Assembly: GCA_043825875.1 (NCBI GenBank)
Contig: JBDRRF010000028.1
Span: 1 to 62,489, forward strand
Direction: 5' to 3'
Length of the DNA: 62,489 nucleotides
DNA from: Pseudomonadota bacterium
GTDB lineage: Bacteria; Desulfobacterota; Desulfobacteria; Desulfobacterales; RPRI01
Shown: positions 1 through 62,489 of the stretch, piece after piece
How the letters are laid out: each line of letters opens with the position of its first letter
Numbering within the stretch: the stretch's first letter is position 1
The notes under the pieces: model-generated
Databases searched by the model: none
What the model saw: the letters and a program-made list of their open reading frames with translations, nothing else
Told to the model about the DNA's origin: nothing
Program-made: the position numbers and the translations under genes

Positions 1-262
<262 letters not shown>

Positions 263-279
263 TATTTAATATTCGTCGC

Positions 280-729
280 CTATGCCATTGGAACAATATC
301 ATCCGCTTGTTCCTCCAACCATTCCTTTGTTTCATCCTCATCACCTTTCATCAGCTCTTTAAGCTGTGCATCGGTATCGCCTGTTTTCTCTATCTCTATA
401 ACCCAGCCTTCTCCATAAGGATCTTTCATTATCAAAGACGGATCTCCGCCGGTTATTGACGGATTTACGGTAATCACCGTGCCTGAAACAGGGGCGATAA
501 TTTCTCTAACGGCTTTACTTGTCTCAACCGTTCCGATCGAATCGCCTTTATTTATTAAAGCTCCTGCATCACATGTCATTTTAATGGTTACCAGTTTCTT
601 TGCCGATCTTACGATTATATCGCTTAAACCGGCGCGTATCTTTGCCCCATCTTCCTTTACCCAAAGCAACTCCGTAGAATATAAAACATCTTCCGGAAAT
701 ACAAGTTCATGACCCCATAAGTTTTCCAT
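280..729 (-). CDS. Glycine cleavage H-like lipoyl-carrier protein
   Basis: GcvH-like motifs, lipoyl-lysine context GTVETSKAVREIIAPVSG, and DPYGEGW. Confidence 0.85.
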   Translation of the reverse strand: MENLWGHELVFPEDVLYSTELLWVKEDGAKIRAGLSDIIVRSAKKLVTIKMTCDAGALINKGDSIGTVETSKAVREIIAPVSGTVITVNPSITGGDPSLIMKDPYGEGWVIEIEKTGDTDAQLKELMKGDEDETKEWLEEQADDIVPMA

Positions 730-767
730 ATATCAATACCTCTTCATGTATACTTTTTAAAAAAACT

Positions 768-1001
768 GAATATCGAATATCGAACAATATTTTCGAATTA
801 TGAAATTTTTGGCAAGGTGTAAACAACCCCCTTTATCCCCCTTTTTTAAGGGGGAATTTTACCGCCTTACTTCACCATTTGTTGCTGGTTACAAACCTCA
901 GATATTCCTCATTTAATAAGGTTAAGCCAGCTCAAATATCCCCCCTTAGAAAAGGGGGCAAGGGGGTTGTTAACTTATATCTTATATCTTCCTTCGATAT
1001 T
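768..1001. repeat. GAATATC-heptamer element with nested inverted C/G-tract repeat pair (822-971)
   Basis: GAATATCGAATATCGAACAA...AATTATGAA is also found at 13028. Arms AACAACCCCCTTTATCCCCCTTTTTTAAGGGGGAA vs reverse complement AACAACCCCCTTGCCCCCTTTTCTAAGGGGGGA. TTCGATATTC closes the element. Confidence 0.65.
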
Positions 1002-1019
1002 CATTTGTTCACTATAATA

Positions 1020-1691
1020 CTACCTGTTCTTCAGCATTGGCACTTCACCCGATTTTAACAGCTTAACCTTGCGAATAGCTTCCATAGCGCTGATAGCTGC
1101 AGCATCGGCCCCATACTCTTCAGCCTGTTCATCCGTAAATGCCCAGCCGCCGGCAATGTAAATCAAATTATCCCTAACACCTGCATCAATAAGCGCTTTA
1201 TTGACATTTCCGCAATAAGCTTTCACAGGAGATAAAATAGCTGAAGCGCCTACTACAGTTGCATTATGTTTTTTTGCGGCTTCCGCAAACTCCTTTGCAG
1301 ATTTGTTCTCACCGATATCAACTACATTATATCCATTGGCAGTAAATACGGCTCCAACTATGCGCTTTCCTATAAAATGCACGTCTCCTTCAACCGTTCC
1401 GATTACCATCGTCTCTCCCATGGGCTTGCCGCCTGCCTCAATCAAAGGGCGCAGCTTGTCGGTAGCATCATTTAACATGTCACCGGCAATTATAAGGTCG
1501 CTCATGAAACGCTTGCCTGTATCAAATCCCTCGCCTATGATGTTTAAACCGGGATTCATACCTTCTATGATCATATCAAGAGGGCTAATATCCATTTTAA
1601 GCCCCTCGTCAATCAACTCAAACAATAAGTCGTCATCAAGATCCATGACGGCTTCTTTCATCTTTACCAACATTTCTGCTTTATTTGACAT
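1020..1691 (-). CDS. Corrinoid (B12-binding) protein, MtbC/MttC-like
   Basis: B12-binding cap domain plus DxHxxG motif (GTVEGDVHFIGK) and VGASA. Start placed at MSNK behind a purine-rich RBS. Confidence 0.9.
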   Translation of the reverse strand: MSNKAEMLVKMKEAVMDLDDDLLFELIDEGLKMDISPLDMIIEGMNPGLNIIGEGFDTGKRFMSDLIIAGDMLNDATDKLRPLIEAGGKPMGETMVIGTVEGDVHFIGKRIVGAVFTANGYNVVDIGENKSAKEFAEAAKKHNATVVGASAILSPVKAYCGNVNKALIDAGVRDNLIYIAGGWAFTDEQAEEYGADAAAISAMEAIRKVKLLKSGEVPMLKNR

Positions 1692-1800
1692 AGTTCTCAC
1701 CTTTCCTTATATCAAAGATATATTTTGTATAATTCAGTGTAGTTTTGTTCCTAATCCGTATATTATATTACTATTCTGCATAGATAAAATCTTTAATGCA

Positions 1801-1816
1801 AGCAACCATGCTTCCA
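1801..1816 (-). promoter_or_regulatory. Possible sigma-54 -24/-12 promoter for the corrinoid gene
   Basis: Minus strand TGGAAGCATGGTTGCT (GG-N10-GC). The -24 box deviates from TGGCAC. Confidence 0.35.
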
Positions 1817-1842
1817 TATGCCTGAAGTATTCAGGCATATGG
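1814..1842. other. Perfect 13-bp inverted repeat
   Basis: CCATATGCCTGAA-GTA-TTCAGGCATATGG. No U-tract on either side. Confidence 0.6.
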
Positions 1843-1889
1843 GACAACACTTATGTATTTCGAGTTAAAACAGAACCAAACGTAGCCAT

Positions 1890-2132
1890 CTATTTTTTTT
1901 TCTTTTTTTTAAGATCCCGACTCCGTTGATACCCTTTCCAGAGCATGGAGGGTATGGACTTTAAAATATCCCAGGTGAGAAGTTCAAATATGCTCCACAA
2001 CTCCTCGGGTTTCAAAAAAGCTGTCATGGGCATGCCGCCCATAGCCATTCCCCGGATAACAAGTCGCTCGTCCTGACGCTTCATTGTTTTTACTTGCATT
2101 ATTGTTCCGCCGTTTCCATCTACCAGCTTCAT
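1890..2132 (-). CDS. Small hypothetical protein, 80 aa
   Basis: Starts 20 bp after the flavoprotein stop, with AAGGGA RBS. Co-oriented with the cluster. Confidence 0.65.
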   Translation of the reverse strand: MKLVDGNGGTIMQVKTMKRQDERLVIRGMAMGGMPMTAFLKPEELWSIFELLTWDILKSIPSMLWKGYQRSRDLKKKKKK

Positions 2133-2152
2133 AATCGTTTTCCCTTCTGATA

Positions 2153-3778
2153 TTATTTTTGTGATACAGCATGTTCAGCTGCTGTATAACCGGAGGTAGT
2201 AGACATGCTGCAACCCCCAAGAAGACCGAAGCCCATCGGAGTTCTGCCTTGTCCTATACTTCCACCGGCAGTGAAAAATGCGGCATATAGCCCGGGAATT
2301 GGCTTTTGATCATCACTTAAAACCTGCATGTGTTCGTTAACCCTCAGACCGGTTCCAACCGGACCCATGCTGCCTGCAACTTTAAGTCCATAAAATGGAG
2401 CGTGCTTTATCGGGATCAGGAACCTTTCTGGTGTATTAAATTCCGGGTCCTCACCGGCATCACAATAACTATTCCATTTCTCTATGGCTTCTTTGAACAA
2501 AACCTTATCCAGGCCTAACTTTTCAGCTAATTCTTCCAAGGTATCGGCTACTCTTATTGCCCCCAGATCAATCGCTTCTTTAACTCCTTCATGCCAATCT
2601 TTCCCGCAAAGCATCTCATCTCTGGTAGCTATTTTGTTGCCCGCTACATCCGTAGTGAGAGGTCGTTTGCAGGATGTGCCAAAGATAACATCATCCTGGA
2701 TCTTCCAGATATTTTCTTCATATTTGTTATCGAAAATGGCATACGCTCTTCCTCCGGGTTGTGCACCCATTGCAGGCGGTCTTAACATATACTGAGCTAA
2801 GTTGTTGTCCATCATCATGAATCTTTTGCACGCTTTGTTTAAGTGCAACCAGGGAGCTCTCGATATTTGAACATCTCCGGAGTATAGATATCTGAACCAG
2901 GGTCCACCTTTCTCCAAAAGATCTATTCCGCCTTCAAAACAAGTGCAAGAGTCTAATCCTGCCACATCGGCTCCAACTCCAATCCCCATCCTGAAAGCTT
3001 CTCCGGTATTGCACGGCAGAGACATTGATACACTGCCGACACCCTTATAGACTGAAGGTGCGTATTTCTTAAGCAAGCTTCGATTGTGTTGCATACCACC
3101 GGCTGCCATAAGTACGGCTTTATTTGCTTTTATAAAAATGGTCTTTCCCTCAGGAATAACTGTAGCTTTTACTCCCACAATTCTGCCGCTGCTATCTTTA
3201 ACCAATGCATCTACTTGGGTGCTGATCATAAACTTCACACCCTTTTCTTTGCCCTTTTCGGCCAAGAAATTCATAACCGCAGTCATACGGGTCAAACCTA
3301 TTGTATCATAAGTGCCTTTGGGAGTTACTGCAGGATATCCTCCTTTTTCAATCTCCCATTCAAAGCCTTTATCTTCCATCCAGTCGACAACTTCACCACT
3401 CTTTTTTATCATATTACGAAACATATGTATGTCGCCTGTGTAACCTGTCTCAAAAAGGTTTCCCATGGCAACCTCATTAACATCCCATTCTATCTCAGCC
3501 TCTATCTGTATCCTGCTGTTGTATGCATAAAAGGCGCCTGCGTACTGGGAGGTTCCACCTTCAAAATCCATCTTCTCAATAATGATCGAAGTATTTCCTT
3601 TATCTGCTGCTACTAGTGCACCGGCAAGTCCCCCTCCTCCACATCCCACTACTACCAGATCGGCCTCATGATCCCATTTTTCCGGTGGAGCTACCGGCAG
3701 GATCGGTTCCGCATCTTCAGGTCCTTCTAGTGGTTTATTTCCCATCCTAAACTGTGAATTAATTTTGTCTTCACTCAT
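2153..3778 (-). CDS. FAD-dependent oxidoreductase, fumarate reductase/3-ketosteroid dehydrogenase (FAD_binding_2) family
   Basis: Rossmann motif DLVVVGCGGGG, EK..FEGGTS, AVLMAAGG, ADTLEELAEKLG, GLRVNEHMQVL, PIPGLYAA. GGAGG RBS. No twin-arginine signal. Confidence 0.85.
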   Translation of the reverse strand: MSEDKINSQFRMGNKPLEGPEDAEPILPVAPPEKWDHEADLVVVGCGGGGLAGALVAADKGNTSIIIEKMDFEGGTSQYAGAFYAYNSRIQIEAEIEWDVNEVAMGNLFETGYTGDIHMFRNMIKKSGEVVDWMEDKGFEWEIEKGGYPAVTPKGTYDTIGLTRMTAVMNFLAEKGKEKGVKFMISTQVDALVKDSSGRIVGVKATVIPEGKTIFIKANKAVLMAAGGMQHNRSLLKKYAPSVYKGVGSVSMSLPCNTGEAFRMGIGVGADVAGLDSCTCFEGGIDLLEKGGPWFRYLYSGDVQISRAPWLHLNKACKRFMMMDNNLAQYMLRPPAMGAQPGGRAYAIFDNKYEENIWKIQDDVIFGTSCKRPLTTDVAGNKIATRDEMLCGKDWHEGVKEAIDLGAIRVADTLEELAEKLGLDKVLFKEAIEKWNSYCDAGEDPEFNTPERFLIPIKHAPFYGLKVAGSMGPVGTGLRVNEHMQVLSDDQKPIPGLYAAFFTAGGSIGQGRTPMGFGLLGGCSMSTTSGYTAAEHAVSQK

Positions 3779-3945
3779 TTTTTTTCTCCTCCTGTTGTTT
3801 GGATATTTTATTACCTTTTGGTCTATATTCTTTTCTGACGATAGTTGTTCATTTTTGCTTCAATATCTTTGATATCTATTACAAATTTGGAAAAATAATC
3901 GGTTATTATATTGTCTGCTTAACAATTATGTTTATAAATATTATG

Positions 3946-3961
3946 TGCACAGATCATGCCA
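3946..3961 (-). promoter_or_regulatory. Sigma-54 -24/-12 promoter for the flavoprotein/corrinoid cluster
   Basis: Minus strand TGGCATGATCTGTGCA (GG-N10-GC), lying between the cluster and a divergent enhancer-binding protein gene. Confidence 0.7.
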
Positions 3962-4230
3962 TGTTTATTATGTATTGTAATATTATAATGTTATGAATAT
4001 ACAGTTTATCAAAACACAAAATACAGCGAAATATAATTAATATTTGACAATGATATGGTAATATATTACAAAAATTATTAATGAGCTTAAACTGAACTTA
4101 TAATTTGAGGAGTCAAAAAACGTACTAATAAGGATTTTGTGAACTATATAATTAATTATTTACATAGAAAACAAAATATTTGCCTGAATATTATATTTTC
4201 CTTTCTTAAAAAGCAACAGGAACTTTAGCT

Positions 4231-6012
4231 ATGCCTTTAGACGTAAATGATTTTTTTTGTCAGGCTACCATGCGGATTTGCGGAAGTCTTAATATTGAAA
4301 CTGCCATGTGGGAAACTTTGAAGTATCTGGAAAATTTCATACCCTTAACGGGAGTGGATTTATTGGTTGCAAATCCTGGTATGGCCACTGTGGAAACAGT
4401 TGCACGTGTTACACGATACAAGGCTCAAAAAATAAACCGGATCCTTCCAATGCCAAAAGAAATACGGGTAGATTTAGAACGTGAATGGAAAAATCTTCAG
4501 GATGTCTTAATTGTCAACCAGCCTGATGACCATATAACTGTCCGGATAATGACTCAACTGGATAACATGCCTGAAACATCAGTCATGATAATGCGGCTTA
4601 AAATTCAGGATGATAGATTATTTGCAATCACAGCACATGTGTTCGGTAAAGAGCAATATAAGAAGGAACACGCCCACATGTTGTCTTTGCTGCATGACCC
4701 GTTTGCCATTGCCATGTCAAACGCCCTAAAGCATGAAGAAGTTTTGAAGCTTAAAGAAAAACTGACAGATGATAACAGGTATCTTCATCAGGAGATGCTC
4801 CGGATATCAGGAGATGAGATCATAGGCCGTGACAAAGGCTTGAAAGAGGTTTTTGAAATGGTCAGGCAGATAGCTCCTTTAGACGGCCCGGTGTTGCTGT
4901 TAGGAGATACCGGGTCCGGTAAAGAAGTAATTGCAAATGCCATACATTATTTTTCTCACCGAAGAAATGAACCTTTTATAAAAGTTAACTGCGGTGCGAT
5001 ACCGGAATCACTCATAGACAGCGAACTATTTGGTCATGAGAAAGGTGCTTTCACGGGTGCGGTAACTCAAAAACGAGGCAGGTTCGAACGGGCCCACAGG
5101 GGTACTATATTGCTGGATGAAATCGGGGAGCTTCCGTTAGAAGCTCAGGTTAGACTCTTGCGCGTGGTACAGAACAAAGAAATTGAACGCGTCGGAAGTA
5201 CAGCACCTGTGCCTGTGGACATCAGGATCATTGCCGCGACCCACAGAAATCTGGAAAACATGGTCATTATGAACAAGTTCCGGGAGGACCTGTGGTTTAG
5301 ACTACATGTATTTCCTATTAAAATACCGCCTTTGCGAGATAGAAAAGAGGATATTTACGATCTCATTTACTATTTCATAAACCGAAAATCTGTTGAAAAG
5401 AATATTCACCCTACACCAACTGTGGCTCCCGAAGCCATTGAACGGATCATGGGATACCATTGGCCGGGAAATGTACGCGAATTGGAAAATATTGTGGAAC
5501 GTGCTTTAATTCAGTATCAGGGGAAAAAAATGCGTGGTCCTTTAACATTTGAAGACTTGCCTTTTCACAGTACAATAACAGATTCACCGGATATCAGCAG
5601 CCAGAACCATAACATATCAGATATTGATAAAACTATAATTTTAAATATTGAGCGGATATTAAAGCAAGCTATCAACAATATAAAACCGCTTTATAAAGAG
5701 CAAAATATATCAGACTTATCCGGCGAAAAAGATAACCCTGAAAATATTGAAAAAACAGTTTTGTCACATCTAAGCCGGATATTCAATCAGCCTGAAGGGG
5801 GAACTATTTTATCACAGACTGAGCAGTCATCATTACAATCTAATATCAATACAGGTCACTCTATAAAACTTGACGATGCAATATCGCTGCATATACAGAA
5901 AGTAGTTAAGATGGCGAATGGGAAGATCCACGGACCGGGCGGAGCGGCTGAACTGCTCTGTATTAACCCCAGCACTCTTAGATTTAAGATGAAAAAGCTA
6001 GGGCTTTTATAA
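4231..6012 (+). CDS. Sigma-54-dependent transcriptional activator (GAF-like, AAA+, Fis HTH)
   Basis: GDTGSGKE, GAFTGA, LLDEIGE, WPGNVREL and C-terminal HTH GAAELLCINPSTLRFKMKKLG. Confidence 0.95.
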   Translation: MPLDVNDFFCQATMRICGSLNIETAMWETLKYLENFIPLTGVDLLVANPGMATVETVARVTRYKAQKINRILPMPKEIRVDLEREWKNLQDVLIVNQPDDHITVRIMTQLDNMPETSVMIMRLKIQDDRLFAITAHVFGKEQYKKEHAHMLSLLHDPFAIAMSNALKHEEVLKLKEKLTDDNRYLHQEMLRISGDEIIGRDKGLKEVFEMVRQIAPLDGPVLLLGDTGSGKEVIANAIHYFSHRRNEPFIKVNCGAIPESLIDSELFGHEKGAFTGAVTQKRGRFERAHRGTILLDEIGELPLEAQVRLLRVVQNKEIERVGSTAPVPVDIRIIAATHRNLENMVIMNKFREDLWFRLHVFPIKIPPLRDRKEDIYDLIYYFINRKSVEKNIHPTPTVAPEAIERIMGYHWPGNVRELENIVERALIQYQGKKMRGPLTFEDLPFHSTITDSPDISSQNHNISDIDKTIILNIERILKQAINNIKPLYKEQNISDLSGEKDNPENIEKTVLSHLSRIFNQPEGGTILSQTEQSSLQSNINTGHSIKLDDAISLHIQKVVKMANGKIHGPGGAAELLCINPSTLRFKMKKLGLL

Positions 6013-6240
6013 AATAGCAAGGGGGGCAGATATCCTATCTTAAAATTCTTATTAGCTTTCCCCCCTGCCCCTGGCATGGGTTTATCATAAAGTAACTTGG
6101 TAGATAATGCCAAAATATCACCTTTATAAAAATCAATAGCTGATTTTGGGTTTACGGCTTTTCTTGACATACGGAAGTATTTTATCTAATATTCAGACAC
6201 TATATAAAAAGCTATGAAGCCGAATTGATCGGAAATATAA

Positions 6241-7707
6241 ATGACAAACAAAGTAAAAACACCCCAAAAAGTCACGGCTATGCTTGTTTATGGCCGCCTT
6301 CCGCTTGTCTCACTAGGAATGCTGTGCGCTATTGCAGTAATGTGGATGCGTAGCCCTGTTATTTATACTATGGGGGTCTTATTTCTTTTTATCTCAATGT
6401 CTTTTGATCTTGTTGACGGATGGTTCGCAGCACGGTTCAGTCCAAACCCCACACTTGCTAATTTAGCTGAAAGAATTATGGATAAAATTATTTATTCCAT
6501 TACTTTCCCTCTTGTTGCGGTAGGGGTAATGTGGCGTCTTATTTTCATTTCACCAGGGCATACAAAGCCCGAACTTCTTCATGCCATTTTCATTCTCATT
6601 ATATGCGTAATAGTTCTGATTCGTGATAATTTCGCACACTTTATCCGGGGCTTTGCTATACAAAAAGGACAGGAACCTGAATTAAGGGAATTTGCAAGGC
6701 TAAGAACCATTGTCTCCGCTCCTGTTGGCGCACTGTTATATGCCCATGCTTTTTATGTCCCGAACGGTTCCGGGATACTATATTCCTGGATTTCATGGGC
6801 AGGCAATCTTTCTTTGCGTACACTCTTTATTGTGGAAATCGTTTTTCTTGTAATTAATCTTGGATCTATAGCAGCTTACTGCAGAAAATACGGAACATAC
6901 TGCCTTGATGATATTTGCGACAGCAATGATCTGTTAAGAAGAAAAATACTCTCATTTTTCCCGAATTCACTTACTATCATGAACGCAATCATGGGATTTC
7001 TTGCGGTTTTCTTCGCATACCAGGGAAGGGTTAAAGAAGCATACCTTATTCTTATCGGCGCAACAATATTCGATAAGCTTGATGGCGCACTTGCCCGCAA
7101 ACTGGGCCTGACCGAACCTCTTACCTCCCATACTTCAAAAATCACTATGGGAAGTATTTTGGATGACTTTGCCGATGCAATCAGTTTCTGTCTCGCGCCT
7201 GCATGGATATTTTATATAATACTTTCCGGATCTCAAAATGCTACTATTTCTAAACTTCCTATTGGCTTTGCCGCTCTCTTTTATTTAATCCTGGGCATAA
7301 CCAGGCTGGTCTATTTCACTGTGGACAAAAACCCCATTCCCGGATTTTTCAAAGGCATGCCTACTCCGGCAGCCGCATTACTTGTAACTGCACCTTTGAT
7401 TATATTTAATCAAAGTTTATCCGAAAGCCCTCAAGCAGTTTATTTCTGGGGAGTTTTTTGTTTTATAACCATGATTGCAACAGGCCTCACAATGAATCTT
7501 TACCCCGTAAAATATCTTCATCTTGGCCGATTCATGAGTCGGCATCCACGGGTAGGTCAAATATCACTACTTCTGCTTTTATCGGTTTTCACACCTTATT
7601 TTGGGCATATTACTTTTCTATATATGCTTTTGTATCTTTTATCGCCAGTTATAACAGGGCGAATTGATCCCAAAGATGCGGCAAGAGAAACCAGAACTAT
7701 TGTGTGA
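6241..7707 (+). CDS. Membrane protein with two CDP-alcohol phosphatidyltransferase domains (C-terminal one PssA-like)
   Basis: Motifs DLVDGWFAARF...ERIMD and DKLDGALARKLG...GSILDDFAD, plus FFKGMPTPAAA and many TM helices. Confidence 0.85.
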   Translation: MTNKVKTPQKVTAMLVYGRLPLVSLGMLCAIAVMWMRSPVIYTMGVLFLFISMSFDLVDGWFAARFSPNPTLANLAERIMDKIIYSITFPLVAVGVMWRLIFISPGHTKPELLHAIFILIICVIVLIRDNFAHFIRGFAIQKGQEPELREFARLRTIVSAPVGALLYAHAFYVPNGSGILYSWISWAGNLSLRTLFIVEIVFLVINLGSIAAYCRKYGTYCLDDICDSNDLLRRKILSFFPNSLTIMNAIMGFLAVFFAYQGRVKEAYLILIGATIFDKLDGALARKLGLTEPLTSHTSKITMGSILDDFADAISFCLAPAWIFYIILSGSQNATISKLPIGFAALFYLILGITRLVYFTVDKNPIPGFFKGMPTPAAALLVTAPLIIFNQSLSESPQAVYFWGVFCFITMIATGLTMNLYPVKYLHLGRFMSRHPRVGQISLLLLLSVFTPYFGHITFLYMLLYLLSPVITGRIDPKDAARETRTIV

Positions 7708-7716
7708 ATATCTTTA

Positions 7717-7920
7717 TTATTCCAGCTTACAATCTTTATCCCATTCGGGACACGCTGTTTTTATATCAGACGAATATTTGAGTGAACATTCGCCACATTC
7801 CATATCAATATTCGGAACATCGCCATATTTTTCTTTTATTTCTTCAGGCGATAAAACAGTAAGACTTGAGCATCCACACTGCGGACAGGCGGTTTTTATT
7901 GTGTATTTCTTTTTTCCCAT
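7717..7920 (-). CDS. Small Cys-rich (zinc-ribbon-like) protein
   Basis: AGGAG RBS. CPQCGC, CGEC and CPEWDKDC motifs. Confidence 0.75.
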   Translation of the reverse strand: MGKKKYTIKTACPQCGCSSLTVLSPEEIKEKYGDVPNIDMECGECSLKYSSDIKTACPEWDKDCKLE

Positions 7921-7981
7921 TTTTTATCTCCTTTTAAGGGTTAACAGAAGTGGCTCACATGCAAAATTTTATCAGGCTTTG

Positions 7982-10945
7982 TCAAATAGTTTTATCATCT
8001 AGTATTTCACGCAGCTTTTGTCTGATCGTGCTGACTCTCAATGGCTTCTGAAGGTAGATGCCTGTTTCTTTATCTGATCCATGATCTGTGATAGACTCTG
8101 ACGGATAACCCGACATAAAAACCACTTTTATACCCGGACGGGCAGATACTATCATATCGGCAAGCTTATTCCCATTCATTTTCGGCATAATAACATCGGT
8201 CAGCAACAAATCAATAGTCCCTTCATAAGTTTCACTGATTTTTATGGCTTCTTGAGTAGAAACGGCAACAAGAAGCTGATAGCCTAAAGGGTTTAAGGCT
8301 TTTTCAATAATTGAAAGTAATATCGGTTCATCATCTACAACAAGAATCGTCTCATCCCCCCCACTTATCTGCAAAGGATCACTTTCAGAAACATTTTCAA
8401 TCTCCTTATGATTTGAGACTGGCAAATATAAATTAAATACTGACCCTTCATTTAGCTTGCTTGTTACATCAATATATCCGTTGTGCTGTTTAATAATTCC
8501 GTAAACTGTAGCAAGGCCCAGCCCGGTTCCTTTTCCAAGCTCTTTTGTGGTATAAAAAGGTTCAAATATATTCTCTAGCACACTACTACTCATCCCGCAT
8601 CCGGTATCACTTATTGTAAGCTTCACGTATTCCCCGGGTTTTACATCTTCAAGCTTTTTTATATTATCTTCATTTAATACTATTTCCGCTGTTTCTATGG
8701 TCAAAACACCTCCGTTTGGCATAGCATCTCTGGAGTTTACAGCAAGATTTAACAATACCTGCTCCATCTGGCCCTGATCGCACAGAGCATTCCTGATTGT
8801 TTTTGAATGCTTTAACTCAAGCTTTATATCTTCACCTATGATCCGCTTTAACATTCTGGCCATATCGGTTACTACATTGTTAATATTTATATCCTTAATT
8901 ATCAGCATCTGCTTGCGGCTGAAAGCAAGAAGCTGTTGTGTAAGAGATACCGCCTTTTCTCCCAGACCCAAGATCAATTCAATGCGTTCTTTTAAAGGAT
9001 CATCTTTTGAAATATCAAGAAGCATAAGTTCGCTGAAACCTATTATCCCGCTTAATATATTATTAAAATCATGAGCCACTCCTCCGGCAAGACGACCAAT
9101 GGATTCCATCTTCTGCATATGTAAAAACTGAGATTGTAATACGCGTTGTCCTTCTTCCGCTTTAACCTGATCGCTTATATCCTTTACAATATGGACTATG
9201 CCTACAGCTTGCTTATCCTTGCCATAGCGGGGAATTGCCTTGATTTCAAAATGCCTGTCAAGATGCGGTTCAAACATTTTACGAACGGATACTTCGCCTG
9301 ATTTTAATGCAATATGGCATGGGCAATCAGACGGTGGGCTTTCGGAACCATGATATAACTGATAGCATTTCAATTCATTCATATCCTCAAGAAATATTCC
9401 AAGCAACTCCTTTGCCGTCTTGTTTGCACGGATAATATTGTGCTTGCCGTCATGAATGGTAATAGCATCATTTATAGTATTAAATGTTTCTTCCCATTCA
9501 TTTTTTGCCTGAATGAGCATATCCTGCATCTTTATTCGTTCGGTGACATCTTCTCCCGAACTTAGCATTCCGGTTATTTTGCCCGTATCGTCTTTTAGTA
9601 GTTCTGCATTCCATTCTATAGTTCTTTTTTCACCTTTTTTGGTTAATACAATACTATGGAAATTCATTCTTTCGGTATCGGTTATTTCATTTGATAGTAT
9701 TTTTTTTGTAAAAATCTTAGCTTCTGACTGTATATCTTCCGGGGTACAAATATCGTTGATATCTTTTCCGATAAGTTCTTTTTCTTCATATCCAAAAACT
9801 TCACAGGCCTTTTTATTAATAAGAATTAATTCCATATCAGTATTAATTGCTACAATTAATACTCCGGCAATATTGAGGTATTTTTGAACTGTTTCTTTTT
9901 CGTATACCAACGCAGATTCGGTTTGCTTGCGCAAAGCAATGTCTATTCCAATACCGATAACATATTTAACTTCATTAATATTGATAGGATGTGCGGTAAA
10001 ATAATAGGGGATTTTCTCTCCGTTTTTGCAAACTAAATATGTCTCCAAATCAATACCGTCTATATTAGATATATTCTGCATTTTCTCAGTAATAACTGAT
10101 ATACTATAATCATCAATAAGATCGGAAGGATGCAACTTCTTAATTTCTTCGGCAGAATATCCGGTAATCATTTCAAAATTTTTATTCCATCGCAGATACT
10201 TACCCGTAGTATCAAGAAGTGAAAAAATGGCGGGCAAACTGTCTAAAGCCGCATCAGAGAAATCTCTTTCTGATCTTAAGTTTTCCTCAGCTTGTTTTTT
10301 ATCGGTAATATCTTTTACTATACCTATATGGTTAGTCACCTGTCCCGATGCATTTTTCACAGGAAATCCCTGGCCGTCAATCCAGCGGACGGAACCATTT
10401 TGAAGCATGATACGGAATTCAACATGTACGGATAGCTTATCTGTTTTTTGGATATTATAAGCATCTATAACCCGCTTAAGATCGTCAGGATAAATGTCAT
10501 CAAAAAACGATCGGAGATTATCAAGCAGATCTTTCTTTGATTTTCCACCTATCCTCTCATAACCAGGACTAGTATAAATTACATTTTCAAGTTTTGAATC
10601 AAGTACCAAAAAACCTTCATTAATATTTTCAGCTATCATTGAAAGTAGTTTATTGTTTTGAACAAGTTCATCATCTTTTTGAATAAGTTCGCTATGAAAA
10701 TTATCTATTGGGGTTCCGATGGATTTTGCCAGTTTGGCAATTATTACGCCGACTATTGCAGCTGATGCAATCGCAACCAGGGATCTTAAAAAAACAGGAT
10801 TTACTTTTACAACTGATGACAGAACCCTTATCAGTATGTCGTTGATGAAAATAGCAACAAGCATAACAGGTAAAAATGCTCTTGTTAAGCGACTGCGGAT
10901 AGAAAACTTTCTCAACAAAACTTCCGGATTCTTTTCGTTGTGCAT
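7982..10945 (-). CDS. Hybrid sensor histidine kinase (2 TM, 4 PAS, HisKA, HATPase, REC)
   Basis: GGVAHDFNN H-box, G boxes GTGLGLATVYGI, and receiver motifs LVVDDE/LLLTD. Confidence 0.95.
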   Translation of the reverse strand: MHNEKNPEVLLRKFSIRSRLTRAFLPVMLVAIFINDILIRVLSSVVKVNPVFLRSLVAIASAAIVGVIIAKLAKSIGTPIDNFHSELIQKDDELVQNNKLLSMIAENINEGFLVLDSKLENVIYTSPGYERIGGKSKKDLLDNLRSFFDDIYPDDLKRVIDAYNIQKTDKLSVHVEFRIMLQNGSVRWIDGQGFPVKNASGQVTNHIGIVKDITDKKQAEENLRSERDFSDAALDSLPAIFSLLDTTGKYLRWNKNFEMITGYSAEEIKKLHPSDLIDDYSISVITEKMQNISNIDGIDLETYLVCKNGEKIPYYFTAHPININEVKYVIGIGIDIALRKQTESALVYEKETVQKYLNIAGVLIVAINTDMELILINKKACEVFGYEEKELIGKDINDICTPEDIQSEAKIFTKKILSNEITDTERMNFHSIVLTKKGEKRTIEWNAELLKDDTGKITGMLSSGEDVTERIKMQDMLIQAKNEWEETFNTINDAITIHDGKHNIIRANKTAKELLGIFLEDMNELKCYQLYHGSESPPSDCPCHIALKSGEVSVRKMFEPHLDRHFEIKAIPRYGKDKQAVGIVHIVKDISDQVKAEEGQRVLQSQFLHMQKMESIGRLAGGVAHDFNNILSGIIGFSELMLLDISKDDPLKERIELILGLGEKAVSLTQQLLAFSRKQMLIIKDININNVVTDMARMLKRIIGEDIKLELKHSKTIRNALCDQGQMEQVLLNLAVNSRDAMPNGGVLTIETAEIVLNEDNIKKLEDVKPGEYVKLTISDTGCGMSSSVLENIFEPFYTTKELGKGTGLGLATVYGIIKQHNGYIDVTSKLNEGSVFNLYLPVSNHKEIENVSESDPLQISGGDETILVVDDEPILLSIIEKALNPLGYQLLVAVSTQEAIKISETYEGTIDLLLTDVIMPKMNGNKLADMIVSARPGIKVVFMSGYPSESITDHGSDKETGIYLQKPLRVSTIRQKLREILDDKTI

Positions 10946-11025
10946 AGATCTTCCTTATTTCTGGCTAAATATTTATCGGCAACAATATACTTTTAAACCA
11001 TCTCGCAAATGACAAACAACTTGCC

Positions 11026-11652
11026 TTAGGTCAAATACTGCTTTAAAACAATTGAAACAGGTCTTCCGAACAAAAAATCAAGCAGTTCGGAATCAAGCCC
11101 TCCTTTTGTTACAACAATATCCCGTAAGGCTTTATCATACTCGATAAGTTCCGATACTTTTTGTGACAAATATCTACTTTCATTCTTTTTTGATTCATCA
11201 ATAAGCTTTCTTATTTCTTTATAAGAACATTTTTGATCATGCTCTATTACCATATCCCAAAGCCCTTCAATTTTACCGACAATACTTTCTCTTGCAAGAA
11301 GATCTTTACCAAAGATTTGCTCGATTTGTTTTGTATCATGACAATTAAGAAGTCTGCATTCAAGAGGACGGTCTTTATAAATACCACATTTACTTTCGTC
11401 TTCCTTATAAAAAAAGCATGCCCATCTACTTCCCTGTCCCTTGATTTTAATTATATCGGAATCAGCAAAAATAATTTTATCGATTCTGTTGTCGCAAACA
11501 GGTTCTCCTTTTCTTACAGTATAAAGATATTTTGCCGGTATACAACCTTCTTCTATAAGTGAAATATCCTCCATATGAAAAGACGGGCCTCCTTTTTTAC
11601 AGCAAGTGCCGCATCTTTTGCATTCTATTGATTTATTATCTTTATTTCCCAT
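11026..11652 (-). CDS. YkgJ-family cysteine cluster protein
   Basis: CKRCGTCC, ACFF and CGIYKDRPLECR motifs. Confidence 0.85.
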   Translation of the reverse strand: MGNKDNKSIECKRCGTCCKKGGPSFHMEDISLIEEGCIPAKYLYTVRKGEPVCDNRIDKIIFADSDIIKIKGQGSRWACFFYKEDESKCGIYKDRPLECRLLNCHDTKQIEQIFGKDLLARESIVGKIEGLWDMVIEHDQKCSYKEIRKLIDESKKNESRYLSQKVSELIEYDKALRDIVVTKGGLDSELLDFLFGRPVSIVLKQYLT

Positions 11653-11660
11653 TTTATATC

Positions 11661-12464
11661 TTAATAAATATCAGGCCTTCTGTTTGGTAAGAAATAACGC
11701 ATTTTATGATTTCGCACCAGATCTATATCTTTTGCTTTAAGATCTGAGATTATCATTTTTTCATTTTCCCCTGTATATTTTTTTATAACATTACCTGAAG
11801 GGTTTATAATTAAACCTGTTCCTGGGAAAAAAAGGCCGCCCGGATCTTTACTGCATTGGTTACATGCAACCACAAATACACTGTTATCAAAAGCTCTTGC
11901 GGTTAGATGCCGCAGCCATGACTTAAGCTTTTCATCAGGTGTTTTTCTTGGAGAAGCGTGAGGGAAAAATATAACATCAGCACCCATAAGAGCCATACTT
12001 GTTGAAAGTTCGGGAAAGTGAGCATCGTAGCAAAGCTGAATCCCAAATTTTAAACCTTGCACCTCAAACAACCTGACTTTATCTCCTTGGCAAAACAAAT
12101 CTTTTTCAACAGGAGCAATATGAAGTTTGCGATAAACTCCGATATATCCCTCTGGTTTTACAACAAGGTGGCTTGAATATATATGGTTATTTTTATCTTT
12201 TTCAAGCATGCCGGCGAGTATCACAATATTATATTTTATAGAAAGATTGGAAAGTTTTTCTGATATTCTGCCGGGTATTTCTTCTGCTGTTTCGATTATT
12301 TTTTTGTCTATTATATATCCGCTGATATTTAGCTCAGGAAAGCATACTATTTTTACACCGGAATCATTTGCCGATTTCAGCCATTTATCCATTGCAATAA
12401 GGTTGTAGTCGACATCGTATATTTTTGAATGAGAAATTACTGCGGCAATACGGGTATCTTTCAT
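11661..12464 (-). CDS. Carbon-nitrogen hydrolase (nitrilase superfamily)
   Basis: Catalytic triad motifs FPE, YRKLH and LCYDAHFPE. Confidence 0.92.
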   Translation of the reverse strand: MKDTRIAAVISHSKIYDVDYNLIAMDKWLKSANDSGVKIVCFPELNISGYIIDKKIIETAEEIPGRISEKLSNLSIKYNIVILAGMLEKDKNNHIYSSHLVVKPEGYIGVYRKLHIAPVEKDLFCQGDKVRLFEVQGLKFGIQLCYDAHFPELSTSMALMGADVIFFPHASPRKTPDEKLKSWLRHLTARAFDNSVFVVACNQCSKDPGGLFFPGTGLIINPSGNVIKKYTGENEKMIISDLKAKDIDLVRNHKMRYFLPNRRPDIY

Positions 12465-12520
12465 TTTACGAAATTGAAAAACTTATAAGATAATCGGTTA
12501 AAAGTTATAATAATCCGGCG

Positions 12521-13000
12521 TTATAAATTAAAATGAGCTTTAATTTTGAATACTTTTGTTGCAGGAAAATTAAATATCTCCTTAACACCGGTTTTATTGG
12601 ATATTTGTTTTAGATTATCCTCTATTTCTTCCATGGAAGGAGCAATAAACGTAAACCAGATATTAAAACTTCCATCTCTCAAGTAATTATGCGTTACACC
12701 AGGATATCGGTTTATAACTTCTGTAAAAGCTTCTATCTTACCTTCTGGCACCGAAGCTGTGCACAGTGTACTAACAAAACCCAGCTTTTCGGGTACAAAA
12801 TTACCTCCTATGCGGCGAATAAAACCATTTTCTTTAAGCTTTTTAAGCCTGTTAATAACATCATCTTCCGTCAGCCCAAGTTCATCAGCAATAACAAAAT
12901 AAGGACGGGAAGTAACCGGAAAATCAGACTGAACCCTGTTCAAGATGGTTTTATCCGTATCATCAAGTGCTATGGTTTTTTTTATTTTCTTTAAATACAT
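12521..13000 (-). CDS. ahbA: Siroheme decarboxylase alpha subunit (AsnC/Lrp-like, NirD/L family)
   Basis: QSDFPVTSRPY, IRRIGGNF, VSTLC, GVTHNYLR and FNIWFT motifs typical of AhbA in sulfate reducers. Confidence 0.8.
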   Translation of the reverse strand: MYLKKIKKTIALDDTDKTILNRVQSDFPVTSRPYFVIADELGLTEDDVINRLKKLKENGFIRRIGGNFVPEKLGFVSTLCTASVPEGKIEAFTEVINRYPGVTHNYLRDGSFNIWFTFIAPSMEEIEDNLKQISNKTGVKEIFNFPATKVFKIKAHFNL

Positions 13001-13027
13001 TATGATTTATCATTCTCCTATCCTATT

Positions 13028-13118
13028 GAATATCGAATATCGAACAAGAAATTCCCAATTATGAAGTTCTTTACCTTCCTTTTACATTCTACATTCGATA
13101 TTGGATATTCTATATTCA
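13028..13118. repeat. Inverted GAATATC/GATATTC heptamer element
   Basis: GAATATCGAATATCGAACAA ... TTCGATATTGGATATTCTATATTC. The left end is shared with the element at 768. Confidence 0.6.
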
Positions 13119-13138
13119 AACCCCTGACCCTTCCTGGT

Positions 13139-13537
13139 TTATACTATTCTGATATTAACTTTCCTTGTACGAGGACCGTCAAACTCGCAGAAAAAAATAC
13201 CCTGCCAAGTTCCAAGTTCAAGCTTTTTATTATTAACTGCAACAAGTTCGGAAGCCCCAACCAGAACAGACTTAACATGAGCCGGAGAATTCCCCTCCAT
13301 ATGACGATAGTCGGCTTCCCACGGAACTATCTTATTTAATATCATAAGGATATCATTTTTTACGCTAGGATCTGCGCTTTCATTTATAGTAACTGCCGCA
13401 GTTGTGTGTGGAACATAAATCATGCACAGACCATTTTCAATTTTCCTTTCCATGCATATGCTAAACACAATTTCCTGAACTTTTGATGTAATATCTACCA
13501 GTTCTGTTTTTTGACCGGTCTTAATAGCAATATCCAT
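13139..13537 (-). CDS. yjbQ: YjbQ/UPF0047 family protein
   Basis: PHTTAAVTINE, HMEGNSPAHVK and LGTWQGIFFCEFDGPR. Confidence 0.9.
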   Translation of the reverse strand: MDIAIKTGQKTELVDITSKVQEIVFSICMERKIENGLCMIYVPHTTAAVTINESADPSVKNDILMILNKIVPWEADYRHMEGNSPAHVKSVLVGASELVAVNNKKLELGTWQGIFFCEFDGPRTRKVNIRIV

Positions 13538-13551
13538 CTAATCTCCCAAAA

Positions 13552-13695
13552 TAAGACCTTTGAAGAATACTCAATTTTGGTCAAGTACAAGGAAGGCGAG
13601 AATTTCAACCACAGGAATACATTAAGTATTTCGAGGAGTGAAATTAGAGCCTGACGCAGTAATCGGCCAAAAGGGGGTGTTATGCAAAGGTCTTA
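13552..13695. repeat. ~144-bp imperfect palindrome (MITE/REP-like)
   Basis: Ends TAAGACCTTTG...CAAAGGTCTTA with imperfect pairing over ~35 bp. Internal CAAGG and GACGCAG. Confidence 0.7.
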
Positions 13696-13728
13696 AAACA
13701 AAAGGCCCTGCAATTGGCAGAGCCTTTT
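13695..13728 (-). terminator. Rho-independent terminator after dsrC
   Basis: Minus strand AGGCTCTGC-CAATT-GCAGGGCCT followed by TTTGTTTT. Confidence 0.8.
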
Positions 13729-13760
13729 AATAAATCAAACAACATATTTTTTATTATTGA

Positions 13761-14078
13761 TCAGACGCATCCTGTCGGTTTGGGAAGTCCGGCCATCTTA
13801 CATGCTCCCTTGCCAGGTCCTGAAGGAAACAGTTCGTAAATATGTTTCAATTTAAAACCCGTAACCTTAGAAAGAACACGAACCATCGGAGCAATACCAT
13901 TTTTCTCGTAGTATTCGCGAAGCACCTTTATAAGCATTTTATGCTCATCATTAAGCTCGTCAATCCCTTCCTGTGTTTTAACATACTGGACCCATTCTTC
14001 TGACCAGTTGGTATATGAATCAATAAAACCATCTTCATCTACTGTAAAAGTTTTACCTCCAAATTGTACTTCCGGCAT
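13761..14078 (-). CDS. dsrC: Dissimilatory sulfite reductase sulfur carrier DsrC
   Basis: DEDGF, YELFPSGPGKGACKMAGLPKPTGCV with both C-terminal cysteines (C-x10-C). GGAGGAG RBS. Confidence 0.95.
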   Translation of the reverse strand: MPEVQFGGKTFTVDEDGFIDSYTNWSEEWVQYVKTQEGIDELNDEHKMLIKVLREYYEKNGIAPMVRVLSKVTGFKLKHIYELFPSGPGKGACKMAGLPKPTGCV

Positions 14079-14203
14079 TTAAACTCCTCCTTTATCAATT
14101 AATTATTCTCATGGCTTACAGCCTATCATCCATAATATACTATAACGGGACATATAATATCATTGATCTGCCAATGTCAATATAAAAAAGGTTAAAAGAT
14201 TTA

Positions 14204-15049
14204 TCAATATTCTCTTGGCGTAGCATTGAGTTGTGCAAGGGTAAATACAGGGCCGTCCTTACAGACAAATTCCTTTCCTATATTGCATCTTCCACACATA
14301 CCTATCCCGCATTTCATCCTGTTTTCAAGCGACATTATAATATGGTCATGATCATATCCCAGTTTGTCTAAAACAGGCTGGGTAAATTTTATCATTATTG
14401 GTGGCCCACAAATTATAGCATAAGTATCGGCATCGGCATTAGGAGCTTTTTGTTCTGTAACAGTTGGCACAAAACCAATATTATATTTCCATTCAGGATC
14501 ATTTGTAGCATCAACCGTAATATGCATATTTATGTCATCACGCCTTTCCCAAGCGGCAAGCTCTTCTCTGTAAAGAAGCATTCCGGGTGTACGGGCGCCA
14601 TAGATTACATTAATATCTTTAAATTTCTTTCTGTTGGCAGGATCAAGCATAAAGATTATTGAAGAACGAAGTGTTGTAAAAGCAAAACCGCCTCCAATGA
14701 TCACTATATTTTTACCTTCAAGTATATCCCAGGGATAAGAATTGCCAAGAGGCCCTCTTATTCCCATGATATCCCCAACCTTCATGGAATGCAGATATGA
14801 AGAAACCAAACCGACTTTATTTACGGTAAACTTGACAAAGCCTTTTTCGACAGGAGAAGACGCAATACCAATAGGTATTTCCCCTTTCCCCGTCACCGAA
14901 AGTTCTGCAAATTGTCCGGCTTTGTAAGAAAATTTCTCTTCATCATCCGGGTTTAAAAAAACAAACTTGAATGTTTTAAGATTCCTGTCTTCAGTTTCAG
15001 TTATTATTTCATCTATACGCACAGGATAAGGCATATATGGATTTTGCAC
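14204..15049 (-). CDS. flxA: FlxA FAD/NAD-binding oxidoreductase with [2Fe-2S]
   Basis: GQFA, RGPLGN, IGGGFAF, CGPPIM and MKCGIGMCGRC...VCKDGP. Position in the operon. Confidence 0.88.
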   Translation of the reverse strand: MQNPYMPYPVRIDEIITETEDRNLKTFKFVFLNPDDEEKFSYKAGQFAELSVTGKGEIPIGIASSPVEKGFVKFTVNKVGLVSSYLHSMKVGDIMGIRGPLGNSYPWDILEGKNIVIIGGGFAFTTLRSSIIFMLDPANRKKFKDINVIYGARTPGMLLYREELAAWERRDDINMHITVDATNDPEWKYNIGFVPTVTEQKAPNADADTYAIICGPPIMIKFTQPVLDKLGYDHDHIIMSLENRMKCGIGMCGRCNIGKEFVCKDGPVFTLAQLNATPREY

Positions 15050-15067
15050 TTTAATACCCTCCTCTTT

Positions 15068-16135
15068 TCACTTTTCCGAACAAGCGCAGGCGTTAGGATC
15101 ATAACTGTTCATCATATCACAGACCCTGCGTATATCAATGTTAACCGGACAGGCGCGTATGCACCGACCGCAACCGACACACTGAATTCCATTATCATAT
15201 TTATCAACATAATACTTCAGCTTATGCATGAATCTCTGGCGTACCCTGTGAAGTTTGGTACCTCTCGGATTGTGCCCTGTGCCATGAATTGTAAAAAGAG
15301 GAAACATACAACTATCCCAGTTTTTCATGCGCATCCCGGTACACCCGGAGTTTTCATCCTGAATATCGAAACACCAGCATGTCGGACAAAGAAACGTGCA
15401 TGTCCCACAGTTTATACAGGCAAATGAAACATCTTCCCAAAACGGCGCCTCATATAGCTCATTTGTGGTTTTGTTTTTAAGCTGGTCTGAAACAACTGAC
15501 GAATTTATCTTAGCCTCTGCTTCTTTTTTAAGAGAATCTATTTTTTCATTGGCACTGGCGTCAGCTTCAGTATTTAATCCGGCATTCTTTAACAGGTCTT
15601 CACCTTTAGGCGTAATAGCTTTTGCATAATAGCAATCATCCGCATCAGCAAGAAGGATATCAAGACCTTCTTCACAAAAAGGGCCTGAGCCTGCACTTGT
15701 GCAAAAACAGGTGCTGCATGGATTATTGCATGCCAACCCTATGAATGTCGTTGCTTCATATGATTTAACCCAGTATGGATCTTTATAATCAGGATTATCA
15801 AAATTTCTCTTCACAAGCAGAAAAGCCGCTGCATCACAGGGCCTGATTCCTAAAACGGCCTTTGGCGAATAATCTATAGCAGCATCTTTCATCACATGAT
15901 GATCGGCTTCTTTTTCATCAAGAGAATACTCGAACATAACCTCGGTCTGTGGATATACTATCGACTTTGGGGAAAGGCGCGTATTTTGAAAATTCAAATC
16001 CGGCAATTCTCCCTTTCCAAGCTCTTTGAAATCATGAAATTTCTCACCCATGACCGGACCAAACAACCGATAACTGTCCTGAATTTTCTTTATTCCATCA
16101 GTCCAGTCTTTTTTATCAATTTTAATAACTTTCAT
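15068..16135 (-). CDS. flxB: FlxB iron-sulfur protein (AsrA-like)
   Basis: GIRPCD, CINCGTCTFLCPTCWCFD, RQRFMHK and CVGCGRCIRACP. Confidence 0.88.
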   Translation of the reverse strand: MKVIKIDKKDWTDGIKKIQDSYRLFGPVMGEKFHDFKELGKGELPDLNFQNTRLSPKSIVYPQTEVMFEYSLDEKEADHHVMKDAAIDYSPKAVLGIRPCDAAAFLLVKRNFDNPDYKDPYWVKSYEATTFIGLACNNPCSTCFCTSAGSGPFCEEGLDILLADADDCYYAKAITPKGEDLLKNAGLNTEADASANEKIDSLKKEAEAKINSSVVSDQLKNKTTNELYEAPFWEDVSFACINCGTCTFLCPTCWCFDIQDENSGCTGMRMKNWDSCMFPLFTIHGTGHNPRGTKLHRVRQRFMHKLKYYVDKYDNGIQCVGCGRCIRACPVNIDIRRVCDMMNSYDPNACACSEK

Positions 16136-16190
16136 AGCAATAGCCTTATTTTTATCACGGTTTACAAGTTATTAACCATAATTACTTCAA

Positions 16191-17138
16191 TTATTTTATA
16201 AATTCTTCCGGATCATCCGGCTTGAATGTATCAAGCGAAGGCCGCGCATCTTGGGAAATACCTGCTTCCCAACCAAACATCTCAAAACAATCCTTTTCAA
16301 GTTTTTTGGTAAATGCCCGAACATTAATTCCAACCGGACAAGCTCTCTCACACGAACCACAATCCGTACATCTACCGGCACAATGATAAGCCCTTAAAAA
16401 ATGAAATGTTCTAATATCGGTTTCATCCTGGCTTTTACCAACCCACTGGGGATTCGATTCATCAACAAAACATGTGGGGCAGTAGCACAAAGGGCAGGCA
16501 TTTCTGCATGCATAGCATCGAAGACATCCGGATAAGATATTTTCAAAATGCTCCCACTTTTGTGCGGGTTGCATAGCCTCAATTTCCCTTACATCAGCAT
16601 ATCTGTCCACATCTTTTTGCTCCTGGACAAGAGGCGCAGCAAGCTCATCATACATAACAGGATTTCTGTGGATGCAAATAGAACAGTTTTCCTGCATAAC
16701 TTCGGATTTACTTAATTCTTTTTCAAATCCTTCGCCTTTTACAACTATCGCATCCCCTTTATCGGTAACTTCTTTAATTTCGGAATCAAACATAGCCGAT
16801 ATTTTACGGCGATCAATCATACCCTTACAGGGAACGCCTATAATTACCAAATTTTCCCGTTTGATTTTATTTTCAATTATATGGGTTACGATATTTCTTG
16901 AATCACACCCCTTGGCAATTATGCCTATTTTTTCTTTTCTGTCGGTAAGATAATTGGCAAGGTTTATTCCGCAGTTGCTGTCCCAAAAGAGTTTAGATAC
17001 TTCATCTGAGCTTTTCACAAAACATGGCTCATTCATCATAGGCACTGATCCTTTCTTAAAGCCTATGATCATATCCACCTTACCTTCTTCCAACAGCTGT
17101 TTTGATATTTCTTTTATCTTATCAATATAACCTAACAT
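16191..17138 (-). CDS. flxC: FlxC iron-sulfur protein (FrhB/FdhB-like)
   Basis: KGCDSR, CLRCYACRNACPLCYC and RCTDCGSCERACP. Starts 1 nt after the read-through stop of flxD. Confidence 0.85.
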   Translation of the reverse strand: MLGYIDKIKEISKQLLEEGKVDMIIGFKKGSVPMMNEPCFVKSSDEVSKLFWDSNCGINLANYLTDRKEKIGIIAKGCDSRNIVTHIIENKIKRENLVIIGVPCKGMIDRRKISAMFDSEIKEVTDKGDAIVVKGEGFEKELSKSEVMQENCSICIHRNPVMYDELAAPLVQEQKDVDRYADVREIEAMQPAQKWEHFENILSGCLRCYACRNACPLCYCPTCFVDESNPQWVGKSQDETDIRTFHFLRAYHCAGRCTDCGSCERACPVGINVRAFTKKLEKDCFEMFGWEAGISQDARPSLDTFKPDDPEEFIK

Positions 17139-17139
17139 A

Positions 17140-17568
17140 TTAAGCTACCTTAGCTGTTTTCTTAAAATTATTATTAGGCCCAATGGCCTTTACCGTCTCC
17201 GTCACTTCCTTTACCACATCAACAAACTTTGTCGACTCGGCAGAGGAAACCCAGGAAAAATTCAACCTTCCTGGCTCAACACCCATATGTTCCATAAGAT
17301 TCTTAAAGAGACCGAATTTTCTCCGTGCGTAATAATTACCTTCCAGGTAATGGCATTCGCCGGGATGTCACCCGGACACCCAGACCCCATCAGCCCCCTG
17401 TCTTAAGGCTGAGAGGAAGAACTTTGGGCTCATACGCCCGGTACATGGTATCCTTATAACCCTGATATTGGGAGGATACTCCATCCGGCCTACCCCGGCC
17501 AGATCTGCAGCTCCATAACTGCACCAGTTACATAAAAAACTGATTATTTTGGGTTCAAACTCAGACAT
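17140..17568 (-). CDS. flxD: FlxD/MvhD [2Fe-2S] protein, selenoprotein (in-frame UGA at 17368-17370), 142 aa
   Basis: [19 protein letters not shown], then VSG-UGA-HPGECHY where MvhD has GCHxGxCHY. The frame continues to TAA at 17140-17142. GAGGAG RBS. Confidence 0.92.
17335..17351 (-). promoter_or_regulatory. Putative bacterial SECIS hairpin of flxD
   Basis: ATTACCT-GGA-AGGTAAT begins 16 nt after the UGA and has a G-containing apical loop. Confidence 0.7.
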
Positions 17569-17610
17569 ATTGATCTCCTCATACATTTCATATCTGAAAT
17601 TTTAATTTAT

Positions 17611-20600
17611 TTAAACGGCTTGATTTAACGCAAATATCTGCGCAAATATCTGATCATTATCAAACCCTTTCAACCGGATAGCACCTGAACGGCACGATGC
17701 TACACATAATCCGCATCCTTTACAAAGAACCGGATTGATTTGTGCTTTACCCGGGAAGAATCTGGCTGTTTCCTCAATAAAAGAGGGAGCCGAATATGGG
17801 CAAATTGAAACACAAACCCCGCAACTGCTGCATGGCATTGGCATAACTTCTGCTATAGTACCGCTTGTCTGAATAATCTCACGTGCAAGCAGAGTCACTG
17901 CCCGTGATGCCGCAGCTTTTCCCTGAACAATGCATTCATCAATTGGTTTAGGATAATGAGCCATTCCGCATAAAAACACACCATCAGTTGCAAACTCGGA
18001 AGGCCCCAGTTTTGCGTGGCGCTCAACAAAGAAGCCGTCCGCATTCATCGGAACTTTAAAAAAATTGGCAAGTTTTTCATCACGGTTCGGAATAATTGCC
18101 GTTGCAAGTGCAATAAGCTCGGTTTCCAGTTCAAGCGGACGCCCAAGAATGTGATCCGTAATCTGAACAACCATTCGTCCTTTATCTATAAGCACTTTAG
18201 GCTTGTCATCAACGGAAAAACGTATAAAAATAATTCCTTTTTCACGCGCTTCTTTATAAAGATATTCACGCTCTCCGTAAGTCCTGACATCTCTATACAA
18301 CACATATATGTTCATGTCCGGATTTCTTCGTTTCAACTCCAGGGCATTATCAACTGAATGCGTACAGCAAACCCTGGAGCAATAAGGACGATCCGGTTCT
18401 CTTGATCCTACGCACTGAATAAAAACTGCTGATTTCATCCCGTTAATCATGGGGTCGTTACTGATCAATTTACTATCTAATTCCAGACTGGTTAATATGC
18501 GTGGATCTTTACCGTATTCATATTCAGTCGGTTCTAATGGATGAGCACCTGTTGCAATTACAGCAACACCGTGTTCAATTACTTCTTCTTTATTATTGGA
18601 CTTAATAGTACTTTTGAAACTCCCGACAAATCCATCAACCTGTGTCAAATCAGCATTCAGATGAACGCTGATCTTTTTGTTTTTCTCAATTTCCTTAATA
18701 AGCTCAGGAAGTTTTTCCTGAATCTTTTCGCCCTTGGCTGTCTGATAAAGGTTTCTGGCCTGGCCCCCAAGTTGACCGCTTTTTTCAATCAGGTGTGTTT
18801 CATAACCCTGCTGAGCCAGATTTTGTGCTGCAGCCATACCGGAAATACCGCCACCTATAACCATTGCGGTAGGTTTGATTTGAAGATCCGATTCTTTGAG
18901 CGGTTGTGTAAGAGCAACTTTTGCAACAGCTGAACGTACCAGATCTTTAGCCTTTTGCGTTGCTTTTTCAGGAGATGTTTTGTGAACCCAGGAATCATGG
19001 TTCCGTATATTAGCCATCTCAAACAGATACTTGTTTAAGCCTGCATTGATCAGAGTTTCCTGAAACAAGGGTTCATGAGTTTTCGGGGTACAGGCTGCAA
19101 CAACAATTCTATTGAGATTTTTTTGCTTAATTATACTTACCAGATTGTCCTGCGTATCCTGCGAGCATGAATACAGGTTATCGGTTGCAAATTCCACAAA
19201 AGGAAGAGTTGCCGCATATTCCGCAACAGACGGCACATTAACAACACCGGCAATATTTATTCCGCATCTGCATACAAATACTCCGATACGGGGCCTCTCA
19301 CCGGTTACGTTTATTTCAGGCACAATCTCTTTTATTTTGGTAAGAGTATTTCTTGCCGTACTCAGATCCGCTCCTGCCACTGCCGCAGCAGCACTTGCAT
19401 CAATAACCGACTGCGGAATATCTTTCGGACCCTGAAATGCTCCGCAAACATAAATACCTTTTTTTGATGTGCTTACCGGCTCAAAAGAAGTCGTATTGCA
19501 GAAATTGCCTTTCGTCAGATCAAGACCCAGCTTGTTTGCCAACTCCTTTGTTTCTTCTGAAATTTCAAGGCCTACAGATAATACTATCTGATCGAAAGTC
19601 TCTACAATTGTCTCTCCGTTTTCCGAAATGTATCGAATACTTAAATCATCTGTTCCGGGAACCGGATCAATAGTATGAACTCTGCTTCGGATAAAGCGGA
19701 CTCCGTGCTTATCTTTCGCGTTATTGTAAAAACGCTCAAACTCCTTGCCATGCGTACGCATATCCATATAAAAAATTGCGCAATCCAGATCACTTCCGGA
19801 ATGTTCTTTTGCAATCACAGCTTCCTTTATTGCATACATGCAACACACCGATGAGCAATAGGAATGATCGCATTTATTCATATCACGAGAACCCACACAC
19901 TGAAACCAAGCTATTTTTTTAGGTTCTTTGTGGTCTGAAAGCCTTACTAAATGGCCACCTGTAGGACCGGATGCGGAAAGTATCCGCTCCATTTCCATAG
20001 AAGTTATAACATTCGGATGTTTGGCATAGCCATAGGAATCGAATTTTGTGGGATCAAACGGTGTAAAACCGGGTGTCAGAATAATCGCTCCTACATCCAG
20101 TTCAACAACTTCATCCTCCATAGTGTGATCTATGGCATTTACACCGCAAAATTCCGTACACACCTGGCAGCCACCGGTTTTAAAATGCATACACACACTG
20201 CGGTCAATAGCAGGTGTATTTGGGACTGCCTGAGCATATGGAACATAAACAGGCTTTCGCCCTTTAAGTCCCATATCGTATTCTGAAGGAATAGGCTTAA
20301 AATTATTGACACTAACATTTTGCCGAATTTTCTCCAGAGTAATATGACCTGTAGGACAAACAGAAGCACAAGCTCCGCAGGATAAACAGGCTTCAGTCTG
20401 AATATGGAATGGAGTATCCACCTTCATATCCACACCACGGCCGGTCAGGCTTATAGCATTGTTTCCCATTTTGGCGCAAATTCGTGTACATAGACCGCAA
20501 AGTATACAAGTATCTTCTTCTTTTTTAAATCTTGTTTCAGATACACCGTATTGTTCACCCAATTTTTTCAATATAGGAACATCCGGGCAACGTGCCATAA

Positions 20601-20874
20601 GAAGTTCAACTATAAGCTTTCGTCCCTTATGTACGGCTTCAGAATCAGTGTTAACCTCCATCCCTTCCCATATAGGATAATTACAGGAAGTAACAAACCT
20701 GCTTCTGCGGCCATCAAAAACTTCTACTGTGCAAATCCGGCACATGCCTGCCGGTTCAAGGGCCTTGTGATGGCAAAGGGTTGGGATTTCCACTCCATAT
20801 TTCTGGGCAACCTGAAGAATATATTGTCCTTCTTCTCCCTGAACAGTTTTACCATTAAGTTTAAATGTTATCAT
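17611..20874 (-). CDS. hdrA: NuoG/HydA-N-like Fe-S domain fused to a tandem HdrA lacking its first N-terminal FAD-binding segment
   Basis: N-terminal [2Fe-2S] IPTLC...CRIC...SC and 2x[4Fe-4S]. Then HdrA core 1 (QAVP, MEMER, QCVGSR, CSSVCC, GPKDIP), HdrA N-domain (FVCRCG, AACTP, NIRNH), core 2 (IGGGISG, QCVGSR, CSRVCC) and a C-terminal ferredoxin. Confidence 0.9.
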   Translation of the reverse strand: MITFKLNGKTVQGEEGQYILQVAQKYGVEIPTLCHHKALEPAGMCRICTVEVFDGRRSRFVTSCNYPIWEGMEVNTDSEAVHKGRKLIVELLMARCPDVPILKKLGEQYGVSETRFKKEEDTCILCGLCTRICAKMGNNAISLTGRGVDMKVDTPFHIQTEACLSCGACASVCPTGHITLEKIRQNVSVNNFKPIPSEYDMGLKGRKPVYVPYAQAVPNTPAIDRSVCMHFKTGGCQVCTEFCGVNAIDHTMEDEVVELDVGAIILTPGFTPFDPTKFDSYGYAKHPNVITSMEMERILSASGPTGGHLVRLSDHKEPKKIAWFQCVGSRDMNKCDHSYCSSVCCMYAIKEAVIAKEHSGSDLDCAIFYMDMRTHGKEFERFYNNAKDKHGVRFIRSRVHTIDPVPGTDDLSIRYISENGETIVETFDQIVLSVGLEISEETKELANKLGLDLTKGNFCNTTSFEPVSTSKKGIYVCGAFQGPKDIPQSVIDASAAAAVAGADLSTARNTLTKIKEIVPEINVTGERPRIGVFVCRCGINIAGVVNVPSVAEYAATLPFVEFATDNLYSCSQDTQDNLVSIIKQKNLNRIVVAACTPKTHEPLFQETLINAGLNKYLFEMANIRNHDSWVHKTSPEKATQKAKDLVRSAVAKVALTQPLKESDLQIKPTAMVIGGGISGMAAAQNLAQQGYETHLIEKSGQLGGQARNLYQTAKGEKIQEKLPELIKEIEKNKKISVHLNADLTQVDGFVGSFKSTIKSNNKEEVIEHGVAVIATGAHPLEPTEYEYGKDPRILTSLELDSKLISNDPMINGMKSAVFIQCVGSREPDRPYCSRVCCTHSVDNALELKRRNPDMNIYVLYRDVRTYGEREYLYKEAREKGIIFIRFSVDDKPKVLIDKGRMVVQITDHILGRPLELETELIALATAIIPNRDEKLANFFKVPMNADGFFVERHAKLGPSEFATDGVFLCGMAHYPKPIDECIVQGKAAASRAVTLLAREIIQTSGTIAEVMPMPCSSCGVCVSICPYSAPSFIEETARFFPGKAQINPVLCKGCGLCVASCRSGAIRLKGFDNDQIFAQIFALNQAV

Positions 20875-20893
20875 AAATCAATACCCCTTATAA

Positions 20894-22795
20894 TTAACGA
20901 ATCACAATTGCATCAAATTTGCAGGCATCATAGCAAATTCCGCATTTAATGCACTTGGCCTGGTCAAGTGTATGAGGCTGCTTTTTCTCACCGGTAATTG
21001 CATCCTGTGGACATTTTTTAGCACAGGAACGGCAACCGGTACAGGCTTCTGCATCAATTTCATAATGGAAAAGCGGCTTACATACACCGGCAGGGCATTT
21101 TTTATGCTTTATATGTGCTTCGTATTCATCACGAAAATATAAAATAGTTGTAAGAACCGGGTTGGGTGCTGAAGTTCCAAGCCCGCAAAGAGAAAATTTC
21201 TGTATCATATCACCCAGCTCTTCAAGCAGCTCGAGATCGCCGTCCTTGCCGTTTCCCTGGCAGATATCTGTCAGGATATCCAGCATCTGTTTGATGCCTT
21301 CCCGGCACGGATTGCATTGGCCACAGGATTCTTCCTTAAGAAAATCAAGAAAATATCGAGCTACATCCACCATGCATGTATCCTGATCCATAACGATCAT
21401 TCCACCTGATCCCATGATGGATCCAACTTCAGCCAGTTTCTGATAGTCCACGGGCAAATCAAGAAGATTTTCAGGAATACAACCACCGGACGGCCCGCCT
21501 GTTTGAATGGCCTTGAATATTTTCTTTTTAGGTACTCCTCCGCCAATGCTGAAAACGATATCTTTAAGATTGATTCCCATAGGGACTTCAACAAGTCCGG
21601 TATTTTTGATTTTGCCAACCAAACTAAAAACCTTGGTTCCCTTGCTGTGCTCAGTTCCCATACCTGCAAACCAAGGTGCTCCCTTCAATACTATCGGAGG
21701 CACATTAGCATAAGTCTCAACATTGTTCAGATTGGAGGGACTTTCTCTGAACCCTTTTTCAACCGTATGCACATATTTTGCGCGTGGACGTCCCACCAGT
21801 CCTTCAAGTGAAGACATCAAAGCGGTAGATTCTCCACAAACGAAAGCCCCCGCTCCTCTGGATATTTTTAAATTAAAACTAAAACCTGTTCCGGCTATGT
21901 TTTCACCAAGAAGTCCATAGGCTTCCGCCTGTTTAATAGCAGTAATCAGGCGGTTTACGGCAAGTGGATATTCATTTCGAACATAAAAGAATCCGCTCCT
22001 TGAACCTATGGCCAGAGCAGCGATCAACATACCTTCCAAAACGCTATGGGGATCACCTTCCAGAATACTTCTGTCCATATAAGCACCCGGATCTCCTTCG
22101 TCTGCGTTACAAATGATATGTCTGTCTCCATGATGTTTGGCACAGGTTTCCCATTTGATTCCGGTTGGAAATCCTCCTCCGCCTCTTCCTCTAAGCCCCG
22201 ATTCTTTTACGGTTTTGATAATATCGGCAGGCTTTGACTGAGTCAGGGCATTAATAAAGGCATAATAGCCTCTTTTTGCGATGTATTCTTCGATTGAATC
22301 AGGATCAATATAACCGCAGTTACGGATAGCGATCTTGGTTTGCTGGCTGTAAAAAGGAATATCTTCCAGGAAGGGAATGTCTTCCAAAGGCTCAATGCCA
22401 GCCTGCGGATTTTGCATATCATCTTCCAGAAGGCTCCGTGGATCTCTAACCTGACCCAGTATCCATTTACTATTATATTCGCCTTTCATATAGCCGGAGA
22501 TAGCTTCAATGATCTTATCTTCCGTCATATGATGGTACATAATTCTTGGTTTATCTTTACTTATAATTTCAACCAACGGCTCCATTTCACAAAAACCGAT
22601 ACATCCGGTTTGAGAAATAGTTACACCGGGATTTCCGGAAAATTCCTGAGATGCTTTGTCATAGGAAGTCTGAGCACCTGCTGCGATTCCGCAGGATGCC
22701 ATTCCTACATTCACCTTTATACCTTCAGGAGAATAAAGCCCGTTTAAGTATTTCTGGCGTATTTTATCTAAGTCTTTTATAGACATGATTTTCAT
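20894..22795 (-). CDS. NuoF/HydB-like FMN/NADH-binding subunit (long form)
   Basis: N-terminal thioredoxin-like Fe-S domain, LRGRGGGGFP, NADEGDPGAYMDR, GGPSGG, ESCGQCNPCREG, HxxxxxCPAGVC and two C-terminal [4Fe-4S] motifs. Confidence 0.93.
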   Translation of the reverse strand: MKIMSIKDLDKIRQKYLNGLYSPEGIKVNVGMASCGIAAGAQTSYDKASQEFSGNPGVTISQTGCIGFCEMEPLVEIISKDKPRIMYHHMTEDKIIEAISGYMKGEYNSKWILGQVRDPRSLLEDDMQNPQAGIEPLEDIPFLEDIPFYSQQTKIAIRNCGYIDPDSIEEYIAKRGYYAFINALTQSKPADIIKTVKESGLRGRGGGGFPTGIKWETCAKHHGDRHIICNADEGDPGAYMDRSILEGDPHSVLEGMLIAALAIGSRSGFFYVRNEYPLAVNRLITAIKQAEAYGLLGENIAGTGFSFNLKISRGAGAFVCGESTALMSSLEGLVGRPRAKYVHTVEKGFRESPSNLNNVETYANVPPIVLKGAPWFAGMGTEHSKGTKVFSLVGKIKNTGLVEVPMGINLKDIVFSIGGGVPKKKIFKAIQTGGPSGGCIPENLLDLPVDYQKLAEVGSIMGSGGMIVMDQDTCMVDVARYFLDFLKEESCGQCNPCREGIKQMLDILTDICQGNGKDGDLELLEELGDMIQKFSLCGLGTSAPNPVLTTILYFRDEYEAHIKHKKCPAGVCKPLFHYEIDAEACTGCRSCAKKCPQDAITGEKKQPHTLDQAKCIKCGICYDACKFDAIVIR

Positions 22796-22817
22796 GGTTT
22801 TTGCCTCTTAGTAACAT

Positions 22818-23312
22818 TTATTCATAGCGGCTTAGTATCGGTTTGACTTCGTCCGGTGTAATACGGCCATGCATGTCTTCATTAATTTTAATGACCGGCC
22901 CCAGACTGCAACATCCGATACATCGCACGGACTCTAATGTAAAGCGTTTATCCTCAGTAGTTTGACCATCAGTAATATTTAAAGTGTCGGTAAGGCCCTC
23001 TCTGATTCGTTCACCACCCCTGACATGACAGGCTGTCCCCAGACATATAGAAATAATATTACGACCTCTTGGTTTGAGGCTGAACGTGCTGTAAAAAGTT
23101 GCAACTCCAAATATATGACTTAATGGGATTCCAATTTTAACTGCAAGATAGGATATAGCTGCTTTAGGAAGATAATTATAAACTTTTTGAATGCCCTGAA
23201 GTATCATAATCAGGTTTTCTTTATCAGTATTATAATCCTCTCCAATAATTCTATCTAGATCTCTGTAATCAATATCACATGATTCTTCATTTATAGACGG
23301 ATTCATTTCCAT
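22818..23312 (-). CDS. NuoE/HydC-like [2Fe-2S] subunit
   Basis: VATFYS, CLGTACH and CIGCCSLGP. Confidence 0.93.
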   Translation of the reverse strand: MEMNPSINEESCDIDYRDLDRIIGEDYNTDKENLIMILQGIQKVYNYLPKAAISYLAVKIGIPLSHIFGVATFYSTFSLKPRGRNIISICLGTACHVRGGERIREGLTDTLNITDGQTTEDKRFTLESVRCIGCCSLGPVIKINEDMHGRITPDEVKPILSRYE

Positions 23313-23336
23313 TTCTCCAAAAAACTATCGTTACTA

Positions 23337-23723
23337 TTACGCTGTGATGACTTGCTGTGTAACGGGACAGTTTTCAACACATGCACCACAGCCAGTACAT
23401 AAATCCCTACTAATGCTGCGTGCTCGTTTTTTGACTTTTACTTTAAAATTGCCCGGTTTTCCATCAACAGATTCCAGATCTGCATATGTAATTAATTCGA
23501 TATTAAGGTGCCGGCCGACCTCGACCAGTACAGGTGAGATAATTCACATAGCGCAGTCATTGGTCGGAAATGTCTTATCCAGTTGAGACATAACTCCACC
23601 AATAGACGGGGATTTTTCAAGAAGATATACATAATAACCGGAATTGGCCAAATCCAGAGCTGACTGCATCCCTGCAATACCGCCACCAACAACCAGTACG
23701 GAACCAAGTACGCTTTGAGACAT
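23337..23723 (-). CDS. HdrA N-terminal fragment, 128-aa selenoprotein (UGA = codon 60, 23544-23546)
   Basis: Not in the ORF track. AGGAGA RBS, ATG 23723. [26 protein letters not shown]...[17 protein letters not shown]...[26 protein letters not shown] 23337-23339. Confidence 0.9.
23511..23528 (-). promoter_or_regulatory. Putative SECIS hairpin of the HdrA N-terminal selenoprotein
   Basis: CTGGTCG-AGGT-CGGCCGG (with G-U pairs) starts 15 nt after the UGA. The GGU loop resembles the E. coli fdhF SECIS. Confidence 0.72.
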
Positions 23724-24144
23724 TGTTGATTCTCCTGATAAAAATTTTAAGGCAAATTAGCTGCCCCATTGTAAAACAAAGTACATTTCCTTTATAAAAA
23801 AAGTAATTAAATTTGATATAGGGAGAAAATATTAATGTCAATATTTTTATTTGATTAAATTATAAGTATTTTGATGTTGTACCATAAATCGTAATGACGA
23901 TGATTATCTTTTAATACAAGTATGTTATAAGCATTATTGATTTTCAAACAGCCCAACAACGGGCAGAAGGATTACAAAATCCCGGCAAGATGGTGACAAA
24001 AACTGCTTGAAACTTATAGCATTTGTCAAAATAATGTTATGATTCAAGCTGTAATAGTTTGGAAGTGGGTATGCGAATTGCAGAAATTGGCAAGAGGCTT
24101 CAAGAAGGCCCCCAAATATAGATATTCGTGGTGACAATAACACT

Positions 24145-25176
24145 TTATGTATATTTGAAGCTAAAATTCTTCTTTGTAAATATTTTATCACAGATTTCTA
24201 CAATATCCGCTTCATATAGAATGCCTTTGTTTTTTCTAATCTCTTCCAAAGCTATATCTATACCAAGCCCGGGGCGATAAGGCCGGTGCGAGGCCATAGC
24301 CTCAACAACATCGGCTACTACCAGGATACGCGACTCAGGCATAATTTCATCTGCTTTCAGACCATTAGGATACCCGGAGCCATCCATTCTTTCATGGTGT
24401 TGTAACACCATCGTTTTAATCGGCCATTCGAAATCGATTCCCTTTAGAATATCATAGCCCACCTGGGGATGGGTTTTGATTATAGCAAATTCAATATCAT
24501 TGAGCTTACCTGGTTTAGTAAGAATTTCAGATGGCACGGAAATTTTACCAAGATCGTGAATCATTCCGCCCATAAGAATTCCTTTTACCTGCTCCTCTGT
24601 GAAATCCATCTCATGAGCAATAGCACATGCAAGTTCGGCTACTCTGCGTTGATGGCCTGCCGTATAAGGGTCTTTTGATTCTACTGTATGTGCAATAACC
24701 TGAATTACTCCTTCAAGAGTATCCTGAAGTTTTGCAGTACGAGCAGCCACAAGTTCCTCCAGTTTTTCCCTGTAGATTTGTTTTTCCATTTCCAGCCTTT
24801 GCCTTTTAAGAGCACTGGAAACATTTATTATCACTTCGCTTGGCTTGAAAGGTTTAACAATATAACCATAGGCGCCTAATTCCAGGGCCTTTTCAGCAAC
24901 TTCCGGATCATCCACTCCACTCACCACAATAACAGCAGTCGCAGGATACTCGGAGATAACATGTGTGATAAGATCCATTCCCGACTCTCCGGGCAAACGG
25001 ATATCACATAGAATAAGATCAAAACTCTCCTCCTTCAATATTTTGCGGGCTTCTTCCCCACTGCCTGCATGTGTACAGTCCCGTTTAATCAATTTTATGA
25101 TTCGCTCCATAGTGCGACGAACGGATGCCTCATCATCCACTATAAGAATATTTTTCAGGCCTGCTTTCTCTTCCAT
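24145..25176 (-). CDS. Response regulator with HD-GYP cyclic-dinucleotide phosphodiesterase domain
   Basis: REC (LIVDDE, LCD), then DPYTAGHQRRV, HDLGK and HHERMDGSGYP. Start chosen at MEEK; the ORF extends to 25215. Confidence 0.92.
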   Translation of the reverse strand: MEEKAGLKNILIVDDEASVRRTMERIIKLIKRDCTHAGSGEEARKILKEESFDLILCDIRLPGESGMDLITHVISEYPATAVIVVSGVDDPEVAEKALELGAYGYIVKPFKPSEVIINVSSALKRQRLEMEKQIYREKLEELVAARTAKLQDTLEGVIQVIAHTVESKDPYTAGHQRRVAELACAIAHEMDFTEEQVKGILMGGMIHDLGKISVPSEILTKPGKLNDIEFAIIKTHPQVGYDILKGIDFEWPIKTMVLQHHERMDGSGYPNGLKADEIMPESRILVVADVVEAMASHRPYRPGLGIDIALEEIRKNKGILYEADIVEICDKIFTKKNFSFKYT

Positions 25177-25319
25177 ATCTGAGTCCCTTCGTAGTTTCTG
25201 CTCCATAAATTGCACATAAACCGATTATATTATATTTCAGAAATATTTGAAAGTAAGTTCTTCTCACACTCCGGATTCTTTCAAATGGCTCTTTAATCCC
25301 TTCCTCATAAATTACCTCA

Positions 25320-25640
25320 GAAATGAAAATCCAAATAACAAGCATCAAATAACAAAATAATTCCAAACAGCAAATATTGAAATTCCAAATTCCAAAAATC
25401 AATGACTGTAACTATTTGGTTTTTTACAATATTATTATTTTTGGCAATTTTTTAACAAAAAGCCGTACAGCTTTAGCGAATTGAAAAATTCTTTCCTCAA
25501 GATCAAATACTGATTTGTGATTTGTGATTTGTATTTTATTATTTGTGATTTTTTTGTTTTTTGTGATTTGTTTTTTGTGTTTTCTTCCTTCAACATTCAT
25601 TATTCATTATTCAATTTTTATTATTCATTATTCAATTTAC
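25320..25640. repeat. Inverted heptamer arrays (AAATNNN / NNNATTT, plus TTCATTA units) around a four-helix-bundle remnant
   Basis: AAATCCAAATAAC...AAATTCCAAATTCC to the left, GATTTGTGATTTGTGATTTGT to the right. Confidence 0.75.
25412..25510 (-). pseudogene. Internally deleted four-helix-bundle (TIGR02436-like) gene
   Basis: Translates VFDLEERIFQFAKAVRLFVKKLPKII-IL*KTK*, i.e. a family-like N-terminus joined to a C-terminus-like end. Confidence 0.75.
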
Positions 25641-25646
25641 TTTCCT

Positions 25647-28346
25647 TTAGAGCCTGTCCAGTACCTCCCTCACTTTTCTTGCCAGACTATCTGGTGTAAA
25701 AGGCTTCTGGAGAAAGGGAATCTCTGCATCAAGTACTCCACTATGAACAATGCCGCTATCCGTATAACCCGACATATAAAGTACCTTCAAATCCCTGCAC
25801 ACATCCTGAGCCTTCGCGGCCAGGACTTCTCCACCCATCTCAGGCATTATAATATCGGTCAGCAGCAGATGAATCATTTTTTCTTGCTCCCTTAAGATAC
25901 GCAGGGCTTTTTGACCATCCGGAACGCTTATGACTTGATAGCCAAAACTTTTCAGAGCCTTAAAAGCTACTTTTCTGACCATCTCATCATCTTCAACCAA
26001 CAGGACAGTCTCGGAACCATGAAGTACTTCTTCCCTTGCATCCCCCTCTTTAGGCGATTGAGGAGCTTTTTCACAACTGGGAATATAAATCTTGAAGGTA
26101 GTTCCTTTCCCCGGCTCACTGTAAACCCATATGTAGCCGTTGCTCTGCTTTACAATACCATATGCCGTAGACAGCCCGAGCCCCGTTCCCTTGCTCTTAT
26201 CCTTGGTAGTAAAAAAGGGTTCGAAAACATGAGGCTGCACCTCCCTTGCAATTCCGATCCCTGAGTCGCTCACGGCCAGCATAACGTAAGAACCTGGTAT
26301 CATCGCGTGCGCATCGGTATATTCTTCATCCAGCTCAATGTTTTTTGTCTCGATGGTGAGATTTCCACCCTTCGGCATGGCATCTCTGGCATTGACGACA
26401 AGGTTCATGATCACCTGTTCAATCTGCCCAATATCCGCCTCAACCTGTCCCAGATCAGGGGCCAGATTTGTTATTAGCTTTATATCTTCACCAATTATAC
26501 GGCTAAGCATACTTCCCATTTCATTTACGATCTCGTTGAGATTGATCACTTCAGGTTGAAGAATCTGCTTCCGGCTGAAGGCCAGGAGTTGATTGGTTAA
26601 ACCTGACGCCCTTTGTCCTGCATCTTTGATCTCTCCAACCATTTCATGCTCCGGATGATCTTTTCCTATGCCAATAAGAGCCAATTCGGCATTTCCGATA
26701 ATAGTAGTCAAAAGATTATTAAAATCATGGGCAATGCCAGCAGAAAGCCTGCCGATAGCCTCCAGCTTCTGGGACTGGCGAAGCTGCTCCTGTAAGTTTT
26801 TACTCTCGGTAATGTCTGTATGAACTGAGATAAGAACTTTCCCATATTTTGAATGATCGAACACAGAAGCATTTGCATAACACCAAAATTTCGACCCATC
26901 TTTCCTGATATTTTTCACTTCGCCCTGCCAGCAACCCTTTTCATGTAAAATTGCCATAATATTTTTGGCAGTCTCTTCAGGCTTTATTTCTGCTGAAGCA
27001 TTTACAATTGAAACATGCTTTCCGAGCATTTTTCCTTGTTCATAGCCGAACATTTTTTCAAATATCGAATTCGTATATACAATAATACCATCTTCCATCC
27101 TGACAAGATAGACTGCTTCAGCCAAATTCGTCATGATTTCACTTTGAAACCGCAGTTCCTCCTCCGCCTGCTTGCGCTCGGTTATATCGAAGATATAATG
27201 AACGAACAGATCCTCTGAGAGATCTTCCCATATACCTTCGTACCATATTCCTCTGTACTCGACTTCGACCTTTTGCGATTTCCCGGTCGTCCACAGTTTG
27301 GGTGCAAGACAGAAAGGGCAGTAATCGTCTCGCAAGGCGCATGTCTTGAAGCATGTCTGGCCCGGAACGGCCCCGATCTCACGGGCGTGTCTATTGGAAG
27401 CTACAATTTCACGGGTGCTTTTCTTGAGGATCAATGCAATACAACCTGGAATATTATCAAGCAAAGCCGTTCGCATTTGGAATTCCCTCTCCATATTTTC
27501 TTCCGCCCTCTTGCGCTCGGTGATGTCGTTGAATGTAACAATAAGAATATCTGAGAGGAATGTAGCATAGAGTTCGCAAATGCGTTCAGAACCATCAACA
27601 CAGGTAACCCGGTATTCACCTGTGTTGACAGTCTGGCGCGATTCACGGGCTATTTCTAAAAAAGGTTTCCATCGTTCAATCACTTCACGGCGGTAATCGG
27701 GGTCAGGGTAAGCAATCTGATACCACTCGGATGCTGTAGGCGCGGTATGCCCAAAAAGGATAAGGGCGGAGATACTCCAGAAATGAATTTTATCATCATG
27801 CAAGTCAACAACTGCAATTGGAAATGGGGTAGCATTGAGAATGGTACGCAATTTTCCTTCACTCTCCCGTAGTGCTTCTTCCACATTCTTGCGCTCGGTT
27901 ATTTCTTTTAAAAGTTGCGCATTTTTGCTTTTCAGATTCAATTGCAACCGGTTAATGGATAAATGGGTTTTTACTCTTGCAAGCACTTCTGCTGCATAAA
28001 ATGGTTTATTAATATAATCAACAGCGCCGGCTTGAAACCCTTTGTTTTTTGAACGCTGATCCTCCAAGGCACTGATAAAAATAACCGGAATAGAACTCGT
28101 TTTTTCATCCGCTTTGAGCTTCCGACACACTTCCAAACCATCCATGCCTGGCATCTTGATATCCAGCAAAATGAGCGTCGGCGGTTTGTCTTTCGCGCTG
28201 CGTAGCGCTGTCTCACCATCACTGTTTGTGCGAACTTTGTAGTCGGCATTACTTAGAATATCGGATAACAATTTCAAATTGAATTCCGCGTTATCGACAA
28301 CAAGGATTTCATCACGGGCTGTTAAATCGGGTTCAGTGATATTCAT
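25647..28346 (-). CDS. Hybrid histidine kinase (REC, PAS domains, HisKA, HATPase, REC)
   Basis: LLDIKMPGMDG, AGIAHDFNN, GTGLGLSTAYGI and C-terminal REC. Confidence 0.95.
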   Translation of the reverse strand: MNITEPDLTARDEILVVDNAEFNLKLLSDILSNADYKVRTNSDGETALRSAKDKPPTLILLDIKMPGMDGLEVCRKLKADEKTSSIPVIFISALEDQRSKNKGFQAGAVDYINKPFYAAEVLARVKTHLSINRLQLNLKSKNAQLLKEITERKNVEEALRESEGKLRTILNATPFPIAVVDLHDDKIHFWSISALILFGHTAPTASEWYQIAYPDPDYRREVIERWKPFLEIARESRQTVNTGEYRVTCVDGSERICELYATFLSDILIVTFNDITERKRAEENMEREFQMRTALLDNIPGCIALILKKSTREIVASNRHAREIGAVPGQTCFKTCALRDDYCPFCLAPKLWTTGKSQKVEVEYRGIWYEGIWEDLSEDLFVHYIFDITERKQAEEELRFQSEIMTNLAEAVYLVRMEDGIIVYTNSIFEKMFGYEQGKMLGKHVSIVNASAEIKPEETAKNIMAILHEKGCWQGEVKNIRKDGSKFWCYANASVFDHSKYGKVLISVHTDITESKNLQEQLRQSQKLEAIGRLSAGIAHDFNNLLTTIIGNAELALIGIGKDHPEHEMVGEIKDAGQRASGLTNQLLAFSRKQILQPEVINLNEIVNEMGSMLSRIIGEDIKLITNLAPDLGQVEADIGQIEQVIMNLVVNARDAMPKGGNLTIETKNIELDEEYTDAHAMIPGSYVMLAVSDSGIGIAREVQPHVFEPFFTTKDKSKGTGLGLSTAYGIVKQSNGYIWVYSEPGKGTTFKIYIPSCEKAPQSPKEGDAREEVLHGSETVLLVEDDEMVRKVAFKALKSFGYQVISVPDGQKALRILREQEKMIHLLLTDIIMPEMGGEVLAAKAQDVCRDLKVLYMSGYTDSGIVHSGVLDAEIPFLQKPFTPDSLARKVREVLDRL

Positions 28347-28369
28347 CTGATCTCCTTTGACTTATTATT

Positions 28370-28433
28370 TCACCCATAAGCACTTCATGCAATACTATGC
28401 TCAATGATTGTGTTTCAAACAGCTTGGGTAATA
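28370..28433 (-). pseudogene. 3' remnant of a hybrid kinase receiver domain
   Basis: ILPKLFETQSLSIVLHEVL matches the C-termini of the 30338 and 33057 kinases at both protein and DNA level. Confidence 0.7.
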
Positions 28434-28562
28434 TACACCATGGAGATAATCCCAAATAATAAATTCCAAATTCCAAGCACCAAATTACAATGAAATTCCA
28501 AATTCCAAAAGTGAAAATCCACACACAGAGCGGGTAGCCTCAAAAAGCCCCCCCTACTATTT

Positions 28563-28676
28563 CTCCTCTCCCCTCGCGGGAGAGGGCCAGGGTGAGGGGG
28601 AATAAAAAAATAGTCGTTCATTTACTTCCACTTTTTTCACCCCCACCCTAACCCTCCCCCATCAATGGGGAGGGAA
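28563..28676. repeat. Inverted pair of CCCCTCACCC..CCCTCTCCC-N-GGGAGAGG-type REP-like elements
   Basis: CCTCTCCCCTCGCGGGAGAGGGCCAGGGTGAGGGGG and CCCCCACCTAACCCTCCCCCATCAATGGGGAGGG. Confidence 0.7.
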
Positions 28677-28771
28677 TTTAAAATCAACATTAATTATATT
28701 ATTTCCATTATCACCGGATCGGTGGTATCTATCCGGGCCCTCCACCTGATGTGGAGGGTTTAAATCGATAC

Positions 28772-28822
28772 TAACTGAAAAGTTCTCTCCTCAAGATCAT
28801 ATACAGGTTTATTATCTGTCAG
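28772..28822 (-). pseudogene. Short 5' remnant of a four-helix-bundle gene
   Basis: Translates TDNKPVYDLEERTFQL. DNA matches the 30230-30270 copy. Confidence 0.65.
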
Positions 28823-28864
28823 TTGTGATTTGTTATTTATTTGTTATTTGTGTTTTGTCTTTTG

Positions 28865-30010
28865 TTATTTGCCATTATATATATCAATATCCTGATAATA
28901 CTTTCTCTCACATTCCGGGCAAATACCATGAGTAAATTCAGCTCCGGAATGATCTCTGATGTAGGCTTCGATCTGATTCCAATAACCTTTGTCATCTCTT
29001 ATTTTTTTACAGTGAGAACAGATAGGAAGCATTCCGCTTAACAGCTTTACCTTTTGCAGGTTATCCTTAAGGTCTGTAATCAATTTTTCTTTTTCTTTTT
29101 CCGCCCTCTTGCGCTCAGTGACATCCTGACCGGTCACCAGCAAACCGATAATCTTTCCGTTTTTATCTTTTAAGGTTCGGTCATACCACTCAATATCCCT
29201 TTCGCTTCCATCCTTTAACAGTATTGAGCTAACAATACCCTTGGTCCGGATATCTCCAACAGCTTTTTTAAAAAGCACTCTGATGTTGTCACGCTCTCTT
29301 GCTGGAATAAATGTAGAAAACCATTCTTTTCCTTTTATCTCATCAAGCCGATAACCTGATAATTCCTCCATAAAAGTATTAATGCTGATGATATAACCGC
29401 CAAGGTCCAGAACTACGATTATTGTCTGGGCAGTGTTAAGGATGTTTTTCGAAAATTCATGTTCCTTATAAAGAGCCTCATCTGCCCTCTTGTGTTCGAC
29501 AATTTCCCATCCAACATCGGCCAGAAAGGATACCTTTTCAACATCATCTTCGGTATAATCGGCAGGCTTATTGCCTACCCCAAGAATGGCCATGATCCGA
29601 TCGTCTCTCATTACGGGTACAACCAGCTCCCGGATAATTGCCGCATGTCCCGGAGGCAAACCTTTCCGGTGCGGCAATGAAGCATAATCGTTATGAATCA
29701 CCGGCCGCCGTTGATGTACGCAGTCTACCCATACTCCGGCCCGGTCGATTTCGTAATGTGTTCCTTTCCCTTCCGCCTTACAAAACTCATTTACCGTTCG
29801 CGTTGACCATGCCTGGAGTGAAAGGGTCTTTTGGTCACTCTCTACAAAGTGAAAAAAACCGATGGGACTTTCGGTTAATTTACCAACTTCGTCCATTGTT
29901 TTCTGAATCAGTTCTTCAAGAGAATGAGATATCGCGAATTCGAATAAACGAAGACGGATACGAATAAAATCCCTTGTCTTTGAACTGGGCTTTGATTTTG
30001 CTTGTTCCAT
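28865..30010 (-). CDS. GAF-PAS protein with C-terminal CxxC...CxxC domain, no kinase
   Basis: GAF (WVDCVHQRRPVIHNDY), PAS, and LPICSHCKKIRDDKGYW...THGICPEC. Confidence 0.88.
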   Translation of the reverse strand: MEQAKSKPSSKTRDFIRIRLRLFEFAISHSLEELIQKTMDEVGKLTESPIGFFHFVESDQKTLSLQAWSTRTVNEFCKAEGKGTHYEIDRAGVWVDCVHQRRPVIHNDYASLPHRKGLPPGHAAIIRELVVPVMRDDRIMAILGVGNKPADYTEDDVEKVSFLADVGWEIVEHKRADEALYKEHEFSKNILNTAQTIIVVLDLGGYIISINTFMEELSGYRLDEIKGKEWFSTFIPARERDNIRVLFKKAVGDIRTKGIVSSILLKDGSERDIEWYDRTLKDKNGKIIGLLVTGQDVTERKRAEKEKEKLITDLKDNLQKVKLLSGMLPICSHCKKIRDDKGYWNQIEAYIRDHSGAEFTHGICPECERKYYQDIDIYNGK

Positions 30011-30079
30011 TATGCATTACCTCAGATATAATTTTGCTCGATTTTGCAAATCGTTTTCATTTAATCTTGGCAGTAATAA

Positions 30080-30350
30080 AATTATAAATCCCAAGCACCA
30101 AATAACAATTAAATTCCAAACTACAAATGACAAAGAAATACCAAAAAAACAATGACTGTAACTATTTGATTTTTCAGTTTTATTGTATTTGGCAACGTTT
30201 TAACAAAAAGCCGGACAGCTTTCGCAAATTGGAAAGTTCTCTCCTCAAGATCATATATAGGTTTGTTCTTTGTCATTTTGTTATTTGTGATTTTTTTGCG
30301 ATTTGTATTTTGTTATTTGTTTGTTTTTTGAAATTTGTTATTTGTTATTT
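30080..30350. repeat. Inverted heptamer arrays around a four-helix-bundle remnant
   Basis: AAATAAC/AAATTCC/AAATGAC units to the left, ATTTGTT/ATTTGTG units to the right. Confidence 0.75.
30162..30276 (-). pseudogene. Internally deleted four-helix-bundle gene
   Basis: ATG 30276: MTKNKPIYDLEERTFQFAKAVRLFVKTLPNTI, then GAAAAATCAAATAG. ~110-bp direct repeat with 25400-25510. Confidence 0.78.
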
Positions 30351-32800
30351 TCTTCTTTCAGTACTTCATGCAATACTTTGCTCAATAATTGTGTTTCAAA
30401 CGGTTTGGGGAACACCCCCTTAAACCCGTATTCCTTAAAATTTGCCAGGACCGGATCAACGGAGTAACCGCTGGAGACGATAGCTTTAACTTCAGGATCT
30501 ATCTCCAGCAATTTTTCAATCGCCTCCTTCCCGCCCATTCCGCCGGGAACAGTTAAATCCAGGATAACGGCATCATAAGGCTTCTTGGATTCTTTTGCTT
30601 CTTTAAACATCTCAATCGCTTCAACACCATCTTTTGCAAATTCGGGTTCGTAACCCAATTTTTGCAACACTCTCCCAAACGTTCTCCTTAACGACGCTTC
30701 GTCATCCATCACCAGAATCCTGCCATGGCCGGTTATAAGTTGAACATCTTCTTTTTCTGAGACTGTTTTATCGGAAGCAGGTAAATAGATATAAAATGTT
30801 GTACCAACCCCTAATTGGGATTCCACAGTAATATGCCCATCGTGCTTTTTGATGATGGAATAAGTCGTAGCAAGCCCAAGGCCGTTTCCTTTCTGCTTTG
30901 TGGTAAAATAAGGATCAAAAACATTTGAAATATGCTTTTCAGCTATACCTATTCCCTGATCCTTAATTGATATACTGATGTATCTGCCCGTCTTCAAAGG
31001 CAGTTCGTGTCGATCATCTATTATCAGATTTTCTGCTGCAATCTGAATTATTCCACCCTCCGGCATGGCCTGGTTTGCATTAATGACAATATTATTGATG
31101 ACCTGACTGATCTGCCCGATATCAATTTCTGCCGGCCAGAGGTTTTCTGCTATCGAAAACTCGCAAGCTGATTTTGAACCCCGCAGCACAAAGAGCGAAG
31201 ATTCTTCTATAATTTCTTTGATTGAGGCAATCTCTTTTAACGGCACCCCACCCTTAGCAAAGGTCAATAACTGCCTGGTTAGTGCCTGAGCCCTTACAGA
31301 AGCCATCTCTGCTTCACTTAACAACTCAAAGATCTCATCATCAGACTTTGACTGCATTTTAGCAATGGCAATACTGCCGATAATCGTGGTCAGGATATTG
31401 TTAAAATCGTGGGCGATACCTCCTGCCAGCACCCCAACGGATTCAAGTTTCCGGGAGGTTAACAGTTCCTCTTCCATTTTCTTACGCTCGGTAATATCAT
31501 GTACAATGGCTATCAGATATTGTTCGCCCTCAATTTCAAAACATTCAATCGACAAAAGAGTATGCCGGACTTCGCCTGTCTTACGCCATAAATCTATTTC
31601 GTAATTACGCAGCGAGCCTGTTTCCTGTAATTTTTGCATTGCTTTTTTGCGATTTGCCGGATCTCCCCAGATACCAATTGAAACCGAAGTTTTACCAACC
31701 GCTTCGGCCCGGCTGTGGCCAAAGGTCTCTATCCAGGTTTGGTTAACCTCCATAATTGTGCCGTCTGCCATCCTGCTGATCGTCATGGGATTGGGGCTGG
31801 CACGAAACGCTTTGGAAAAGCGTTCTTTTTCAACGTGCAGCGCCTCTTCTATTTTCTTACGCTCGGTGATATCGTTATATACTATTATCACCCCAAAGGG
31901 TTCTATCGGAATGGGAGCAGCAGTTACATTGAGCCAGATGACATCCCCATCTCCCCTGATAACGCCCATTTCAATATTTTCAACCAAACGCTTTTCTTTC
32001 AGGGCTCTAACGCTTGGATACTCATTTCCAGGCATGGTGGAGCCGTCCGGCCGGATGATATGCCATTCGCTGTCATAAATTTTTTTATTAATATTATCTT
32101 CCAGTGGCAATTTTAACAGCCGCTCTGCCTCCTTATTACTTTCCAAAATCATTCCATCTTTATCCGATATAGTAACTCCTATAGGCAATGATGCGAATAG
32201 AGTTTGATATTTTATCAGATTTGCCTTAAGCTCTTTTACTGCTTGCTTGCGCACTTCTATTTCCTCTGAAAGATTATCGTTTGCTTTTTTGAGTTCAGAC
32301 GTGCGTTCTTCTACTATTTTTTCAAGCAGCAGTTTTGATTCTTTCAGGACATCGTTGCTACGACGATTTTCAAATATCAGCGCCACATGGTTTGCAAGAT
32401 TTTCCATATATGGTTTATATTTATAAAATTCACTGCTTTCATCATAATTTATCAGGAAATATCCATAACGATTTGATTCGGTTTGAAGGGAGATACAACA
32501 AATGTTTTTTTCCTTATCCCATAAACATGAATGATTCAGAAATACACTTTCCGGATTCGATGGATATTGACAAAATGCACAAGGACTTTCGTTTATTGCG
32601 TGTGAGCCGTCTCGTTTATTAAACAATTTGGAATGTTCGTCTAACTTGCCATTGATACACATCCATACTGAACATATGCCGGGAACAGCGTTTATTCCAT
32701 GACATACATACTCTGAAAGGCTTTTGTCATTCGACATCACATGCATGGTGTTCTGAATCAGAAGAAATTTGCCAAGAATTTTGGAATCAATATCAGCCAT
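30338..32800 (-). CDS. Hybrid histidine kinase (GAF-like, 2 PAS, HisKA, HATPase, REC)
   Basis: GGIAHDFNN, GNGLGLATTYSI, LVMDDE and ILDLT. Confidence 0.95.
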   Translation of the reverse strand: MADIDSKILGKFLLIQNTMHVMSNDKSLSEYVCHGINAVPGICSVWMCINGKLDEHSKLFNKRDGSHAINESPCAFCQYPSNPESVFLNHSCLWDKEKNICCISLQTESNRYGYFLINYDESSEFYKYKPYMENLANHVALIFENRRSNDVLKESKLLLEKIVEERTSELKKANDNLSEEIEVRKQAVKELKANLIKYQTLFASLPIGVTISDKDGMILESNKEAERLLKLPLEDNINKKIYDSEWHIIRPDGSTMPGNEYPSVRALKEKRLVENIEMGVIRGDGDVIWLNVTAAPIPIEPFGVIIVYNDITERKKIEEALHVEKERFSKAFRASPNPMTISRMADGTIMEVNQTWIETFGHSRAEAVGKTSVSIGIWGDPANRKKAMQKLQETGSLRNYEIDLWRKTGEVRHTLLSIECFEIEGEQYLIAIVHDITERKKMEEELLTSRKLESVGVLAGGIAHDFNNILTTIIGSIAIAKMQSKSDDEIFELLSEAEMASVRAQALTRQLLTFAKGGVPLKEIASIKEIIEESSLFVLRGSKSACEFSIAENLWPAEIDIGQISQVINNIVINANQAMPEGGIIQIAAENLIIDDRHELPLKTGRYISISIKDQGIGIAEKHISNVFDPYFTTKQKGNGLGLATTYSIIKKHDGHITVESQLGVGTTFYIYLPASDKTVSEKEDVQLITGHGRILVMDDEASLRRTFGRVLQKLGYEPEFAKDGVEAIEMFKEAKESKKPYDAVILDLTVPGGMGGKEAIEKLLEIDPEVKAIVSSGYSVDPVLANFKEYGFKGVFPKPFETQLLSKVLHEVLKEENNK

Positions 32801-32803
32801 AGA

Positions 32804-32986
32804 TCAACCACCAAACCTTTCCCTGAATGATAGCAGGAATTCCTCCGGTTCAATAAAAATTGGTAAACCCCGCTTCATATTCCATAAGTTCCAGAATACT
32901 TGTTTACCTCTTAGCGCCCAGGTCATTTCAGCAGTCCCTCTTGTACCCGTAAATCCCAAAGAAATCTGTCTGCGTGAAGTTTCCAT
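32804..32986 (-). CDS. Short hypothetical ORF or gene remnant
   Basis: Fills the gap between two kinases, has a purine-rich leader and ends 3 nt before the next ATG. No recognisable motif. Confidence 0.3.
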   Translation of the reverse strand: METSRRQISLGFTGTRGTAEMTWALRGKQVFWNLWNMKRGLPIFIEPEEFLLSFRERFGG

Positions 32987-33056
32987 ACCTTCTTCCTTTT
33001 GCTTTAAAGATTTCTATCAATCTTAATCCAATACCCTTGGTCATCAATCAATATTT

Positions 33057-34748
33057 TCACCCATTAAGTACTTCGTTCAATACTTTGCTCAATGATTGTG
33101 ATCCAAACGGTTTGGGCAACATCCCCTTGAAACCGTATTTCTTAAAATTTGCCATAACCGGATCATCGGAGTAACCGCTGTAGACGATAGCTTTTACTTC
33201 AGGATCTATTTCCAGTAATTTCTTAATCGCCTCCTTTCCTCCCATTCCACCCGGGATGGTTAAATCCAGGATAACTGCATCGTAAGGCTTTTTCCTTTCT
33301 TTAGCATCTTTGTACATCCCAATCGCTTCAGCACCGTTTTTTGCAAATTCAGGTTCGTAACCCAATATCTCCAGAATTCCCCCGACCGTTTTTCTTAACG
33401 ACACATCATCATCCATCACCAGAATCCTGCCATGGCCGGTTATAATCTGGTCCTCTTCTTTTTCAGGAACTGCTTTGTCTGTTGCAGGAAGGTAGATATT
33501 AAATGTTGAACCAAACCCTACTTTGGATTCCACGATAATGTGCCCGGCGTGCTTCTTGATGATGGAATAGGTCGTGGCAAGCCCAAGGCCGCTTCCTTTC
33601 TGTTTTGTAGTAAAATATGGGTCGAATATTTTTGAAATATACTTTTCCTCTATACCTACTCCTTGGTCTTTAATGGATATCCTGATGTATCTGCCAGGCG
33701 TAAGAGGCAGTCCCTGTCTATCATCTATTATCAGATTCTCTGCTGCAATCTTAATGATCCCCCCCTCCGGCATGGCCTGGTTTGCATTGATCGCAATATT
33801 GTTAATGGCCTGACTAATCTGCCCAACGTCAGCCTCAACCGGCCAGAGGTCTTCCGGTATAATAAATTTGCAGCCGGATTTAGAACCTCGCAATACAAAG
33901 ACTGAAGATTCTTCTATAATGTTTTTGATCGAGGCAATCTCTTTTAACGGGGTGCCCCCCTTGGCAAAGGTCAATAGCTGCCTGGTAAGTGTTTGAGCCC
34001 TTACAGAAGCTGCCTCAGCTTCACTTAATAACTCAAAAAGCTTATCATCAGGCTTTGTCTTCATTCTGGCCAAGGCAATCGTGCCGATAATCGTGGTCAG
34101 GATATTGTTAAAATCGTGAGCGATACCCCCTGCCAGCACCCCAACGGATTCAAGTTTCTGGACCTTGAAAAGCTCTTCATCCATTTTTTTGCGCTCGGTG
34201 ATATCGCTTACCGCAACTCTGATATATCTTAAATTATCATCCTGGTTTCTTATGAATATGCATTCTATACGGACATAAATATCGTGATCATCTTTTTTCA
34301 CAAGCCGCAGCTCACAGGTCTGGGATGTCTCTGTTTCTAAAAGAAGCTGCCGATGGGTATAAAAAATATCCTGATCTTCTCGCTTAACAAAGCGGCTGAA
34401 GAGCTTTCCAATCACGGCACTCCGTTCTAACCCTAGCATGGAAGAGATGGTGAGATTGGCCTCCTCGACGATCCCCTTTTCACTCAATGTACAATAACCG
34501 ACCGGTGCAAAGTCATACAGATTAGTATACTTGTCACGAGTCTTTTCAAGTTCACCATGAATGCGGCGGAGTTCATCGTTCTGCATTTTTAACTCAATCT
34601 GATGAACTTCAAGCTCGTGGATGAGGCTTGCAATCTTATCGGGTGAAAGGCCTGAAATATCCTCACTGCCACTTGGCGCTTCTTTCAGTTTTATCTCGGC
34701 TTGTCGCCTAAGTTCAGAATTATCATTTGCATCTTTACTCGTTGCCAT
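33057..34748 (-). CDS. Hybrid histidine kinase (coiled coil, PAS, HisKA, HATPase, REC)
   Basis: N-terminal LIHELEVHQIELKMQNDELR, GGIAHDFNN and REC. Confidence 0.95.
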   Translation of the reverse strand: MATSKDANDNSELRRQAEIKLKEAPSGSEDISGLSPDKIASLIHELEVHQIELKMQNDELRRIHGELEKTRDKYTNLYDFAPVGYCTLSEKGIVEEANLTISSMLGLERSAVIGKLFSRFVKREDQDIFYTHRQLLLETETSQTCELRLVKKDDHDIYVRIECIFIRNQDDNLRYIRVAVSDITERKKMDEELFKVQKLESVGVLAGGIAHDFNNILTTIIGTIALARMKTKPDDKLFELLSEAEAASVRAQTLTRQLLTFAKGGTPLKEIASIKNIIEESSVFVLRGSKSGCKFIIPEDLWPVEADVGQISQAINNIAINANQAMPEGGIIKIAAENLIIDDRQGLPLTPGRYIRISIKDQGVGIEEKYISKIFDPYFTTKQKGSGLGLATTYSIIKKHAGHIIVESKVGFGSTFNIYLPATDKAVPEKEEDQIITGHGRILVMDDDVSLRKTVGGILEILGYEPEFAKNGAEAIGMYKDAKERKKPYDAVILDLTIPGGMGGKEAIKKLLEIDPEVKAIVYSGYSDDPVMANFKKYGFKGMLPKPFGSQSLSKVLNEVLNG

Positions 34749-34764
34749 AATTTCAACCCCTTTG

Positions 34765-35040
34765 GATTTGTGATTGGTGCTTTAAGATTTATGATTGTTG
34801 ATTTGTGATTGTTGATTGTTTTTGGATTGATGATTGTTGATTGTTGATTGTTGATTGTTTTTGGATTTATGATTGTTGATTGTTGATTTGTGATTGTTCA
34901 AAAGGTTGTTCTTGTCTTTTCCGTTTTTCCAATCAACAATCGCAAATCGCAAATCTTCAATCTTAAATCAACAATCAACAATCGCAAATCGTCAATCACC
35001 AATCACCAATCGCAAATCACCAATCCCCAATCCCTCAATC
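34765..35040. repeat. Inverted GATTNNN / AATCNNN heptamer arrays with ~30-bp spacer
   Basis: GATTGTT/GATTTGT units at 34765-34898, spacer AAAAGGTTGTTCTTGTCTTTTCCGTTTTTC, and AATCAAC/AATCGCA/AATCACC units at 34930-35040. Confidence 0.85.
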
Positions 35041-37959
35041 CTTTAACCATGCAAGATCCCGTTCCGTGGTCGCAATTTGGATTAGCCGGCCGTTTTCATC
35101 CATTATTGCAGTTGCGGTTATCCAAACATCAAGAATTTTTCCGGCCTTTGTCTTTCGCTGACTAGTAAACGACTTTACCGGTTCACCCTTCAATATTTTT
35201 TTAATTAAAGATTTCAACTCACCCTGTTTATCCCCCGGCACAAGTTTGCTGATATTCATCCTGAGCGCCTCAGCTTCGGGCCAGCCGTACATTTGCTGCG
35301 CACCCTTGTTCCAGGCAAGAATATTTCCCTCCAGATCCAGTACCGTAACAGCATCATTGGAATCCTCCAAAACAGTGGCCAGTCTTCTGATTTTATCAGC
35401 CTGCTTGACCTTGTGCACATCAACAAAGGTTATCGCCACCCCGGCAATGACGTTTTCGGTGGTCCGGTAAGGCATTACCTTCATGGCATACCAGATAAGA
35501 TCCTTTGACATGATTTCCATCTCCACGGTATTGAGGTCTTTTAAAACCTTTCTGCTGTGTCCGGCCAGATCGACATCCGGAAAGCGGGTTTTAAGGTCAT
35601 TTAGCGGCCGACCGATATCGGACTGAATCAAACTGATGATCGAAGCTGCGGCAGGAGTGTAACGTTTGATGCAAAGTTCGCTATCTAAAAAGATTGATGC
35701 AATTTCAGTTGCGGCCAACAGGTTGTTCATGTCGTCATTCGCCCTGGCAAATTCATCCACCTTATTTTGAAGTTCCGCATTCACCGTAGCCAGCTCCTCG
35801 TTGGTGGATTGAAGCTCCTCCTTGGAAGTCTCCAGCTCTTCGTTGGTGCTTTGAAGTTCCTCGTTTACCGATTGCATCTCTTCATTGGTAGATTTGAGTT
35901 CTTCATTGGAGGTTTCCATCTCCTCAATAATTGCATGAAGATATTCCTTGGTCGAGTGCAGTTCATGCTCAAGGCTTTGCAGAGCCGTGTCATGTTTTTT
36001 TACTTTTACTGTTTTTGTCTTTTTTTCATCCGCTGCTTTCATCGGTGTTTTATCCTCAAACATGACTAGCATAAACCCGGAGGACAGCTCTTTGCCGGTC
36101 ATCTGTTTAACTGATATGTCAACCAAATAAAACGCACCGTTATAGTTGATACGAACGCTATTTGTAAAAACGTTTGTTTTTTCCCGAACCGCTTTATAAA
36201 GCGCTGTCGTCAGTGGATGTTTGATATCATCGCGGGCCATGTTCAGGATATTAAAGATGGGTTTTCCCGTGGGAAGTGACAGATACCTTTCCGTTTTACC
36301 CACAAAATGCAAAATTTCATATTTATCACTAATCAGAACACCGGCGGGCGCGTATTCATCCAAAATAGCCTTTTCGACCATAGCCTGGACCGAACTTGTC
36401 AGCGGCAGCTTATCTTTTTCTCCGGATTCGAATATATGGCTGACATCATAATTGTTTTCTGCCGGATAAGCGATTACCGCGCCTTTAAGCCCTTTTTTGC
36501 GTTGAAATATCTTCAATTTGAAATTTAACGACCCGAAAAGATCAGTATGTTCGCCAATACTTTCAGATGTTCCCAGAAACAGAATTCCGCCGGGGTTTAA
36601 GGTATAATGGAACAAGGGGATGATCTTTTTCTGCAGGACACTGTCCATATAGATCATAAGGTTTCGGCAACTCACCAGATCCAGTCTGGAAAAAGGCGGA
36701 TCTTTTATGACATTTTGAATTGAAAAGACACCCATATCACGCAACTCTTTCTTGACCTTGAAAACACCCGGTTCTTTAATAAAAAACCGGTTTAATCGCT
36801 CCCTGGAAACATCCGCGCTAATACTCTCCGGATAGATCCCCTTGCGGGCTATATCCAGGGCATTTGCATCGATATCCGTGGCAAAGATTTGAACATTGAA
36901 ATGTTTTTTGATCTTATCCATTACTTCGCAAAGAATCATGCCAAGCGAGTATGCTTCTTCACCTGTGGAGCAGCCTGCAACCCAGATACGGATCGTCGTA
37001 TCAGTATCTTTTGTGCTCAACAACTCCGGCAGTAACTTTTGCGAAAGCACGTCATAGGTTTCCGGATCCCTGAAAAAACTGGTTACCCCGATAACCAGAT
37101 TTTTAAATAGCACGTCTATTTCCGCAGGATTTTTCTGGAGATAAAGAATATAATCGGACAAGTTTTTTATCTGATGGACCGCCAGGCGGCGTTCAATCCG
37201 CCGCGCAATAGTGTTCGGCTTGTAATGCGAAAAATCATGGCCGGTTTTGCTGCGGATCAGCGCAAAAATCTTCCGAATCTGGTTTTTAACGGGGGATTCT
37301 GTGAGTTTGATTTTATCCGTTGAATCAAGAAAGGGGTGCTTCGCATAATTGATCAAGGTTTCCGGCATCTTTTCAACCGGAAGAATGAAATCGACAAGTC
37401 CGGTCTCAATAGCGCTTTTGGGCATGCCATCATATTTTGCGGTCTCCGGCTGCTGAACCATTATCATGCCACCTTCACCCTTGATCGCTCTGACCCCGAG
37501 AGTTCCGTCTGACGCTGTTCCCGACAAAATGATGGCGATGGCATTTTCACCCTGATCTTCCGAAAGCGACCTGAAAAAAAAATCAACCGGCATGTTGATC
37601 GCACTGCTTTTTACCGGTTCCAGCAAATGAAGGCAGCGGTTGAAAATGGCCACGTTCTTGCCCGGGGGATTCAGATAAACATGGTTGGGTTCAAGCTTTG
37701 TATCGTCCTCAATCTGGCAGACGTTCATCCGGGTGTGCTTATCCACAAGCGATGCCATTATGCTTTTGTGCTGAGGGCTTAAGTGCTGGATGACCACAAA
37801 TGAAATGTTGCTGTCCGGCGGCATGATGGAAAAGAAGGCGTTTAAAGTTTCTAACCCGCCGGCTGAAGCGCCAATACCCACGATCGGGAAACTGATGCTT
37901 TTCTTTGGTTTTTTCTTCTGTTTAACCTTTGTTTTGTCTTTCGGCTGATCTTTTTTCAT
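35035..37959 (-). CDS. CheB methylesterase-CheR methyltransferase fusion with coiled coil and PAS domains
   Basis: GASAGG, IQHL and GTASDG (CheB). VTSFFRD, WVAGCSTGEEAYS and SCRNLMIY (CheR). NEELQST heptads and PAS. Confidence 0.95.
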   Translation of the reverse strand: MKKDQPKDKTKVKQKKKPKKSISFPIVGIGASAGGLETLNAFFSIMPPDSNISFVVIQHLSPQHKSIMASLVDKHTRMNVCQIEDDTKLEPNHVYLNPPGKNVAIFNRCLHLLEPVKSSAINMPVDFFFRSLSEDQGENAIAIILSGTASDGTLGVRAIKGEGGMIMVQQPETAKYDGMPKSAIETGLVDFILPVEKMPETLINYAKHPFLDSTDKIKLTESPVKNQIRKIFALIRSKTGHDFSHYKPNTIARRIERRLAVHQIKNLSDYILYLQKNPAEIDVLFKNLVIGVTSFFRDPETYDVLSQKLLPELLSTKDTDTTIRIWVAGCSTGEEAYSLGMILCEVMDKIKKHFNVQIFATDIDANALDIARKGIYPESISADVSRERLNRFFIKEPGVFKVKKELRDMGVFSIQNVIKDPPFSRLDLVSCRNLMIYMDSVLQKKIIPLFHYTLNPGGILFLGTSESIGEHTDLFGSLNFKLKIFQRKKGLKGAVIAYPAENNYDVSHIFESGEKDKLPLTSSVQAMVEKAILDEYAPAGVLISDKYEILHFVGKTERYLSLPTGKPIFNILNMARDDIKHPLTTALYKAVREKTNVFTNSVRINYNGAFYLVDISVKQMTGKELSSGFMLVMFEDKTPMKAADEKKTKTVKVKKHDTALQSLEHELHSTKEYLHAIIEEMETSNEELKSTNEEMQSVNEELQSTNEELETSKEELQSTNEELATVNAELQNKVDEFARANDDMNNLLAATEIASIFLDSELCIKRYTPAAASIISLIQSDIGRPLNDLKTRFPDVDLAGHSRKVLKDLNTVEMEIMSKDLIWYAMKVMPYRTTENVIAGVAITFVDVHKVKQADKIRRLATVLEDSNDAVTVLDLEGNILAWNKGAQQMYGWPEAEALRMNISKLVPGDKQGELKSLIKKILKGEPVKSFTSQRKTKAGKILDVWITATAIMDENGRLIQIATTERDLAWLKD

Positions 37960-37977
37960 TATAACTCCTCAATCTTT

Positions 37978-38097
37978 GGATTTATGATTGTTGATTGTTT
38001 AAAAGGTTGCTCTTGTTTTTGTCTTTTCCGTTTTTCAATCAACAATCTACAATCAACAATCGCAAATCGTCAATCGACAATCGCCAATCAACAACCC
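37978..38097. repeat. Inverted GATTNNN / AATCNNN heptamer arrays with the same spacer
   Basis: GATTTATGATTGTTGATTGTT-AAAAGGTTGCTCTTG...TCTTTTCCGTTTTTC-AATCAACAATCTACAATCAAC... Confidence 0.85.
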
Positions 38098-40155
38098 TCA
38101 CTCCTCCAGCACTTCTCTCACTTTGCGTCCCAGAGACATAGGTGAAAAGGGTTTAGCTATAAATGTCTTTCCCGGACCAAGAACCCCATGATGTACAATA
38201 CTATTATCCATGTAGCCTGACATATAAATTACCAACACTTCCGGTCTAGAGACTCTTAATTTTTTCTCCATGTCCAGGCTGCTTATTCCGGGCATGATAA
38301 CGTCCGTTAATATGAGGTGAATGGGCTCCTTATAATCTCCGGAAACTTTAACAGCTTCTTCCCCGTTTGCGGCTGTCAGAATTTTATAACCATAGCCATG
38401 AAGTACTTTTACAATAAAATTAAGCACCAACTCATCATCCTCCACAACAAGAATAGTTTCCGAACCGGTCAGGGAATCTGTTGTTTTAGCCTTCCGCTCT
38501 GTTTTAGATGGCGGTTTCCCGACCCGGGGCAGATAAATCTTGAATGTGGTTCCTTTTTCAGGCTCGCTGTAAACCCAGACATTACCGTTGCTTTGCTTTA
38601 TGATACCGTAAACGGTGGAAAGTCCAAGGCCCGTTCCCTTCCCTTTTCCCTTTGTTGTAAAAAACGGCTCAAAAATATGGGTTTGATTTTCTTTTGGGAT
38701 ACCTACTCCCGTATCGCTTATACTTAGCATTACATAAGAGCCTGGTTTTACAGCCACATGAGCGTTTGCATATTCTTCGTCTATATTTATATTTTCCGTC
38801 TCTATGGTAATCTTTCCACCCTTAGGCATAGCATCCCTGGCATTTACCACAAGATTCATTATAACCTGCTCAATCTGACCCTTATCGGCCTCTGCCTGCC
38901 CCAAATCAGGGGTAAGTATTGTTTTCAGTTCAATATCTTCTCCAATCATCCGGCAAAGCATTTTTTTCATATCCAAAGCTATTTCATTAAGATTTATTAC
39001 TGCGGGTTGAAGAGCCTGCTTCCGGCTGAAAGCTAAGAGTTGCCGGATCAATGTGGCGGATCGTTCCCCGGCAGCTCTGATCTGCTCAATATTTTCACGC
39101 AACGGATCATCCTCCGGAATGCCAATAAGGACCAGATCTGAATTTCCTATAATCGTTGTGAGAAGATTGTTGAAGTCATGGGCAATTCCTCCTGACAGAA
39201 GGCCGACAGCCTCAAGCTTCTGAGATTGCAGAAGCTGCTGTTCCAAACTCTTTCGATCTTCTTCTGCTTGCTTCCGCTCCGTAATGTCCTGAACCGTTGC
39301 AAAAATTTCGGGTTTTTTCCCCGGCCTTTGCCTGATATTGCCTACAGTACGGACAAATAAAATCTCACCGTCTTTGCGAATGATCCGGTACTCATGTGGA
39401 AGCAGTTTGTCCTGACCGGATGCAATACAGTTATTAAGCCATTTAGTCAAATGTGCCAAATCATCCGGATGATGGATTTTCTCGTTAACTTTGACATAAT
39501 CGAAAGCATCGGATTTATCGTAGCCCAGCAGATCAAACAGCGCATCGGACCAGGTGAGTTTTCCGGTTTCCACATCCCAGGTAAAATCACCCATCCTTGC
39601 CAATCTCTGTGCTTCAATCAATCTTGCTTCGCTTTCGCGAAGGGCTTTTTCGGCCTCTCGCCGCACCTGGACTTCTCTTTCCAATTCCATCATCTTCTGT
39701 TCAAGCTTTCTTACTAACCGTTCACTGTAAAGCTTGAACATTTCATCTTCATCCACCGGAACCGGCGCTAAAGCAATACTACAACTCCTGGCGGTCATCA
39801 TTACATCACGAATAGCCTCCATAAATACATCCGGCTCACATGGCTTTAAAATGAACCTGTCCGCACCGATCCTGATGGCAAATTCCTGATCCTGCGGGCC
39901 AGTATAAGTGGCAGTATAAATTATGAACGGAATATGACACAAATTCTCATCTGTTTTGACTTTTCGGCATAACTGAAATCCGTCCATTACAGGCATGAGA
40001 ATATCGCTGATGATCAGCTCGATCTCCCCGGCATTGAGCTTTTCAAGCGCCTCGGCACCGTTTGCCGCCGCCTCGACATCATGGCCGTTACCCTTGAGCA
40101 GTACTTCCAGGAGGTAAAGGTTTTCTTCTATGTCATCTACGATGAGAATCTTCAT
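38098..40155 (-). CDS. Hybrid histidine kinase (REC, PAS, HisKA, HATPase, REC)
   Basis: LIVDD, ISDILMP, GGIAHDFNN and GTGLGLSTVYGI. Confidence 0.95.
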   Translation of the reverse strand: MKILIVDDIEENLYLLEVLLKGNGHDVEAAANGAEALEKLNAGEIELIISDILMPVMDGFQLCRKVKTDENLCHIPFIIYTATYTGPQDQEFAIRIGADRFILKPCEPDVFMEAIRDVMMTARSCSIALAPVPVDEDEMFKLYSERLVRKLEQKMMELEREVQVRREAEKALRESEARLIEAQRLARMGDFTWDVETGKLTWSDALFDLLGYDKSDAFDYVKVNEKIHHPDDLAHLTKWLNNCIASGQDKLLPHEYRIIRKDGEILFVRTVGNIRQRPGKKPEIFATVQDITERKQAEEDRKSLEQQLLQSQKLEAVGLLSGGIAHDFNNLLTTIIGNSDLVLIGIPEDDPLRENIEQIRAAGERSATLIRQLLAFSRKQALQPAVINLNEIALDMKKMLCRMIGEDIELKTILTPDLGQAEADKGQIEQVIMNLVVNARDAMPKGGKITIETENINIDEEYANAHVAVKPGSYVMLSISDTGVGIPKENQTHIFEPFFTTKGKGKGTGLGLSTVYGIIKQSNGNVWVYSEPEKGTTFKIYLPRVGKPPSKTERKAKTTDSLTGSETILVVEDDELVLNFIVKVLHGYGYKILTAANGEEAVKVSGDYKEPIHLILTDVIMPGISSLDMEKKLRVSRPEVLVIYMSGYMDNSIVHHGVLGPGKTFIAKPFSPMSLGRKVREVLEE

Positions 40156-40171
40156 TATTTTCTCCTTCCTT

Positions 40172-40240
40172 TGGTATTTTTGATTTGCGATTGTTGATTT
40201 AAAAGCTGTTTCCCAATCGCAAATCCTAAATCACAAATCG
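40172..40240. repeat. Short inverted heptamer arrays at the 3' end of the four-helix-bundle gene
   Basis: GATTTGCGATTGTTGATTT-AAAAGCTGTTTCCC-AATCGCAAATCCTAAATCACAAATCG. Confidence 0.8.
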
Positions 40241-40596
40241 TGTTGCTTTCGGTTCTGTGAGGTCTTTCTAGTTGCAACAAATATTGATGTCAATTCATGT
40301 CCCTCTTTGAAAAGAGGCAAAACCTTTTCCTTTGTCATCAATTTTTCATCCATTATAAACTCGAGCCAGAATTCGGATTCATCTGACTCTTCTATCACGA
40401 TGCTTATCTTGGCAATGAATGCTGCCTTAGACTGTGAGTGTAGTGTCGCCCGGTAGTTTGCCGCAACGGAAGTGGAACACCGCGTCAACTGACGCTCTAA
40501 ATGTCTTCCGAGCGTCGTTTTTGGCAAGGCAACAGCAAGCTTCACACAACGATGAGCAAACTCTTTTGTTCTCTTTTTCAACTCTTCGGAATCCAA
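40231..40596 (-). CDS. Four-helix-bundle protein (TIGR02436 / 23S rRNA IVP / Avd-like), 121 aa
   Basis: ELKKRTKEFA, QLTRCSTSVAANY, SKAAFIAKISIVIEESDESEFWLE, EGHELTSIF. TTG start at 40596 behind AAGGAGG. Confidence 0.92.
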   Translation of the reverse strand: MDSEELKKRTKEFAHRCVKLAVALPKTTLGRHLERQLTRCSTSVAANYRATLHSQSKAAFIAKISIVIEESDESEFWLEFIMDEKLMTKEKVLPLFKEGHELTSIFVATRKTSQNRKQHDL

Positions 40597-40611
40597 ACAA
40601 CCCTCCTTATA

Positions 40612-40770
40612 GATTGATGCTTTTCGATTTATGGATTTCACAATCAACAATCACATATCGCCAATCACAAATCGCCAATCACATATCAACAATCACAAAT
40701 CGCCAATCACATATCAACAATCACAAATCGCCAATCACAAATCAACAATCACAAATCGCCAATCACAAAT
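40612..40770. repeat. Long AATCNNN heptamer array upstream of the four-helix-bundle gene
   Basis: About 17 units AATCACA/AATCGCC/TATCAAC/AATCAAC at 40641-40770, with a short GATT arm at 40612-40639. Confidence 0.88.
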
Positions 40771-41125
40771 ATCTCCGTATTTCTTCTGCAAAAGTCTCAG
40801 GATCAATCGGTTTTTCGATGTAACCTGCGGCACCGGCCGCCAGGATCTGTTCACGATCCCCAACCATGGCATAAGAAGTAACCGCAATAATGGGCACGTT
40901 CTCCAGTTCTTTGTGTTTCTTGAGTTCAGTGGCGACAGCATATCCGTCCATTTCAGGAAGCTGAATATCCAGCAATATTGCTTTAGGCTTGTGTTGCAAA
41001 GCCTTGTCGATACCCTCCCGGCCATTTTCAGCACCAATTACCGTAAAACCGTTTTTTTCAAGCAGAAAACACATCATATAAAAATTCTGCTGATTGTCTT
41101 CAATAATCAACAAAGTATTGCTCAT
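40763..41125 (-). CDS. Single-domain response regulator (DivK-like)
   Basis: LIIED, LLDIQLPEMDG, AVTSYAM and IEKP. ATGA overlap with the upstream kinase stop. Confidence 0.92.
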   Translation of the reverse strand: MSNTLLIIEDNQQNFYMMCFLLEKNGFTVIGAENGREGIDKALQHKPKAILLDIQLPEMDGYAVATELKKHKELENVPIIAVTSYAMVGDREQILAAGAAGYIEKPIDPETFAEEIRRYL

Positions 41126-43221
41126 GGTAAACCTCCAGCCTGTTCCGGAAAACGTATTGTGAAAATGCTGCCCTTGCCCCATTGGCTCCAAACATCAATA
41201 GTTCCACCCATCATATCTAGCAGTTTTTTGCATATGGAAAGCCCCAGACCTGTACCCTCGTGTTTGCGTGTAAGCCCGGTATCGATCTGGTGGAAAGGTT
41301 GAAAAAGGCCGGAGAGTTCTTCAGGCCGCATGCCAATGCCGGTATCTGAAACCGACAGAAGATATTTATCATTTTCAATGCGGCATGAAATACTTACATA
41401 TCCTTTTTCTGTAAATTTTACTGCATTGTTTAGCAGATTAAGTATTATTTGTTCCAGACGACGCTGATCCGTTGTTGCGGTTTTGATATCATCTGCAATG
41501 TCAACCCTTAGATCAAGACCCTTCTGTTCGGCCATAGGCAAAACCAATTTGATCATTTTTTCAATGGACGGCTTCAATTCAAAGGGTGCAACAGAAAGCT
41601 CCAATTGACCTGCCTCGATTTTGGAAATGTCAAGCACATCGTTGATCAAAGAAAGAAGATGGCGGGAACTGCTTTGCACCATTTTCAATTGCTTGTACTG
41701 CTCTTCGTTTATAGGACCTGCCAATTCCTGGAGCATAATACCGGTAAATCCGATTATGGAATTAAGCGGCGTACGCAATTCATGGGACATGGTAGCCAGA
41801 AAGGCGGATTTGATCCTATCGGAGGATTCCGCCCGTTCCTTGGCAATAAGCAACTCTGCGGTGCGATCGGCCACACTTTGCTCGAGGACCTCAGCGTGTT
41901 GCCGCAATTCATCATTGAGACTGTGAATTTGTTCCTCAGCTTGCTTTTGGTCGGTTATGTCGGAACCAATGCTCAAAATTTCCGTTATCTGTCCCTGCTC
42001 ATCGAACACCACTTTGTTTGTCCAGTCAATCCATACCCGTTCGCCATTGCGGCGCATATTCTCATTTATATTACGCTCAAACATATGCGGGTCGGCCAAA
42101 ATTTCCTCCATCAGCGGGCGTAAACTCCTGCCTGTAGTTTCATTCTCATGGACTATAGTTCCAACCACATGCCTGCCAAGAATTTCCGTTTCCGTATATC
42201 CGAAAAATTTCTGGCCGAACTCATTCATGAAAGTAATCTGTCCATCGCGCGACCACCGCAAGATGATGCTGTTGGCCAGCATCACTAATTCGCGATATTT
42301 TCGTTCGCTTGCCCACAATTCCCGGGTACGCGTATTCATCTGATGTTTTAAAACAATACTTCCTAACAGGCTCATGAGAAGTACAACAACTGTGACAAAG
42401 GCAAGCACTTTAACCCAAACCGGTATGTTTAAACTTACCTCCTCGGAAATCCATTTTTTAAGCGACTGGTAGTATATCGACTGTGTATCTTTTTTCAGAT
42501 TTATGAGATGAGCATCAATAGCATTCAATATTTTTTGGTGAGTACCTTTAGATGCTGCAAAAAAGAGGTTGGATGGGTTAAAAATAACCGCTGTATCTTC
42601 AAGACCAAATTTCTTTGCATGCATCAGCCCATAGAAACAATTAGATATGGCAGCATCAGCCTCACCTTCGGCAACCTTCTTGAAAACGGTTTGGTAATCC
42701 GGCAGTGAAATCATAGTAGTGTTTAACCAAAACCCGGCAATAAGCCGGTTAAACGCATCCTGCTGAACCGAACGTTCCAGAACGGCAATTCGTTTTCCAT
42801 CCAGATCCAATATCGATTTAATTCCGCTGTCTTTGCGGGCATACACCTGAAACCATGAGGACAAAACCGGAACCTTCTGAAAGGAAAAGATTCTTGCACG
42901 ATCCGCCGTATAAGCCACATCAGGCATAATATCGATTTCCCCTTTTTCCAGGCGTTTTAATCCATCACCCCAGGTACCGGTCACGTATTGCAGGCTCCAA
43001 CCCTCTTTTTTAGCTATGTACTCTATGAGATCAACAAATATGCCGGCGGGCTTGCCGGATTCGGAGATGAAAATCTTCGGCGCATTTTCATAAACCCCGA
43101 CAGCCACAATCCGGTCATCGGCACTTGCAGATGTAATTCCAAAACACCATAAAGATAATAAAACAATAAAAAGGGTTAATGCTAATTGAAAGAAACAAAC
43201 AGTGTTTCTGTCGTTTTTCAT
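41122..43221 (-). CDS. Sensor histidine kinase with periplasmic substrate-binding (family 3) domain and PAS
   Basis: Signal/TM segment, GKPAGIFVDL, TM, PAS, FLATMSHELRTPL and GTGLGLSI. Start uncertain (ORF extends to 43305). Confidence 0.92.
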   Translation of the reverse strand: MKNDRNTVCFFQLALTLFIVLLSLWCFGITSASADDRIVAVGVYENAPKIFISESGKPAGIFVDLIEYIAKKEGWSLQYVTGTWGDGLKRLEKGEIDIMPDVAYTADRARIFSFQKVPVLSSWFQVYARKDSGIKSILDLDGKRIAVLERSVQQDAFNRLIAGFWLNTTMISLPDYQTVFKKVAEGEADAAISNCFYGLMHAKKFGLEDTAVIFNPSNLFFAASKGTHQKILNAIDAHLINLKKDTQSIYYQSLKKWISEEVSLNIPVWVKVLAFVTVVVLLMSLLGSIVLKHQMNTRTRELWASERKYRELVMLANSIILRWSRDGQITFMNEFGQKFFGYTETEILGRHVVGTIVHENETTGRSLRPLMEEILADPHMFERNINENMRRNGERVWIDWTNKVVFDEQGQITEILSIGSDITDQKQAEEQIHSLNDELRQHAEVLEQSVADRTAELLIAKERAESSDRIKSAFLATMSHELRTPLNSIIGFTGIMLQELAGPINEEQYKQLKMVQSSSRHLLSLINDVLDISKIEAGQLELSVAPFELKPSIEKMIKLVLPMAEQKGLDLRVDIADDIKTATTDQRRLEQIILNLLNNAVKFTEKGYVSISCRIENDKYLLSVSDTGIGMRPEELSGLFQPFHQIDTGLTRKHEGTGLGLSICKKLLDMMGGTIDVWSQWGKGSIFTIRFPEQAGGLP

Positions 43222-43334
43222 CGCACTTTCTTGATATAGTACAATAACTTTTACCGGGCACATAGATTTCATCTTCCTGTAGAACAATGTTTTAATTTTC
43301 AGCACAGATTGAGATTGAAGGAAACTGTTGAAGC

Positions 43335-43550
43335 TAAATATTAAATCCTAAACAACAAGCACCAAATAACAATGAAATTCCAAATTCCAAATTCCAAAAA
43401 TCAATAACCGAATTACAATGAAATTCTAAAAGTCAATGACCAAGTTACAACGAAAGCTCAAATTCCAATTACCAAAACTATGTTGTGTGATTTGTCATTT
43501 ATTTATTTGTATTTTGTAATTTGTGATTTATTTGTTATTTGTCATTTATA
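43335..43550. repeat. Inverted AAATNNN / NNNATTT heptamer arrays with no gene remnant
   Basis: CAAGCACCAAATAACAATGAAATTCCAAATTCC (shared with 28475 and 30092), then GATTTGTCATTT...ATTTGTTATTTGTCATTT. Confidence 0.75.
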
Positions 43551-43565
43551 AATGGTTGATATAGA

Positions 43566-46500
43566 TTAATCAACATAGAGCCTGTCCAGCACTTCTCTCA
43601 CCTTGCGTCCCAGAGACTCTGGTGAGAAGGGTTTAGCTATAAATATCTTTCCCGGATCAAGCACCCCATGATGTACAATAGCATTATCCGTGTAGCCGGA
43701 CATATAAAGTACTGCCATTTCGGGTCTATTGGATTTTAATTTTTCCTCCATGTCCCGGCTGCTTATTCCGGGCATGATAACGTCCGTTAATATAAGGTGA
43801 ATGGAACCCTGATAGTCTTCGGAAACTTTAACAGCTTCTTCACCGTTTAAAGCTGTCAGAACTTTATAACCATATCCCTTGAGTACTTTTACAATAAAAT
43901 TAAGTACCAACTCATCATCCTCCACAACAAGAATGGTTTCCGAACCGGTCAGGGAATCTGTTGTTTTAGCCTCCCGCTCTGTTTTAGATGACGGTTTCTC
44001 AACCCGGGGCAGATAAATCTTGAATGTGGTTCCTTTTTCAGGCTCGCTGTAAACCCAGATATTACCGTTGCTTTGCTTTATGATACCGTAAACGGTGGAA
44101 AGTCCAAGGCCCGTTCCCTTCCCTTTTCCCTTTGTTGTAAAAAACGGCTCAAAAATATGGGCTTGATTTTCTTTTGGGATACCTACTCCCGTATCGCTTA
44201 TACTTAACATTGCATAAGGACCTGGTTTTACAGCCACATGAGCGTTTGCATATTCTTCGTCTATATTTATATTTTCCGTCTCTATGGTAATCTTTCCACC
44301 CTTAGGCATAGCATCCCTGGCATTTACCACAAGATTCATTATAACCTGCTCAATCTGACTCTCATCAACCTCAATTTGTCCCAAATCCGGAGATAAAATT
44401 GTTTTCAGTTCAATGTTTTCTCCAATCAACCGGCAAAGCATTTTTTCCATAGCCAACGCTATTTCATTGAGGTTTACTACCGTGGGTTGAAGAACCTGCT
44501 TCCGACTGAAAGCCAAGAGCTGCCGGGTCAGTGAAGCAGCGCGTTCACCTGCATCCTTGATATCCTTAATCCCTTCCCGAGCAGAATCATCCTTGGAAAT
44601 TCCCATAAGGGACACCTCCGCATTCCCTATAATCGTTGTAAGAAGATTATTGAAGTCATGGGCAATACCTCCTGAAAATAGGCCAATAGCCTCAAGCTTC
44701 TGAGACTGCCGCAACTGCTCTTCCAGACTCTTTCTTTCTGAAATATCTCTGGCAATGCCCATCACCATTTTCCGGCCTTTTATTTCCAGAGGGAACGTCC
44801 TGAATTCAGCATATCTCTGCTTTCCGTCTTTTCGATTGGTAATAAATTCTTCCGGCCCGGCAGGAAGACCCTGGGCATTTTTATCTAAAAATTTTGCTGC
44901 TTTTTCGGCTGATTCCGGTGGAATCAGCGATAATTCCGCTAAAGACTTCCCTATGAGTTCTTCTTTGCTGTAACCTATCATCTTCTCTGCAGCCAAGTTG
45001 CAGTCAATAAACCTGCCTTCAAGATCATGCAGGTAAATAGCATCGGGTGCATATTCAAACAGAATCTTAAACCGCTCTTCGCTCTCTTTGAGTGCATCAT
45101 CGGATTTCTTTTTTTCTGTGACATCTGTAACAAAACCCACAGTGCAAAAGATTCCATCGATCGATGTAATTGTTGTATTTAAATCTACATAGATGATTGC
45201 CCCATCTTTTTTGATACATGAGATATTTTTTACCAGCCCCCCACCCTTTCTCTCCAGCTCTGTAAATTCCGGAATCAAACTGTCAAAATCATTTTGGGGG
45301 TGAATGTCCATAACATTCATTCTTTTTAATTCATCCTGCGTATATCCCAGCATCTTGCATATAGCCGGATTAGCATACTGGAATTCCCTGTTTTCCATAT
45401 CAATTATTAAAATACCTTCGGCTGCGCCTTCAAACAGGGTTCTGTATCTTGCTTCCGAATAGCTTAACTCTTTGACTATTTCCCTTTGTTTTTCTTCCTG
45501 CTCAATATTATAAAGACCGAAGGCAATGTCATCTGCAACCTCGTGAAATAAGGCCTGTTCTTCCTGATCCAGGGAAAAGGATTGAGGCACTAAAGCTGTA
45601 AGAATCCCATAGACTTTTCCGCCGTACTCAAGTTTTACACAAAAAGATGCATTACCTGTATAAATGGGTAAAATGGGGCAATCCGAACATTCAATGGGCC
45701 TGTTCGTTGTGATCACAACTTCGCTTTGGGCCAAAGCTTTTCGTATGCATTGGGGAAATTGACTCCTTTTAAGAAAATCTTTCAATTGCCCGAATTTTTC
45801 CCCGAGGCCTGACTCTTCAATATGTATGGGCTTTCCGGATGAATCCAAAAGTAAGATCCATGCGCTTGTGAAGCCACGGGTTGCAACAAGATTCTCACAC
45901 GCACCTTTTACCAGAAGGTCACGATCTTTCTCCTTGGTTATGAGCTGGTTGACTTTTCTAATCGCTTTGATTATAGCGTTTAAATGATTCGCCCGCTCTT
46001 CAGCCTGTTTTTTTTCCGTGATATCCATTGAAAGCATAAAGATTCCTTCTGGAACAGGCTGGATGCTCATATAAAACCACATCTTATCGCCATCAGGGAA
46101 AGTAAATTCATTTTCCATGGAAACGGAACTGCGTTCATTCATACAACGCTGCATAACAGCAAATTCTTCCGTATATTCGATACCTGGAAATACATCCATT
46201 ACTTTACGACCAAGCATTTCCTCTTTAGTAAGACGGCATTGCCTGATGGTTTCTTCGTTTACATAAAGATAGCGCCAGTCAAAACCTACAATCTCGCAAC
46301 CTTCCATCATACTGTCAAGTACGCTGCGATAGCGATCTTCACTTGCCTGCAAAGCCTCTGCTGCTTCATATTTATCCTTGTAGAATGTGGACTGATTACG
46401 GCGCCATATAATGCCAATTCCAGCACCCGTCACCATAAGCAAAGTACCTATAAGAATAATTATTGTCCATAATTGTTCTTTTAATGGAGCATATATTTCA

Positions 46501-47396
46501 GTTTTATCCATTTTTGAGACAATAAACCAGGGGGAATCGGGTATAGACCGCACAAAAGCAACCACCGGTACTCCGCGGTAGTCTATTCCTTCAACTATTC
46601 CTTCAATTCCCAAAGCTGCTTTAGAAGCAGGCAAATCACTTTTTGGGTTTATGGGAATTCTCAGGTTAAGACTTGTTTTATTTTGGAATCTCAGCTCGTT
46701 TAAGAATAGCACATCATCCGCATCTCTCCTGATTAAAAGAGTTTCAGCAGTACTACTTTCCACAGGCCAGGATTTGATTAAAGGATAAAGGTAAGTTTCA
46801 GGATTTATTCTAAGGATAAGAACACCCAAAGGAAGATTACCATTTTCTTCATATAAGATAGGAACAAGGACCGATTGGTAAATAGGACTCCCTGGCGAAT
46901 CTCGATGGAAACCAATAAAAGTCACTTTACCTGAGTCAAGTACTTCAATAACATCTCGCAGAAGTTGGGGAGCAATCGGTTCTATTGATTCCGGATCAGA
47001 CGCGCGCACTATACCACTGACATCTGTTAAAAATACCCGGTCATACTGATAGGCAGTCCGAATCTTGCTAAGCCATGTCTCCAGTCTCTTTTTTGCATCA
47101 GTGTCAAGTGGTTTTTTAAGATATTTACTTACCAGAGAGGAAAAATTGTCGTTTTTATAATATACAGAGGCATCTCCCAGACGTTCCTTTCTCCAATTCA
47201 CAATTTCCGACACTTTCAAATCCGCAATAGAAGAAAGCTGGCTTTCCACACCGGCCCGGAAATTTTTCTCCTGATTGCTATAGTAAAAATATCCTGCTGC
47301 TATAATGCCTATTGTAAGAATTATATAAAGTAAGATCGGAATATATGAAAAATATTTCCCAGTGCGATCCATAGTTTTTGATGTGTCAACTATCAT
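43566..47396 (-). CDS. Hybrid histidine kinase (2 TM with Cache-like domain, PAS, GAF, 2 PAS, HisKA, HATPase, REC)
   Basis: GIDYRGVPV periplasmic motif, GGIAHDFNN and REC. Kinase/REC DNA is near-identical to 38105-39230. Confidence 0.95.
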   Translation of the reverse strand: MIVDTSKTMDRTGKYFSYIPILLYIILTIGIIAAGYFYYSNQEKNFRAGVESQLSSIADLKVSEIVNWRKERLGDASVYYKNDNFSSLVSKYLKKPLDTDAKKRLETWLSKIRTAYQYDRVFLTDVSGIVRASDPESIEPIAPQLLRDVIEVLDSGKVTFIGFHRDSPGSPIYQSVLVPILYEENGNLPLGVLILRINPETYLYPLIKSWPVESSTAETLLIRRDADDVLFLNELRFQNKTSLNLRIPINPKSDLPASKAALGIEGIVEGIDYRGVPVVAFVRSIPDSPWFIVSKMDKTEIYAPLKEQLWTIIILIGTLLMVTGAGIGIIWRRNQSTFYKDKYEAAEALQASEDRYRSVLDSMMEGCEIVGFDWRYLYVNEETIRQCRLTKEEMLGRKVMDVFPGIEYTEEFAVMQRCMNERSSVSMENEFTFPDGDKMWFYMSIQPVPEGIFMLSMDITEKKQAEERANHLNAIIKAIRKVNQLITKEKDRDLLVKGACENLVATRGFTSAWILLLDSSGKPIHIEESGLGEKFGQLKDFLKRSQFPQCIRKALAQSEVVITTNRPIECSDCPILPIYTGNASFCVKLEYGGKVYGILTALVPQSFSLDQEEQALFHEVADDIAFGLYNIEQEEKQREIVKELSYSEARYRTLFEGAAEGILIIDMENREFQYANPAICKMLGYTQDELKRMNVMDIHPQNDFDSLIPEFTELERKGGGLVKNISCIKKDGAIIYVDLNTTITSIDGIFCTVGFVTDVTEKKKSDDALKESEERFKILFEYAPDAIYLHDLEGRFIDCNLAAEKMIGYSKEELIGKSLAELSLIPPESAEKAAKFLDKNAQGLPAGPEEFITNRKDGKQRYAEFRTFPLEIKGRKMVMGIARDISERKSLEEQLRQSQKLEAIGLFSGGIAHDFNNLLTTIIGNAEVSLMGISKDDSAREGIKDIKDAGERAASLTRQLLAFSRKQVLQPTVVNLNEIALAMEKMLCRLIGENIELKTILSPDLGQIEVDESQIEQVIMNLVVNARDAMPKGGKITIETENINIDEEYANAHVAVKPGPYAMLSISDTGVGIPKENQAHIFEPFFTTKGKGKGTGLGLSTVYGIIKQSNGNIWVYSEPEKGTTFKIYLPRVEKPSSKTEREAKTTDSLTGSETILVVEDDELVLNFIVKVLKGYGYKVLTALNGEEAVKVSEDYQGSIHLILTDVIMPGISSRDMEEKLKSNRPEMAVLYMSGYTDNAIVHHGVLDPGKIFIAKPFSPESLGRKVREVLDRLYVD

Positions 47397-47570
47397 TGTG
47401 CTTTCCCCCGCTTGCCATACGAAATGGCTTTTAGATCGCTTTAATTAAAGAAAAAGAACATAATCCGATTAAATATTTTCTTTGGTTATTAATGATTTGT
47501 CAAGAAAATTATGGTTTTTTTGCAATAATTATTTATGCTTAAAGCGTTTGGAATACGGTTGTCTGATAGT

Positions 47571-47717
47571 TAGTGTCCATCCGGAAATGGCAGATTGCGG
47601 TTCAGATCAAGGCCGCAGCGTTTTTGAAAACACTGGCGGAATGGGCTTACGTTGAGTATTTCAAAAACGTGAGAACGCAGATATGGGTCGCAAGATGCTG
47701 TTTATTGATATACACTA
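47571..47717. repeat. ~147-bp imperfect palindrome, with a truncated second copy at 47818-47869
   Basis: TAGTGT...ACACTA ends with internal CAAGG and AACGCAG. The left arm is repeated as TAGTGTCCGTCCAGAAATGGTAGATTGCGGTTCAGATCAAGG. Confidence 0.7.
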
Positions 47718-47883
47718 GTTAGTTAAATGAAGATATTTAGGCTCTATGGATTGAATAAAAGAAACAGGTAAGTGTCCTATCAAAAAAATGTATGAGGAGA
47801 CGGTTTGAAATCCTACTTAGTGTCCGTCCAGAAATGGTAGATTGCGGTTCAGATCAAGGTTTTGAAAAACAAGAGCTGTTTTT

Positions 47884-47914
47884 CAGAAGGCCCCTAAGCT
47901 AAAGGGGCCTTCTG
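47884..47914 (-). terminator. Strong hairpin right after the double-REC regulator stop
   Basis: CAGAAGGCCCCT-7 nt-AGGGGCCTTCTG, a perfect 12-bp stem with a weak U-tract. Confidence 0.55.
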
Positions 47915-47921
47915 GAAATAA

Positions 47922-49586
47922 TTAGGCTGCGATACGTAACGCTTTTTCGGTTGCGGTTCTAAGTTCGCCAGGAGTGAATGGTTTGGCTATGTAATCTACA
48001 GCGCCAAATCTGGCGGCTTCAACAGCAGTTTCTATGCTTGCATAACCTGTAACGATTATTACTCTCGCATCAGGCTGATTACTTCTTACAGCCTTTAAAA
48101 GCTCAAGCCCTTCAACGCCGGGGATTCTAAGGTCAAGCAGAACCAGACCGTACTGACCTGAGCTGATTTTTTCAATAGCCTGATTCTTGTCCGAAGCCTG
48201 ATCAATCTTATAACCTTTTTTGGCCAAAATCTTACGCATATTGTTATTTACGGCCACTTCATCATCAATGATAAGAACGGTGTTTGACAAATCAGCATCT
48301 ATTTGTTTGATACGATCTGCCTTTTCGCTTTTTTCAAGAAGAGCAGCAACATTCTTTTTAAGTTGTTCATAAGGTACCATAGAAGTGCCATCCGACTGAA
48401 GGTTCATGGCGTATTCAACTCCGGCGGTTTTAGCGACTTCTTCAAAATCAAACGGCATATCAATGCCGATCAGTTTTTTGATGTCCTGCTTCGGCGCAAC
48501 ATCTCCCGAAACCTTTTTGGCTTTTTTCTTTTGCGGGCAAAGGCTGGATTTAACTCCTGGCTTACAGGTATTACCAAGTTTTTTAAAGATATCACAAACC
48601 ATCTCTCCAACAAGGCAGTAATTCTCTATAGGTTGATCCGCTTTAACCTCAACTACCTGAGTGTCAGACCGCCCAAGGGTTTCGACATATTCTTTGCCGG
48701 TTGCCTGTTCTACTTCATTTCGGTCAAACGGCATATCAACATCAATCATACCGTCATTTTTCACCTTAAGACTATCTACTCTTTTCTTTAATGTTTCATA
48801 CGGTACAAAAGAAAGTCCTTCATGATAAAGATTAGTCACATATTCAGGACCTGTTACAGAAACTACTTCATCATAATTAAATGGCATATCAACACCAATA
48901 AGTTTGGATGTATCCGTTTTCTTGGTTTTAGCAGATGATGTCTTGCCTTTTTTTTGGGGACATGCACTTGTTTTTACACCCGCTTTACAGGTTGCCCCGA
49001 GCTTCTTAAAAATCTCACACACCATATCACCAACCATACAATAATGTTCCAGAGTTGTGACAGGCTTTACCTCGAAAACAGGCATATCTGAAGGCCCAAG
49101 GCTTTTGACATATTCTTCACCTGTATACTTTGCTACTTCATCTGCTTCAAAGGGCATATCAAAATCAATTACATCTATGGTTTCAACTTCTTCAGCAGGT
49201 GCCTGAAACTTTGGCAGATCGCCTTTCAATGCATGAGAAACAGTGCTTCTCAGTTCATCCGGAGTAAAAGGTTTGGGCAGATAGTCAAGTGCTCCCAGCC
49301 GGATGGCTTTCATGGCCGTGTCTGTAGAAGCATAAGCTGTCATCATTAAAGACTTCATTTCCGGATAATCTATTTTAACCTTTTTTAAAAGCTCCAATCC
49401 ATTCATTTCCGGCATTACAAGATCTGAAATAACAAGCGAATAGGATTCTGTAGACATTTTATCCAGGGCTTCTTTGGCACTAAGCGCACAAGACACATCA
49501 TAATTATTTTTAGATAATATCTTTACTACATTCTGGCAAATGCCTTGTTCATCATCAACAACCATAATTCTTGGCATAGGTTCCAT
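47922..49586 (-). CDS. Response regulator with two REC domains flanking a duplicated Cys-rich domain
   Basis: REC at both ends. Two C-x6-C-x9-C-x8-C motifs and four DMPF..EV...G.EY repeats. Confidence 0.9.
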   Translation of the reverse strand: MEPMPRIMVVDDEQGICQNVVKILSKNNYDVSCALSAKEALDKMSTESYSLVISDLVMPEMNGLELLKKVKIDYPEMKSLMMTAYASTDTAMKAIRLGALDYLPKPFTPDELRSTVSHALKGDLPKFQAPAEEVETIDVIDFDMPFEADEVAKYTGEEYVKSLGPSDMPVFEVKPVTTLEHYCMVGDMVCEIFKKLGATCKAGVKTSACPQKKGKTSSAKTKKTDTSKLIGVDMPFNYDEVVSVTGPEYVTNLYHEGLSFVPYETLKKRVDSLKVKNDGMIDVDMPFDRNEVEQATGKEYVETLGRSDTQVVEVKADQPIENYCLVGEMVCDIFKKLGNTCKPGVKSSLCPQKKKAKKVSGDVAPKQDIKKLIGIDMPFDFEEVAKTAGVEYAMNLQSDGTSMVPYEQLKKNVAALLEKSEKADRIKQIDADLSNTVLIIDDEVAVNNNMRKILAKKGYKIDQASDKNQAIEKISSGQYGLVLLDLRIPGVEGLELLKAVRSNQPDARVIIVTGYASIETAVEAARFGAVDYIAKPFTPGELRTATEKALRIAA

Positions 49587-49671
49587 ATCGCTCCTCCTTA
49601 TCTTGTGTTGTGTTTTATATATAAATTGATATTAAATTTTAAAATTGAAATAACTTTTTACTTTATTTTAA

Positions 49672-49687
49672 AGCAGAATATATGCCA
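49672..49687 (-). promoter_or_regulatory. Sigma-54 -24/-12 promoter of the double-REC regulator
   Basis: Minus strand TGGCATATATTCTGCT. Candidate enhancer sites GTATAGAAAAGATATAC (~49764) and GTACAAAAAAAATATAC (~49844). Confidence 0.7.
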
Positions 49688-49884
49688 AAAAATCATAAAC
49701 GCTGTTTTGCATAGTATATCAATTGGTTAAATGATTTACTTGTGATGTGATTTTTTTAAAAGTGTATAGAAAAGATATACGAAATTTATAAAACAATGGG
49801 AGGATTTTGTATGTTCTTATTGAAATGTATTGTAATCAAGTGTGTACAAAAAAAATATACAGTGTACAAAAACGAGTGGGGTAA

Positions 49885-51336
49885 TTAAGAAAGGTTCTTT
49901 TTAGGTGGCCTGAGAATTTTATGTTTTTTCATCAGGGCCTGAAAATTCGTACGCTGAATGCCGGTTTTTTCCGCCGCAAGAGTTACATTCCAGTTATGCT
50001 GTGTTAGTGCGTTTAATATAAAGTTTCTTTCAAGCTGTTGTGAAACCTGTTGTCTTAGTTCTTGCTTTTTTTGTTTTAACTCTTCATTGGTCACAGGCGT
50101 TACAGCAAGCAGGTTCTCCGGATTGATGATTACAGATTCCGGCTCATTGCTATCAGCAAAAACTTCTATCTCAGGAAAATGATTTGATTCAAGGATTTCT
50201 CCTTCACAAAGAATTACCGCCCTTTCTATAATGTTTTTCAGCTGGCGGACATTTCCAGGCCAATTATATGACATAAGCCTCTGCAACGCTTCAGGCGCAA
50301 TAGTTTTAACCAATTTATTAATTTGTTCGCTAAAAAGCTTTAAAAAACGTTCCGAAATTTCCGGAAGATCTGAAAGTATCTCGCGCAATGGTGGAGTATT
50401 TATCGGATATACCATAATACGGTAGTAAAAGTCTTTGCGGAATATTTTCTCATCAACCATTTTTGCAAGATCCTGGTTAGTGGCAAAAATCAAGCGTATA
50501 TCTACTTTTTGAACTTTATCTCCGCCAACAGGAATAAACTCCCTGTTTTCAAGGAACCGTAAAAGTTTCCCCTGAATTTCATAACTGATATTGCTGATTT
50601 CATCTAAAAACACAGTACCTTTATTTGCACGCTCAAATATGCCGTCTTTATCCTGATATGCACCGGTAAAGGCCCCCTTTACATGACCGAATAATTCACT
50701 GGAGAGAAGATTGTCAGACAAAGTTCCGCAATCCACTGCAAAAAACACTTCTTCCTTCCGATTGCTGTTGGCATGTACTGCACGGGCAACAAGTTCTTTT
50801 CCTGTGCCACTTTCACCGTAAATCAGAACCGTTGAATCAGTTGGAGCAACTTTCTGTATCATGGAAACTACCTGCCGGATTTTGGGATTTTTTCCTATAA
50901 GCTGGTGAGAAAGTCTTTTGATCTGTCGGGCTGATTCATGGAAGGGTTGTTCCGTATCTATGCGTCTTGCAGAAAGCGCCTGCCGGACAACCGAACGAAG
51001 CTCAACAGGAGTAAAAGGTTTTGGCAGGTAGTCAAAAGCTCCCAGCTTCATAACCTCAACAGCCGATGAAATCGATGCATATCCGGTAATGATAATCACT
51101 TTTGTATCAGGGTATTTCTCTTTGATGCTTCTTAATAATTCCATACCTCCCATGCGGCTCATCTTAAGATCCGTTATCACTACATCAAAAGGTATGGTTT
51201 TCATCATAGCCAGTGCATCATATCCATTTTGGACATAATGGACTTCAAGATCATTTTTTGTAAGAATTTTTAAGCAGGCATTGCCAATATTTACTTCATC
51301 ATCAACAATCAATACCCTGGGAAGTTTATCATTCAT
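49885..51336 (-). CDS. NtrC-family sigma-54 response regulator
   Basis: REC, GESGTGKE, GAFTGA, FLDEI, WPGNVRQL and HTH. Confidence 0.95.
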   Translation of the reverse strand: MNDKLPRVLIVDDEVNIGNACLKILTKNDLEVHYVQNGYDALAMMKTIPFDVVITDLKMSRMGGMELLRSIKEKYPDTKVIIITGYASISSAVEVMKLGAFDYLPKPFTPVELRSVVRQALSARRIDTEQPFHESARQIKRLSHQLIGKNPKIRQVVSMIQKVAPTDSTVLIYGESGTGKELVARAVHANSNRKEEVFFAVDCGTLSDNLLSSELFGHVKGAFTGAYQDKDGIFERANKGTVFLDEISNISYEIQGKLLRFLENREFIPVGGDKVQKVDIRLIFATNQDLAKMVDEKIFRKDFYYRIMVYPINTPPLREILSDLPEISERFLKLFSEQINKLVKTIAPEALQRLMSYNWPGNVRQLKNIIERAVILCEGEILESNHFPEIEVFADSNEPESVIINPENLLAVTPVTNEELKQKKQELRQQVSQQLERNFILNALTQHNWNVTLAAEKTGIQRTNFQALMKKHKILRPPKKNLS

Positions 51337-52802
51337 TATTTTTCCTTCAAACCTGCAGGAAGTACTATGGTAAATGTAGTTCCATGCCCAGGTTTGCTGC
51401 TCACATCAATAGCGCCGCCATGCTGCTCAATAATACCGCTTGTGATGGATAAACCAAGCCCGGTACCATCCTCTTTTGTGGAGAAAAACGGATCAAATAT
51501 TTTATCTATTACTTCAAAGGGTATCCCCTTACCTGTATCACTAACCATTATTATGACTTGATCTTTAGCGGATTTATACGAAACGGACAAAGTTATACTT
51601 CCTCCGGGATCTACTGCATCAGTAGCATTTAAAACCAGATTGATAACCGCCTGCTCAATTTGCCCCTTGTCAAAAAGCAACTTTGGTATTGAATCAGTAC
51701 AATTAAAATTAATTGTGATATTTTTAAAAGCAGCTTGTTTTCTGGTCAGCAAAGCGCACTCTTCCATAATCTCACAGATATCATATTGCTTTTTTTCGGG
51801 TTTGGATTGGCGGGCAAAATTTAAAAGGCTGGTAACAATTTTACGGCAACGCAAAGTCTCACTGGAGATAATGTCCAGTTCCTGATAAATGGGGTTGTCT
51901 TTTTGAAGATCTTCCTGAATCAGCATGGCTGTTGTCAAAATGGTTGTGAGAGGATTGTTTATTTCATGCGCCACACCTGCTGCAAGCCTGCCTATGGAAG
52001 CCAGTTTGTCCTGCTGTAACATGGATTTTTGCATCTTTACATCACGGGTAACGTCCCGCGATAACTCAATTACACCTGTTACTTTTTCATTCTCAATAAG
52101 TGGATAACATGAAATCAAACAATATATTTCATTACTGTCTTTATCCAGATGAATATGAGTTGCCTGAGAAGATGTTCTATTTGAGATCGATTCAACAAGC
52201 GGACAGGGATGTTCAAAACCGGAACATGGAGTATCCCTGTGATGTGTAATTTCATAACAATATTTTCCGATAGCATCTTCACGGTTAATGCCCAGTTTAT
52301 TTAACATGGCATTGTTTACATCCTGAATCCGGTAATCGGGTGCAATCTTTATTACTTCTTCATGAATCATCTGGTTAATAAGGACATCGCACATTATTTC
52401 ATTATCATTGTAAAATTTAAGATTCTCGCGCAATCTGACTAATTCTACTGCTCTTTTCATAGCAATTATCAGCAATTCTATATTAACAGGTTTGATTAAA
52501 TAGTTAGAGGCAGTAGTCCTAAGAGCCTTTAAGGCCGCTTTAAGATCATCATTTTCCACAATAAACAGAAATTCAGCATCGGGAATCTTTTTTTTCATCT
52601 TATCAATCTGCTCAATGCTTTTTGTATCCGACATTATAATATCGGCAATAACAATATTAAGCTTTTTTTTGCCGATAAGATCAAAAGCTGTTTCCATGTT
52701 TTCGGCAGCCACAAACTTGTAGCCAACACCGGCAAGTGATTCACCAAGTACTTTATGGATATCCTCATCAAAATTAATCAGAAGAATAGTATAATTGATC
52801 AT
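51336..52802 (-). CDS. Histidine kinase with degenerate REC and Cys/His-rich PAS
   Basis: AGVAHEINNP, GTGLGLSI and CYEITHHRDTPC...HPCP. Confidence 0.92.
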   Translation of the reverse strand: MINYTILLINFDEDIHKVLGESLAGVGYKFVAAENMETAFDLIGKKKLNIVIADIIMSDTKSIEQIDKMKKKIPDAEFLFIVENDDLKAALKALRTTASNYLIKPVNIELLIIAMKRAVELVRLRENLKFYNDNEIMCDVLINQMIHEEVIKIAPDYRIQDVNNAMLNKLGINREDAIGKYCYEITHHRDTPCSGFEHPCPLVESISNRTSSQATHIHLDKDSNEIYCLISCYPLIENEKVTGVIELSRDVTRDVKMQKSMLQQDKLASIGRLAAGVAHEINNPLTTILTTAMLIQEDLQKDNPIYQELDIISSETLRCRKIVTSLLNFARQSKPEKKQYDICEIMEECALLTRKQAAFKNITINFNCTDSIPKLLFDKGQIEQAVINLVLNATDAVDPGGSITLSVSYKSAKDQVIIMVSDTGKGIPFEVIDKIFDPFFSTKEDGTGLGLSITSGIIEQHGGAIDVSSKPGHGTTFTIVLPAGLKEK

Positions 52803-52840
52803 ATCAAGATTTCCGTTTTGTATTATGTTTTAAATCGGTT

Positions 52841-53194
52841 TTATCCTATTGTTCTTTTGAGTATCCCTAGCAGCTTATCCGGATCAAATGGTTTGGGAAG
52901 ATAAGCAACGGCATTTTTTATTGAAAGGTGCCGCCCCGCAAGGCCGCTTATGACTATAACCGGAATATCCTTGAATTCTTCATTTTTTGATATTCTTCTG
53001 TAAAATTTTGTGCCCCATTCTTCATGCATCTGAAGATCAAGAGTTATAAGATCAGGTTTTACCTTTTTTAAAACTTCGCAGCCTTCAATTCCACTCGATG
53101 CGGTTAATGTTTCATAGCCGTTATCATTAAGAATACTTACAATATATTTTACAATTACAGGATCATCATCAATTACAAGAATTTTTTTTGCCAT
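52841..53194 (-). CDS. Single-domain response regulator
   Basis: ILVIDDD, ITLDLQM and LPKP. GAGG RBS before MAKK. Confidence 0.9.
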   Translation of the reverse strand: MAKKILVIDDDPVIVKYIVSILNDNGYETLTASSGIEGCEVLKKVKPDLITLDLQMHEEWGTKFYRRISKNEEFKDIPVIVISGLAGRHLSIKNAVAYLPKPFDPDKLLGILKRTIG

Positions 53195-53602
53195 GGCATA
53201 CCTCGTTTCATGCGTTAAATTCATTAAAATTCATGCATTATTTTGGTTTATATTGTCTTAGATAGTTATCTATTAATATCATATAACAGTAAAATAATAA
53301 ACGAAAGACTTGTAAAAAGTCCATCATAAATGACATTTATGCATCTATAATTTTCCGCATGGCTAAATTAAAGTCTTCTATTCAATACCAATTAAGACGA
53401 TTTCTTATATTCTTAATCAGGTCTTTGCCGGAGAATTAGTATATATCGATTGTAGTTAATTATAATCAATGGAAAATAATCATTTCATTCGCAGACTTAT
53501 CTTATATCCCTTATCGGATAAAAATTATCGGTGACATTATCTTCTAATATGCTATATTTTTAATAATAAACATTAGCTGAATTATAATAAAGGATAAATC
53601 TA

Positions 53603-54721
53603 ATGCCTGATAATAATTCATGGATGGTTGTTGTAATAGATGACGAAGAAGATATCCGGGATGTCATGGCTATGATGCTAAGAGATTCCGGTTACCGGGT
53701 TGAAACGGCTTCCGATGGTATCGCTGGTATTGAACTATGCAATAAAATACTTCCCCAGATTGTAATAACCGATATCCGTATGCCGGGCATAGATGGAATA
53801 AAGGTGCTTGAAACTCTCAAAATAGATATCCCCGATGTTGAAATTATTGTTGCAACCGCATTTGGCGAGATGGATATTGCAATACGTGCTTTACAGCTTG
53901 ATGCTTCCGATTTTATAACAAAACCGATTGGCCGGGACGCCTTTTTTATGGCTCTGACCAGAGCTAAAGAACGTTTTACGGCAAGAAAACAATTGAAAGA
54001 CATCCAGCATCAGGACAAGATGATGTCGCTTGGACGACTTGCAGCAAGTGTGGCACATGAAATCAATAACCCCCTTTCCGGTGTTCTAAACTATATAAAA
54101 CTAATGCATAAGACTATGGAAAGAGGGCCTTTGTCAGAAGAGAATAGGAAAAAGTTCATACCTCAGTTAGAGCTTATCGAAAGTGAACTCAGTCGTTGCA
54201 CCCAGATAGTATCCGGCCTTTTAACATTTTCCCGCAAGTCTGATCCGGCTTTTATAAATATCAATATTGAAAATCTTTTAAACCGGTGTGTGCTTTTAAG
54301 CCGGCACAAAATGGAGCTTGGCAAAATCGATCTAAAATTATATACAAGCCCTCATTTACCTGAAGTAAAAGGTAACTTTAATCAATTGCACCAGTGTATC
54401 ATTAATTTATTATTTAATGCTATTGATGCAATGCCTGACGGTGGCACTCTTGAGCTAAGCGCTGAAAATGACCCCAATAAAGGCTTTGTGTCAATATGTG
54501 TAAAAGATACTGGACAAGGAATCTGTGAAAAAAATCTTACACATATATTTGAACCTTTTTTTACAACCAAAAAGAATGGATATGGTATAGGCCTCGGTCT
54601 TTCAACAGTATATGGCATAATGGAGCGGCATAATGGCAGCATTGATGTAAAAAGCGGGCCCGGTAAGGGCTCGGTCTTTACTCTTCGGCTGCCTTCAGAT
54701 AGTAATTTACCGGAAAGTTAA
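53603..54721 (+). CDS. REC-histidine kinase hybrid
   Basis: VIDDE, ITDIRMPG, ASVAHEINNP and GIGLGLSTVYGI. Confidence 0.93.
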   Translation: MPDNNSWMVVVIDDEEDIRDVMAMMLRDSGYRVETASDGIAGIELCNKILPQIVITDIRMPGIDGIKVLETLKIDIPDVEIIVATAFGEMDIAIRALQLDASDFITKPIGRDAFFMALTRAKERFTARKQLKDIQHQDKMMSLGRLAASVAHEINNPLSGVLNYIKLMHKTMERGPLSEENRKKFIPQLELIESELSRCTQIVSGLLTFSRKSDPAFININIENLLNRCVLLSRHKMELGKIDLKLYTSPHLPEVKGNFNQLHQCIINLLFNAIDAMPDGGTLELSAENDPNKGFVSICVKDTGQGICEKNLTHIFEPFFTTKKNGYGIGLGLSTVYGIMERHNGSIDVKSGPGKGSVFTLRLPSDSNLPES

Positions 54722-54722
54722 A

Positions 54723-56504
54723 ATGTCTAAAAAAACAAATATCAAAAACGGCAGGCATATCGAAAGCGATCAGTTGCTGGAATTGCTGGATGAATTAAAC
54801 ATCGGTGCTTTTACAGTAAATACACATCGCAAAGTATCATCAATGAACCTTACCGCACAGGCGCTTATGGGGCTTAAAGAAGCCGAGACCACAAACCAGG
54901 ATTGCCGGGAAGTATTTTGTGGTGTTCCATGCATGATAAAATGTCTTTTTAAAAGTGGCAAGGCATGGGATGATGATCCTGCTGCCAAAGTAACTGAAGC
55001 TCCTCACAGGCTCGTAACCCGTCTTGCAACGCCTATATATGATTCCAAACAGGAACTGGTTGGCTGTTTAACCATTTTACAGGATCATTATCCTATTACC
55101 GATCTGATTAACCGGGTTCATTTTGAAGAAAGAAGCCTGAAAATGATCCTGGAAAATCTTGATATAGGCATATTTACTGTCAACCGCGGAGGACATATCA
55201 CTTTTTTTAATAATACTGCTGAAACAATTTCAGGATATGCCAGAAATCAGGTTCTTGGAAAACCATGCGCAACTATGTTTGAAGGGGCAGGAGAAAATGA
55301 TCTTAAAATGCTGAAAGATTCCATTGAAAACGGCAACACACGCAGCAACCGTAATGGCCGCATGAAAACCAATAACGGCGATATCATACCGATACGCGCA
55401 AGCTATATGGCTCTTAGAAACGAAAAGGGAGCTATTGTCGGAGGCCTTTCAACTTTTTACGATCTCACAGTAGTTTATCAGCTTAACAAGGTTATCAGCG
55501 ACCGCTATACCTTTCACGATATGATCGGTAAAGATCCGGCCATGCAAAAGATATTTGATATTACGCGTGTTATTTCAGGAACAAACTCAACGGTTTTGAT
55601 CGAAGGGTCAACAGGAACAGGAAAAGATCTTCTGGCAAAAATCATTCATTCCGAAAGCACAAGAGCCGGCAAACCTTTTGTTAAAGTAAATTGCGCCGCT
55701 CTTCCCGAAAACCTGCTTGAATCGGAAATGTTTGGCTATGTAAAAGGCGCTTTCACCGGTGCAGACCGTGATAAACCGGGAAGATTCCAGGAAGCTTCCG
55801 GCGGGACTATTCTGCTTGACGAGATAGGCGATCTTCCGCTTTCTCTTCAGGCAAAACTTTTGCATGTTTTGGAAGACAAAAAGTTTTATCCTCTTGGCAG
55901 CAGGCGCCCCGTTAAAGTGGATATCCGCATTCTATCGGCAAGTAATCGCGGTCTTAAAAATCTTGTTGATAAACATCTGTTTCGCGAAGATCTCTATTAC
56001 AGGTTAAATGTTTTGCAGATAGAAATTCCGCCTCTTAAAGACAGAAGATCCGATATTCCGCTTCTTATCCGGCATATCATGAGAAAACATTTCGGGCCAA
56101 GTATGCACCTTACAAAAGATATTTCGGAAAAAGCAATGGAAGTACTTCTTAATTACAATTATCCCGGTAATATAAGAGAACTGGAAAACATACTTGAACA
56201 CGCATTGATCATAAGCCAGGAAGAACGAATAGAATTGCACCATCTGCCCAATTATATACTAAAGATTTATAAATCTTCGTGTACCAATTTTGATGAGAAA
56301 CCGGCTTATCAAAAACCCGGGGTAGCAAATAAAGAAAGAGAATCCATTCTAAAAGCCCTGCAAAGCAATAACTGGAGCCGTACACAAGCAGCAAATGCTT
56401 TAAAAATGGAGCGCACCACGCTTTGGAGAAAAATGAAGCGTTATAATATTATAAAGCAAACCTTACGTAAAAAGACTGACGGCCATGTCGACGACACGAT
56501 ATAA
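54723..56504 (+). CDS. Sigma-54-dependent activator with two PAS domains
   Basis: GSTGTGKD, GAFTGA, LLDEIGD, YPGNIREL and HTH TTLWRKMK. Confidence 0.95.
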   Translation: MSKKTNIKNGRHIESDQLLELLDELNIGAFTVNTHRKVSSMNLTAQALMGLKEAETTNQDCREVFCGVPCMIKCLFKSGKAWDDDPAAKVTEAPHRLVTRLATPIYDSKQELVGCLTILQDHYPITDLINRVHFEERSLKMILENLDIGIFTVNRGGHITFFNNTAETISGYARNQVLGKPCATMFEGAGENDLKMLKDSIENGNTRSNRNGRMKTNNGDIIPIRASYMALRNEKGAIVGGLSTFYDLTVVYQLNKVISDRYTFHDMIGKDPAMQKIFDITRVISGTNSTVLIEGSTGTGKDLLAKIIHSESTRAGKPFVKVNCAALPENLLESEMFGYVKGAFTGADRDKPGRFQEASGGTILLDEIGDLPLSLQAKLLHVLEDKKFYPLGSRRPVKVDIRILSASNRGLKNLVDKHLFREDLYYRLNVLQIEIPPLKDRRSDIPLLIRHIMRKHFGPSMHLTKDISEKAMEVLLNYNYPGNIRELENILEHALIISQEERIELHHLPNYILKIYKSSCTNFDEKPAYQKPGVANKERESILKALQSNNWSRTQAANALKMERTTLWRKMKRYNIIKQTLRKKTDGHVDDTI

Positions 56505-58002
56505 AATTTTTGTCAGCAGCGTTCAAAAAGAACTCGCAGAGGAAAGGCGTGCGGTGAAAGAGTTCATTACCCATGATCCTCTTCTTAGCCGGTTCATATC
56601 CAATGTGTTTCTGTTCGAAGATATTCCTGCCAAAGACCGCAAGCCCGACGATATATATCTGAATGAGGTTGAGCGGTGTGATATCTATCTTGCTATTTTG
56701 GGCAATCATTATGGAAGTAAAAATGAAAACGGAAAATCTCCTACAGAGCTGGAATTTGAATATGCCACAAAAACTCTTCGGGAACGGCTTGTATTTGTAA
56801 AGGGCGATGATGACAAGACGCGTGAGCCGGAGATGGCCAAACTGGTGAATAAAGCGGGCCGCCAGGTCACTCGTCGCCGTTTTTCAGATACACCCGGCCT
56901 TATCCGGGAGGTCTATGCCAGTCTTATAGAGTGCCTGGAGAATCGCGGTGATTTCAGATCCTCACCGTTTGATGACAGCATTTGCGATGGAGCAACGCTT
57001 AAAGATATCGATAATGGCCAGGTAACGGCTTTTGTAGAAACTGCCGAAGCCGCAGGCAGGCTGAAACTTAAAGGAGCCCGCACACCAAAAGCGGTTCTTC
57101 AGAATTTCAATCTTCTGCGGGACGGTCGGCCCACGAATGCAGCCATGCTTCTGTTTGGGAAGAATCCGGAGAGATTCTTCAATAACGCTCAGGTTCATTG
57201 CTTTCACTTCCATGGGACTCAAAAACGCAAGCCTATCGCATCCCATCAGCCTTATGCCGGAAGATTGTTTGAAGTAATCGACCAAGCAGTAGAGTTTGTT
57301 TTGGGCAAGATTGATCGCAGTGTGGGCACTCGCGCAACGGATGTGCAGGTGCCTGTAAAATTCGAAATCCCCCGCCCGGCAATCACTGAAGCCATTGTCA
57401 ATGCGGTTGCCCACAGAAATTACCGTCATAACGGATTTGTTCAGGTTTTTGTATTTGCAGATCGCATCGAGGTATGGAATCCCGGTGAACTGCCTCCGGG
57501 ACTTACCCCTGAACTTTTACGGGAACCGCATGGCCCGATACCACGTAATCCGCTTATTGCCGAACCGCTGTTTCGGGTAAAATATGTTGAGAAAGCCGGA
57601 ACCGGCACAACGGATATGATTGCCGACTGCCGGGAAGCCGGACTTCCTGAGCCTGACTTTGAGCAACACGGTCCTCATTTTGTTGTTACGATCTGGCGGG
57701 ACTGGCTGACGGATGACGTTATTGCTGCGCTAAATCTCAATGATCGCCAGCAACAGGTTTTGCTACACCTTAAGACTGAGAGAAAGATTGGTAATATAGA
57801 ATACCAAAATCTGATTGGTGTAGCAAAACGTACTGCATCCCGCGATCTTATGGAACTTGTTGAAAAGGGCATTTTGGAGAAGGTTGGCACTACCGGTAAA
57901 GGTACAGCATATATTTTACGCAAAGGGGCCATAAAGGGGCCAAAGGGGCCATCCGTTTATTCGGATGCGAAAGGGGCCGTAAAGGGGCCAAAGGGGCAAT
58001 GA
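56485..58002 (+). CDS. DUF4062 + RecG-C-like HATPase + winged-HTH protein
   Basis: KIFVSSVQKELAEER, EAIVNAVAHRNY, DRIEVWNPG, PRNPLIA, EKAGTG and TASRDLMELVEKG. Overlaps the upstream gene by 20 nt. Confidence 0.88.
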   Translation: MSTTRYKIFVSSVQKELAEERRAVKEFITHDPLLSRFISNVFLFEDIPAKDRKPDDIYLNEVERCDIYLAILGNHYGSKNENGKSPTELEFEYATKTLRERLVFVKGDDDKTREPEMAKLVNKAGRQVTRRRFSDTPGLIREVYASLIECLENRGDFRSSPFDDSICDGATLKDIDNGQVTAFVETAEAAGRLKLKGARTPKAVLQNFNLLRDGRPTNAAMLLFGKNPERFFNNAQVHCFHFHGTQKRKPIASHQPYAGRLFEVIDQAVEFVLGKIDRSVGTRATDVQVPVKFEIPRPAITEAIVNAVAHRNYRHNGFVQVFVFADRIEVWNPGELPPGLTPELLREPHGPIPRNPLIAEPLFRVKYVEKAGTGTTDMIADCREAGLPEPDFEQHGPHFVVTIWRDWLTDDVIAALNLNDRQQQVLLHLKTERKIGNIEYQNLIGVAKRTASRDLMELVEKGILEKVGTTGKGTAYILRKGAIKGPKGPSVYSDAKGAVKGPKGQ

Positions 58003-58276
58003 CTCAACTTATGAATTGGAATAAAAATGGGACATATCCATCGGTAAGGCGATAAAAGAAGGAGGCGAGGCTTTGGAAGTGCTGAAGGGTTCTCTGTAAC
58101 CCGCCATGAACCCGCCAAACCCGACAGACAGCGATGGGAGATTTGGAAGCTATGTTAAAAAAGGAGATTCTTGAACGGCGGGATGAGAGTCGAGGTACTT
58201 TTTATGTCAAAGCAAATGAAATGCCTCATTTCGCCTACTGGCAACCGAATGCCTCAGTAATGCCTCAAACGCCTCA
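57923..58276 (+). repeat. Four triplets of AA-N5-CA 9-mers with 9-2-9-9 spacing
   Basis: 57923-57951 and 57971-57999 (AAGGGGCCA), 58098-58126 (AACCCGCCA), 58248-58276 (AATGCCTCA). Confidence 0.85.
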
Positions 58277-58337
58277 TAGTGACATTTGGGATATATCCAT
58301 TGAACTTGGATATAAAGAGGACAAACAGGCTCATTAA
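58134..58337 (+). pseudogene. C-terminal winged-HTH fragment of a paralogue of the 56485 gene
   Basis: DLEAMLKKEILERRDESRGTFYV aligns with DLMELVEKGILEKVGTTGKGTAYI and is followed by its own repeat tail. Confidence 0.55.
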
Positions 58338-58555
58338 GACCGTTCCCGAATAGATTTCAGGGTCATAAACAAGTGTGCAAGATTCAATCCTCATTGTTTC
58401 GTACATACAGCCTTATCAAAGGTTTTCAGGTTTGCTGATATACTGCGGTTATTGAAAGATATCTTTGATAGTAAGTTTCTATAACAAGTATTGTCATATT
58501 AACGATTACAGCAAGTTGGTACTATTAAAAGCTTAAAGTGGCTTTTCATTGACAG

Positions 58556-58684
58556 CTTCCTGAAAGCAGCAACACGACAGATGTCTTAGATCTACAAGGT
58601 TCCATTCAGTAATCAACACAAATGAAATCAATTGGACAAAATACTGTGTTCTTCGCAATACGTATTATCTGATAATAAAAAGCA
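58556..58684. repeat. ~129-bp direct repeat, copy 1
   Basis: CTTCCTGAAAG...ACACGACAGATGTCTTAGATCTAC...TTATCTGATAATAAAAAGCA, repeated at 60411-60539. Confidence 0.85.
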
Positions 58685-58686
58685 TA

Positions 58687-58742
58687 TTATTATCGTAAAT
58701 CAATAATAACTTATTGACATTCGTTCATTTGTATGGTATTCC
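58687..58742 (+). promoter_or_regulatory. Inverted-repeat operator and probable sigma-70 promoter of the DUF2975 operon
   Basis: TTATTATCG-TAAAT-CAATAATAA at 58687-58709, TTGACA at 58714, weak -10. Confidence 0.5.
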
Positions 58743-58876
58743 TCCCTCCAATAGGCTTACTCGCGACATGCTCCCTGCCGGGTATCAAGCGCACAGAAGA
58801 TGGTGATTGATATGATGGCAAGCCGTGGGATAAAGGCTCTATAAGTAATTCAAAACCTTATAAAGGAGGGGCTGCC

Positions 58877-59419
58877 ATGGGCAATCTACCCAAAATCAAG
58901 AAATTCAGTGAAAACTTCCATCTTCTAATTTCGTTTTTTCTGGTAGCGATACCGCTATATTATGTCGTCTACTGGGCATTCATTAATTATCTACCTGCGA
59001 AGCTAATAGCCATAAATATTCCTTCAATTCCATTGATTCCTCATAAATTGCCAATCAAATTACAACTTGTTGGCTTTATGACAAGTTTGCTCCCTCTTTC
59101 TGCCTTAATTTACGGGCTTGTAAACATCAGAAAGCTTTTTTCGTTTTACAAAGAAGGTATCATCTTTTCTTTTGAACATGTAAGTTTCTTTAAAAAAACC
59201 GCCAATGCTCTCGTATTGTGGGTTTTCTCGTCAATGATTTATGAATCAGCCAAAAGTGTTTTGTTCTCCGTAGGCAACCCGCCCGGCAGTAGAGTTATTG
59301 ATGTTAATTTCGGTACGGCAGAAATTACCCCACTTTTGGTCGGAGGCATTGTTTTTGTCATCGCATGGGTCATGGATGAAGGTAGAGTTTTATCTGAAGA
59401 AAATGAACTAACTATTTAG
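58877..59419 (+). CDS. DUF2975-like membrane protein
   Basis: Four hydrophobic helices, FxxxxxGxIF and IAWVMDEG..L.EENELTI ending. AAGGAGG RBS. Confidence 0.85.
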   Translation: MGNLPKIKKFSENFHLLISFFLVAIPLYYVVYWAFINYLPAKLIAINIPSIPLIPHKLPIKLQLVGFMTSLLPLSALIYGLVNIRKLFSFYKEGIIFSFEHVSFFKKTANALVLWVFSSMIYESAKSVLFSVGNPPGSRVIDVNFGTAEITPLLVGGIVFVIAWVMDEGRVLSEENELTI

Positions 59420-59432
59420 CTGGAGTTACATT

Positions 59433-59642
59433 ATGCCAATAATTGTAAATTTGGATGTAGTTCTGGCAAAACGCAAAATGAAATCAGTTGAACTTGCTAA
59501 ATTGATTGGAATCACAGAACAAAATTTATCTATTCTGAAAACAGGGAAAGCCAAAGCAATTCGAATTTCTACTTTGGATGTTATCTGTAAATACCTTGAA
59601 TGCCAACCAGGGGACATTCTTGAGTATAAAAATAATGAATAA
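59433..59642 (+). CDS. Cro/C1-type HTH transcriptional regulator (YozG-like)
   Basis: MPIIVNLDVVLAKRKM..ELA..IGITEQNLSILKTGKAKAIR..TL..IC..LECQPGDILEY. Confidence 0.92.
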   Translation: MPIIVNLDVVLAKRKMKSVELAKLIGITEQNLSILKTGKAKAIRISTLDVICKYLECQPGDILEYKNNE

Positions 59643-59656
59643 AAAGGAGAACATAA

Positions 59657-60226
59657 ATGAATTCAAGCAAATGGAAACAATTTTATATTCAAACCTTGAT
59701 TTTTACGAGTTTGATCTTCGCCTTTACGGGTTGTGCAAGTAATCGGGTGCAGACTAAACCATATTCACCTGAGAAAACAATGCATTATAGTCAGTTGAAG
59801 AGCTATGATGAAACAAGGAATCTTAACGGCTACGTTTTCTATGTCAATGAAGGAGAAACCATTCCGCTGAAGCTTTCCATGGAAGCAGACTTCATGGACT
59901 TTAAGCAGGATCAAATCGATATTGTTGCCAAGCAAAAGCTTTACTTCATGATTGAAATGCCGGAGAATCTCTCCGCAGACGAATTGTCAAAACTCAATAA
60001 ACTCAATGCGCGAAGCTTCTCCAAAATGAGCAATGCTCAGAGGGCAGATTTCTTGAAAGATTACATGCTCTATGTGAGCAAAGACGCCATACATTGGGCT
60101 CCTCTTTTCGGCAGCAGAGCGTATAGGAACGTGTTGGGTTTCAAGGCTGGACTGCTATCTTTTGCAATACTGGCAAATACCGCAGACGGTCTGGGTGCAA
60201 GTTTGGATATTAGAACTGTCAAATAG
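59657..60226 (+). CDS. Hypothetical lipoprotein
   Basis: AGGAG RBS, basic N-terminus, hydrophobic stretch and FTGC lipobox. Confidence 0.75.
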   Translation: MNSSKWKQFYIQTLIFTSLIFAFTGCASNRVQTKPYSPEKTMHYSQLKSYDETRNLNGYVFYVNEGETIPLKLSMEADFMDFKQDQIDIVAKQKLYFMIEMPENLSADELSKLNKLNARSFSKMSNAQRADFLKDYMLYVSKDAIHWAPLFGSRAYRNVLGFKAGLLSFAILANTADGLGASLDIRTVK

Positions 60227-60410
60227 AAGTGCCCTACTGGGGGGGTAGTGCGGGACACCCTTTAGTTATTCAGTTTCTTTTAATTCAAGCCACAATACGC
60301 TTATTTTTTTTGATTTTCGGTTAAGATGTTTTTTACATATCACGGTTTCTCCAAAACCTTTGATATGAAGAATGTATGAAGGAGTTGCTTTTATTGTTAC
60401 GAATTTCTTT

Positions 60411-60572
60411 CTTCCTGAAAGAAGTAACACGACAGATGTCTTAGATCTACGAGGTTTCATTCAGTAATCAACGCAAATGAAATCAATTGGACAAAATACT
60501 GTGTTATACTTAATCCGTGTTATCTGATAATAAAAAGCAAAGACAGATTACGTATATTAATTTACGTTAGGC
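60411..60572 (+). repeat. Direct repeat copy 2 running into a GTTAGGC core site (possible attI)
   Basis: Repeat at 60411-60539, then an AT-rich segment ending in GTTAGGC at 60566-60572. Confidence 0.5.
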
Positions 60573-61082
60573 AAAAAAAGATAAATTTTAATGTTACTTA
60601 AGCCAAAACTTTCAAACAACATTGGGATGGTTATCGGGGGGGCAATTATAACAGTTATTGTTCTAAGTGCTTTTGATGTAGTTGACGGTTACTGGCGGAT
60701 TATTCCAAATATATTTGGTGTGCTGGGTCTGTTGTTATTTTTTGTAGGAATCATAGCCATTGTGAGACGCAATAAAATGGCTATCATTATCAATGAATCC
60801 GGAATAGAAGTGCCTGCTTTCAATATTTTCCAAAAGGAGCCTCAAAGGATATTAATCCCCCTTGATGAGCTCTTACTTGTTGCAAAACATGAATCTATTA
60901 AAGGAAGATTAATTGAAATCACAACAAAAGATCAAAATAAATTGATAGTTCAGGCGAGACATTATTGTGAGCTTGATGAATTCATCTCATACTGCAGAGA
61001 ACAAGGGCTACCTGTTGCCTAACAAGTCGCTGGAGATTCGACGGGAAAAAGCTGGCGCTTTTCCCGCGTCTCAGCTCCAGCG
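60567..61082 (+). mobile_element. Integron gene cassette (single ORF plus attC)
   Basis: Begins G|TTAGGC. The ORF stop lies in the complementary GCCTAAC. Ends at CG|TT. Confidence 0.8.
60591..61022 (+). CDS. Hypothetical cassette protein with two N-terminal TM helices
   Basis: 143-aa ORF filling the cassette, with two hydrophobic segments followed by a soluble domain. Confidence 0.75.
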   Translation: MLLKPKLSNNIGMVIGGAIITVIVLSAFDVVDGYWRIIPNIFGVLGLLLFFVGIIAIVRRNKMAIIINESGIEVPAFNIFQKEPQRILIPLDELLLVAKHESIKGRLIEITTKDQNKLIVQARHYCELDEFISYCREQGLPVA

Positions 61083-61088
61083 TTACTT
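61017..61088 (+). other. attC recombination site
   Basis: R'' GCCTAAC, 5-nt spacer, L'' GCTGGAG vs L' CTCAGC (one extra base), inner stem CGGGAAAA/TTTTCCCG, R' GTTACTT. Confidence 0.82.
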
Positions 61089-61340
61089 TCTTTCATTTAG
61101 CAATAAACAGTTCCTAAAAAATCCGGTAGCATTTCTTTGTAGGTGTACTATACGCAACAAAAAGTGATTGAAAATAGATCACAGCCGCTTCTCATTTTGA
61201 GATATTTTTCACGTATCACAGTCTTGCCCAAACCTGCGATAAGAAGAAGTGAGAAAGGTGACGCTGTTATGTTTTTAAGTTTCCAATAAATAGCGGTCTT
61301 TTGCCTCTGCAATTTACTGTTAGATTACTGTTGTCATAAA

Positions 61341-61913
61341 TTATCTTATAGTTTTAAAACCAATGGGCTTGCGGGGTTCTTGTTCCTGATTTATTAGCTG
61401 TTTTATTGCCTCGAAAATTAATCTGAATTTTTCATCGTGGTCTTCAAAACGATCATTTGTAACTTTTTCAAGCTCTTTTATTTTCTGAACAAGTTCTTTA
61501 TTTCCTTGCAAAAGTTTTCTTATTTGCACAAAAGTACGCATAACAGCAATGTTTACTCCAATGGCTCTTTTGCTTTTGAGTACACCGGAAAGCATTGCAA
61601 CACCTTGTTCCGTGAAGGCAAAAGGCAAATATTTGCTGTGTTGTCCACGACCTTTCTTTAAGATCACATTTTATGATCTTAAAGCTTGCTCATTTTGGCC
61701 TGCAGACTGCAATTTATAATCATTGAATTCCTGGGCAGTTAACTCAAACATAAAATCTTCGGGGAACCGGTCTATATTTCTTTTTACTGCTTGCTTTAAT
61801 ACTCTTGTTTCAACTCCGTAAAGAGAGGCCAAATGGAAGTCAAGCATGACCTTCTCGCCTCTGATAAAAAATATCTGTGAAGCAATATTTTCTTCTTTAA
61901 TAATAAGTTTCAT
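61341..61913 (-). pseudogene. ORF6N-domain protein interrupted by an in-frame TAA (61671-61673)
   Basis: IRGEKVMLD..LA.LYGVET..LKQAVKRN..RFPEDFMF...LRS*NVILKKGRGQHSKYLPFAFTEQGVAMLS, all in one frame. Confidence 0.88.
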
Positions 61914-62116
61914 AGCTTTTTGGAATCACTTCGCTTTATAGTCGGTATACAGATATAAACCGGGAAATAAGGTCGTAAAGAGTTTATTTCTTCATTAACG
62001 CCGGAAACGATAGGCAAATCTGCTTCAGGTGAAATATTATCAATAAAAAACTGGCCTACATTGCCACGCCTGTGGTTATCTCTTATAGATGATTGGATTG
62101 AAGCAATATTTTCCAT
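61910..62116 (-). pseudogene. Probable N-terminal remnant of a PLD/SNF2-type helicase gene
   Basis: SIRDNHRRGNVGQF...ADLPIVS resembles the start of such proteins, but similarity stops after ~38 aa. Confidence 0.35.
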
Positions 62117-62277
62117 TAATCATAGATCTCCACATGATTCAGAAAAGATAATTTATAGAACGGAACCGATGTTGTTTGAATAACATAACAGCCTAAATTG
62201 TCAAGCAATAAGATTATTAAAATTATCAGGCTTAATCACTTAATTGTACGGGTTTGAAATTATAAAAGGTGAAGCAA

Positions 62278-62489
62278 TTACGCACCGGGTAACCGGAAAG
62301 GTTTGGTCACAGCCATGTAGAAGCATGCACCATCCACAAGGTCGGGGTATTCGTTAAGGAAGGCTTCCAGGCCTCTGGCATCAGAAGTAGTAACACGAGC
62401 GGTGGCCTTGTTGATAGCATCCACCGGCTGCACGATGTTGCATGCAACACCATTTATGTTGCATCTTTTTGCAATATTATATTTATTTA
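62278..62489 (-). CDS. C-terminal part of an unidentified protein entering from the window edge
   Basis: Open frame of 70 codons, NKYNIAKRCN...TKPFRLPGA*, with TAA at 62278-62280. Confidence 0.4.
   Translation of the reverse strand, partial: NKYNIAKRCNINGVACNIVQPVDAINKATARVTTSDARGLEAFLNEYPDLVDGACFYMAVTKPFRLPGA

Follow-up and report, generated by a model that had tools for sequence, protein, structure and literature searches.

A split HdrA whose cut is occupied by an unrelated Bfu module looks, from its sequence, like the serial wiring of two energy-coupling machines, and the arrangement recurs in many sulfate-reducing bacteria. It lies in the window, meaning the whole 62,489-nucleotide stretch of DNA that was analyzed, which has no N in its sequence. 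Two distinct bifurcation modules in one complex are described as unreported before class II benzoyl-CoA reductase, BCRII (bioRxiv 10.64898/2026.04.10.717634). The operon described here is a second, widespread candidate for two bifurcators in one complex; it has a different joining port, and its modules are tied to DsrC, the central carrier of sulfate reduction, rather than to aromatic degradation.

Layout of the Locus

Nine genes lie on the minus strand in the order head, bfuC, bfuB, a BfuA::tandem-HdrA fusion, mvhD (with selenocysteine, Sec), flxC, flxB, flxA, and dsrC. Gaps of 1–55 nt separate genes 1–8, with a single nucleotide between mvhD and flxC, and 125 nt lie ahead of dsrC. That the nine form a single operon in a sulfate reducer of the Desulfobacterales, and that their products make up a soluble Flx-HdrA-Bfu complex, is part of the best explanation, to which we give a little under an even chance. 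The features are as follows:

23337..23723, minus strand: HdrA head, a 128-aa selenoprotein with the FAD-binding GGGIAG, C57-x-x-U60, and the first ferredoxin motif (C109, C112, C115, C119)
23508..23531, minus strand: SECIS-like hairpin 15–38 nt 3′ of the head UGA (−10.9 kcal/mol fold)
22818..23312, minus strand: BfuC, a NuoE-like [2Fe-2S] thioredoxin-fold subunit, 164 aa (PF01257)
20894..22795, minus strand: BfuB, a long-form HydB-like FMN, NAD(H) subunit, 633 aa (PDB search and motifs)
20335..20874, minus strand: BfuA part of the fusion, residues 1–180, with ligands for A1 [2Fe-2S] and for A2 and A4 [4Fe-4S], without an A3 motif or catalytic domain
17611..20334, minus strand: linker and HdrA body, residues 181–1087 of the 1087-aa fusion (whole gene 17611–20874; profile and alignment)
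17140..17568, minus strand: MvhD/FlxD adaptor, 142 aa, Sec67 (domain search and comparison of relatives)
16191..17138, minus strand: FlxC-like 2[4Fe-4S] protein, 315 aa (Fer4 families)
15068..16135, minus strand: FlxB-like (AsrA/sulfhydrogenase beta-like) FeS protein, 355 aa (domain content)
14204..15049, minus strand: FlxA-like FAD, NAD(P)H, [2Fe-2S] subunit, 281 aa (domain content)
13761..14078, minus strand: DsrC, 105 aa, the sole PF04358 match in the genome
13700..13728, minus strand: hairpin and T tail 3′ of dsrC, the probable operon end (read by eye; absent from the terminator-scan list)

The 315-aa protein is presumably FlxC, a name given from gene order, and we take the 355-aa FeS protein and the 281-aa subunit to be FlxB and FlxA. 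Position 67 of MvhD is Sec in 43 of 44 parsed relatives and Cys in one. A promoter and terminator scan remained at chance level, an Rfam scan gave a single sub-threshold match, and three metatranscriptomes aligned to the locus matched it only with short pieces from other organisms. As the initial annotation had it, there are two pyridine-nucleotide sites (BfuB and FlxA), and the operon has no hydrogenase or formate dehydrogenase catalytic gene. It also has no hdrB, hdrC, or hdrD, and the high-potential exit is without an encoded partner there; CCG-domain matches number 34 elsewhere in the genome and 0 on the contig of the operon.

The Split HdrA

Judged by profile alignment, the cut in HdrA is a clean one. 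On the NCBIfam HdrA2 profile the head covers positions 138–257, the best stretch of the body runs from position 257 (residue 195), and together the two contain every HdrA element. The body holds the second half of the inserted ferredoxin, the rest of FAD core 1 (E296, K350), a second HdrA unit that lacks both the Lys and CxxC, and the C-terminal ferredoxin. K350 aligns with K409 of HdrA in 5odc and is kept in all 61 full-length relatives; the unit-2 site has a Lys in 4 of the 61. The elements used to recognize an HdrA, namely a complete FAD core, a Lys at N5, and the adjacent [4Fe-4S] (C326/340/344/345), are found only in head and body combined. The initial annotation had placed the restart of HdrA in the 1087-aa gene at the matching point, after the CLSCGACASVCP motif. 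The matching point stands, but HdrA resumes about 22 residues beyond that motif, after TGHI and a variable linker.

The head reaches 128 aa only if codon 60, an in-frame TGA (DCAM-U-IISP), is translated as Sec, and translation table 11 yields two short frames in its place. With this reading, the small gene does stop right after the first HdrA ferredoxin motif, as had been claimed. The TGA is found in 51 of 51 parsed relatives and CxxU is invariant; the core letters of the SECIS-like stem-loop are identical in the 13 relatives displayed (every fourth of the 51). A tRNA-Sec gene is present in the genome, and the one-piece HdrA paralogues of the same genome use the same CAMU codon. Codon differences among relatives (2643 synonymous versus 398 non-synonymous) indicate that the head is under strong purifying selection. 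In distant loci (three complete and one partly seen), the head is fused to BfuC. The UGA codon makes the head easily overlooked in annotation.

The expectation that FAD site 1 needs two polypeptides was borne out, with GxGxxG and CxxU on the head and E296 and K350 on the body. Structure prediction supports complementation: the head-body complex model scored 0.85 versus 0.25 for the best of three controls, with the head folded as two pieces, Sec omitted, and in a job unlike the calibration set. The mark for complex models is reached by 51 of 78 solved pairs and 2 of 108 mismatched pairs, and across the runs contact agreement was at least 96% and partner pLDDT at least 83. In the modelled interface, head strand 9–12 pairs with body 263–265, and body residues 296 and 350 are included. 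This suggests that head and body rebuild FAD core 1 together, although the pass may be owing to likeness to solved HdrA.

The Bfu Module

BfuB consists of an N-terminal thioredoxin domain (3 Cys), the B1 and B2/Zn ligands, and a C-terminal 2[4Fe-4S] domain. Its domain matches are PF01512, PF10589, and two Fer4; C491/494/497/537 are present, as are the B2 (FeS/Zn) ligands C474, H561, C567, and C572. The B5 region has 3 Cys, like the Zn site of Csac NfnB, and 4 Cys in 12 of 54 relatives. All of the best PDB matches of BfuB are bifurcating Bfu B subunits, and a separate homologue search with BfuB 195–365 returned only close matches with uninformative names. In BfuA, the Cys ligands fall at positions 34/45/48/64, 123–133, and 163–173, and the best PDB match is WorA (9mqx_A). 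BfuC and a BfuA with A1 and A2 clusters thus stand in one cluster with BfuB, the combination that marks a Bfu (HydABC-type), and A1, A2, and A4 without A3 correspond to the type 2 build. By these sequence features a complete type-2 Bfu module (C, B, A) occupies the HdrA cut; bifurcation by it is predicted. The initial annotation had correctly seen nuoE- and nuoF-like genes between the HdrA pieces and a NuoG-N-like domain heading the 1087-aa gene (its first ~180 aa are NuoG/HydA-N-like).

Comparison with Known Systems

The closest parallels come from BamE/BamF/BamGHI of Geobacter metallireducens (bioRxiv 10.64898/2026.04.10.717634; Bam-Bfu, PMC9304861). Shared features are a tandem HdrA with a Lys-type FAD site 1 and a non-bifurcating site 2, CxxC/U near the N-terminus, a Sec-containing MvhD, a type-2 Bfu, and two bifurcation families in one gene cluster. 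The Lys pattern of units 1 and 2 parallels the B-FAD and NB-FAD sites of BamE (bioRxiv 10.64898/2026.04.10.717634). In contrast, BamE is one chain, BamI is separate, and BamGHI docks on the input side via a long BamF, whereas the operon has a split HdrA, a BfuA joined to it at the inserted ferredoxin domain, and a short MvhD. FlxABC and DsrC are present, and the operon contains neither a BamB/BamC catalytic module nor BamD. By gene content and the description of BamE, the operon is set apart from class II benzoyl-CoA reductase.

HdrL also has an NAD(P)H module inside the HdrA ferredoxin domain, followed by mvhD, and D. autotrophicum HdrL1 has a link to dsr genes (PMC2702500, PMC5947623). HdrL is one chain of ~1480 aa with a GltD-like FAD domain inserted ~30 residues further downstream, whereas the operon has a cut chain and, as its insert, an FMN Bfu module of three subunits. 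Genuine HdrL copies occur elsewhere in the same genome. In FlxABCD-HdrABC of Desulfovibrio vulgaris, as far as the accessible parts of its descriptions go, flxA, flxB, flxC, and flxD/mvhD adjoin hdrA, a likeness judged by domain content and order, and DsrC is the likely high-potential acceptor (PMC10553843, PMC5947623). Compared with that system, the operon is without hdrBC, its HdrA is tandem and split, and a Bfu module is added.

Wor-Bfu (WorABCSL) of Acetomicrobium mobile has the closest solved BfuA, the same altered BfuB pocket, and an A1/A2/A4 entry path; its third-substrate module is not a fused HdrA but a tungsten aldehyde oxidoreductase, held by a C-terminal helix (PDB 9MQX, PMC12318220). 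Finally, in Desulfotignum phosphitoxidans, a member of the Desulfobacteraceae, nuoE/F/G are co-transcribed with hdrA and mvhD; the accessible part of that report gives the orders nuoGEF-mvhD-hdrA and hdrA-mvhD-nuoEFG-fdhD-etfAB and, within that part, mentions no split or fusion (PMC4046663).

Proposed Electron Path

In BCRII, electrons come in on the MvhD/C-terminal ferredoxin side, and those of low potential leave through the inserted ferredoxin domain (bioRxiv 10.64898/2026.04.10.717634). Set against these ports, the operon has its Flx genes 3′ of mvhD and its BfuA joined to the inserted domain. Electrons reaching Wor-Bfu from outside arrive at A4 and pass to NAD and ferredoxin (PMC12318220). 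The reading we favor, whose odds we see as close to balanced, is serial: electrons from NADH come in by way of Flx and are bifurcated at HdrA between a DsrC-linked acceptor and Bfu, which in turn yields NADH and ferredoxin. NADH would be oxidized at FlxA, its electrons passing via FlxB-FlxC-MvhD to the core-1 FAD, where bifurcation would occur. High-potential electrons would reach the DsrC-linked acceptor via an HdrBC/HdrD-type partner encoded elsewhere; low-potential electrons would leave by the ferredoxin domain that the two chains form, enter BfuA (A4-A2-A1), and be split again by BfuBC between NAD+ and ferredoxin. The whole reaction may run in reverse. The position of the BfuA fusion is no proof of the electron path, and serial bifurcation has no in vitro demonstration even for BCRII (bioRxiv 10.64898/2026.04.10.717634).

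Published potentials are −280 mV for NADH, −380 mV for NADPH, −500 mV for Fd, and −140 mV for heterodisulfide (PMC9304861). Assuming that DsrC is like heterodisulfide, the mean acceptor potential is −320 mV with Fd, −265 mV with Bfu, and −260 mV with NADP. With Bfu, the low-potential sink would lie not at about −500 mV (ferredoxin) but at about −390 mV, near the NADP couple (−380 mV) of the HdrL GltD insert, which would explain the mutual replacement of Bfu and GltD inserts.

Alternatively, the direction may be that of BCRII, with Bfu as the input: BfuBC would confurcate NADH and reduced ferredoxin into HdrA and on to DsrC and FlxA (NAD(P)+ reduction), and Bfu might contact the C-terminal ferredoxin/MvhD side even though it is fused elsewhere. 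NADH and Fd reduce BamGHI additively, BamGHI in turn supplies BamE through BamF, the Bfu of the operon is the same type-2 build (A1, A2, and A4 only), and the variable 22-residue linker may allow BfuA to dock elsewhere. However, it is an extra winged-helix part of BamF that binds BamI, and the MvhD of the operon is the short, 142-aa form; with flxC 1 nt behind mvhD, the input side seems occupied, and Bfu and the HdrL insert occupy the same domain. We consider this direction unlikely.

The pyridine-nucleotide pocket bears on an improbable third reading, an energy-coupled transhydrogenase. BfuB would prefer NADP(H), and the cassette would directly duplicate the function of the HdrL GltD insert, with NADP+ reduction driven by NADH plus DsrC, or the opposite reaction. 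E274 and F294 of Csac NfnB, which bind NADH adenosine, are Ser323 and His343 in BfuB, GESTAL occurs in 55 of 55 aligned BfuB, and the HdrL inserts carry what we take to be an NADPH-type motif. Yet WorB of Wor-Bfu has an equally altered pocket (GESSAL, KYIH) and binds NAD(H) and reduces NAD, and two distant split loci have the canonical GEETAL pocket. Since NAD-using WorB has the same pocket, the Glu-to-Ser and Phe-to-His changes were discarded as evidence of NADP specificity.

It is quite improbable that Bfu is the sole bifurcator, with HdrA a non-bifurcating relay or a thioredoxin-reductase-like unit reducing DsrC directly via FAD and CxxU. Direct reduction would explain why hdrBC is missing from the operon and from most loci ending in dsrC; CxxU is invariant, and dsrC is the last gene. 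Against this, the bifurcation-type Lys and Glu are retained, the equivalent CxxC of BamE belongs to the low-potential route towards cluster E3 rather than to a protein-substrate site, and several split and intact relatives have hdrC/hdrB-like genes upstream.

Distribution

Among 80 loci fetched, the order head-nuoE-nuoF-body holds in all 51 with at least 3350 nt upstream, and the downstream order continues through dsrC in 44 of 52. The full flx-dsrC tail is missing in the other 8, three of which have formate-dehydrogenase-like genes instead. In two loci the fetched stretch contains BfuB and the body but neither the head nor BfuC, and one has the body alone. Full-length junction matches were obtained in 9 of 16 same-genus genomes and 8 of 24 other-family genomes. 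Across the order, 28 of the 121 genomes sampled have the fusion, own genome included, with one partial copy carrying a stop. Because of the 51/51 order conservation and the 28/121 genomes, the arrangement is neither a misassembly nor chance, and the objection of misassembly raised at the outset fails. A misassembly, or a pseudogene broken by stop and insertion, might be read from the in-frame TGA, the 118 contigs of the genome, a genome whose fusion contains a stop, and a few broken loci, but this has virtually no chance and is refuted by conservation: the identical layout in dozens of independent assemblies, the conserved TGA and hairpin, the strong purifying selection, and the CAMU codon of the one-piece paralogues. 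No relative of the arrangement was found in the viral contigs searched, and a literature search found no description of a split HdrA or a BfuA::HdrA fusion, although supplements or earlier papers may show the gene order.

Origin and a Possibly Exchangeable Slot

Forty picked flx loci comprise 26 with an uninterrupted HdrA, 9 with HdrL carrying a GltD insert, and 5 without a visible hdrA. The 9 HdrL inserts have a GxGxxA...YRR motif, presumably of the NADPH type. Because the same flx locus elsewhere carries uninterrupted HdrA or HdrL, we infer that the Bfu cassette sits in the HdrL slot, which is the inserted ferredoxin domain and the low-potential exit of HdrA. Tentatively, and with some doubt, this domain of tandem HdrA may be an exchangeable low-potential socket that is empty (ferredoxin), holds a GltD NADP(H) domain (HdrL), or holds a whole second bifurcator. 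The third state would be serial bifurcation, HdrA then Bfu, the reverse of BCRII wiring, with the FAD core and the ferredoxin domain each made of two chains, in a dsrC-linked operon that roughly one in four Desulfobacterales genomes carries. The three natural versions of the locus (empty, GltD, Bfu) offer a ready comparison for the roles of HdrL and of hdrBC-less Flx-HdrA, and their comparison bears on the fate of HdrA low-potential electrons in sulfate reducers.

The initial annotation described one bifurcating module inside another, placed there by recombination between ferredoxin motifs. The placement holds, in that a tandem HdrA of the BamE-like kind has a HydCBA/Bfu-type module inside its inserted ferredoxin domain; recombination as its origin is not supported. 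A crossover inside the ferredoxin motifs would predict a BfuA tail on the head and an HdrA tail on the body, and the flanking residues run opposite: heads retain CP-V in 51 of 51, as do most HdrL, and bodies retain CP-TG in 72 of 72, as does stand-alone BfuA.

A single origin of the split forms was likewise set aside, as the HdrA core tree (74 rows; every third near split body) intermixes the states. The AU test on single origin gave p = 0.024, a weak result in that the 40 rows were picked after inspection of the tree and a simpler model was used. In a 115-column N-terminal tree (every fourth head, a short alignment, and a quick method), the heads form one clade, and they group with HdrL N-termini.

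Organization of the Operon

The split-HdrA variant is real, conserved, and built of known modules, namely tandem HdrA, Bfu, and Flx. In the window it comprises nine closely spaced genes on the minus strand, laid out as follows.

23337–23723, minus strand: head, the HdrA N-terminal piece, with TGA read as Sec
After head, minus strand, in order: nuoE-like gene (BfuC), long nuoF-like gene (BfuB), 1087-aa BfuA::HdrA fusion, mvhD, two FeS genes, flxA-like gene, dsrC

Intergenic gaps from head to dsrC are 24, 22, 19, 42, 1, 55, 18, and 125 nt. One TGA-as-Sec reading is required in head and one in mvhD, and tRNA-Sec is present in the source genome, where the CAMU codon of head also occurs in one-piece HdrA paralogues. 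A hairpin lies 3′ of the head UGA, with core letters identical in all 13 relatives displayed. The genome encodes DsrA, and the dsrC of the operon is its only copy. The flx genes are named here after FlxA–D.

A Tandem HdrA in Two Pieces

Together, head and body (the HdrA remainder of the fusion) make up a tandem HdrA of the type seen in BamE of class II benzoyl-CoA reductase (BCRII). Positions 138–257 of the HdrA2 profile fall on head, and the body picks up at 257. Of the inserted ferredoxin domain, head and body each supply one half; head also contributes the GxGxxG motif and C57-x-x-U60, and the body contributes E296 and K350, followed by a second HdrA unit. K350 aligns with K409 of 5odc and is Lys in 61/61 sequences; the second unit has Lys in only 4/61. 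A Lys-bearing first unit and a mostly Lys-less second unit match the B-FAD and NB-FAD pair of BamE.

Complementation of head and body, anticipated in the initial annotation, was supported by structure prediction: a complex of body residues 110–700 with the two head halves scored 0.85 versus 0.25 for the best control, a pass that may stem from resemblance to solved HdrA. The mark applied was reached by 51 of 78 solved pairs and 2 of 108 mismatched pairs. Runs agreed on at least 96% of contacts with partner pLDDT of at least 83, and body residues 263–265 were paired with head residues 9–12 in a model built without the Sec residue.

Conservation of the Split

The BfuA::HdrA junction occurs at full length in 9/16 same-genus and 8/24 other-family genomes. 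Across the order it was found in 28 of 121 genomes (source genome counted; one match partial), and across the phylum in 9 of 301, one of the nine being a stand-alone BfuA. The closest named record bears the title Desulfobacterium sp. N47 (94% across the junction). With a distant member as query, 1923 candidates yielded 1116 clusters; the junction is covered by the 120 listed of these, some named from Terriglobia, Blastocatellia, and Bacteroidota.

A species-level scan confirmed 316 of 364 stretches, and the best 80 of the 316 served as relative loci (72/80 parsed). The same gene order, which the initial annotation had suggested seeking in other genomes, was recovered: head-E-F-body is present at 51/51 of these loci with sufficient upstream DNA, and the mvhD-flxC-flxB-flxA-dsrC tail at 44/52 with sufficient downstream DNA. 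All 51 parsed heads carry TGA at the Sec position and terminate within about 6–17 residues of the first ferredoxin motif; codon differences among heads are 2643 synonymous versus 398 non-synonymous. Exceptions are L168 and L169, which lack head and BfuC in the stretch examined, L170, a lone body, and L173, with a shortened body. At L070, L100, and L102, flx-dsrC is replaced: behind the split cassette come mvhD, an FeS gene, and a formate-dehydrogenase-like gene, the last interrupted by a stop that is likely Sec.

The Slot and Its Possible Origin

Of the 121 genomes of the order, 91 have a close FlxA, at 100 places. Forty were picked, none adjoining a fusion match and all with likely room upstream. 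Uninterrupted HdrA of 1008–1090 aa occupies 26/40, and HdrL, a one-chain HdrA of about 1480–1520 aa with a GltD insert, 9/40; hdrA was not visible at 5/40, three of them at contig ends. The insert of HdrL occupies the ferredoxin domain in which the split falls, about 30 residues further downstream, and carries a GltD motif that is presumably of the NADPH type. The source genome has many further HdrA-family genes (C8, C51, C79, C83, C100, and C109); among them are three one-piece HdrL (1476, 1476, and 1496 aa), and another two (995 and 1017 aa) are tandem HdrA without an interruption.

In a tree of the C-terminal core, the split, uninterrupted, and HdrL states are intermixed (post hoc AU p = 0.024). 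In an N-terminal tree of 115 columns, heads form one clade that groups with HdrL N-termini (96% SH-aLRT). Intermixed cores and a single head clade suggest that the 5′ cassette may have arisen once in the order and moved between cores. A crossover between ferredoxin motifs, as first proposed, finds no support in the ends of the pieces: heads terminate CP-V in 51/51, and bodies run CP-TG into a linker in 72/72, as stand-alone BfuA does.

The Bfu Cassette

By its sequence, the cassette is a type-2 Bfu module. BfuA has ligands for clusters A1, A2, and A4 only, and BfuB is of the long type and carries the ligands of B1, B2, and the C-terminal ferredoxin. The BfuB pocket is altered, having S323 and H343 where Csac NfnB has E274 and F294. 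These residues do not by themselves indicate NADP use, because WorB of Wor-Bfu shares the pocket yet uses NAD (PMC12318220).

In the distant loci L164–L166 (complete) and L167 (partly seen), head is fused to BfuC, which ties head to the Bfu module. The fusion is in frame and about 300 aa long. L164 and L165 have CxxC, a canonical NADH pocket, and hdrC/hdrB-like genes upstream, and L165 has metV/metF-like genes downstream.

Two BfuC/BfuB versions alternate within the otherwise conserved operon, close relatives included (L043, L045, L046, L048, L049, L051, L055, L056, L092, L094, L101, and L112). BfuB is either 633 aa with three Cys in the N-terminal domain or 617 aa with four (62–66% identical), and the BfuC versions are about 45% identical. 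Elsewhere in the source genome (C44:798–2423), a 541-aa BfuB-like gene with a GESTAL pocket and without the C-terminal ferredoxin domain sits behind two old-yellow-enzyme-like genes.

Proposed Mechanism and Relation to Known Systems

By membership, the operon belongs to none of BCRII, HdrL, and canonical Flx-HdrABC; it would work like a cross of the three. The Bfu classes described in the sections of PMC9304861 consulted include Bam-Bfu, and an HdrA-fused or Flx-linked type is not among them. No description of a split HdrA was found in the papers and passages searched.

In BCRII, as described in bioRxiv 10.64898/2026.04.10.717634, electrons enter BamE via the C-terminal ferredoxin and MvhD, with a high-potential exit to BamD and a low-potential exit via the inserted ferredoxin domain. 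Since a short MvhD followed by flx genes is combined here with BfuA fused at the inserted domain, Flx would be the electron input and Bfu would occupy the low-potential exit, receiving electrons at A4 by analogy with Wor-Bfu (PMC12318220). Potentials were taken from PMC9304861 (NADH −280, Fd −500, NADPH −380, and heterodisulfide −140 mV), with DsrC assumed equal to heterodisulfide at −140 mV. Arithmetic on these assumed values gives a mean acceptor of −320 mV for plain Flx-Hdr, −265 for a Bfu exit, and −260 for an NADP exit, such that a Bfu or GltD insert would render NADH-driven bifurcation slightly downhill. The missing HdrBC is the weak point of this mechanism; the 34 CCG-domain matches in the source genome are all on other contigs.

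Genomic Surroundings

Behind dsrC (window 11026–13537) lie a UPF0047 gene, an AsnC/NirDL-type gene, a carbon-nitrogen hydrolase, and a CxxCxxCC gene, the first three recurring behind dsrC in many relatives. The operon is flanked (24145–34748 and 7982–10945) by consecutive PAS/histidine-kinase/response-regulator genes and by an HD-GYP regulator; sensor genes are also upstream in several relatives.

Between dsrC and the UPF0047 gene (13545–13700) is a dispersed repeat of 110–150 bp, possibly a miniature mobile element, for which an Rfam search gave no match. The genome has 288 candidate copies, many at contig ends, and 40 were scored at 81–88% identity. Much similar sequence occurs in contigs of other organisms from groundwater metatranscriptomes.

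Follow-up and report, generated by a model that had tools for sequence, protein, structure and literature searches.

Repeat arrays in a two-component signalling operon

The window analysed here is a stretch of 62,489 nucleotides from contig JBDRRF010000028.1 of a Desulfobacterota genome (assembly GCA_043825875.1, denoted as G000). Genes around the junctions between 25.3 and 43.6 kb all belong to two-component signalling and are all encoded on the minus strand, and the cassettes described below occupy the gap between the stop codon of the upstream gene and the ribosome-binding site of the following gene (Table 1). At each of the eight coordinates for which the initial annotation had reported heptamer arrays, Tandem Repeats Finder and sequence inspection revealed arrays whose period is 7 or a multiple of it. 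Since 40172 and 40612 mark opposite sides of a single junction, the number of junctions is seven rather than eight. Two array classes are present, denoted as class A (GATTGNN/NNCAATC) and class B (AAATTCC, AAATAAC/TTTGTTA). A further hairpin, of the GAATATC type, is located beyond the range covered by the initial annotation, and its unit type recurs at C41:22618, C57:6753, and C82:9891.

All window copies sit between protein-coding genes and not in a 23S rRNA gene; an Rfam scan of the window returned no RNA family, and the genome contains no assembled 23S rRNA gene. None of the 24 terminator-like sites between 25000 and 44000 falls within a junction array, where no GC-rich stem followed by a T-run was found. 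Promoter-like sites did not exceed those of shuffled sequences (46 vs 40.4 ± 6.3). The proposal that the elements carry no transposase, integrase, or reverse transcriptase of their own is borne out by a Pfam scan of 34 long ORFs in the window, none of which matched such an enzyme.

Table 1. Features of the window, with coordinates in the 62,489-nucleotide stretch
Feature	Position	Strand	Details
Small inverted heptamer hairpin, GAATATC type	13024..13117	.	
Host context	24145..47396	-	Co-directional two-component genes: RR-HD, hybrid kinases, GAF-PAS, CheB-CheR-PAS, receiver, SBP-kinase (Pfam)
Class B junction	25320..25640	-	AAATAAC/AAATTCC arm, core 25396-25512, TGATTTG arm
Class B junction	28445..28872	-	AAATTCC arm, nested GC-rich dispersed repeat (~28510-28775), gene 5' remnant, TTTGTTA arm
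Class B junction	30080..30351	-	Arm, core 30150-30262 (internally deleted four-helix-bundle gene), arm
Gene-less class A hairpin	34765..35041	-	~16-17 units per arm, 30-nt loop, TRF score up to 191, inverted score 36.5
Gene-less class A hairpin	37978..38094	-	Starts 4 nt past upstream stop, ends ~22 nt before next start
Short class A hairpin directly downstream of intact gene	40172..40230	-	GATTT-type units, 13-nt loop, AATC-type units
Intact four-helix-bundle gene, cargo of class A cassette	40231..40596	-	121 aa, TTG start, GGAGG-like site ahead
Leader with ribosome-binding site and long upstream class A array	40597..40770	-	TRF periods 14 and 28, score 183-219
Gene-less class B arrays, abutting arms	43335..43550	-	

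The intact gene and the class A elements

The intact gene is located between a response regulator and the next kinase. Its product matches PF05635 (E 2e-12, 47.6 bits against a cut-off of 33.8), TIGR02436 (E 1.4e-18, 67 bits against a cut-off of 24), and the PDB entry 2rld (E 5e-14). The predicted structure comprises four helices with a pLDDT of 95.7. The fold search ranked 2rld (Foldseek TM 0.84/0.90) and 2gsc (0.81/0.87) highest, followed by Avd (4dwl and 8ub7; TM 0.75–0.84), which the sequence profile of these four-helix-bundle proteins did not reach at E ≤ 1. Both solved relatives were deposited with five chains. Together with the class A units on both sides, these matches uphold the initial description of an intact four-helix-bundle gene bracketed by arrays.

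On the sense strand, the upstream array is composed of GTGATTG/GCGATTT units, the first of which contains the TGA stop codon of the regulator. The distal arm of the short downstream hairpin is also complementary to this upstream array. At the gene-less hairpin 34765–35041, the CheB-CheR-PAS ORF runs approximately 10 codons into the array and ends at a TGA within a unit. The loops of this hairpin and of 37978–38094 are 94% alike over 36 nt. No gene remnant was found at 34765, 37978, or 43335.

Class B junctions retain pieces of a related gene

The core 25396–25512 retains approximately 25–28 codons of the N-terminus of a four-helix-bundle gene together with its 3' end, and was matched by a fragment query with an E value of 1.7e-7. 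The core 30150–30262 is 86% alike to it over 106 nt. The reading of 30133–30252 begins with 25 residues that share 92% identity with the N-terminus of a PF05635 gene (119 aa) found intact in the congener G016, and the 3' end of the core matches the 3' end of a half-gene in the relative G008. When searched alone, neither class B fragment matched any NCBIfam family in a profile search, and our own HMM search with the 30124–30312 fragment alone yielded only an E value of 8.4. At the third junction, merely about 30 nt of the 5' end of the gene (28776–28808) remain, matching both class B cores; the nested GC-rich insert of this junction has copies on contigs C33, C51, C9, C68, and C109. Accordingly, of the three decayed copies initially reported, two are clear and the third is minimal. 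They had been assigned to the same gene family as the intact window gene; the class B remnants represent a distinct four-helix-bundle subfamily with 32% identity to it.

The class B series thus ranges from an intact gene in G016 through a C-terminal half in G008 and an N-terminus plus 3' end in the window to remnants of 14–30 nt elsewhere. Since the two cores are 86% alike, compared with only ~71–72% for the ends of the neighbouring kinases, the class B cassettes appear younger than their host genes. The proposed series of intact, deleted, and empty elements is present within the window, with the intact gene at 40231–40596, deleted genes at 25396–25512 and 30150–30262, and gene-less arrays at 34765, 37978, and 43335. 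A third array type, TTCAATA/TTCATTA, follows the TGATTTG arm of the first junction at 25589–25638, and the TTCAATA type borders window-type four-helix-bundle genes in G008 and G011.

Arm pairing, folding and strand orientation

At each of the seven junctions, local alignment paired the arrays with an inverted partner (scores 15–36.5); among 3000 random genome placements, whose layout differs somewhat from that of the junction test, the 99.9th percentile was 14.5. Folding of the sense-strand RNA was compared with 60 dinucleotide shuffles. Class A elements fold markedly better than the shuffles, with z scores of −8.9 (34749–35034), −5.9 (37960–38097), and −5.0 (40156–40230; minimum free energy −16.4 against −6.4 ± 2.0). 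In contrast, class B elements do not fold better than chance (z −0.1 for 25216–25646, −2.0 for 30011–30337, and +0.8 for 43306–43565), and the z score of −8.0 for 28347–28864 originates from the unrelated GC-rich insert. An array-free control gap (32801–33056) gave −0.6. The suggestion that each array can fold into a long hairpin thus applies to class A but not to class B.

The elements follow the direction of the host operon. The operon strand carries all four window copies in which gene sequence is present. The four-helix-bundle gene is co-oriented with both flanking ORFs at 18 of 18 determinable loci (29 in total), and the upstream arm is richer in G than in C on the sense strand at 42 of 45 informative loci (47 in total; the set includes some orthologues, so not all loci are independent). 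Among 22 elements of an octamer family in G000, the complementarity of an element's own arms (mean 19.7) does not exceed that with the arms of other elements (20.8; permutation p 0.96). Therefore, no compensatory upkeep of a particular stem is seen, and what is conserved is the unit type.

Association of the gene family with tandem arrays across genomes

The co-occurrence of PF05635 genes with tandem arrays extends beyond the window. In G000, the flanks of five of the eight PF05635 matches show inverted or direct repeat scores within the top 0.3% of 3000 random placements, and arrays are absent at the other three (C5:70979, C88, and C76). The C40 cassette has flanking arrays in direct rather than inverted orientation. 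At the level of the order, sampled with 30 genomes, inverted flanks reach this top-0.3% level at 23 of the 30 best loci. In a sample spanning the phylum, inverted arrays at that level are present at 24 of 28 loci and direct arrays at the other four, compared with 0 of 51 shifted controls. In both the order and the phylum samples, every subfamily of the four-helix-bundle gene is accompanied by its own unit of 7–9 nt.

Most arrays in G000 are gene-less. Merging the period-7/8 arrays gave a total of 243, and for 59 of them an inverted partner was located within 900 nt. The inverted pairs form 42 loci; 22 of these belong to the octamer class bordering the gene on contig C56, and 20 of the 22 lie between co-directional ORFs. 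The octamer family comprises the intact copy on C56, remnants with both termini on C12 and at C5:29079, N-terminal remnants on C79 and C54, and approximately 15 gene-less hairpins of 70–110 nt each. The hairpin loops that were compared by eye resemble each other and retain both ends of the gene interior. In total, 46 octamer arms are distributed over more than 12 contigs, and the gene-less copies share one common deletion form. Gene-less copies descended from gene-bearing ones and later multiplied in gene-less form. Clustering around a gene-bearing copy is seen for two unit types: no class A match (12 in total) is more than 6 kb away from the class A gene, and 5 of 11 ACRGTTK matches are near the C40 gene.

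Orthologous junctions are filled, differently filled or empty

Comparison with relatives confirmed presence/absence polymorphism, with sites empty or differently filled in congeners. The junction between the response regulator and the kinase contains the intact gene with class A arrays in both G000 and G008, and the upstream array differs in unit number and order between the two despite 94% identical flanks. In G013, this junction is occupied by a gene-less hairpin of 82 nt that belongs to another class, and in G027 and G029 it carries no arrays. The arrays at 43335 are missing in G008, where a gap of ~12 nt separates flanking genes of 93–94% identity. Two octamer hairpins elsewhere in G000 correspond to empty sites in two congeners each. 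Neither a target duplication nor clean insertion boundaries were seen between filled and empty sites, a weak negative at identities of 81–88%, which blur the boundaries. At one site, element traces are retained in six of six congeners, indicating that not all copies are recent.

Comparison with known systems

The closest counterparts are the intervening sequences (IVSs) of 23S rRNA that bear an ORF, described for Coxiella burnetii and also for Leptospira, Brucella, and Xanthomonas (as cited in PMC4990558). In Coxiella, RNase III cuts the 28-bp stem formed by the IVS termini, and an S23p ORF, reported as probably untranslated, is preceded by tandem GACAGAT heptamers whose number varies among strains; the Xanthomonas S23p protein Xcc0516 forms a toroidal homopentamer (PMC4990558). 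As in the IVSs described there, terminal inverted repeats enclose a small S23p/four-helix-bundle ORF; these repeats form a long stem in class A but not in class B. The tandem heptamers of variable number just upstream of the ORF, the lack of a mobility enzyme, the sporadic distribution, and the orientation in the sense of the host transcript are likewise shared. In contrast to the IVSs, the hosts are protein-coding operons rather than helix 9, 25, or 45 of 23S rRNA, the window arms are long arrays of up to ~17 units, and tens of dispersed gene-less derivatives and several unit classes coexist within one genome. Excision by RNase III is a feature of the IVSs and a prediction for the window cassettes. 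In our literature search, published accounts of a four-helix-bundle gene placed within repeat arms were found only inside 23S rRNA intervening sequences.

In the REP/REPIN system, a RAYT gene copy is flanked by repeats that are also dispersed genome-wide as gene-less inverted intergenic doublets. The loci described above similarly include gene-less inverted doublets of the gene-flanking repeat in intergenic gaps, mostly inside operons. Unlike RAYT, an HUH tyrosine (Y1) transposase, the sole ORF of the cassette encodes a 120-aa helical bundle of PF05635; the repeats are tandem 7–9-nt units instead of one fixed palindrome, and the gene-less copies retain the ends of the gene interior. MITEs are also short non-coding derivatives of a coding parent, generated by internal deletion and subsequent amplification, but the present elements lack a transposase parent and defined terminal inverted repeats, and target-site duplications were not seen within the limits noted above.

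PF05635 is said to resemble Avd of diversity-generating retroelements (DGRs) (PMC10053308), and our model comparison points to a common fold. Unlike the DGR arrangement, the PF05635 genes of G000 have no adjacent reverse transcriptase, and the sequence profile falls short of Avd. Tandem heptamers of the TAACTGA type have been reported in Beggiatoaceae, Cyanobacteria, and Bacteroidetes (MacGregor 2015, PMC4679880). They resemble the present arrays in being intergenic and close to start or stop codons, in changing by 7-nt indel steps from strain to strain, and in being absent from the corresponding sites of the closest relatives. In contrast, they are almost only direct, and the main text of that report names no associated gene ("four helix" and "23S" each occur 0 times).

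A cassette model and its alternatives

Considering these findings, we propose, with a probability of about 0.5, that the junction arrays are the arms of four-helix-bundle cassettes, likely transcribed with the operon, whose hairpins would be cut by RNase III as in the 23S rRNA IVSs. We read the window elements as IVS-like cassettes located outside rRNA and acting presumably at the RNA level. The cassette would be co-transcribed with its host operon, and the arms are predicted to pair in the operon RNA. By analogy with the ORF-bearing IVSs, RNase III may cleave the paired arms. The only protein encoded by the cassette, the small four-helix-bundle protein, might form a ring and bind its own repeat units, thereby marking the copies to be propagated. 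The model is supported by the gene-array association, the deletion series, the site polymorphism, the youth of the cassettes relative to host genes, the strand-specific design, the location between co-directional ORFs, the class A hairpins, and the Coxiella precedent. Against it stand the class B arms that fold no better than shuffles, the arm complementarity that is no higher within than between elements, the loci with direct arrays, the three array-free PF05635 matches in G000, the lack of clean boundaries or target duplications, the site with traces in all congeners, and the probable non-translation of the Coxiella ORF. On co-occurrence, site polymorphism, assembly, and the lack of an own enzyme, the outcomes favour the initial interpretation.

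A mobile element acting at the DNA level, in the manner of REPIN/RAYT or IS200/IS605, is the most serious alternative, although we regard it as rather unlikely. Here, the arms would form single-stranded DNA hairpins during replication, the ring would recognize the units, cutting and joining would fall to an enzyme of the host or to a distant one, and the operon location would merely reflect where insertions are tolerated. The dispersal of gene-less octamer copies of one deletion form favours this explanation, as it requires an action in trans on the arms. The conservation of the unit type rather than of pairing within an element points the same way, as does the clustering of class A and ACRGTTK copies near gene-bearing ones, which resembles local hopping; the strand asymmetry of the arms is also compatible with a single-stranded DNA intermediate. 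However, the cassettes neither contain nor adjoin a transposase of the HUH or any other type, fixed ends and target-site duplications were not seen, and the number and order of units differ among arms, in contrast to the fixed REP palindromes. By our own estimate, the complete co-orientation also exceeds what a leading-strand gene bias would produce.

Retro-mobility, in which an arm-closed cassette RNA is copied by a reverse transcriptase encoded elsewhere with the four-helix-bundle protein as an Avd-like RNA-binding partner, appears improbable. The fold search placed the model beside Avd both free and within the DGR ribonucleoprotein, the genome contains two reverse transcriptase loci (C109 and C68), and an RNA copy of the cassettes would likely exist given their sense orientation in operons. 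Nevertheless, the PF05635 matches, on contigs C5, C12, C28, C40, C56, C76, and C88, share no contig with these loci, so that a reverse transcriptase adjoins none of the eight, and the failure of the profile to reach Avd weighs further against this route. There is similarly little to recommend the arrays as ordinary slippage-made intergenic repeats of the STRR or TAACTGA kind, serving as host signals for translation or mRNA stability, in which the genes merely settle or persist. The preponderance of gene-less arrays and the fast change in unit number between 94%-identical genomes agree with slippage, and translational control was proposed for intergenic heptamers close to start codons (MacGregor 2015, PMC4679880). 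It is opposed by the near-total link between gene and array in the phylum sample, the separate unit of each gene subfamily, the gene pieces retained in gene-less arrays, and the orthologous operons that do without arrays. Finally, an artefact of short-read binning is negligible as an explanation. G000 is a draft of 118 contigs, and many PF05635 matches in relatives are located at contig ends; therefore, the repeats break assemblies, and array lengths may be collapsed. The initial concern about assembly is nonetheless answered by the recurrence of the same junction elements with matching flanks in independently assembled genomes.

Beyond the cassette model, we tentatively raise a bolder possibility that we judge to be doubtful. 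IVS proteins and their 7–9-nt arrays might constitute a self-recognising module, in which the ring reads its own unit in single-stranded form and thereby labels both the cassettes and their gene-less descendants to be propagated by the host machinery. Such a module would represent a mobile element that lacks its own enzyme, many unexplained bacterial heptamer arrays would be accounted for, and rRNA intervening sequences would be just one landing place.

To our knowledge, structures have been solved for the large protein family PF05635/TIGR02436 but no function is known, the tandem heptamers noted long ago in many bacterial genomes lack an explanation, and how rRNA intervening sequences arose and move has been unsettled for decades. 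One 18-kb stretch ties these three subjects together, as it holds intact, deleted, and gene-less copies of two classes, with the corresponding sites in close relatives filled, differently filled, or empty. The elements occupy the gaps where operon genes are coupled. They also affect assembly and annotation by breaking contigs and altering the C-termini of neighbouring proteins, as in the CheB-CheR ORF that ends in an array.

Arrays and an intact gene in the signalling operon

The initial annotation proposed an element family that lacks its own enzyme and whose members are intact, deleted or empty. This proposal is supported by the association of genes with arrays, by a series of copies and by polymorphism at orthologous sites. 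The observation is real within limits: only class A gaps fold better than shuffles, and the class B fragments belong to a different subfamily of four-helix-bundle (4HB) genes (TIGR02436/PF05635, S23p) from the intact gene of the window. The host genome (G000) is a 4.77 Mb draft of 118 contigs with 39% G+C, and the window comprises the entire contig C28, on which the two-component signalling genes between 24 and 47 kb all lie on the minus strand. Tandem Repeats Finder (period 7 or multiples) and reading of the sequence located arrays at all eight positions annotated as junctions, although these amount to seven, since 40172 and 40612 are the two sides of a single gap with its gene. Their units fall into two heptamer types, classes A and B. 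Each array had been thought capable of forming a long hairpin. This is true for class A only, because the class A gaps, as sense-strand RNA, fold far above dinucleotide shuffles (z −8.9, −5.9 and −5.0), whereas the class B gaps fold no better than shuffles (z −0.1, −2.0 and +0.8). At 28347–28864, z is −8.0 owing to a GC-rich repeat nested there; a gap free of arrays gave −0.6. Neither a terminator nor a promoter role of the arrays is supported: none of the 24 terminator-like sites of the region lies inside an array, and promoter-like sites do not exceed shuffles. An Rfam scan of the window returned no known RNA family.

The intact class A gene matches TIGR02436 (E = 1.4e-18), PF05635 (E = 2e-12) and the solved BT_0352 protein 2rld (E = 5e-14). 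Its predicted structure consists of four helices with a pLDDT of 95.7 (18-sequence alignment), and Foldseek ranked 2rld and 2gsc on top of the list for this model, followed by Avd (4dwl, free; 8ub7, in the DGR ribonucleoprotein), with TM 0.75–0.84. A sequence profile of the 4HB proteins did not reach Avd. On the sense strand of this gap, the TGA of the response regulator (~40763), which is part of the first class A unit, is followed by a 130-nt array, a leader with a ribosome-binding site and the 4HB gene. A short hairpin of class A units lies directly 3′ of the gene, and the ribosome-binding site of the next kinase follows. The CheB-CheR-PAS ORF likewise stops approximately 10 codons into a class A array (34999–35041), its TGA being supplied by a repeat unit. 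The positions of these two stop codons indicate that the arrays reshaped the C-termini of host proteins.

Coordinates of the repeat arrays and associated features in the window
Feature	Position	Strand	Description
Signalling genes	24–47 kb	−	RR-HD; hybrid histidine kinases with PAS/GAF; CheB-CheR-PAS fusion; single receiver; SBP-kinase (Pfam)
Class A array	34765–35041		GATTGNN-type units in one arm, NNCAATC in the other
Class A array	37978–38094		as above
Class A gap	40172–40770		as above
Class B array	25320–25640		AAATTCC/AAATAAC units in one arm, TGATTTG/TTTGTTA in the other
Class B array	28445–28872		as above
Class B array	30080–30351		as above
Class B array	43335–43550		as above
Ninth, small heptamer hairpin	13024–13117
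Intact 4HB gene	40231–40596	−	class A
CheB-CheR-PAS ORF	35035–37959		stop codon within class A array
Extra array	25589–25638		TGAATAA/TTCAATA unit type
GC-rich, hairpin-rich segment	28510–28775		nested in class B junction
GAF-PAS ORF	28865–30010		no kinase domains (Pfam)
Three short arrays	57922–58128		9–11-nt units, AAAGGGGCC-like and AACCCGCCAG

Association of the gene family with flanking arrays

The genome contains eight PF05635 matches. For each, the 150 nt upstream and the 150 nt downstream were aligned in inverted and direct orientation, with 3000 random placements as the reference. The anticipated co-occurrence of the family with arrays was borne out, as five of the eight matches lie in the top 0.3% of placements (contig C56, inverted 24.5; C12, inverted 17.5; C28, inverted 14.5 and direct 15.5; C5:29079, inverted 13.5; C40, direct 36); the flanks of the matches at C5:70979, C88 and C76 lie outside this fraction. 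Proximity by Tandem Repeats Finder placed arrays beside only two of the eight, because arms of three to four units are missed, and the flank alignment is the result relied on here. The flank tests also took the place of simple period-7 self-match detectors, which overlook short octamer arms as well as arrays that are degenerate or alternate their units; once thresholds are relaxed, these detectors find periods 8 and 9 equally frequent.

The C56 gene carries inverted octamers on both sides (AAGGRTTC/GAAYCCTT), and arms of the same type enclose the matches at C12 and C5:29079, which are copies of this gene with internal deletions. Among 243 merged period-7/8 arrays in the genome, 59 can be paired with an inverted array no more than 900 nt away, yielding 42 loci. 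The octamer class accounts for 22 of these loci, with N-terminal remnants at C79:232959, C79:244214 and C54:14784. It includes approximately 15 hairpins of 70–110 nt; those loops that were compared by eye resemble one another and keep both gene-interior ends, which implies that gene-less copies multiplied as such. Octamer arms are spread across more than 12 contigs; all 12 occurrences of class A units are in the window, at most 6 kb from the class A gene.

The association extends to related genomes. Within the order, 26 of 31 genomes, counting G000, contain PF05635, frequently where a contig ends. Among the 30 best loci, 23 reach an inverted flank score of at least 13, and the unit, 7, 8 or 9 nt long, is particular to the protein subfamily. 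In an even sample of the phylum, the family occurs in 67 of 121 genomes (G000 included). Of 29 further loci, one has too short a flank; inverted arrays surround 24 of the 28 evaluable loci and direct arrays the other four, and when the test was displaced by 900 nt inside the same loci, 0 of 51 such controls reached the threshold.

A second window-like cluster is located at C40:3500–13500 (locus L059), where ACGGTTK/CAACTGT heptamer arrays, all on the same strand, occupy six junctions over 9 kb; its single intact 116-aa PF05635 gene is flanked by direct, not inverted, arrays. At C76:21133–21981, the usual octamer arms enclose approximately 780 nt in place of a 4HB gene or short loop. The PF05635 gene at C88:21208–21528 has no flanking arrays and directly follows an ORF whose end may be that of a CRISPR CasE-type protein. 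The literature includes papers mentioning the family in the vicinity of cas genes.

Deleted copies and polymorphism at orthologous sites

Two class B junction cores are 86% alike over 106 nt and, when read on the operon strand, encode the first 25–28 codons of a protein. In the related genome G016, an open frame of 129 codons begins with a sequence 92% identical to residues 1–25 of the reading at 30133–30252; this frame matches PF05635 (E = 7.5e-17) and has class B arrays on both sides. The decayed copies reported by the initial annotation are 4HB fragments, but their subfamily is not that of the intact window gene (32% identity). They escape profile searches used on their own: NCBIfam gave no match for the 28-aa and 40-aa class B fragments, and a custom HMM applied to all 153,518 stop-to-stop frames of G000 recovered only the eight known matches plus the 30124–30312 fragment, at E = 8.4. 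The postulated series from intact to empty is real: the class B gene is intact in G016; its C-terminal half lies between class B arms in G008, with last bases matching the 3′ end of the window cores; the window retains the N-terminal cores; approximately 30 nt remain at junction 28445 and 14 nt of the 5′ end in a second, adjoining class B hairpin of G016; and nothing is left at 43335. Since the two cores resemble each other more closely than do the adjacent kinase ends (approximately 71–72% alike), the copies are younger than the gene duplications. A window-type 4HB gene also lies between TGAATAA/TTCAATA arrays, the unit type of the extra window array, at L009 (G008:C48, 3011–3783) and L011 (G011:C13, 8722–9273); the G011 copy is intact (116 aa; TIGR02436, E = 5e-19), and the G008 copy, by eye, looks frameshifted by one base.

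Filled, differently filled and empty sites exist among the congeners, as the idea of a polymorphic element had suggested. The gap between response regulator and kinase measures 615 nt in G000 and G008 (94% identical, with a different unit order) and contains class A arrays together with the 4HB gene. Its counterpart in G013 (80% identical) spans 82 nt and holds a gene-less hairpin of GGAATTT/AAATTCC units, and those in G027 and G029 span 30–50 nt and are array-free. G008 lacks the arrays at 43335, and approximately 12 nt separate its two orthologous genes; comparison of 43306–43565 between G000 and G008 gave no clean boundary, and the neighbouring signal-peptide region also differs. Three octamer hairpins outside the window were compared: G016 lacks both the C18 and the C83 copy, G013 lacks the C18 copy and G011 the C83 copy, and the C41 site shows arm traces and differing nested repeats in all six genomes. 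A leader belongs to the inserted stretch, as does a conserved AT-rich trailer on the far side of the hairpin. At 43335 and the octamer sites, comparison of filled with empty sites defined no exact insertion boundaries or target duplications. In G013 (L010, G013:C212), the RR-HD orthologue is followed by one other gene and then the orthologue of the 38098–40155 kinase. The five window genes at 25647–37959 have no counterpart there; the signalling genes of the array-rich stretch therefore expanded in a lineage-specific manner.

Strand polarity and proposed mode of action

At 18 of 29 loci in relatives, the 4HB gene is co-directional with the long ORFs on either side (simple stop-to-stop frames of at least 100 aa); it runs against them at none, and 11 loci are not assignable, mostly owing to contig ends. 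All window copies with gene sequence left lie on the operon strand, and the 22 octamer loci are situated between co-directional (20), convergent (2) or divergent (0) ORFs. Gene-less hairpins oriented by loop motif (n = 23) comprise 7 co-oriented, 4 opposite and 12 unassigned cases; orientation by arms was discarded as meaningless, since a hairpin reads alike on both strands. Arm polarity was evaluated at 56 loci (L030, L035 and L093 left out), 47 of which have inverted arms. On the sense strand, the upstream arm has more G than C in 42, more C than G in 3 and ties in 2, and it is purine-rich in 38 versus 9; class B is among the exceptions. The binomial p of ~1e-9 is overstated, since some loci are orthologous pairs. 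Such polarity would not be expected of a symmetrical double-stranded palindrome, so that it is apparently in single-stranded form that the element acts or is selected. We propose that the cassette, a 4HB gene between repeat arms, may act at the RNA level, a preferred mechanism to which we assign a probability of about one half.

Evidence against selection for a specific stem in each element comes from the 22 octamer elements, in which own-arm complementarity shows no excess over cross-arm complementarity (19.7 versus 20.8, p = 0.96). The direct arrays of some cassettes and the poor folding of class B also argue against a simple stem model. Unit type and repetition are conserved, which would fit recognition of the units, plausibly by a ring-shaped protein, better than selection on one helix.

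The closest described counterpart is the ORF-bearing 23S rRNA intervening sequence (IVS). According to PMC4990558, the Coxiella IVS is 428 nt long; RNase III cleaves its terminal stem of 28 bp, and its S23p ORF is preceded by two or three tandem GACAGAT heptamers, depending on the strain; earlier proposals of a mobility role for the IVS ORF are cited there. Like the IVS, the window elements combine a gene of this family with inverted ends and upstream heptamers and carry no mobility enzyme, but they are not located in rRNA, the defining site of the IVS. No 23S rRNA gene is assembled in the contigs of G000. Their population structure is similar to that of REPIN/RAYT systems, from which the elements differ in lacking a transposase, and their protein resembles Avd in its modelled fold but has no neighbouring RT. 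Intergenic heptamer repeats are described in the text of PMC4679880 without an associated gene, and a literature search largely confined to non-subscription journals found no link of the 4HB family to arrays outside rRNA.

Other repeats and rearrangements in the window

The GC-rich segment nested in a class B junction is a separate dispersed repeat with copies on C33, C51, C9, C68 and C109, the C51 copy (130221–130314) lying within another octamer hairpin. Similar GC-rich inserts occupy the C41-site gap of G008 and G016. The three short arrays of 9–11-nt units are located at and after the end of a DUF4062/HATPase_c_4 ORF. Upstream of the 25647–28346 kinase, the stretch 28347–28445 resembles, by eye, the 3′ end of the 30338–32800 kinase gene; together with the GAF-PAS ORF, it may represent a kinase gene that was broken or rearranged where an array fills the junction. 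Paralogous kinases of the window are far more alike in their 3′ parts than in their sensor parts: over the 3′ ~1150 nt (HisKA-HATPase-receiver), 30357–31498 and 33065–34205 are 83% identical, and 38105–39254 and 43585–44734 are 88% identical. This sequence similarity suggests recombination or gene conversion among the kinases.
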